A stretch of DNA of 28,760 nt, taken from positions 1 to 28,760 of IMG/VR virus record IMGVR_UViG_3300016265_000433; one strand, 5' to 3'. Of the stretch, positions 1-28,760 are shown one piece after another. Positions within the stretch are counted from its first letter, which is position 1. Every line of letters begins with the position of its first letter. The notes under the pieces are model-generated. The model was not told where the DNA came from. It was given only the letters and a program-made list of their open reading frames with translations, and did no database searches. This DNA is from a virus. Taxonomy: Duplodnaviria; Caudoviricetes. A program made the translations under genes and the position numbers.

Positions 1-1754
1 AGGTTCCCGAAATCGCTGGTGCCCTGCCCGGGAGCCGAGGCCGGCTTCGGGGGCTCGGGCGGCTTCATCGGTTCGAGGATGGACTGCGGGACGTAGCTGT
101 TTTCGGTGGAATACGGCAGAGCGCCACCGCCAGCATATCCGACCCCGCCGCCGTGGGCATAGCCAACCAGGCCACCCCTGGCAAACCAGGTGGTTGGGTT
201 CGTCCAAGAAAACGTAGAAGTGGACGTTTTCGGGGGCGCAGGCGGAAGAGGAGTGTTGAGCGGCTGCGTTTCGACCGGCGTCACCGGTGCGTTCGGAGCC
301 GTGGCATTCGACGCCTTCTGCTGGGTGACTTGCTGCTGCTCTTCGTTCCCGCCCGATGCGGGCTTAAGTTTGCTGTAAATATCCGCAGCCTGGTCGGCGT
401 AGGACATCAGGCCCTTGAGTTCGGGCTCGGGAAGCTTGGGGGCTTCGCCAGGCAGCATAAGCTGGTGCTGGGCCATAGCGCCGAGTTCCGCGCCATACGG
501 GCCGCCAAGGCCCGCATACGGCCCGCCAGCGGCATCGTTCATGCCAGCGCCGAAATCGCCGTACATGCCGCGATGGCTCTCGATGAGCGACGACATATCG
601 CCCACGGGATAGCCACCTACAGCATAACCGCCTCGAGCATAGCCAAGGCCCGCCATCTGGGGATGAACCGCGCCGCCTTCGGCAGCCAGGCCGCCCTGAT
701 AGTACCGACCACGATCCGCCGCATCGCGGGTGGCCGCGTCGTAATCCACGGTCTTCATGCCGCCAGCCTCGCCAACAGCCTCGGGATGGCGCTCCTCGAC
801 CTCTTGGGCAAGAAGGCCCATGCGGGTCGCCGGCTCGCCCTTGTAGCGGTACGAGTAGATGTTCTGGCCGTCGAACGTCTTACCCACGGGCCTGATGTCT
901 TCCTTCATCCTCTCGTCGGAGAAGAACGAATAAGGCTGGGTCGTCGTCGTGGTCGAGCCCGACGCCGTGCCGAGGCCCAGGGCAATATTCGACAGGAACT
1001 GGGCCACCTGGAACGGGTAGCCCTTTTCCTGAAGGAACTGTTGGAGCAGCGCAGTGTCGAGGGCCTGGCGGGTCTGCTGCTCAAGGGTGCCCGCGCCAAG
1101 CTGAGCCTGGAGGCCCTGGAGGGCGCTTTCCTGAGCCTGGGCACCAAGACCGGCATACTGCTGACCGGCCTGGAGCAGCGCCTGACGATCGGCGGCACGG
1201 GCCGCGTAATCGCGAGCCTGCTGGGTCTGGGCCGCCTCGAGGGCCTGGCCGTAGCCCTGGCGGTAAAGTTCAGCAATCTGCTGCTGGTTCGCCAGGTTCT
1301 GCTGGTAAGCCAAGTTGGCCGCACCAATACCCGACCGGTCGCCACCAAAAGCGCCCTGGGTGATCGCGTTGCCGTAAAGCTGGTTATATTGCTGCTGGTT
1401 TGCCTGTTCCTGCGCCCTCTGCGTCGTCTCGACGACGTTCTGGGTGTACGGGTTCAGGAACTGATTGATTTCGGTCTGGCCGATGCTGCCCAGGCCGACA
1501 GGGCCGCTCGAGCCGGTGATCATTTCGCCGGCACGGTTGTAGTACGGCTGGGCCATGCCCTGCGCGGCGTCGATGCCCCGCATGGCAGCCGTCTGGCGCT
1601 CGTTGATGGGGGCGACAAACTCGCCGGTATACCGCTCAAAAGGTCGCCGGGCGGCATCGCGGGCCATACGCCACGACTGATTGTAGTGCGCCAATACCGT
1701 TGGCGGGATCGTGACCTGTTGCGTAGTGGTTCCGGTTTTGCCGCCGCCGCCCAT
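1..1754 (-). CDS. Internal virion/ejection (DNA pilot-like) protein with an internal Peptidase_S74-type auto-cleavage domain; truncated at the left edge of the window
   Basis: Not in the ORF track because it has no stop inside the window. Manual translation from ATG at 1754 gives MGGGGKTGTTTQQVTIPP..., then a Q/A-rich helical region with FLNPY and GAFGGDR. Next is SDERMKEDIRPVG..NIYSYRYKG..MGLLAQEVEERHPEAV..KTVDY (741-920), then a G/P-rich region with YARGG, FARGG and YAHGG motifs. It lies directly downstream of the nozzle and GNAT genes, where podovirus ejection proteins are found. Confidence 0.8.
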   Translation of the reverse strand, partial: MGGGGKTGTTTQQVTIPPTVLAHYNQSWRMARDAARRPFERYTGEFVAPINERQTAAMRGIDAAQGMAQPYYNRAGEMITGSSGPVGLGSIGQTEINQFLNPYTQNVVETTQRAQEQANQQQYNQLYGNAITQGAFGGDRSGIGAANLAYQQNLANQQQIAELYRQGYGQALEAAQTQQARDYAARAADRQALLQAGQQYAGLGAQAQESALQGLQAQLGAGTLEQQTRQALDTALLQQFLQEKGYPFQVAQFLSNIALGLGTASGSTTTTTQPYSFFSDERMKEDIRPVGKTFDGQNIYSYRYKGEPATRMGLLAQEVEERHPEAVGEAGGMKTVDYDAATRDAADRGRYYQGGLAAEGGAVHPQMAGLGYARGGYAVGGYPVGDMSSLIESHRGMYGDFGAGMNDAAGGPYAGLGGPYGAELGAMAQHQLMLPGEAPKLPEPELKGLMSYADQAADIYSKLKPASGGNEEQQQVTQQKASNATAPNAPVTPVETQPLNTPLPPAPPKTSTSTFSWTNPTTWFARGGLVGYAHGGGVGYAGGGALPYSTENSYVPQSILEPMKPPEPPKPASAPGQGTSDFGN

Positions 1755-1765
1755 GTCTCAGCCTT

Positions 1766-2287
1766 TCACGATACCGGGGCCACTGCCGAGGCTTCCTCCG
1801 ACTTGGAGTTCCCGACACGCCCAGTCTTGGCCCCGTACAGCCAGAAAGCCCCAGAGGGAGGACCAAACTGGCGTTCGTACATCCGAACCTTCGCCTCGGT
1901 TCGCTGGTTGGACAGGACGCCAATCATCAGCGGAATACCCAAAGTGTCAGAGACTTGCTTTGAGAACTCGCACAGTTTTTTGGCCCGCCCGCCCTTAGCG
2001 GCTCGAAACTCAGGATGAATGAAAATCGCTTTTTCTTCAACAACCTCTTGGTCGGAGTACCAGAGACTGCCGATCCGAAGAAGAACCGCGCCCTCGGGCT
2101 TCCCGCCAGGTCGGCTGACTACACCGACGATGCCCTGCACTTGGTTAAGCGCCGCCCAAATATGCTCGAGAAGCTTATATTCGCTGGGCTCTAAAACGCC
2201 GTTTTCCTCAGTGGCAAGCATCGCCAGGTTCATAATCTCATGAACGTCATCGGGGACGCCAACGCGGACAACCAGATCATCAGCCAT
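1766..2287 (-). CDS. GNAT-fold acetyltransferase-like protein (positional analogue of T7 gp13)
   Basis: 173 aa. FIHPEFRAAKGGRAKKL resembles GNAT motif A. N-terminal 'VR...DDV..I' and C-terminal 'RMYER' are also GNAT-like. Confidence 0.7.
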   Translation of the reverse strand: MADDLVVRVGVPDDVHEIMNLAMLATEENGVLEPSEYKLLEHIWAALNQVQGIVGVVSRPGGKPEGAVLLRIGSLWYSDQEVVEEKAIFIHPEFRAAKGGRAKKLCEFSKQVSDTLGIPLMIGVLSNQRTEAKVRMYERQFGPPSGAFWLYGAKTGRVGNSKSEEASAVAPVS

Positions 2288-2290
2288 ATC

Positions 2291-2887
2291 TCAATCCTTC
2301 TTTGGTCCCGGTAGATTTTTCAGGGTTTTTACAGTCTTCGCCCTCTGCTGCTTGACGAACTCGTCCAGGATCCTGTGACCGTCTTCCATATTCCCGCCCC
2401 CGAGGGCCGCGACCTCTTCCGGGGAAATCACATATTCACCGCCGGCAGCCACGATGGGCACCGTTTCCGAATAGCCGCCTCGAGCCTTCCCCGGCGCTTC
2501 GGCCCCGTAGGGAAGGCCGCCGCTCACATAAGGAAGTTCCGCGCCAAGCTTGCTCTCGCCGTCCGGGGTGGCCGAGAAGATCGACTGGGCGACCTTGAAC
2601 CCGGCCATCGTATTGCCCTCGCCCATCGACGAGATGATGTCGGCAGGGATCACGTAAGAGCCCGAGGGAACGTGGATCGGCAGATGGTCGGTGCGCCCGG
2701 CAACCGAACTATGGATCGGGCCGACGTGGACCTTCTCCGAGGTGATTTCGCCGCCGTCAGCCTTCGCCACCTGACGGGCCGTCCGAAGGGCCGCCGCGAT
2801 CGCCTGGTCCTGCGGATGCCCGGCGTGGATCATCTCGCGGATGTTTGCCGAAATCGTCTTCTGGCTCGAGCCCTTTTTCAGCGGCAT
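2291..2887 (-). CDS. Conserved phage protein: short N-terminal helical module plus two tandem 'xxGG...G(S/E)YVI' modules
   Basis: 198 aa. N-terminus MPLKKGSSQKTISANIREMIHAGHPQDQAIAAAL. Modules are KADGG..DHLPIHVPSGSYVIPADIISSMG and KARGG.ETVPIVAAGGEYVISPEEVAALG. Confidence 0.75.
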   Translation of the reverse strand: MPLKKGSSQKTISANIREMIHAGHPQDQAIAAALRTARQVAKADGGEITSEKVHVGPIHSSVAGRTDHLPIHVPSGSYVIPADIISSMGEGNTMAGFKVAQSIFSATPDGESKLGAELPYVSGGLPYGAEAPGKARGGYSETVPIVAAGGEYVISPEEVAALGGGNMEDGHRILDEFVKQQRAKTVKTLKNLPGPKKD

Positions 2888-2894
2888 GGCTTCC

Positions 2895-3278
2895 TCACGA
2901 AATCGGCGTGTACCCGACGCAGGCCGTCATGTCCGCGTCAGTCTCGATGACGATGCCCCTACTATAGAACAGCGACACGTCCGAGTAATTTACGAAATTC
3001 GCCGCCGTCGCCTCGAGCGACGACCAGATCAGGTTTGCGGGGTCGATCGTGGCAACGCTCGCCGCGTCATAAATGAACACCTGGTTCGCGCCGCTAAACT
3101 CGGGGATCGACACCGAGTGGATCCTGCCCGTCCCGGTCGTGATCAGTTCCTGGGAAGACGCCGGGATGGTAGGGCTGATGGTCGAGGGGCCAGCGACGAT
3201 GCGGAAATACTGCACCAGGGCGTTGATGCCCTGGACACCGTTCTTCTGGGTTGTGAGGAAATCGTCCTGGCTCGCCAT
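2895..3278 (-). CDS. Small virion structural protein (hypothetical, beta-rich)
   Basis: True start is probably the ATG at 3278 (MASQDDFLTTQKNGV...), which overlaps the upstream TGA as TGATG; 127 aa. The track's 5' extension overlaps the nozzle gene. Confidence 0.7.
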   Translation of the reverse strand: MASQDDFLTTQKNGVQGINALVQYFRIVAGPSTISPTIPASSQELITTGTGRIHSVSIPEFSGANQVFIYDAASVATIDPANLIWSSLEATAANFVNYSDVSLFYSRGIVIETDADMTACVGYTPIS

Positions 3279-6220
3279 CAGTATTTTCCATCGGGCTGGG
3301 TGCGATACCGGATATTGCCGATACGCCAGAAGCTGTCGAGGTCGTTGCTCTCGATCTTGATCGACACCAGCCTGCCGCGCATGCGGGGCGTCACGAACTC
3401 GGTGCCCTGGGTCATGGTGAACGGCCCATATTGACGGGGCGTCTGGCCGGCATAATCGGTGGCGAAGAAGGTGATGTAGACCGTGGCGTTCTGGCTGCCG
3501 CCGTAATAACCCCATTTCATGTCGGGCCAGACCTGATCCACGAACACCTTCAAATCAGCCTCGTCGAGGGCGAAATAGCCCGTCTGGAAGCTGGACAGCA
3601 TCGCCTGGCCGTCCGCGTTTTGGGACGTTTCGTGCTGGTAGATGAAATTGTCCGAGCCCGCGCCGATCGGAGCCCCCAGGACGCTCTGGTTGATCCAGGC
3701 AGTGCGGCCAAGCTGGCCGAAGTCCCAGGTCTGAAGGTAGGCGTTATACTTGACGTAATGGCTGACCTCGCCCCCGTTGCCGAGGGTCGGGTAATACCAC
3801 GTCACCTCGCCGAACCGGCTGTTCGCCGCTGCCCGGATCTTGTCGAGGTTGTTCGTGTCGAGATCCTGGAAGATCACGTCCCAGATAGGGCACGGGACCG
3901 GTTGCGGACCACCCTCGCCCATCGTGTAGAACTGGCTCTGGCTCATCCAAAAGATCTGGTTCCCGAGCGTCGTCGCCGCCTTGCGACCGATCAGGCCGCA
4001 GCCCGTGCCGATCTCGTTGAGGCTGTAGATCAGCGGCGGCCCGACGTACTGCATCGCCCAGACAGCAACGTCAGTCCAGATAATGCCCTGCTGCGGCCCC
4101 TGGAGCGCCCCGACGATCCGGGAGCCCTTGGGAACGCGGATAGAGCCCGCCTGGTTAACGACCGTGCCGATCCAGTTTTTGTAGTTCAGCACGTCGCAGT
4201 AGCGGATTAGCAGGGGATCGACGATGCCGTCGAAACTCGAGCCCCAGGCGATGATCTGGCGCTGCGGCATCGCCACGAACGCGCCGTTGTTTGCCGGCGG
4301 CCCCGAGCCGATGGTCTGCGGGACCGTGGGGTTCGAGGTCGGATCCCAGATGAAAATCGGGCCGCCATAGGGGCAGGCGACCAGCAGGCTGCCGAGATTA
4401 TCGAGGCTCCAATCCACGGTCTGGATAGCGCCGCCGTAATTCGTCGTGCCGGTCGAAGAGTAAGTGCCGTAAGCGCCCTGGCCGTAAAGCCCGAGGCCAT
4501 AGCCGCTGCCCGTGGGGTTTGACTCGCCGCCGACGTAGTAGACGAACATTGCCTGATTGTTATTCATGTACACGTCATCGGTCGTCGCCGCCTTGACGGG
4601 GATGCCGATCTGGAACGAATAACTTGAGACGACAGACGACACCGTATACGACCCGGGCGGGATCGTGATGCCGCCAACCACGATCGGCGTGAAGACCGGG
4701 AACGAGCCGCCAGCGATGAAGTCGTGATTAGGCAGCGTTACCGTCGCCTGGCTCGAGTCGGCGACCGTGCTGATGAGCGGCACATTGCCGTAATTGTCGA
4801 TGAAGCCGCCGGAGACATACGCCGCCGTGGTCGGGTTGGAATAGCTGACCGTTGAGAAAAACCCGCTAGTCGAGTTGGTGACAATATACGATCCGTTATA
4901 ATCGTTGGGGTCCACCTCAGTGACATTGATGCCGCTGAACTGAGGGAATGTATACGCACCAGAGAACGTCAGGGTCGCGGTATTGGTTGGCGCACCCGTG
5001 CCTGAAGCGCCAGTAACAGCCTCGGGGGCGGCGACCGTAGACCACAGGGCATTCTGTGGAGCGCCCAGGGTGTTGGTCGCCGAGATCACGTAACGGAATT
5101 GGTCTACGGGCGAGGCTTCGTAAAATCCGCGCAGCGTGAGGCCGCCAACGGAAACCGGGACCGCCAGAAAGACGCCCGTATATTGGGGCGTGTTATTGCC
5201 CAGATAGATCTTACCGCCGGAGACGTAAGCCGCCGTCTCGGCACTGGCAAAATCAATCGAGCCAGGCGACGAGCCGGTGACCGTGTATTCGCCGTTATAG
5301 CCCGCCGGGTCGATGCCAGAGATGTAAACGGACGCGCCAACCGGGATCTCGAGGGTTCCGCTAAACGTCACCGTAGCCGTCGTGCCCGTGCCAGATGCCC
5401 CGGTAACAATGCCGCCATTGAAGATCGTGCCGCCCGAAACGTATTTCTGGGCAATGACGCCGCCGCTGACGTAGGTGCTACTGGTCGTGCTGGCGAAAGA
5501 AACGGACCCGGCGGAAGATCCGGTGACCGTATATGTGCCGTTATATGCTGCCGGCGCAATGCCGGTCACCACAATGTCGGTCCCAATCGTAAAAGTCGCC
5601 GCGCCGCTATAGGTCAGCGTGACAGTGGTCCCGGTTCCGGATGCCCCCGTAACAACCGCCGATGCCGTAGCGTTCGCGACCGTGACCGTCGAATTGGTCG
5701 AACTGACGACCGTATAGGTGCCGTTATATCCAGCCGGGTCGATGCCCTCGACCTGGATGTAGCTGCCGACCTGGAACCCGGTGCCGTTGTCGTAGAACGA
5801 GATCGTCGCGTTCGTCCCGTCTCCCGTCGCCCCGGTGACTGCAAAGGTATTTCCGTAATCCGTAACGGTGATGACGTTGGTGCCAACGGTCGTCTCGAAC
5901 TTGACCGCGCTGCTGTCCGAGAACGTCGTCGGGGTGATGCCCGTCAGGACACCGTCCTCGATGATGTTCAGCGATCGCTCGGCCCCCACGGCGAGGTAGT
6001 TGTTGGCGTCAATGTCGGCCCAGCCCCAGAGGGCGCGGACCTTCGAGCCAATGTTCTGGGCGATGTATTTGGTCCAGCCGCCAAGCTTCTGGACGAGGGC
6101 GAGGCCCTGCCGATCGGGAACAAACCGGACAAGCTGGCTCGTCGAGATCCCGGCCTCGTTCAGGGCCGGGGTCCGGTTCTGATCGACGCCCGGGATAAGC
6201 TTTAGGGATGCGTGGGCCAT
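3278..6220 (-). CDS. Tail nozzle / DNA-stabilisation protein (P22 gp10 or tail tubular B-like) with inserted beta-repeat domains
   Basis: 980 aa. N-terminus LKLIPGV..VRF..VQKLGGW..VRALWGW. Beta-propeller-like C-terminal half (WSLDNLG, IFIWDP, QAGSIRV, EVTWYYP, GRTAW, WRIGNIRY..QPDG). Four TG-x-GTG..YNG-x-Y..YVSGG repeats in between. Confidence 0.75.
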   Translation of the reverse strand: MAHASLKLIPGVDQNRTPALNEAGISTSQLVRFVPDRQGLALVQKLGGWTKYIAQNIGSKVRALWGWADIDANNYLAVGAERSLNIIEDGVLTGITPTTFSDSSAVKFETTVGTNVITVTDYGNTFAVTGATGDGTNATISFYDNGTGFQVGSYIQVEGIDPAGYNGTYTVVSSTNSTVTVANATASAVVTGASGTGTTVTLTYSGAATFTIGTDIVVTGIAPAAYNGTYTVTGSSAGSVSFASTTSSTYVSGGVIAQKYVSGGTIFNGGIVTGASGTGTTATVTFSGTLEIPVGASVYISGIDPAGYNGEYTVTGSSPGSIDFASAETAAYVSGGKIYLGNNTPQYTGVFLAVPVSVGGLTLRGFYEASPVDQFRYVISATNTLGAPQNALWSTVAAPEAVTGASGTGAPTNTATLTFSGAYTFPQFSGINVTEVDPNDYNGSYIVTNSTSGFFSTVSYSNPTTAAYVSGGFIDNYGNVPLISTVADSSQATVTLPNHDFIAGGSFPVFTPIVVGGITIPPGSYTVSSVVSSYSFQIGIPVKAATTDDVYMNNNQAMFVYYVGGESNPTGSGYGLGLYGQGAYGTYSSTGTTNYGGAIQTVDWSLDNLGSLLVACPYGGPIFIWDPTSNPTVPQTIGSGPPANNGAFVAMPQRQIIAWGSSFDGIVDPLLIRYCDVLNYKNWIGTVVNQAGSIRVPKGSRIVGALQGPQQGIIWTDVAVWAMQYVGPPLIYSLNEIGTGCGLIGRKAATTLGNQIFWMSQSQFYTMGEGGPQPVPCPIWDVIFQDLDTNNLDKIRAAANSRFGEVTWYYPTLGNGGEVSHYVKYNAYLQTWDFGQLGRTAWINQSVLGAPIGAGSDNFIYQHETSQNADGQAMLSSFQTGYFALDEADLKVFVDQVWPDMKWGYYGGSQNATVYITFFATDYAGQTPRQYGPFTMTQGTEFVTPRMRGRLVSIKIESNDLDSFWRIGNIRYRTQPDGKY

Positions 6221-6223
6221 GAA

Positions 6224-6940
6224 TTACCCCCGCGTCGGGCTGGCAACCGGGGCCGGGGACATCGAGGTCCAGGCCGCCGACTGGAACTTCTTCCTCGCCT
6301 CTTCGACCATCGCGCTCTTGAGCAGCGTCTGGTACTGGCTTTCGTAGGTGACGGCCATCTGGGGGTCGTCGTTCGCCCTGCCGAAATTTCTCTGGTAGCC
6401 CGAGACGTAGATCATCGAGGCCATGATCAGAAGATCCGGCAGATAAAGAGAAATGAACGTCGTCGGGTTGGAAGACGAAAGAGAATTAGGCCGCACCGTG
6501 CCGACGATCTCGAGGTAGTAAGTGCCATCCGGCCAGGGTCCAACCAGCATGTTATTCTGATTAGACATCGCGAAATAGGCGGGCTGGGCCTTATAGCTGG
6601 AGCTAGGATACGATGCGTTGATGAATTCTTTCGTCGTCGGAAGGAGGCTGACCCGGGTGCCGTTTTCAGGGTTCGGCGTCCCGGTCGGCGTGATGAGATT
6701 GACCTCTTGGATGGTCACGAAGTCGCTCGCCGAAACCAGGAGGCTCCGGCTGTTCGTCGTAACGGAGTAGTTGATTTTCGCCTCGACCGTCGAAAGGAAA
6801 TCCAGGTCGCGGTACATCCTGTTTTCCGCATACGTGATCATCTGCGGCAGGATCTCGACGAACGCGGGATCGTCTTCGGCCACGACCGCCAGGGTCGCGA
6901 TCTGGGTGACGTATTGGCTGTACGTAAGGCCCGTCGTCAT
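6224..6940 (-). CDS. Head-tail adaptor / tail tubular protein A-like
   Basis: 238 aa. LTYSQYVTQI..LPQMITYAENRMYRDL..PAYFA..VGPWPDGTY..YLPDLLIMAS..YQTLL pattern. It lies immediately upstream of the nozzle gene. Confidence 0.65.
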   Translation of the reverse strand: MTTGLTYSQYVTQIATLAVVAEDDPAFVEILPQMITYAENRMYRDLDFLSTVEAKINYSVTTNSRSLLVSASDFVTIQEVNLITPTGTPNPENGTRVSLLPTTKEFINASYPSSSYKAQPAYFAMSNQNNMLVGPWPDGTYYLEIVGTVRPNSLSSSNPTTFISLYLPDLLIMASMIYVSGYQRNFGRANDDPQMAVTYESQYQTLLKSAMVEEARKKFQSAAWTSMSPAPVASPTRG

Positions 6941-7461
6941 GTCGGCTCTCCAGCCATCTCGAGGGCCTTCCGCTTGACCTCGGCGACCCTCTTGCCCCAG
7001 CCCTTACCAAACGCCGCCCAAGTCTCGAGCGCCTGGAGGAAGGCCAGACGATTATCGCACATTTTGTCGATCAGGTCTTTAACGTCGGCCTTTTGCACCG
7101 CTCCGAGCGTCCCGGGGCCGATGCGGCCATCATCGGCAACGCCCAGGGTCCGCTGGAGAAGCTTCCCGGCCCGCCCAGGGCCGCTGTTCACCGCCGTGTC
7201 GAAGACCGCGTAATCGACCCCCGCCGGCAGATCGTCACACCGGGAAACGTCCCAATAGAACGAGCGATAAAGAGGCGCGACGAGTTCGGGCGTCAGAGCC
7301 CGCATCTCGGCCTCGTCCGCCGTGCGCTTCGTGTAGTTCTCCCAGACGCGCTTGGTGACGCCCAGGTTGGTCATGCCGCCCGGGTCACGCGGGTGGTTAA
7401 CGAAACCACCTTCGTGCGCGAGAACCAGTTTCAGGCAGGCGTCGAAGTTGCCCTTCATCAT
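6937..7461 (-). CDS. Endolysin, glycoside hydrolase family 108 with C-terminal peptidoglycan-binding domain
   Basis: HEGGFVNHPRDPGGMTNLGVT catalytic EGG motif, FDTAVNSG, LQRTLGVADDGRIGPGTL and FGKGW..R. Confidence 0.92.
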   Translation of the reverse strand: MMKGNFDACLKLVLAHEGGFVNHPRDPGGMTNLGVTKRVWENYTKRTADEAEMRALTPELVAPLYRSFYWDVSRCDDLPAGVDYAVFDTAVNSGPGRAGKLLQRTLGVADDGRIGPGTLGAVQKADVKDLIDKMCDNRLAFLQALETWAAFGKGWGKRVAEVKRKALEMAGEPT

Positions 7462-7976
7462 CCCGCCTTTGCCGCCAGGGCATCGGTCTTCTTCTGGCTG
7501 CCCGCCGAAGAGCCGTAATAGAAATTGATGATCCCGGTCCAGGCCGTGCCCAGGCTGCCGATCATGATCAGAAGCGCCTCGGTGCCGTTCTCGGGCATGC
7601 CGTAGGCCAGCATGTGGATCAGAATGCCAAAGAAGCCCACGGTGACCATGATCGCCATCGTCTTGGGCAGCCAGTCCCGCGTGGCAATCTGCATGTCGCG
7701 GGCGCTCTTGCGGTCATCTACGGCGATTCGCTCGAGGTCGATCTCGAGTTCGCGCATCTTGACCGCGAAATCCTGGTCAGCCCGCTTGATCGCGAGAAGC
7801 TGATCCGGGGTCGCGTTCTGAAGGGCGGCCTGAACCTCGGCAGCGCCGGCATCGTCCCGGCCAAAAATGGCCGACGACAGGGCCTTTACGGCCATTCCGG
7901 CGACAGGGCCGCCCAGGGCAGTGGCGATGGTGGGGGCAATCTGGCCGAGGAGGCCCGTAACCTTCGAGAAATCCAT
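7458..7976 (-). CDS. Holin-like membrane protein (3TM / GTA-type holin family)
   Basis: IAPTIATALGGP N-terminus, a coiled region ending DRKSARDMQ, two C-terminal hydrophobic segments ending NFYYGSS. Overlaps the endolysin start. Confidence 0.75.
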   Translation of the reverse strand: MDFSKVTGLLGQIAPTIATALGGPVAGMAVKALSSAIFGRDDAGAAEVQAALQNATPDQLLAIKRADQDFAVKMRELEIDLERIAVDDRKSARDMQIATRDWLPKTMAIMVTVGFFGILIHMLAYGMPENGTEALLIMIGSLGTAWTGIINFYYGSSAGSQKKTDALAAKAG

Positions 7977-8221
7977 CAGCGGTCCACCTTTCGCTGCTCG
8001 AGGCTGTCGAGTTTGTCAAAGATCCGCCCGCAGATCTCTTTGATCTCTCTGATGCCCTCGGTGAACTCTTCCCGCCGAACGTAGTGGTGAGGGAGATCAC
8101 GCTCAATCTCCCTCATGTCACGGCGAAGATCCGCGACGGCCTCCCAGACCTGTCGCCCAAACCAGCCAAACCCCGCCAAAACGGTGCCGGCCAAGATGTT
8201 GATGACGGTCTGGGGGTCCAT
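7976..8221 (-). CDS. Small single-TM coiled-coil protein (lysis accessory or holin-like)
   Basis: 81 aa. N-terminal hydrophobic helix, then coiled coil with LP..YVRREEF. TGATG coupling to the next gene. Confidence 0.65.
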   Translation of the reverse strand: MDPQTVINILAGTVLAGFGWFGRQVWEAVADLRRDMREIERDLPHHYVRREEFTEGIREIKEICGRIFDKLDSLEQRKVDR

Positions 8222-8226
8222 TCAGC

Positions 8227-8406
8227 CTACTCCTGAACAGGATCTTCCTGGGGCACCGGGGTCGCGGAGCGGACAGCCGCCTCGCCCTGGCGCTTAATCT
8301 CGGAAATGATCTCCACGACCTGGTTGAACGGCCCGTTCGCCAGCATGGACAGAACGACGTTCCACTGGGCACCCGTGAGAGCAATCGAAATCGGCATATT
8401 TTCCAT
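8227..8406 (-). CDS. Small protein following the tail fibre (possible fibre assembly factor)
   Basis: ATG at 8406 is preceded by AAGGAG. MENMPISIAL..WNVVLSMLANGPFNQVVEIISEIKRQ, 59 aa. Confidence 0.65.
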   Translation of the reverse strand: MENMPISIALTGAQWNVVLSMLANGPFNQVVEIISEIKRQGEAAVRSATPVPQEDPVQE

Positions 8407-8419
8407 GTTTATCTCCTTA

Positions 8420-9391
8420 TCAGTCGCCAAAGACCAAGACATTAACCTTGTTAGCCTCGTCACCACCGCCAAAAATCATCTTGACGATTACGTAGTCAAC
8501 TTCTTGGGTCGTGATGCTAGGGATTGATCCTCCATTAGAAGGACCGCCGCACACCGCGACATAGTTCGCATTCGGCTGGTTAGAGGAAAAATTCACCCGA
8601 TATTCGCCCTGACCAGTTCTGGTAACGCTCGTCACATTGTACGAATTATTTACGGTGACGGCGTAGGGCGAAGATTGGGCCACCGTAAACCTCACCCAGG
8701 CCTTCGCCAGGGCATTAGACGACGCCGGGTTCAGACTGACGCCGTTGACGTATAGATCTTGGACGTTAAGGCTTCCGGCTGCCTGGAAGCCTCCAGTTGG
8801 AGCCCCGATCGTAAACGCGCCACTGGCGTTCGCCGAAAGGAGGTTTGACCAGGATGCGCCGTCAAATCGGTCGAGGTCGAAGCCATTGTCGGCACCGGCA
8901 TCCACGTCCGCGAGGAAGCGATAGCCCTTATTGCCGCCGGCATTCATCAATTGGATAGACGGGTCAGCCGTCTTCCGCATGTAGATGTCTTCGTTGAAGG
9001 TGACGTTGGCCCCAAAGGTTGGGGTTCCGGTCGCCGTGCCGGTAAAGGCCGGGCTGTTCAGCGTCTTGTTCGAGAGGGTCTGGGTCGCCGACAGGACGAC
9101 CAAAGTGTCAGAAGCGTCGGGGAACGTGAACGTCCGCGTGGTGCCGCTCGAGATCGAAGCCGAGTTGAACGTGGCGATCTTCGTGGCGTCGCTCTGATCC
9201 TTCAGGTTTGTAAGACCAGCGGTCGCGCTCAGTGTATTGCCGACCGTATTGACGCCGACGTTGGTGCCGTTCCCGGCAAACGCGAAAATGGCGTCGAACG
9301 CATCCAGGGCATCGTTGAGGATGTTGCCCCACTGGTTATTGTCGCCGTTTACGTTCGGCAGCGGGATCTGGAGATTGGGTGTGTTGGGCAT
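8420..9391 (-). CDS. Secondary tail fibre / receptor-binding protein
   Basis: 323 aa. N-terminal anchor TPNLQIPLP..WGNILNDALDAFD, shaft TQTLSNKTL, C-terminal head AKAWVRF..SYNVTSVTRTGQGEYRVNF..NANY. Confidence 0.75.
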   Translation of the reverse strand: MPNTPNLQIPLPNVNGDNNQWGNILNDALDAFDAIFAFAGNGTNVGVNTVGNTLSATAGLTNLKDQSDATKIATFNSASISSGTTRTFTFPDASDTLVVLSATQTLSNKTLNSPAFTGTATGTPTFGANVTFNEDIYMRKTADPSIQLMNAGGNKGYRFLADVDAGADNGFDLDRFDGASWSNLLSANASGAFTIGAPTGGFQAAGSLNVQDLYVNGVSLNPASSNALAKAWVRFTVAQSSPYAVTVNNSYNVTSVTRTGQGEYRVNFSSNQPNANYVAVCGGPSNGGSIPSITTQEVDYVIVKMIFGGGDEANKVNVLVFGD

Positions 9392-9461
9392 TAGATGACC
9401 CCGTTTTTACATGGGCAGTCCCGCTAAGGGACAATACCACCAAGGTTTTTCATGCGCGATA

Positions 9462-10250
9462 TTAAACTGCCGGAAGTATCGTCCCGGTGTTCGTGATCGT
9501 TGCGTTCGCCGAATTTTGGATGCTGGCACCAGCATTACCGCCCGCCGCACCATTTCGCGTGGTGAAAAGAGTTCCGTTTGCACCAGCCGAGCCATTAACG
9601 CCAGGATTGCCGCCGTTGCCGCCAGCCACGCCCTGGGTGCCCCCAAGACCGCCCGCGCTGACCGTGCCCGCCGCTCCGGCCACGCCGTTCGTCTTACTGG
9701 CGCTGTAGTTCGCCGTTCCTCTCGCGCCGCCCGCACCACCCACGGGGCTGCCAGAAGTTGCACCACCGCCACCGCCACCGCCGCCAGAGCCAGCGACCGA
9801 GGTCTGCGGGATGCCCGTGTTGTAATATGCGCCGCCACCGCCGCCGCCACCGCCGCCGCCGTAGATCGACCCGGTGTTGATGAGCGTACAAGCCACCGCA
9901 GTGTTGAGGCCGGGGCCACCGACCGAGCCCGCCGTGGGAGCATTAAAGCTAGGCGTGGCCGTGACGCTCGCGCCGTTACCGCCCGCGCCACCCTTGCCGG
10001 TGATGGTGCCGTTGTTTTCAATCGTCAAGCCGCCCGGAAACGCCGTCGAGTCGGTCGTCATTGCCGGAGAAGCCGTTGTGGTTGCGCCGATCACAACGCC
10101 GGAATTGATCACAACCTTCAACGCGCTAACGGTATTCCAGCCAGCCGCCACTGCGTCGGTCCGAATGTTTACATTCGACGCATCGGCGGCATAAGTCAGC
10201 GTAAATACGCGGTTTCCAGAGGAAAGAAGGGATTGTCCGGGAGTAGGCAT
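9462..10250 (-). CDS. Glycine-rich adhesin similar to T2/T6-type gp38
   Basis: Start is probably the ATG at 10250 (TGATG overlap). VVINSGVVIG..LTIENNGTITGKGGAGGNG..GGPGL..INTGSIYGGGGGGGG..GGNAGA polyglycine motifs. Directly follows the long fibre gene. Confidence 0.7.
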   Translation of the reverse strand: MPTPGQSLLSSGNRVFTLTYAADASNVNIRTDAVAAGWNTVSALKVVINSGVVIGATTTASPAMTTDSTAFPGGLTIENNGTITGKGGAGGNGASVTATPSFNAPTAGSVGGPGLNTAVACTLINTGSIYGGGGGGGGGGAYYNTGIPQTSVAGSGGGGGGGGATSGSPVGGAGGARGTANYSASKTNGVAGAAGTVSAGGLGGTQGVAGGNGGNPGVNGSAGANGTLFTTRNGAAGGNAGASIQNSANATITNTGTILPAV

Positions 10251-13200
10251 CAGGTGTTCGCCCAAGCGGCAGCGTTCAGTCGGACGGCGTACCACACCGT
10301 TCCGCCGTTCGTCGTCGTCAGCGTATAGATGGTAGTCGCGGAGGCCGTAGAAACCGGGTCGAGATTGGTCGCTCGGTTGCCGCCCTCACAGTAAACGCTC
10401 GACGGCCAAGTGATGTTTCGGCCACCCGTGCCATCCTGGGTAACGAACAGCACCAGGGTCGTCGCATCGCTATTCGCCGGGGCGTTCGAGATCGTCACCG
10501 TCGTGATGTTGCCCGTCAGCGTCGTCGTGTGAACGTCGGAAAGCGAGCAGTCGATCGTCAGGGTGCCCGAAGCATTGCCGATGGCGTTGATGCCGTTTCG
10601 GAAACTCGAGGACTTGGTGACGCCGGAGACGAGAACCTGGTAGCCCGTGGCCGGGACGACGCCGAAGCCCGTCAGGCCGTTGAAGTAGTTTTGCGCCGTG
10701 CCGTTCGAGTAGAAATTCCAACGGTTCGCCCCCGAGGCGATGTTGGAATAGAAGCCATAATTGTTGGTCGCGCCAGTAAGGGTGCTGCTGGCAACGAAGC
10801 CATATTGATTGGTGACCGTGGAGCCAGCGCCAATCGTGCCCTGGGAGGCCGTAAACCCGACGATGCTACCCAGCGTGAACGAGGCCGCAGCCGTGCTGGG
10901 GTTCGCGACATAGCCGATGTACTGGGAGGTGACATCGGATGCGATGGTCGGATTGACCCGGATCGACCGAACCGATGTCGCGCCCGTGGCAGAGCCGGTG
11001 ACATCGAGGCTCACCTGGCCGGTCGTCATCGCATTGATGGTGACCGCATCGCCGAAGGTCGAGGTCGAGGTGACGGCCAGGGTGGAAGACGCCGACAGGG
11101 TCGTGAACGCGCCAGACGCCGGGGTCGTGCCGCCAATTGCCGACGAATTGATTGTCGAGGACGTGATTGTTTTGTTCGACAGGGCTTCGGACCCGGACAG
11201 CGTGGCGAGCGTCCCGGTCGTCGGCAGAGTGACGTTCGTGGATCCGGTGACAGTCAGGGTCGTGGCAAAAGCGCCCGAGGTGGTGAAATTGCCGCCCAGG
11301 GTGATCGTGCTCGAGCCGTTATTGACGCCCGTGCCGCCATTGGCGCTGGGCAGGACGCCAGAGACGTGCGTCGCCAGACCCACCTTGCCGTAAGCCGGGG
11401 CAACGCCGACGCCGCCGGAGAGCAGGACATTGCCCGTCGCCACGTCGGCGAGGCTGGCGAGGGTCGTCGAACCCGAGGCGTAGACAATATCGCCGACCGT
11501 GTACGAGGTAAGGCCGGTGCCGCCGTTGCCGACCGACAGGGTGCCCCCAAGCGTAACCGCGCCCGTAGTTGTCGTATTGGGCGTAAGGCCCGTAGAACCC
11601 GCCGAGAAGGACGTGACGCCAGCGTTGGCGATCGAAATCGAGCCCGAGCCGTTCGTGATTGTGATGCCCGTGCCCTGGGTCAGGGTCGAAAGGACATACG
11701 ACGAGCCATTGCCAATAAGAAGCTGGCCGGCGGTGGGCGCAGTAGTCAGGCCCGTGCCGCCATTGCCGATCGCGAGCGTCCCGGAGACATGGGTCGTGAG
11801 CCCGATCTTGCCCCACGAAGGCGCAATGCCGACGCCGCCCGAGATCAGAGCATTGCCCGTGGCGACATCCGGCAGGCTCGCCAGCGTCGTGGCCCCGGAG
11901 GCGTAGACGAGGTCACCCGTCGTGTACGACGTGAGCCCGGTGCCGCCGTTGCCAACGGGAAGGGTGCCGGTAACGCTTGAGGAAAGGCTGACCAGCGACC
12001 ACGTCGGGGCCGCCGACGCGCCGCCCGAGGTCAGGACGTAACCGGAAGTGCCGTAAGTAGCGCCACCGATGCCAAGCTGCCCGGCGGGGCCGAAGCGCCA
12101 CCGCTCGACCGCAGACGTAGTTCCGGTCGCCGCCAGGAGAATTGAGGCGTAAGTGCCCTGGTCGGTGTCGGTAAAATTCTCGGCGGCATGGAAGGCGAGG
12201 ATGCCGGTCGAAGATCCGGCAAAACCCGTCGCGCCGTAGCCGCGCCCCGTAAACTGCGAAAGATCATCGTCGGCCTGGCTGGCCGTGGGCGATGCCGACG
12301 TGCCTCGAGACGACCGGCCCGTGTACGCCGGGTAATTGCCCGTGCCGAAGGCGTCCTGCGTGATGCGGGTATTGGCCGCGTCCGCGCCGACGACGTAAAG
12401 GTCGGTGCCCGCAGGGAGCGAACCGGAAGGAAGGCTCGTCTGGGTCGGCGAAACGACCACAAGGCGCGTGTTCGGCGCGGCGGTGCCAAGGCCAAGATAG
12501 TTGTTCGTGTCGTCGTAGAAGAAGTTGGCGTTGTCCTGCGAGTACGTGCCCGAGGCACCCGCGAAGACAACCGAGCCCGCCGTAAATGCCGTGGCCGTGC
12601 CCGTGCCGCCGTTCGCGACGGGTAGGGTGCCGCTGACATGGGTGGTGAGGCCAACCTTCCCATAAGAAGGGGCAACGCCGACCCCGCCCGAGAGAAGCAC
12701 GTTGCCCGTCGCCACGTCCGACAAGGCGGAAAGCGCAGACGCGCCCGAGGCGTAAAGGATGTCGCCGATCGTATAAGTAGTGATGCCCGTGCCGCCGAAG
12801 GGCACCGTCACCGTCCCCAGGCTGATCGTGTTGCCGGCCTTGGACAGCGGGGCGTTGACCTGGATGTTGCCCGAGGACGAGATCTGCGCCCAGACGAGCG
12901 ACGTGGAGCCGACCGTGATCGTGCCGGTCGTGTTCATCACCCAAGAGGTCGCGCCGTTCGTCGTGCCCCCGGAGACGTAAACCGCCGCGCCGGTCTGGAT
13001 GTAGTCAGGCCCCGTGCCCGTTTCGTCAAAATCGGTTGCACGGGTCAGGATCCAGTTGGTCGAGCCCGAACCGACATCGGTGACCGTGTAGATGCCGTTT
13101 TGGAAAGCCGACGCCTGGTCCTTGATCAGGACGCGCTGGCCGACCGTGGGGTTGGTGATATCGAGGGCGAAAGTCGCCTGCGCCCCGGCATTCGTAAGGG

Positions 13201-14677
13201 TAGCGCCGACGCCGCCCGTGCCGTTGCTGTAGGTGACCGTCAGCGCCCCGGTCGAAGCCGCGACGACCGCCGTGTGATAGGTCGTGTTCGCGACCGTCGA
13301 GACGGTGTTATCGACATATTGCTTGGTCGAAAGCTGGAGGGCGGCAGTCGGATCCTGGGTAACCGTAACCGTCGTCAGGCCGGCCAGGGTCGCGGTCGAA
13401 GCGCCCAGGCTGATCGAGGTCGAGCCGATCGTGACACTGCTATTGGTCAGGCCCGCGTTCGGGATCGTCGCGACAGCCGTGAACGCGCCCGTGCCGTTGC
13501 CGACCAGATAGCCGGTAAGCGTCACCGCGCCAGTGCCGCCGCTGGCGACCGGCAGGGTGCCCGAAACGTGGGTCGTCAGGCCGATCTTGCCCCAGGCCGG
13601 AGCCACGCCCACGCCGCCCGAAATGAGCGCGTTGCCGGTCGCCACGTCATTAAGGCGGGCCAGACTGTTCGAGCCGGAGGCGTAAAGAAGATCGCCGGTC
13701 GTGTAAGAACCGAAGCCCGTGCCGCCCTGGGGGGCAGACAGAGGGTTCGTAAGACCCGACAGGCTGGTGATGTCGCTGTTCGCGCCCGAGGCCGCCGCGC
13801 CGAGGTTCGTCCGGGCAGTGCCCGCATCCGTAGCGCCCGTGCCGCCCTTATTGACCGCGATGGCCGTGCCGCTCCAGACGCCAGACGTAACGGTGCCGAC
13901 CGTCGAATTGCCCGAGACAGACAGGTTGGTGGCGCTAAGGGTCGTAAAATAGCCAAGAGACGGCGTCGAAGCGCCGATCATGCTGTTGTCGATAGTCGGG
14001 CCGGTAATGACGCCGCCCGTGATATTCACGTTGCTGGCATTCTGGGTCGCCATCGTGCCCAGACCGGTGACCTGGCCGGTCGAGATCTGGATCGAAACGT
14101 CGCTGGCCGCGCTAAGCTGACCGGACGCCAGGACCGTAAACTGAGGAACCGCAGAGGCCGAACCGTAGGTTCCAGCAACAACGCCGGTTGGCGTCAGGCC
14201 GCTCGGGCCGATGGCGGGATCCTGCCAGGTCGGGACCGTTCCCACGCCATTGGCCGTGAGGATCTGGCCGACAGTGCCGATCGACAGGGGCGACCAGCCC
14301 GCCGTGTCGCGATAGAGGATCTGGCCCTTCGTCGAGCCAATGACATCGAGAACCTGGCTGACCGTGGCGTCCGAGGGGCTTGCCGGGGAGCCGGTAACGT
14401 TAGCCTTTACGGTGCCGCCGGCCATCGACGCCAGGTAGGTGTTGGTCACCCCCGCCGTCTCGAGGCTGATCGTGCCCGTCGTCGTGATCGTGCCGCCAGA
14501 GATCGGCGAGGCCGTGGCGATCGAGGTGACGCCCGGGGCCGGGTACTGGCTCTGGGAATACTGGGCAATCTGGTCGGTCGTGATCCTTACCGACGTGCCG
14601 GCCTGTACGGCCTCGAGTTCCTCGTCGCCATTAAGCGAAATGCCGACCGGAAGATTAGGGATCTGCACATTCGCCAT
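10250..14677 (-). CDS. Long tail fibre protein
   Basis: 1475 aa, T/G/S-rich. Repeated GTL-x-V-x-x-GGTG units, collar-like GQRVLIKDQ..QNGIY..LTRATDFD, and C-terminal QDGTGGRNITWP domain. Confidence 0.85.
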   Translation of the reverse strand: MANVQIPNLPVGISLNGDEELEAVQAGTSVRITTDQIAQYSQSQYPAPGVTSIATASPISGGTITTTGTISLETAGVTNTYLASMAGGTVKANVTGSPASPSDATVSQVLDVIGSTKGQILYRDTAGWSPLSIGTVGQILTANGVGTVPTWQDPAIGPSGLTPTGVVAGTYGSASAVPQFTVLASGQLSAASDVSIQISTGQVTGLGTMATQNASNVNITGGVITGPTIDNSMIGASTPSLGYFTTLSATNLSVSGNSTVGTVTSGVWSGTAIAVNKGGTGATDAGTARTNLGAAASGANSDITSLSGLTNPLSAPQGGTGFGSYTTGDLLYASGSNSLARLNDVATGNALISGGVGVAPAWGKIGLTTHVSGTLPVASGGTGAVTLTGYLVGNGTGAFTAVATIPNAGLTNSSVTIGSTSISLGASTATLAGLTTVTVTQDPTAALQLSTKQYVDNTVSTVANTTYHTAVVAASTGALTVTYSNGTGGVGATLTNAGAQATFALDITNPTVGQRVLIKDQASAFQNGIYTVTDVGSGSTNWILTRATDFDETGTGPDYIQTGAAVYVSGGTTNGATSWVMNTTGTITVGSTSLVWAQISSSGNIQVNAPLSKAGNTISLGTVTVPFGGTGITTYTIGDILYASGASALSALSDVATGNVLLSGGVGVAPSYGKVGLTTHVSGTLPVANGGTGTATAFTAGSVVFAGASGTYSQDNANFFYDDTNNYLGLGTAAPNTRLVVVSPTQTSLPSGSLPAGTDLYVVGADAANTRITQDAFGTGNYPAYTGRSSRGTSASPTASQADDDLSQFTGRGYGATGFAGSSTGILAFHAAENFTDTDQGTYASILLAATGTTSAVERWRFGPAGQLGIGGATYGTSGYVLTSGGASAAPTWSLVSLSSSVTGTLPVGNGGTGLTSYTTGDLVYASGATTLASLPDVATGNALISGGVGIAPSWGKIGLTTHVSGTLAIGNGGTGLTTAPTAGQLLIGNGSSYVLSTLTQGTGITITNGSGSISIANAGVTSFSAGSTGLTPNTTTTGAVTLGGTLSVGNGGTGLTSYTVGDIVYASGSTTLASLADVATGNVLLSGGVGVAPAYGKVGLATHVSGVLPSANGGTGVNNGSSTITLGGNFTTSGAFATTLTVTGSTNVTLPTTGTLATLSGSEALSNKTITSSTINSSAIGGTTPASGAFTTLSASSTLAVTSTSTFGDAVTINAMTTGQVSLDVTGSATGATSVRSIRVNPTIASDVTSQYIGYVANPSTAAASFTLGSIVGFTASQGTIGAGSTVTNQYGFVASSTLTGATNNYGFYSNIASGANRWNFYSNGTAQNYFNGLTGFGVVPATGYQVLVSGVTKSSSFRNGINAIGNASGTLTIDCSLSDVHTTTLTGNITTVTISNAPANSDATTLVLFVTQDGTGGRNITWPSSVYCEGGNRATNLDPVSTASATTIYTLTTTNGGTVWYAVRLNAAAWANT
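11328..13705 (-). repeat. Four dispersed near-identical ~58-aa (~175-bp) repeats inside the tail fibre
   Basis: YTxGD(L/I)(L/V)YASG..L.DVATGN(A/V)L(I/L)SGGVG(V/I)AP.(W/Y)GK(I/V)GL.THVSG.L...GGTG at about 13530-13705, 12600-12775, 11750-11926 and 11328-11503. Confidence 0.9.
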
Positions 14678-15396
14678 CAGAGCGGCCCCGTCCTAGGAAC
14701 TTCGGTGTAATTGTACGGCAAGCTGGGGTTGTTGACCACATATCCGCCAGACGTGTAGGCCCCGGCGAAAACGCTATTCTGGAGGTCAATTTCGGTCGTG
14801 CTGATGACCGTAAGCCTCCAGTTGCCATTTACCCCGGTGACGCCGCCAACCTCACCGACAGTAATATATTGATCCGTGATCAGGCCATTGGTCGTGGCGA
14901 CCGTAAGCCTGACAAGGCCCGATCCGTTGTCCACGGCATTCGTGACCGTGCGGAAGGTGACCGCGTTCGGGTCGGTGCCGGGAAGCTGATTGAGGCTGGG
15001 CGTCGGCGCTCCAGTTGCCTGGGTCGTGCGCGTGTCGTCGTCCTGGGTGATGCGCGTATCGCCCTGGGGGATCGGGAGGCCGGTCAGCGCGTCGGTCGTA
15101 GACGGCTGGCTGGTCTGCCTCGAGGTCGTGCTGTACGACGCGAAATACTCGATGCGCGGGTTGAGGATCGGCACCGGATCCGCCGGAACGACGATCGACC
15201 GAAGCTGTTCCTGGGGGTTGTCCAGGCAAGATGGGCACACAAGAATGCCCCGGTTGATCAGGCTCGCGCCCGCCCAGTCGTACTGCCAGGACAGATCGTC
15301 GTGGTTATATCGGAAGCCGCAGCGGTCACAAATGCCATGCGCCTGGGGGCTGGTGGCGTTTGTCCGAGCGCGACCGGATCGAGAGGCGTAGGCCAT
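14677..15396 (-). CDS. Virion-associated protein with N-terminal CxxC..CxxC zinc-finger-like motif and C-terminal beta-domain
   Basis: ICDRCGFRY..LVCPSCLDNPQEQL..DPVPILNPR. The C-terminal module ends AYTSGG and resembles the nozzle repeats. Confidence 0.7.
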   Translation of the reverse strand: MAYASRSGRARTNATSPQAHGICDRCGFRYNHDDLSWQYDWAGASLINRGILVCPSCLDNPQEQLRSIVVPADPVPILNPRIEYFASYSTTSRQTSQPSTTDALTGLPIPQGDTRITQDDDTRTTQATGAPTPSLNQLPGTDPNAVTFRTVTNAVDNGSGLVRLTVATTNGLITDQYITVGEVGGVTGVNGNWRLTVISTTEIDLQNSVFAGAYTSGGYVVNNPSLPYNYTEVPRTGPL

Positions 15397-15407
15397 AGGT
15401 CACCTCT

Positions 15408-16103
15408 CTAAGGTCGGTAATAGCCGACAACCTGTGGGGAAATGTAGGTGTTGGCCGTTTCGATATTCTGGTTTGCCGCGATCTGGTAGCTTTCGTCCGC
15501 CACGCCCTTCAGCGCGGGGGCGACCGCCGGGTTCCAGATCTTGGCGAGGCGGTAGGCCAGGCCATCCGCGAACGCTTCCATCCAAAGGTACGGAATATCG
15601 ACCGTCTCGTTATTCGGGAGGTTGGCGTCCTCGATCCTGCGGAGGCGATAATAGCGCAGATACTGGGCGGTCACGCCGTCCGGGACGGGCCACAGGTAAA
15701 CCTTCGGCTCGAGCAGGCGGTCGAACCAGAACGTGGTCGTAAAGCCCTGTTGGTCCTTGTTCGGATATGCGGCGTATTCCGAGCGGCCAATCGGAAGGAT
15801 CACGCGGTCGATCGGCTGGGCCTGGCCCTCGGTGATCCGGATGTAGGCGTCAAGCATGACGACCGTCGCCGGATCTACGTCATAGACCGACTGGCCGGCA
15901 ACCAGAGGCTCCTCAACTAGGTCCACCTTCCAGAGGTTCACGCCCTGGTTCGACCAGGACGCGCACATCAGGTTCGCGGCCATACGGGCCGACTGGAAAT
16001 GCTCCTGGACCAGCGACGTGTTCCGCAGCCCGGCGACGTTGAACGCATAGAGCGTCAGTTCGCCGAGGCTCGGATTGAAAGCGTAGGTGCCGCTGGAGGT
16101 CAT
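15408..16103 (-). CDS. Head-tail adaptor / connector ring protein
   Basis: MTSSGTYAFNP..SARMAANL..WSNQGVNLW..LVAGQSVY..RSEY..PNK..LWPVPD..DIPYLWMEAFADGLAYRLA. Confidence 0.65.
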   Translation of the reverse strand: MTSSGTYAFNPSLGELTLYAFNVAGLRNTSLVQEHFQSARMAANLMCASWSNQGVNLWKVDLVEEPLVAGQSVYDVDPATVVMLDAYIRITEGQAQPIDRVILPIGRSEYAAYPNKDQQGFTTTFWFDRLLEPKVYLWPVPDGVTAQYLRYYRLRRIEDANLPNNETVDIPYLWMEAFADGLAYRLAKIWNPAVAPALKGVADESYQIAANQNIETANTYISPQVVGYYRP

Positions 16104-16112
16104 TGGGTCACC

Positions 16113-16583
16113 TTAAGCGCACTGGAAGATCGAAATGACGATGGAGGGGCAAGCCGGGATCGAGGGCGTCCCGCCAGCCGCCGTGGCGAGGATCTGAACC
16201 TGATTTGTCTCGCCCGCCATCCAAAGTTCGTAGTAATCGCCATCCGCAGCCACCGGCAGCACGAAAGACGCCGCGTTCACCTGCGGATTGCCGCTGGCAC
16301 AGGCGATGGTCGTCGTGCTGTTGGCGACGGGGTTGCCGTTGTACTTCAGGAAAATCGACAGGTCTTTGTTCGACCCGGTCGCGGCATGGCCGATGGCGGA
16401 ATAGGTCAGATAATAGTCGCCTTTCTGCCGAAAGGTGATCTTCGTGTTGTCCACGACCGAAATGCCCTTGCCCGTGACCGTCGTATTCAGCGTGATCGCC
16501 TGAGCCTGAGTAGCATCAGCAATCGTCTGGGTCGTCGTGTCGAGGATCGTGGCGTTGGGGCCGGGATTGACGTGATAGCTCAT
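16113..16583 (-). CDS. Beta-sandwich (C1q/BclA C-terminal-like) minor virion protein
   Basis: ITLNTT..GISV..KITF..GDYYLTYS..IFLKYNGNPVANS..GDYYELW..PSIVISI. Confidence 0.6.
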   Translation of the reverse strand: MSYHVNPGPNATILDTTTQTIADATQAQAITLNTTVTGKGISVVDNTKITFRQKGDYYLTYSAIGHAATGSNKDLSIFLKYNGNPVANSTTTIACASGNPQVNAASFVLPVAADGDYYELWMAGETNQVQILATAAGGTPSIPACPSIVISIFQCA

Positions 16584-17047
16584 CAGATCACCTTCCAGTT
16601 CGACCCGTCAGAGACGACCGTAATGGCTTCGTACTGAACGGCAAGGAGATAGTTCGAGCGGCCATCAATCGTCTGTGCCGAAGTTGTCGCGATCGTCAGG
16701 ACGCCCGTGCCGCTGTTCTTGATGACGTAAAGCTTACCTTCGCGACCGACCGCCGTGGGCAGCGTAACCGTAAACGTGTTCGCCGTGGCATCGACGATGT
16801 AATCGTCCGCCAGGATGGCGTAGGTCGCCGTTACGCCGACGTAGTTCACCAGGCCAGGCCCGCTGATGCGGTTGACCGTGACGATGCCCGTGGCCGTGTC
16901 GATCGTGGCATCACCCGAGGCGGCAAAGCCGCCGAACGCGCCGTTATCGTTGAACTGGATGCTGCCGTTGCCGCCCCCCGGGTTGTTCGTAATCGAACCG
17001 CCCGTGGCAGGGACATACGAAAGACCCGAGGGATTAGCGAGGGGCAT
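16583..17047 (-). CDS. Short fibre-like minor virion protein
   Basis: PGGGNGSIQFNDNGAFGG, then VDATANTFTVTLPTA..GKLYVIK..QTIDG..SDGSNW, a typical fibre-tip domain. Confidence 0.65.
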   Translation of the reverse strand: MPLANPSGLSYVPATGGSITNNPGGGNGSIQFNDNGAFGGFAASGDATIDTATGIVTVNRISGPGLVNYVGVTATYAILADDYIVDATANTFTVTLPTAVGREGKLYVIKNSGTGVLTIATTSAQTIDGRSNYLLAVQYEAITVVSDGSNWKVI

Positions 17048-17691
17048 CAGGACGCTCCGTGCTGGGTGAACGTCGCCGTCACCGTGCCGTCGCCGCTATT
17101 CAGGAGGATGCGGAGGAAGGCCGGGGCGAAGAAGTAGTTGGTCTGGAGTGAAGCCGACGCGCCCACCGCAAGGGTGTCGTTCGTGTCGATCCACACGCAA
17201 TCCGCCGGGGCCACCGGGTTCGTCGCGCTATTCGGATCGTCGAGCGACGACTGGACCGTGAAATCGACCGTGCCGGAACTGTTGCACTGGATCGAGACGT
17301 AGGTCGGAGCCCAGTCATCCATCCGCGCCCAGGCCGACGAGGCGATGTCGTTCGTGCCGATCTCGACAGCGCCCGCAGCGGTCGCGCTGATCGTGATCGA
17401 GGTCACCGTCTTGAAGTCCAGGGACGTGTAAGCCGTCGAGGCGTTCGGGCCAGCGATCGTCTCGGAAATGGCCGCGCCAGCCCAGGTCGTGCCGGTGATC
17501 GTGAACGTCTTGGCACTCTCGTTGCCGGCAGCCGTGATCAGGACGCGGCGGGGATGATCGAGGACCGCGACACCATCGACGACCGTCGCGCCGTCGAGCG
17601 TCAGCGGGCCAGCCGAGGGCGTCTGGGACAGGCAGATGGCGTCGGCGCTGGCCGTGTCCAGGGGGCCGACAGTGACAGTAATCGGGCGCAT
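17047..17691 (-). CDS. Hypothetical structural protein (beta-rich)
   Basis: 214 aa, T/A-rich, translationally coupled at both ends, located in the head-tail gene block. Confidence 0.65.
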   Translation of the reverse strand: MRPITVTVGPLDTASADAICLSQTPSAGPLTLDGATVVDGVAVLDHPRRVLITAAGNESAKTFTITGTTWAGAAISETIAGPNASTAYTSLDFKTVTSITISATAAGAVEIGTNDIASSAWARMDDWAPTYVSIQCNSSGTVDFTVQSSLDDPNSATNPVAPADCVWIDTNDTLAVGASASLQTNYFFAPAFLRILLNSGDGTVTATFTQHGAS

Positions 17692-17873
17692 CAGGACTTC
17701 CCTTTCCGCGTATGGCCGGCGCGGGCGGCGGCGACGTTGTCAACGAGGTTAGGATACGGTCTGCCCGAGGCACGGGCGCGAGCCTTCGCGACCTTCACGC
17801 CCTTCGTCGAGAGGTGCTTCTCGACCGCATCCTTCGGAGCCGAACGCTCCCAAAATTCTTTCTTCTTCGTCAT
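17691..17873 (-). CDS. Small basic hypothetical protein
   Basis: 60 aa. AKARARASGRPYPNLVDN; tightly packed between neighbouring genes. Confidence 0.65.
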   Translation of the reverse strand: MTKKKEFWERSAPKDAVEKHLSTKGVKVAKARARASGRPYPNLVDNVAAARAGHTRKGKS

Positions 17874-17874
17874 G

Positions 17875-18150
17875 TCAGCACTTCACGTCCCAACGCTTCA
17901 GAGCGAGGTTGATGCGGGAATTGGGGTCGTGCGCCGTCTTGGCCGATGTGAGTTTGTCCTTCATCCCGCACATCCTGGTGCGGAAGTTCTCACGGCGCTG
18001 CGCGGCCTCGGGGCTACGCTTCGCTTCTTCGGAAGTGACGGGACGCTTGATGTTATGGCCCTCGGCGCGGAGCGAGGCGCGGCCCTTTTCGTTCAGGCCA
18101 CCCGACTTGCTCTTTCCTTCGGAACGCTGCCAAGCCGGTGATTTCGCCAT
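17875..18150 (-). CDS. Small basic conserved phage protein (DUF6321-like)
   Basis: MAKSPAWQRSEGK..GGLNEKGRAS..RR.NF.TRM.GMK.KLTSAKTA.DPNSRIN.AL..W..C. Confidence 0.7.
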   Translation of the reverse strand: MAKSPAWQRSEGKSKSGGLNEKGRASLRAEGHNIKRPVTSEEAKRSPEAAQRRENFRTRMCGMKDKLTSAKTAHDPNSRINLALKRWDVKC

Positions 18151-18157
18151 GTCACAC

Positions 18158-18418
18158 CTATCGAGAGGTCCGTTCTTCGATCAGTTTAACACGAACCTTG
18201 AGATCGTGAATGTCATTATAGATCTCTTCCTTAAGCTTATGCCGACGCTCAGCCGAAATCGGACTGTCTGTCGGGACGCCCTCGGGCGAAATCAGCGCGG
18301 GCATTTTGCCCTCGAGGCTGATCAGCCGCTCGTTAAAGGAAGAAACCTGACCAAGAAGCCATGCAATGGCGGCCACCAGGACGGGCAACAGAGCCTTGAG
18401 AATGTCTGCCCAGTTCAT
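18158..18418 (-). CDS. Single-TM coiled-coil hypothetical protein
   Basis: 86 aa with an N-terminal hydrophobic helix, LLPVLVAAIAWLLG. Confidence 0.65.
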   Translation of the reverse strand: MNWADILKALLPVLVAAIAWLLGQVSSFNERLISLEGKMPALISPEGVPTDSPISAERRHKLKEEIYNDIHDLKVRVKLIEERTSR

Positions 18419-18433
18419 GGAAGCCCCCTATAC

Positions 18434-18456
18434 GAGAAGGGGGGCCGAAGCCCCCC
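18434..18456 (-). terminator. Terminator-like hairpin with cUUCGg tetraloop
   Basis: Minus strand reads GGGGGGC-UUCG-GCCCCCC then UUCUC, just after the stop at 18465. The U tract is weak. Confidence 0.6.
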
Positions 18457-18464
18457 GACCCATA

Positions 18465-18773
18465 TTAGTCGATCTGAACCGCGTGGCGGCCCTTGGCGGG
18501 CGTACCAGAGCGGGCCGACGAGAACGGGTTGGCCGTGGCGTTCGCACGACCGCCGCTCTTGCGGGCCTTACGACCGGCGTGAGCCTTGGCGAGGCCCTCG
18601 GGCATCTTGCCCACGGCCTTCTTCGCCACCTTGCCGCCGCGCTTACGCTCTTCGGCTTCCTCGTTCACCTTCGACTGATAGGTGTAACGCTGGTTCTTGG
18701 TGGCGAGATCCTCGTCATACGCACGGGTGCCGGAGGTTTCCCCGCCAGCGGCGCGATGCTTGCGACCCTTCAT
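18465..18773 (-). CDS. Small basic protein with three R-x-x-GG motifs
   Basis: 102 aa with RAAGG, RKRGG and RKSGG motifs. Purine-rich RBS (GGAGAAGGA). Confidence 0.75.
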   Translation of the reverse strand: MKGRKHRAAGGETSGTRAYDEDLATKNQRYTYQSKVNEEAEERKRGGKVAKKAVGKMPEGLAKAHAGRKARKSGGRANATANPFSSARSGTPAKGRHAVQID

Positions 18774-18784
18774 GGTCCTTCTCC

Positions 18785-19243
18785 TTACTGCTGGACGTAG
18801 AGGACGGTCACAACGACGTAGCCGGTCGTCGGAGCCGTGCCCCCGCTCGGGGTGACAGTGACGACAACCGGGGCGGTCGTCGGCGCGGCGGTGCCCGTGG
18901 TGGTCACACCGTTCATGGCGGCAAGCTGGGCAGCCGTGAAGGTGATGGCCGCACGACCAGCCGTCTTGGCGTCGATCGAGCCGACATACTGAGTGCCAGC
19001 GGCAGCAGTGCCGATGGTCAGTGTGGCGGTCGTCGCGTTGTTCCAGGCGGTCAGAACGTCAATGTTGAAGCTGACGATCCGAGAGCCCGCCGGGATGTAC
19101 AGCGTCTTCGAGACAGCGGTAGCGCCGTTCTGGGTGAGAGCCGTAGCCTGGGTGAGAAGCGCGATGCCCTGGTTGGGACCGTCCGTCTCGCCCTGCTGAA
19201 GATCACCCGAAACAACCGGCCCGCTGAAGTGGGTAGCACCCAT
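18785..19243 (-). CDS. Putative capsid decoration / minor head protein
   Basis: 152 aa. MGATHFSGPV..IPAGSRI..DVLTAWN..LTIGT. Directly follows the capsid gene; AAGGAG RBS. Confidence 0.6.
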   Translation of the reverse strand: MGATHFSGPVVSGDLQQGETDGPNQGIALLTQATALTQNGATAVSKTLYIPAGSRIVSFNIDVLTAWNNATTATLTIGTAAAGTQYVGSIDAKTAGRAAITFTAAQLAAMNGVTTTGTAAPTTAPVVVTVTPSGGTAPTTGYVVVTVLYVQQ

Positions 19244-19267
19244 AATGTTGCTCCTTCTTCAGTGAAG

Positions 19268-19293
19268 TCCCCTCCCCAGTTAAGGGGAGGGGA
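19268..19293 (-). terminator. Strong hairpin after the major capsid gene (attenuator or mRNA stabiliser)
   Basis: Perfect 10-bp inverted repeat TCCCCTCCCC / GGGGAGGGGA with a 6-nt loop. No good U tract. Confidence 0.5.
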
Positions 19294-19303
19294 ACCAAGC
19301 CGA

Positions 19304-20218
19304 TTACGAGGTCGGGAACGACCCGTAGATCGAGCGCCAGTTGTAGTAACCGAACGAATAACGCTCGTAACCCTTGACAAGCAGATTATCTGTCACGAAG
19401 TCAACCTGCATATCCGTCTCGAACTTGACACGTTCCATGTAGGAAAGGCCGTCAATGTTCGTCAACAGGAACCACGCATACTGCGAGGTCAGGAAGTCGT
19501 TGACCATGTAACCTTCGGGAAGGCCACCGCTAGTCGAGAGCACAGCGTTAACGTCGTTATCCGCAGTACCCGGACGAAGTTCCGTCTTGGTGAGGCGGAT
19601 CGCGACCGGCTCAAGCTGCGGCGGAACCACAAGCTTACGAGCGCGGGCGAAGACCTTCAGGCCGGCCTGGTCCTTGAAGTTCGTGCGGACGGAGATCATG
19701 CCGTTCAGCAGCGTAGCTTCGTTCAGGTCCACGTCGGTCGTCGGACGGTTCGCCACCGTGCCGCCGTCGATCGGATGGGCCGTGGAGCAGAGCGCCACGC
19801 CGTCACCGCCGATGGAGGCATTGTAGGTCGTCGCCGTGTTGAGCACGTTCGCGCCGTAGATTTCCTTGGTCTGCTGGAAGCTCTCGATCAGACCGAGGTT
19901 CGACGGGTGGAACTGGGTCTTGTACAGGTTATCGTCGATCGCCTTGCGGGTGATCGCGTAACCCAGGGCAATCTCAGTGTGCTCCTGGTTGTACACGAAC
20001 CGCTCGCCAGCCGAGTTGTCGAACGCGGTCTGGCCGCCTTCGGTCTTAAGCTGGGCGAGGCCGAGGTAACGCATTTCAGCGGTACGCTCGAGCGCCATCT
20101 TCGAGTCGTGCTTCGTGAAGATCTTGTCGTACTGCGACGGGATCTGCTCGTACTTGCCCTCGACACCACGGAGGCCAGGAAGCAGCAGATCCTTAATGGC
20201 GGAAAGATTAACAGCCAT
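19304..20218 (-). CDS. Major capsid protein (HK97 fold, Mu gpT-like family)
   Basis: 304 aa. LLLPGL..LAQLKTEG..HTEIALGYAIT..DNLY..ANVLN..GGDGVALCSTAHP..KLVVPPQL..PGTADNDVNA..AWFLLT..ERYSFG. AAGGAG RBS. Confidence 0.88.
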   Translation of the reverse strand: MAVNLSAIKDLLLPGLRGVEGKYEQIPSQYDKIFTKHDSKMALERTAEMRYLGLAQLKTEGGQTAFDNSAGERFVYNQEHTEIALGYAITRKAIDDNLYKTQFHPSNLGLIESFQQTKEIYGANVLNTATTYNASIGGDGVALCSTAHPIDGGTVANRPTTDVDLNEATLLNGMISVRTNFKDQAGLKVFARARKLVVPPQLEPVAIRLTKTELRPGTADNDVNAVLSTSGGLPEGYMVNDFLTSQYAWFLLTNIDGLSYMERVKFETDMQVDFVTDNLLVKGYERYSFGYYNWRSIYGSFPTS

Positions 20219-20231
20219 TGTCCGTTACTCC

Positions 20232-20864
20232 TTAGCTGATGCCCGTGGGGCCAGCGCCGTTCGACCGGAAGATCTCGTTGTTGAAGCCAACGACGATCTG
20301 CGGGTAGTTGGTGCTGGGGTCCGTGCCGTTCGCGCCCGGAGGAGCGAGGACATAGTCCACGATGATGAAGGGGAAGGTGACAGTCGTGCCGACCGACGAG
20401 ATGTAAGCCGCCGACTGGCCCGTGTTGGTGTTGCCCGTACCAATGGTAAACTGGGCATACTGGCCGATCGGGAGGCTGTCGATCGTCGAAGCCGTGGCAC
20501 TCGCGTTGTAGAACGAAGCGCCCGTCGCCTGGACGAGGAACCGCGCATTCGGGTCGTCGATGACATAAGCCTCGACATCGCCCGTGGCGTCAGCGCCGGG
20601 CCAGTAACGGCTCCAGACGGTGCGCTTCTGGGAGGTGCTGAGATACTTGCAGCCAACGAAGATGCCCGCCAGCGTGGTCGTGCCGGCAGCGCCCTGGGTG
20701 ATGTAACCGTTGGCCGTGCCAACGACCGGCATCACCGGATCGCCGAAGAAGATCTTGGTGGTGTTCGACGCAGCGATACGACGAGCAGACTGGCTGAACG
20801 TCGGAGCGCCGCCGGCCCCACCGTAGAACTGAAGAAAGCCGAAGGGGGAATTGGTATTCGCCAC
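20232..20864 (-). CDS. Capsid cement / auxiliary head protein
   Basis: GTG start with AAGGAG RBS. ANTNSPFGF..IFFGDPV..GIFVGCKY..YWPG..AYVIDDPNARFLVQ. Directly upstream of the MCP gene. Confidence 0.65.
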   Translation of the reverse strand: MANTNSPFGFLQFYGGAGGAPTFSQSARRIAASNTTKIFFGDPVMPVVGTANGYITQGAAGTTTLAGIFVGCKYLSTSQKRTVWSRYWPGADATGDVEAYVIDDPNARFLVQATGASFYNASATASTIDSLPIGQYAQFTIGTGNTNTGQSAAYISSVGTTVTFPFIIVDYVLAPPGANGTDPSTNYPQIVVGFNNEIFRSNGAGPTGIS

Positions 20865-20894
20865 GACGGGACTCCTTTTCAGGAAGCGCCATCA

Positions 20895-20951
20895 TCGCAC
20901 ACCGGGGCGACTAGATCGCTGGATCGGTTTACTCCTCACGCCGGGGAGGAG
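20895..20951 (-). promoter_or_regulatory. Two tandem stem-loops with near-identical 8-nt loops in the capsid operon leader
   Basis: CUCCUC-CCCGGCGU-GAGGAG (20932-20951) and UCGC-CCCGGUGU-GCGA (20895-20910). Confidence 0.55.
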
Positions 20952-20958
20952 ATGATCC

Positions 20959-20986
20959 ACCTTATACCCATTTTTCAAACGTGCAA
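20959..20986 (-). promoter_or_regulatory. Sigma70-like promoter for the capsid operon
   Basis: TTGCAC-N16-TAAGGT in an AT-rich patch just downstream of a terminator hairpin. Confidence 0.5.
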
Positions 20987-20996
20987 ATGGTTTTCT

Positions 20997-21033
20997 AAAT
21001 AACCAGGGGCCGCAAGATTGCCCCTGCGGCCCC
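20997..21033 (-). terminator. Intrinsic terminator-like hairpin
   Basis: GGGGCCGCAGGG-GCAA-UCUUGCGGCCCC: 12-bp stem with two G-U pairs and a GNRA loop, followed by UGGUUAUUU. Confidence 0.65.
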
Positions 21034-21057
21034 CATTACGGTCGATAAACAGGTCGC

Positions 21058-21672
21058 TTACTTGTCGTCAGGGATCGGCATGGGCTCATAGCCCTTGTTG
21101 ATCTTCGGTCGAACCTGGGAATGCTCACGACCAAACTGGCCCTCGGGGGCCGACGCAAGCTGCTGTTCGCGCACCCGGACACGCTCCCGGGCCTCGCGGA
21201 GGTCACGACGCCGGAACTCTTCGGTGATCATGGCCGGGCGCTGCATCAGGATCATGCCCTTACGCTCGATGTGCGCGTAATTGCCCTTCGGCATCATCTC
21301 GGGATGCCTGGAGGCCGGCACCTCTTCCCAACCCGTGCGGCGAAGGTGCGTCATGTAGGTGTGGTCGATCGCGCCCAGGACCGAATGACGCTTCCATTCG
21401 TAGGTCCAGCCGTCCGGGATCGCCGAGGGGTCGATCCAGAACTCGTCATTGCCGGCATCGGCATCACCGATGTGGCCCATGATCTCCCTGGCGCGGCGCT
21501 CAGCGGCGGCTCGAGGGTCTTCATCCCGCAGCGGATCCCGCATCGGACGACGCTCGGGTCCGTTACTAAGTTCCAGCGGTACTTCGTCACGGATTTCGGG
21601 GGCGGCCTCGCGGTTCTTGGGCGGACGGCCTCGGCGGCGCGGGGCGGCGGTTTCGTTATCGCTCATATCCAA
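21058..21672 (-). CDS. Conserved head-module protein of unknown function
   Basis: IPDGWTYEWKRHSVLG..RRTGWEEVPASRHPEM..IERKGMILM.RP. Lies between the scaffold and capsid genes; AGGAG RBS. Confidence 0.75.
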   Translation of the reverse strand: MDMSDNETAAPRRRGRPPKNREAAPEIRDEVPLELSNGPERRPMRDPLRDEDPRAAAERRAREIMGHIGDADAGNDEFWIDPSAIPDGWTYEWKRHSVLGAIDHTYMTHLRRTGWEEVPASRHPEMMPKGNYAHIERKGMILMQRPAMITEEFRRRDLREARERVRVREQQLASAPEGQFGREHSQVRPKINKGYEPMPIPDDK

Positions 21673-21677
21673 TCTCC

Positions 21678-22562
21678 TTAGTGAGTGATCTTGCCCTCTT
21701 TCATGAGCGCCAGGCGCTCACGGGCGTATTCTTCGGGGCTCATGCCCATCATCTGGGCCATTTCGCGCTGCTCAGCCGTCAGGCGGACGACCTTGGAGCC
21801 GTTCGCGCCCGAGTTACGGCTAACCGGGGCCGCCGGAGGGGCAGCGCGGCGCTGTGCCGGGGCCGCAGCCGCCGACATCGGGCTTTCCGCAGCCTCGACG
21901 GTCGATTTCCGCACACCGAGGATGCCTTCGACATAGTCGAAGTAGTCCGCAGTGTCGGGCTGGATGCCATCAGCCACCGCCAGGTTGTGCGCGGCGACCA
22001 TTTTCTGGTTGAGGCGGGGGTTCGTGACGTACTGGGGGTTCCGGCGCACCCAATCAGCCGACTGGGGCGACAGTTGCCGGGCAAAAGCCTCGACCGGATC
22101 CACCTGGGGCGGAGCCGGGGGAGCCTGGCGGGGGCGCTGTTCCATCGCCTGCCGGCCATTTTCAAGCTGGAGAAGCTTCGCCGCGTTAAGCGACATGGCT
22201 TCCTGGATCTCGGCAGCCCGATCGTAATCGTTCATCGCCATCGCATTGCGATATTCGGCTTTGAGGATGTTCGTCTCGGTCCTGACCGTGTTGATCGCGC
22301 TCTCGACCAGTCGAAGGTTGGTGTCCTCGACCTCGTTCGACGCCTGGTGGGCCTGCTGCTGGGCCTCGAAGAAGCGCCGCTCGGCATCCATACGGGCCGC
22401 CCGCTCTTCCTCGTACTTGCGCTTGAACTCGGCCAGGCCGTCTTCGGCGCTGACCTCGCGCCTCGGCTCGCCGGCATCGTCCTCTACGACGATCTCCGGC
22501 TTGGTTTCGGCAGCCTCGGGGGCCTCCTCGACCTCGATCTCAATCTTCTCTTCATCAGCCAT
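21678..22562 (-). CDS. Capsid scaffolding protein
   Basis: Acidic N-terminus, coiled coil, DWVRRNP, and C-terminal VRLTAEQREMAQMMGMSPEEYAR capsid-binding-type motif. Confidence 0.75.
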   Translation of the reverse strand: MADEEKIEIEVEEAPEAAETKPEIVVEDDAGEPRREVSAEDGLAEFKRKYEEERAARMDAERRFFEAQQQAHQASNEVEDTNLRLVESAINTVRTETNILKAEYRNAMAMNDYDRAAEIQEAMSLNAAKLLQLENGRQAMEQRPRQAPPAPPQVDPVEAFARQLSPQSADWVRRNPQYVTNPRLNQKMVAAHNLAVADGIQPDTADYFDYVEGILGVRKSTVEAAESPMSAAAAPAQRRAAPPAAPVSRNSGANGSKVVRLTAEQREMAQMMGMSPEEYARERLALMKEGKITH

Positions 22563-22573
22563 ATCTTATCTCC

Positions 22574-22966
22574 TCACCAAACCCGGTCGGGATGATCGAC
22601 CTTGCCCTTGATCGAGGTGTCCTCGAGCATCCGGCACAGGACGTTGTTGACCGTGACCGACCAGCCGTCGCTGGCGCGGTGAACAATCCAGTCCCCCACG
22701 TCAACATTGACGTTCTTGAACCACTGATCCTTCTCGTCCACGAACGCCGAGGGGCCTTTCTTCAGCACCAGGCCGACCTTGGACTGGTAGCGATCCTCGT
22801 CGGTCGTTTTGTCGGTCAGATAAAGGCCGGATTTCGTGCGCTGGGGGCGGATGTACACGGCAACCAGCACCTGGGTGTTGAAGACATCCACGTTTGAGAT
22901 GTCCCCAATCTCCTCGAGGATCTTCTTCCTGGGGTCTTCTTCGTGTTCCATGATCATAAACGGCAT
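22574..22966 (-). CDS. groES: Co-chaperonin GroES (Cpn10)
   Basis: QVLV..RTKSGLYL mobile loop, GLVLKKGP, VDVGDWI, RMLEDTSIKGKV. ATG at 22966 follows AAGGTG; an alternative GTG start lies at 22975. Confidence 0.88.
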   Translation of the reverse strand: MPFMIMEHEEDPRKKILEEIGDISNVDVFNTQVLVAVYIRPQRTKSGLYLTDKTTDEDRYQSKVGLVLKKGPSAFVDEKDQWFKNVNVDVGDWIVHRASDGWSVTVNNVLCRMLEDTSIKGKVDHPDRVW

Positions 22967-22990
22967 AACATTCACCTTGTATGTATAGAG

Positions 22991-23194
22991 TTAACGGTTT
23001 CTCTGGTCTGAACGCTGTTTTGCGTCTTCTATCAAGTCCTCCATAGATCTAAGACCAGCTATCTGGCCCATTATAAAGCGAAATGAGGCCACGTCTTCAA
23101 AGACGTTCACGGCCAATTGCTCCTTAAGGCGCTCGATCTCGAGCACAATAAGCTTCTTGATCTCTATCTCTAGCTGGGTGGCCTGGGTCAGCAT
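22991..23194 (-). CDS. Small coiled-coil hypothetical protein
   Basis: 67 aa with FRFIMGQIAGL, a type commonly found just before phage GroES. Visibly AT-richer than neighbours. Confidence 0.7.
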   Translation of the reverse strand: MLTQATQLEIEIKKLIVLEIERLKEQLAVNVFEDVASFRFIMGQIAGLRSMEDLIEDAKQRSDQRNR

Positions 23195-23224
23195 ATCAAT
23201 CTCGTCATCTAATAAGGGTGAAGG

Positions 23225-23261
23225 GGGAAACGACCGGGGGAGGCATACCCGATCGTTTCCC
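23225..23261 (-). promoter_or_regulatory. Intergenic 14-bp hairpin
   Basis: Minus strand GGGAAACGAUCGGG-9 nt-CCCGGUCGUUUCCC with one G-U pair, followed by CCUUC. Confidence 0.5.
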
Positions 23262-23287
23262 GCCTTCGTGCGTCGGCGAGGTGGGGG

Positions 23288-24709
23288 TTACCGACGCTTG
23301 CTCTTCTGGATCTCGGTCTTCTCGAGGCGGCCCTCACCGGATCCAGCGCCCGCATCCATGTCCTTGTAGCTGGAATAGACCTTGCCGCCCTTCTTGTAGG
23401 CCGGCGCGCTCTTGCCGGTCTTGGCAATGTCCGTCTTCTGCAGGCGACCCTCGGCACCACCGGAGCCCGCCTCCATGTCCTTGTAGGACTTGGCGACCTT
23501 GGTGATGCGCCCACCGGACTTGCGCGCCATCGGCGGCATCCCGCCCGGCATCCAGGGTGCGGGAGGATCGACCCAGGCAGGCATCGGCATGCCGCCCATG
23601 GGAGGCGTCGACATGCCCGGAGGAGGCACAGGAACTGGCAGGCCGCCCGGAGGCTTCGGCATCGGCATGTCGCCCATCGGAGCGCCGCCCATGGCCGGCG
23701 CGGGCTTCGTTTGGATCATGATGTTGACGTTCGTGCCGCCCTTCTTGGCGCGCCCGCCAGCCTTGCGCGCCATGCGCTCAGGCTGCGCCTTGCCGCCCTT
23801 TTTCATGCCGGGGATGACCGGGTCGCCCTTGAACTTCAGGTATCCCCCGCCGGCGTACTGTTGCGCCTTGCCGCGCTTGGCGTTCGAGAGGTTTCTCTGG
23901 TGCTCTTCCGTGGAACGCTGTTCCTTCTCGGACGCGCCTTTCTTGCCGTCGGGCATTTCCATCGGGCCGTAGTTGACCTTGCCGCCGTCCTTGCGCGCGG
24001 CGCGCCCGCCGGCCTTGCGACCATGCGCGCCCTCTTCCTGCGCCTTCTGGCGCTGGCGCTGCATCTCCTGCCGCATGCGCTCCTGATCGGCAGCGGAAGG
24101 TTGCTCGCTGGCGTCCTTCTGGGTTGAGAATCCGCTTTGGCCACCATTGTTCTTACCCGTGCGGCCCTTGAGAAGACCGTGGATGGCCGCCGCTTCCTTG
24201 CCACCAATCTTCTGACGCGAAGAGGAGATGGCCTTGTCGACCGCTTCCTTGTCATAATCGGGGCGGTAGACGTTCTCGGGCTTCTTGGTCGCCGTACCAG
24301 ACGACGCGCCGGGTGCCATATCGGCAGGGCCGCCGTCGGCCTTCTTGACGACACCACCCTTCTTCAAAGCGCCGACGTGCTTCACGCCCTCGCGCTCTTC
24401 GTTGGCCGCCTTCGCGTCGCGATTGACCTTGGCAAGCGCGTATTCCTTCGCCTCTGCCTTTTCGCTCTCGACCTTGCCGCCCTTCTTACGCGGCTTGCGA
24501 TCGGCGCGCGGCGCGCAGCTCTCGCCCATGACCTTGCCGCCGGTCTTATAGGCGCGGCGCGAGATCGGACGCATGCCCGTCTTCACGTCAGCGTTGATCG
24601 GCTCTGAAGGCGACCAGTCGCTGCTGTCCACCTTTTCGTCCTTCTGCGAGGACATGGCTTTCGCCTTGTCCCTCATCTTGGCTCGCAGGGTCTTTGCCAT
24701 TTCAGACAT
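23288..24709 (-). CDS. Basic, low-complexity protein with about 13 K/A-x-GG motifs, a Pro/Met-rich tract and a duplicated C-terminal motif
   Basis: 473 aa, GGAG RBS. Motifs include YKTGG, RKKGG, LKKGG, KADGG, RKAGG (twice), RKDGG, MKKGG, RKSGG and YKKGG. SYKDMxAGxGxxEGRLxKTxI occurs twice. Confidence 0.8.
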   Translation of the reverse strand: MSEMAKTLRAKMRDKAKAMSSQKDEKVDSSDWSPSEPINADVKTGMRPISRRAYKTGGKVMGESCAPRADRKPRKKGGKVESEKAEAKEYALAKVNRDAKAANEEREGVKHVGALKKGGVVKKADGGPADMAPGASSGTATKKPENVYRPDYDKEAVDKAISSSRQKIGGKEAAAIHGLLKGRTGKNNGGQSGFSTQKDASEQPSAADQERMRQEMQRQRQKAQEEGAHGRKAGGRAARKDGGKVNYGPMEMPDGKKGASEKEQRSTEEHQRNLSNAKRGKAQQYAGGGYLKFKGDPVIPGMKKGGKAQPERMARKAGGRAKKGGTNVNIMIQTKPAPAMGGAPMGDMPMPKPPGGLPVPVPPPGMSTPPMGGMPMPAWVDPPAPWMPGGMPPMARKSGGRITKVAKSYKDMEAGSGGAEGRLQKTDIAKTGKSAPAYKKGGKVYSSYKDMDAGAGSGEGRLEKTEIQKSKRR

Positions 24710-24728
24710 GCTTTACACTCCGGAGTTA

Positions 24729-27700
24729 TCAGGGCGTCCCCTGAGCCGCTTTTTTGAATTGCCCCCGCGGCGTAGAGCAAACGTCTTTTGCCAGCATCAT
24801 AGTGTGATGGGCTACTTGACCGCCACGCTTGAGACCATACTTGGCTTGGCGCTCAAGCCCGAGCATGATGTTTTCAATCATGCGATCATCAATAGGTTGC
24901 ACTTGCTTCTGCTCGGTGAAGAGTTTGCGAGCAGTGTCTCTGCCCCCTTTTTCCAGAGAGTACGGATGGACAAGTTGCCCCCCGGCGGCGAGCTTGGCTA
25001 ACACGCGCTCCATGGCGGTTGGCATACCGTATTGGGTTTGAACCAAAGGAAGATCACCAACATATCGACCAAGGGTTTCGGTCGGGTATGTTTGATGCAA
25101 GAAACGACGATCTGGAGAGATCGCTCCTTCAGTATCGAACCGCACAATTCGGTGCCCAATCGTGTTAGTCGGACTAGATAAAAGAGCCGGGTCTGTTACG
25201 GCGACGCGCGTGACGCCCACCTCTGGAAACCCCTGTTTGCGCCAACCGGTCGCTTCCATTGCTTTGATAAATTCACTGCGCTGAGTACCGGTCATTTTCT
25301 TTGCAAGATCCAAAACTACTTCTTGGCTTTTCAGTTTAGCAAGACCGGGCCAAATTTCTTGCATGCGTTCGGCGGTCTTCGGTCTATCGGCAACTTTTAT
25401 CGTAAAGTCGCCCCTGCGAACCATTTCGTCAAACTCCTTCATTGTTTTTTTGGTTATTTTGGCGGGAGGAATTTGCGACATCACAGCATTGAACATGCCA
25501 ACAGAGCTGTCGACCGCAGTTGGCCCCATCGGCGCGTAGACACCATAGACAGGCCCTTTCTTTGCCGCGTCGGCGATAATGTTATTGAAGCTGGTTGTGT
25601 GACCCGGGGCATTGGCCCAAACGAGCCCGGGGTTAGGCTCCAGCATATATTTTGGACCGGCATGCAATGGGACATCCCACGCAAGACGTTTTTCATTGTT
25701 GATGTCGCGAAGCAAGCCAAGATTAAGGCGATCGCCGCCCACATTAATCATGGTGCCACCTTTGGCTTCTTTTCCAAAATCTTCCCACGACATTGGTCTG
25801 GGCGTCACGGGCGTCACGCCGGGAAGCGGTGCGACGTCTGGGCGCACATCTTGAACACCCATCGTCGGTTTTCTACCGAAGAAACTACCGGGGGCATCAA
25901 ACTCTACGCCTTGCGGAATGCGATAAGACGAAGCTATTTCCAGTGCGCGGCGCACACTCTCCGGGTCTTCGCTGAACGGGCTCACAACACGATTTAATTC
26001 GGGACGAGCGTTTAGAATGGCGTTTTCAGGCGTACCGCTAATTACTCGCTTGACACCTGCTGGCACACGGAGCTTTGGCGCGGCTTCCGCTGATCCAATC
26101 GGATTTAGTTGTGACAAAAACGACAGCGCGCGATCCACAATACCGCGTCCCTCTTCTACTGCGCCACCATCGTCGAAGCCGCTGCGCATAGCACGCACCA
26201 CATCGTCGTGTGTAGTGACATCATTGCCAGCTTTGTCCCAAACAGCGTGGTGGGCGAGATGCTGGTAGAAAGGCTTGTACTGTCCCGGCGTCTCTAACGC
26301 CATCGCAGCCTGACGAGCGGCAAGCCGGTCCACGCCTTCTTGCCCCCCGACACCCCCTGCTCGCCTGATGAAAGGTGTTGCAGCTTTGGAGGGCTCACCG
26401 GTGTGCAGAATGATCTGGCGCGCATCGAGCGTTGGTAAGTCGCCGCGCCCGAGAAGAGAAGCGATGAAACCACTCTTCGACGGACCAATACCGCGAACAT
26501 CGCGCGTAAAGTCGCGCCACTCGCTCGGATCTGAAGCCATCTGTGCGCCGCGCGCGACAAGGTCCGACGCCGCCTTCTCGCGACCCGGAAGGTTTTGCGC
26601 CGCCCATTTCATGGCGTCAGGGATGTCTGTCTCATGCTTACCAAACGGAGCCATAATACGGACCGCCTGCGCAACCGTATCGGCGGAAATGTCTCCGCGC
26701 GCCGCCTCGCCAATAAACTTGCGCCCCATCGGCGTCATCAGCCACTCGGCCCACGCGCCCTCAGGACGAATCTTCTCATAGCCAGTGACCGGCAGGCCTG
26801 TTGCGCGCACTTTTTTTGGATCGACAGCCTGTCTCTGGATGCTCGCCCGCGTCGTAGTGTAAGCCCGAATTAGGTCTTCCGCCGACAAACCTTCTTTTGC
26901 GGCTTTTTCCGAAACTTCGCGCATGTAATCGCCAAAATTCTGCACATGCGGCGGAATTTCTGTAAGATTCAATTCTCGTTGAACAGTGGGCAAATCTCGC
27001 CACTTCCAATCTTCAATCTTGGTAGTCTTCGGATCAGTATATTCGCGAACCAAGTTTAATGCGCGCTTAATCACACCGCCCTTGTCATAACCCTCGATTC
27101 CTCCTCCTTCGGCCTTCTCTGGTGGCAACTCCGTCGCCCACTCAGGCAACAGGCCCGTCTTCTGTTCAGCGTAAATCGTATCGCCGCCGAGCGCCGTACG
27201 ATTGCGCTCGCCGTATGGCCCAAAATTGACCCATGAGTTTTGTCCGCGCGTCTCTGTGGCCGCTGCCGGGCGCGCTTCGGGCGAATACATGCGCGAGTGA
27301 AGCTGATACGCACGTTCTTCGCCGGGTGCCCGGAAGAACGGATTGCCCGGACCGAAGTGACCATAAAGATCATGCACAACACGGAAGGCATCGTTGACCA
27401 ATGCGTCCGGTTTGTCGCCAATGCGCCCCGCGCCTTTCAGCAGGGGATTGCTCGCGAGAAGGCCGCCGCTCGAGCCAAATCCTTGCTCCGTCGGAAAGAC
27501 GTAGAGCCTGCCGCGGTTCATGATGTCTTCGTAGCCAAGTGCCGGGCTTGCGGCGTAGGGGTCAGCTTGCCCGGGCTTCAGGAAACGAATGTCGAGCCCC
27601 GCCTCTTTCGCCGCGCGATACTGCGCCAGCGTCTCGTCAGCGAGAGCCTGATACGCACGACGCACGATCGGGTTCGCCGGGTCATGCTTCATCTCTTCGA

Positions 27701-28760
27701 ATGCGCCAGCAACCTGACGCGCGAAATCTTCATTCAACGGGACAAAGCGTTCGATGGCGTGCTCGTTTGGCCGCCCAACGCTGCGCATATAGTTGCTCGC
27801 GGCAGTCTCAAGCTCCGGGACTGGCCGCGCCTCAACCTTGCCAATTCCGGGAATGTTGACCGTTGCGGGAGCGCCGGGGATCGGCTCATAGCCGGATCCG
27901 GGCCGCTTCAATCGACCAATGTCCTCGGCCAGTTGCAGGGCGCGTTTGATGACGCTGCCGCCGGGCCCATAGCCCTCGACTTCGCCTCCCTCGGCGTAGC
28001 GTCGTTGGATATCGATGATGTTGGGATCGAAGACGACGTAGTTATGCGTCTGTTCCGGGCTCATTCTCAAACGAGAGACTTGGTCAAGATACTTGATGCC
28101 GGGTATACCTGCTTCAAGCATTGTTTCCGTCTCGCGCCTGTGAGACCCGGGGCCACGAAAACTCAGATACTTTGGCAATTCGCTCCCAAGCTCTGTCTCA
28201 GGTGCGTTTCGAAACAGGTCTTGAACCGTTTTATTCTGAGAAGCGAGTGGTTTGTCCCAATCAAGTAATTGTTCTGGCCGAGCATTGATGTTGACTTCGT
28301 ACATGTGGCCGCGGCTTACCGGCTCAACACGAAAATCTTCGCGGCGAAGATTACGCACAATGTTGAGGACATCAACCAACTGTCGCGAGCGCTCAGGGTC
28401 ATTGTTTGTCTGGTTTAGAATTGTTTCCAGCATACGCTCACGATTTGAGCGCATTGCATCAAACCCGTAGAAAGGTGCCTCGCGATCAATACCAAGCAGC
28501 GTCTGCCCGGGCATCGAGTTGATATCTACCGGCTCACCGCGAAACATCGGCGTCATCACTGGCTGTCCAGAAAGATGATCACGGTATTCGCGAGCGACAG
28601 CTTCATTTCCTGCAAAATAAAGACCGCGACCGTAAGATTGATTACCTTGCCCCGTCCCAATCTTGGATGCGTCGAATTTTTCAAACTTATGCGGAGATCC
28701 GTGATAGGCACGAATGAAATCCAAAGCTTTTTTTATCGCACCGCCCTTGTCATAACCCTC
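24729..28760 (-). CDS. Large polyvalent multi-domain protein, 5'-truncated: ART-like, zincin-like, HhH-GPD glycosylase-like and unknown domains joined by xxGG linkers
   Basis: The frame is open to the window edge (EGYDKGGAIKKALDFIRAYHGS...), so the track's TTG start at 28724 is not the real start. Motifs: YHGS..GRGLYFA..NYVVFD; FRVVHDLYGH..GEERAY..H; VRGIGPSKSGF..DLPTLD. Confidence 0.8.
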   Translation of the reverse strand, partial: EGYDKGGAIKKALDFIRAYHGSPHKFEKFDASKIGTGQGNQSYGRGLYFAGNEAVAREYRDHLSGQPVMTPMFRGEPVDINSMPGQTLLGIDREAPFYGFDAMRSNRERMLETILNQTNNDPERSRQLVDVLNIVRNLRREDFRVEPVSRGHMYEVNINARPEQLLDWDKPLASQNKTVQDLFRNAPETELGSELPKYLSFRGPGSHRRETETMLEAGIPGIKYLDQVSRLRMSPEQTHNYVVFDPNIIDIQRRYAEGGEVEGYGPGGSVIKRALQLAEDIGRLKRPGSGYEPIPGAPATVNIPGIGKVEARPVPELETAASNYMRSVGRPNEHAIERFVPLNEDFARQVAGAFEEMKHDPANPIVRRAYQALADETLAQYRAAKEAGLDIRFLKPGQADPYAASPALGYEDIMNRGRLYVFPTEQGFGSSGGLLASNPLLKGAGRIGDKPDALVNDAFRVVHDLYGHFGPGNPFFRAPGEERAYQLHSRMYSPEARPAAATETRGQNSWVNFGPYGERNRTALGGDTIYAEQKTGLLPEWATELPPEKAEGGGIEGYDKGGVIKRALNLVREYTDPKTTKIEDWKWRDLPTVQRELNLTEIPPHVQNFGDYMREVSEKAAKEGLSAEDLIRAYTTTRASIQRQAVDPKKVRATGLPVTGYEKIRPEGAWAEWLMTPMGRKFIGEAARGDISADTVAQAVRIMAPFGKHETDIPDAMKWAAQNLPGREKAASDLVARGAQMASDPSEWRDFTRDVRGIGPSKSGFIASLLGRGDLPTLDARQIILHTGEPSKAATPFIRRAGGVGGQEGVDRLAARQAAMALETPGQYKPFYQHLAHHAVWDKAGNDVTTHDDVVRAMRSGFDDGGAVEEGRGIVDRALSFLSQLNPIGSAEAAPKLRVPAGVKRVISGTPENAILNARPELNRVVSPFSEDPESVRRALEIASSYRIPQGVEFDAPGSFFGRKPTMGVQDVRPDVAPLPGVTPVTPRPMSWEDFGKEAKGGTMINVGGDRLNLGLLRDINNEKRLAWDVPLHAGPKYMLEPNPGLVWANAPGHTTSFNNIIADAAKKGPVYGVYAPMGPTAVDSSVGMFNAVMSQIPPAKITKKTMKEFDEMVRRGDFTIKVADRPKTAERMQEIWPGLAKLKSQEVVLDLAKKMTGTQRSEFIKAMEATGWRKQGFPEVGVTRVAVTDPALLSSPTNTIGHRIVRFDTEGAISPDRRFLHQTYPTETLGRYVGDLPLVQTQYGMPTAMERVLAKLAAGGQLVHPYSLEKGGRDTARKLFTEQKQVQPIDDRMIENIMLGLERQAKYGLKRGGQVAHHTMMLAKDVCSTPRGQFKKAAQGTP
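27074..28760. repeat. Identical 22-bp direct repeat CACCGCCCTTGTCATAACCCTC at two inter-domain linkers
   Basis: Copies at 27074-27095 and 28739-28760; the second reaches the window edge and may be longer. Both encode EGYDKGG. Confidence 0.9.

Follow-up and report, generated by a model that had tools for sequence, protein, structure and literature searches.

The tape-measure protein pb2 of phage T5 matures into pb2* and the 92-residue pb2C by a cut after R1127 (Linares et al. 2023, PMC10038345), and intact masses of 9702 and 121,683 have been reported for pb2 without trypsin (PMC11937500). The site is disputed by one group, with V1148 +/- 1 given in an earlier report and R1127 being also a trypsin site (PMC11937520). 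In phage lambda, gpH is converted to gpH* and gpHC; the fragment is ~14 kDa, and the cleavage site and the enzyme are stated as unknown (PMC12617516). The cargo protein gp45 of crAss001 (C1; PF25725) has a portal-bound segment, residues 425-552, resolved by cryo-EM (Bayfield et al. 2023, PMC10172136), and the structure paper makes no mention of cleavage (PMC10172136). For polyvalent proteins, processing by zincin MPTase or assemblin domains has been proposed in a paper that names no glycine motif and from which the words 'glycine' and 'linker' are absent (Iyer et al. 2017, PMC5512222). Our literature search, with most subscription papers outside its coverage, found no paper that describes the di-glycine motif considered here.

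The window, that is, the whole stretch of 28,760 nt that was analysed, is the virion module of an HTVC023P-type podophage, and all features given below lie on the minus strand. The major capsid protein (MCP), portal, scaffold, GroES, adaptor and nozzle are homologous to and syntenic with those of HTVC023P, the portal gene being outside the window and found in relatives; the families common to HTVC023P are MCP, scaffold, GroES, adaptor, nozzle and the 204-aa and 210-aa proteins. The MCP gene (19304..20218) encodes a capsid protein of the HTVC023P type, at 41% full-length to the HTVC023P capsid and 91% to that of the relative MW202675, and approximately 1700 stored sequence stretches hold a close match to it. 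The putative scaffold (21678..22562) is suggested by its position and a coiled-coil-like sequence. Core genes also include a GroES-like co-chaperonin (22574..22975; PF00166 over the cut-off), a 204-aa gene (21058..21672) and, flanked by the 198-aa and ejection genes, a GNAT-like gene (1766..2287) whose homologues match PF13508 at E 0.003, under the cut-off.

The strict pattern [YFKRML][AK]xGG occurs 25 times in the window, all copies being in five of the 31 ORFs. Against a background of 2000 composition-preserving shuffles, the ejection-type protein holds 5 strict copies (0.39 expected), the 198-aa protein 2 (0.12), the 102-aa protein 3 (0.14), the 473-aa protein 11 (0.72) and the polyvalent protein 4 (0.58), with shuffle p values from 0.0005 to 0.0065. 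This five-residue motif is enriched beyond chance in the five proteins. The first-pass annotation had counted about 7, about 13 and 7 copies in the ejection-type, 473-aa and polyvalent proteins, numbers that stand when close variants are included and drop to 5, 11 and 4 under the strict pattern. Its concern that glycine-rich composition might explain the motif frequency is not borne out: a low-complexity artefact is ruled out by the shuffles, and glycine-rich fibres do not exceed expectation. The other 26 ORFs, MCP, scaffold and adaptors among them, hold no strict copy against a summed expectation of ~2, and neither does the most glycine-rich ORF (277 aa, 24% Gly). An origin as a DNA-level repeat is ruled out by codon variation, with all four Gly codons used and the commonest codon pair making up 34% of 844 copies (258 genes).

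Because the pattern was defined on the window, relatives serve as an out-of-sample test, and the motif held up in them. Counted as loci without dereplication, the homologues of three carriers retain it in 47/47, 51/51 and 77/80 cases, the first two figures being those of the 473-aa protein (354 copies vs 32 expected) and the 102-aa protein (154 vs 8). Six near-complete relatives, with 452 called ORFs, hold 173 strict copies; 151 of these fall within 38 ORFs, each of which belongs to one of six carrier classes, and the remaining 22 lie outside carriers. The absence from MCP and scaffold noted at first reading extends to their homologues, with the motif in 0/80 for the MCP and 0/67 for the scaffold; the GroES-like and GNAT-like genes of the window are also free of it, as are all 76 homologues of the latter. 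BcepIL02 and F116 have few motifs apart from the F116 gp58-60 block.

The five carriers likely travel inside the head of the short-tailed phage. The ejection-type protein (3..1754; PHROG 4287 'DNA ejection protein', E 2e-17) is read for 584 aa before it runs off the contig, and many complete homologues have 1050-1870 aa. Its ejection domain is followed by an S74 self-cleaving chaperone domain (aa 279-327, nt 774-920; PF13884, E 1e-9) and then by two motif clusters, which are found where they had been reported: YYQGG, AAEGG, YARGG and YAVGG at 612..704, directly past the S74 domain, and FARGG, YAHGG and YAGGG at 123..185. The 102-aa protein (18465..18773; 24% K+R) carries three evenly spaced motifs (18741-18755, 18633-18647 and 18549-18563). 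The 473-aa protein (23288..24709), basic (20% K+R) and of low complexity, is likely an internal core protein; in relatives its gene lies between portal-adjacent cargo and the GroES/scaffold genes. The polyvalent cargo protein (24729..28760; 1343+ aa, open 5' end) is built of four exchangeable modules with motifs at their joints (aa 3, 255/264, 549/558, 862 and 1310). These seven sites do fall at boundaries or the C-terminus, as first described, but a strict LAAGG at aa 1257 (24978-24992) sits within the last module. All 14 BLAST HSP ends in this protein are no more than 30 aa from a motif, and in MW202675 its modules are spread across three proteins. Like described polyvalent proteins, it is a multi-module and probable head cargo, with a gene next to head genes and a single chain that combines several unrelated effector modules; its ART-PolyVal match (E 1e-5) is under the cut-off, and MW202675 has both ART-PolyVal and InPase domains over it.

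The core 198-aa gene (2291..2887; 3084 homologues) encodes an N-terminal helical hairpin followed by two repeats, each a motif plus a G-S/E-Y-V module, so that the motif (KADGG, 2750-2764; KARGG, 2474-2488, both as annotated) heads a duplicated small module. G45, G137 and G138 are invariant in 58 aligned sequences. The AF2 model has a pLDDT of 70, with both motif regions below 50, and gave no PDB structural match at E <= 0.001; since the VIA rows spanned only the N-terminal hairpin, the repeat module was barely probed by structure. PDB sequence searches with the 198-aa profile, a portal profile and the MCP gave nothing significant, and a mixed module profile matched its own inputs and one new tape-measure protein (8zdo, E 6e-4). 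The family matches phrog_11341 at E 1e-4 to 4e-3; its F116 member matches tape-measure PHROGs at E 6e-6 and 4e-5, the direct 198-aa match being E 0.03. These profile matches hint, weakly and transitively only, at a link between the 198-aa module and tape-measure C-termini; the carriers, first described as unrelated, may not all be so at the motif.

Preferences extend beyond the five residues, with a wider form of R-x-G-[FYRKML]-[AK]-x-G-G-x-[VIA]. An R four residues upstream is enriched 3-7-fold in all six groups. Before A/K, the ejection proteins are enriched in F (8-fold) and Y (4-fold) and the cargo in Y (8-fold), the latter also having V (8-fold) at position +6. The residue preferences occur on both sides of the bond that is cut in T5, a position specificity that we count for a cut site. 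Ejection and cargo proteins prefer F/Y-A at the motif (A 79-91%) and the basic proteins R-K (R 36-86%, K 75-80%). Doubled motifs 8-9 residues apart fit multivalent binding as well as cutting.

A second tag, new in this analysis, often follows the motif at cargo ends and is predicted from its residue pattern to be helical (V-x-R-A-L-x-I-A type). In the window, VIKRALQLA lies past a motif (27927..27950), and more copies are near 27048-27071, 26115-26138 and 25932-25955. Scored on the very sequences that defined it, the pattern has 14 matches vs 0.2 expected in portal-adjacent cargo (12/29 proteins); for the second ejection protein the figures are 16 vs 0.7 (16/21 proteins). Under that pattern, none was found in the 473-, 102- and 198-aa families.

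The closest precedent is T5 pb2, in which R1127-A-E-G-G is a strict match and one of just two strict motifs in 1219 aa. The cut falls between motif positions 1 and 2, three residues ahead of GG. Masses computed for it are 9701.7 and 121,679.6, and a cut after GG gives 9387.4, a mismatch to the measured values. The window motif is likely a cutting site because T5 cuts its tail protein at the same motif; of the two roles originally put forward, cleavage and docking, both stand and cleavage is now ahead. pb2 resembles the carriers in having a strict motif at the cut, then a short G-E-containing module, in an ejected protein. It differs in being a siphophage tail protein with one site, whereas the window has 25 sites spread over five podophage proteins of head or ejection type, and profile comparison of the 198-aa module with pb2C gave no direct sequence link. 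In lambda gpH, the cleaved C-terminal region contains a G-E-F-V module with a strict motif on either side (aa 733 and 778); a cut at the first would give ~12.5 kDa, below the reported ~14 kDa, and the match of gpH to the 198-aa repeat profile is weak (E 0.0054, probability 6.7%).

crAss001 gp45 is likewise an ejection-type cargo punctuated by A-x-G-G. Its ordered portal-bound domain begins at the A of R-N-W-N-A-F-G-G, in the register of the T5 cut, and stops 7 residues short of the next motif; the tail-barrel segment (214-245) is flanked by two further A-x-G-G sites. Against a cut here, the N at position 424 does not conform to the strict pattern, and the limits of a resolved segment are not necessarily cleavage points. 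In the published crAss001 MALDI lists, which we re-analysed, the portal (93 kDa) is present at 12 peaks vs 3.5 expected, and gp45 (91 kDa, 12 copies by cryo-EM) does not rise above chance in any of the five bands at 70-100 kDa. This may be compatible with cutting of gp45, in a test that is weak because the motif-free gp46 is likewise unseen and no semi-tryptic gp45 peptide appears. A semi-tryptic candidate at 2117.05 was rejected (0.12 off, where that band's errors are <=0.08), and four other coincidences are in bands of 150 kDa or more. Among named ESM Atlas clusters, that of gp45 comes closest to the 198-aa module (feature score 0.85), which we take as a lead only. PF25725 has no match in the window at E <= 10 and none in the 198-aa family members P0001, P0004, P0010 and P0046, and profile comparison of that family with gp45 gave nothing.

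The prohead proteases T4 gp21 and phiKZ gp175 cut after Glu, process the MCP and are encoded beside it. The T4 capsid-targeting sequence is a short signal common to internal head proteins that is removed after loading, and core proteins are degraded. The window resembles these systems in its short signal common to probable internal head proteins and differs in that its MCP and scaffold are without the motif. As the first-pass annotation had it, no head-maturation protease is visible here, in that prohead protease families gave no match. Adenovirus protease, ASFV pS273R and C39 peptidases cut after GG, with a hydrophobe one position nearer. All three share a di-glycine signal with the window, and adenovirus also basic core proteins as substrates, but the original analogy to these three enzymes is at odds with the T5 cut, three residues before GG. 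The protease types suggested for a search were likewise not found: C5, C48 and C39 have no Pfam match at E <= 0.01 in the 31 window ORFs (half of the phage genome is missing) and none in 78/81 ORFs of the complete relative MW202675. MPTase-PolyVal has no match in either, and the genomes of the carriers yielded no family protease that they have in common. An SprT-like peptidase as general reader was discarded, being present in only 4/20 relatives' records and 2/15 near-complete virus records. The 204-aa protein is unsupported as a protease, with no Ser, Cys or His retained across the HTVC023P and Pag-Yong1 homologues. Its AF2 model (pLDDT 74) has a best VIA Z of 4.1, BFVD matches to uncharacterised phage proteins only and no PDB match at E <= 0.001, results that may leave room for an unknown fold.

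By analogy with T5, we infer with a probability of roughly 0.55 that the motif marks where modules are cut from their loading tags during maturation. Its copies sit where modules join and at the ends of proteins probably packed in the head, and the cut would fall between the bulky residue and A/K, as mapped in pb2. Short terminal helices of the V-x-R-A-L-x-I-A type would serve to load cargo and ejection proteins, and trimming would then free separate ejection and effector modules, each starting A/K-x-G-G. Cutting would reduce the basic 473-aa and 102-aa proteins to short peptides, like expendable internal core proteins. The cutter would be either an enzyme of the host or a phage protein that has escaped recognition.

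The main rival to a cut site, rather unlikely in our view, is an uncut docking hairpin whose copies would bind the portal wing, the scaffold or the inner capsid face and route proteins headward, alone or along with the helix. Such a role suits the A-F-G-G residues of gp45, which belong to the ordered portal-bound segment, the copies at protein ends and in tandem pairs, and the small basic HTVC023P proteins with variants near their C-termini, where a cut removes little. Yet pb2, a tail-tube protein and not head cargo, is cut exactly at the motif, and the separate helical tag is available as an address.

We consider it improbable that the motif is a flexible joint with microhomology for module swapping that is not read as a signal. 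Modules do exchange at motifs, and both 198-aa motif regions are of low confidence in the AF2 model, but synonymous Gly codons vary freely, the motif stays at the same positions in the 102-aa and 198-aa proteins, which are not swapped, and there are side-chain preferences at four flanking positions. The differing preferences of basic and ejection/cargo proteins could mean that two things are conflated, with R-K-x-G-G in the 473-aa and 102-aa proteins binding or condensing DNA and F/Y-A-x-G-G having another role. This is the least probable of the alternatives: the 473-aa protein mixes both flavours (YKTGG, KADGG, YAGGG and MKKGG), both have the upstream R and downstream V/A/I preferences, and R-A/K is the form seen in the second ejection protein.

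As a maturation cut site, the motif would give a sequence rule to find and subdivide the proteins injected by a large aquatic phage group. It makes the old question of the lambda gpH site and enzyme testable (PMC12617516) and predicts exact termini in the cultured phages crAss001, HTVC023P and lambda. More tentatively, and with the odds against it, one code, a bulky residue cut from A/K-x-G-G, might be common to T5 and lambda tape-measure proteins, crAss-like cargo and HTVC023P-type cargo; it would be read by one protease, possibly a host enzyme, with these podophages adding a separate helical loading address. If true, the shared code would place the lambda gpH site between F733 and A734 and account for gp45 pieces on both sides of the crAss001 portal. 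With the motif as cut site and the helix as address, the two would form a compact route for loading proteins into phage heads.

The stretch is a linear virus record with an estimated completeness of about 50%, and all 31 genes analysed in it are on the minus strand. The MCP (19304-20218, minus strand) is 91% identical to that of MW202675, a complete relative, and 41% to that of Pelagibacter phage HTVC023P. These identities, together with the adaptors, nozzle, fibres, GroES-like gene and ejection gene, identify the window as the virion module of an HTVC023P-type podophage. The strict pattern [YFKRML][AK]xGG occurs 25 times, and in each of five minus-strand proteins it exceeds the shuffle expectation: the ejection protein (3-1754; 5 copies versus 0.39), the 198-aa protein (2291-2887; 2 versus 0.12), the 102-aa protein (18465-18773; 3 versus 0.14), the 473-aa protein (23288-24709; 11 versus 0.72) and the polyvalent protein (24729-28760; 4 versus 0.58). 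The remaining 26 ORFs contain no strict copy. The motif is real. The first-pass annotation had placed it in these five proteins, at coordinates that agree with those re-derived here, and had correctly described it as absent from MCP, scaffold and adaptors.

Conservation in homologues, a check proposed in that annotation, was borne out in two out-of-sample sets of related, not dereplicated loci. Among 80 loci found via the MCP, the motif is present in 51/51 homologues of the 102-aa protein (154 copies versus 8 expected), 47/47 of the 473-aa protein (354 versus 32) and 10/10 of the polyvalent protein (38 versus 4), and in 0/80 MCPs, 0/67 scaffolds and 0/40 adaptors. Among 80 loci found via the 198-aa family, it is carried by 77/80 homologues of the 198-aa protein (135 versus 12), 51/62 ejection proteins, many of them truncated (192 versus 46), 19/22 second ejection proteins (21 versus 9) and 0/76 GNAT homologues; nozzles fall under expectation (9 versus 15) and one adaptor family lies slightly over it (5 versus 2). 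By our own count in six near-complete relatives, two of them covered to base 60,000 only, 151 of the 173 strict copies are confined to 38 of 452 called ORFs. The glycine codons differ freely over 844 copies, and the signal is therefore at the protein level. The matching proteins of HTVC023P hold fewer and more degenerate copies. This phage also encodes small Lys-rich proteins with motif variants close to their C-termini (gp30, gp32, gp51, gp52, gp82 and gp83); gp82 has a basic N-terminal leader with the motif at its end, and gp83 has the motif at the end of the protein. HTVC023P gp43, a DUF6321 protein, is extended at its N-terminus by a stretch that contains the motif F-K-R-G-G, and a core gene of the window (17875-18150) encodes a DUF6321 basic protein.

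The broader consensus reads R-x-G-[FYRKML]-[AK]-x-G-G-x-[VIA]. In the polyvalent protein, whose gene lies directly downstream of the portal gene in relatives, 14/14 ends and 9/14 starts of BLAST HSPs are within 30 residues of a motif by our own count, in which shared tags themselves lengthen alignments and four starts lie at the truncated protein end. The same modules are distributed across three proteins in MW202675. The annotated placement of the polyvalent motifs solely at boundaries or the C-terminus needs correction for a strict copy at aa 1257, inside the last module. A second element, a putative helix of the V-x-R-A-L-x-I-A type, often follows the motif close to the C-terminus, and several cargo proteins start with similar helices. 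It was first spotted when the termini of second ejection proteins and of 31 portal-adjacent cargo ORFs were inspected. Scored with a pattern derived from the very same sequences, it occurs 14 times versus 0.2 expected in portal-adjacent cargo (12/29 distinct proteins), 16 versus 0.7 in the second ejection protein (16/21) and 5 versus 0.3 in polyvalent homologues, and about zero times in every other family scored, including the 473-, 102- and 198-aa families. A looser pattern matches the polyvalent protein of the window four times.

A helical hairpin and two repeats, each with a motif at its head, make up the 198-aa protein; links from this repeat to tape-measure C-termini are weak and transitive. 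In phage F116 (18835-22897 of its locus), gp57/gp58 carry the duplicated module of the 198-aa type as an N-terminal fusion to an ejection-type protein, with F-A-D-G-G after the module; gp57 appears frameshifted in the record. Within the ejection protein, an S74 self-cleaving chaperone domain (774-920) lies ahead of the first motif. Its S-D-x-R-x-K pattern is present in most homologues and absent from some (e.g. L148, L150 and L161), in which the motifs start near the same position. A subgroup of seven (L112, L100, L115, L118, L120, L125 and L153) has a 30-residue leader ending in L-A-F/Y-G-G, ahead of the usual G-G-K start, which resembles a cleavable propeptide. In 76/80 loci the GNAT-like gene (1766-2287) separates the 198-aa gene from the ejection gene; speculatively, its product might add acetyl groups to new N-termini or to lysines of the motif.

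Adenovirus protease and the ASFV and C39 enzymes, the analogies offered in the first-pass annotation, cut after GG. The register in phage T5 is different. One of the two strict motifs in its tape-measure protein pb2, R-A-E-G-G, begins at residue 1127, and Linares et al. (PMC10038345) placed the pb2 cut after R1127. Ayala et al. (PMC11937520) contest the site, citing V1148 +/- 1 and regarding R1127 as a trypsin site; Arnaud et al. (PMC11937500) reply with intact masses of 121,683 and 9702 from whole tails without trypsin. The masses that we computed are 121,679.6 for residues 2-1127 and 9701.7 for 1128-1219, as against 9387.4 for a cut after GG. The reported masses thus fit a cut before A-x-G-G, unlike those made by the three enzymes. 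The lambda tape-measure protein gpH has motifs at aa 733 and 778. Its cleaved fragment is reported as ~14 kDa, with site and catalyst stated as unknown (PMC12617516), whereas a cut at the motif would yield about 12.5 kDa, an imperfect fit.

Bayfield et al. (PMC10172136) resolved two segments of the crAss001 cargo protein gp45, one at the portal wing (425-552) and one inside the tail barrel (214-245); their accessible text makes no mention of gp45 cleavage. The wing segment starts at the A (residue 425) of R-N-W-N-A-F-G-G, in the T5 register, although N424 departs from the strict pattern. The following motif begins at 559, and the barrel segment is flanked by A-x-G-G sites at 207 and 261. In 13 MALDI peak lists from the available data of Shkoporov et al. 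(PMC6235969), re-analysed on the assumption that the bands are ordered by decreasing mass, gp45 is absent from the four best matches of every band. Its matches in the 70-100 kDa range (five bands) number 3, 3, 5, 0 and 1 peaks (null means 3.6, 3.3, 3.1, 1.1 and 1.0), as against 12 versus 3.5 for the portal. This chance level fits processing of gp45 only weakly, because motif-free gp46 is likewise not seen in these lists and no semi-tryptic gp45 peptide was confirmed in them. Both gp44 and gp34 are matched in the two highest-mass bands (bands 1-2, >300 kDa class), which suggests an SDS-resistant complex or a cross-link.

No enzyme reading the motif was identified by Pfam in the window and in 78/81 ORFs of MW202675, or among homologues of the 204-aa gene. 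The annotation had seen no head-maturation protease in the window, and the S74 domain is the sole protease-type Pfam match there. MW202675 yields S74, M15 and SprT-like domains in a scan that omitted the MCP, the 198-aa homologue and one gene spanning a fetch boundary; SprT-like genes occur in 4/20 relatives. The core virion genes without an assigned role include those of 204, 210, 239, 91 and 67 aa, and no Ser, Cys or His of the 204-aa product is retained across distant homologues. Another core gene (14677-15396) has two N-terminal CxxC pairs and a C-terminal domain matching E1_FCCH below the cut-off. Dipeptidyl peptidase III (M49) has the zinc motifs HExxGH and E-E-x-R-A-E, which are echoed by H-D-x-x-G-H and, after it, G-E-E-R-A in polyvalent module 2 (27130-27400; aa 455-545). 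MW202675 has this pair as well; the module matches phrog_3170 (no known function) and is found in only some relatives. Iyer et al. (PMC5512222) proposed that polyvalent proteins are processed by an MPTase; the text available names no glycine motif.

A motif that acts as a docking hairpin and is never cut, the main rival reading, appears unlikely. That it is a mere joint for module swapping is distinctly improbable, and we give very little credence to the idea that two different motifs have been conflated. We favour, with a probability of roughly 0.55, loading of the carriers into the prohead followed by a cut before A/K-x-G-G. The data establish the enrichment of the motif, its conservation, its place at module junctions and the register in T5; the loading, the cutting and the part played by the tag are inferred. 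Cleavage of internal virion proteins during maturation is an already known kind of system; in the literature searched, mostly by listings, we found no description of this motif signal, its cut register or its pairing with a helical tag. Cargo proteins would be loaded by that tag, and the subsequent cut would release modules to travel through the portal and turn the basic proteins into peptides of 8-110 residues, as computed from the predicted fragments.
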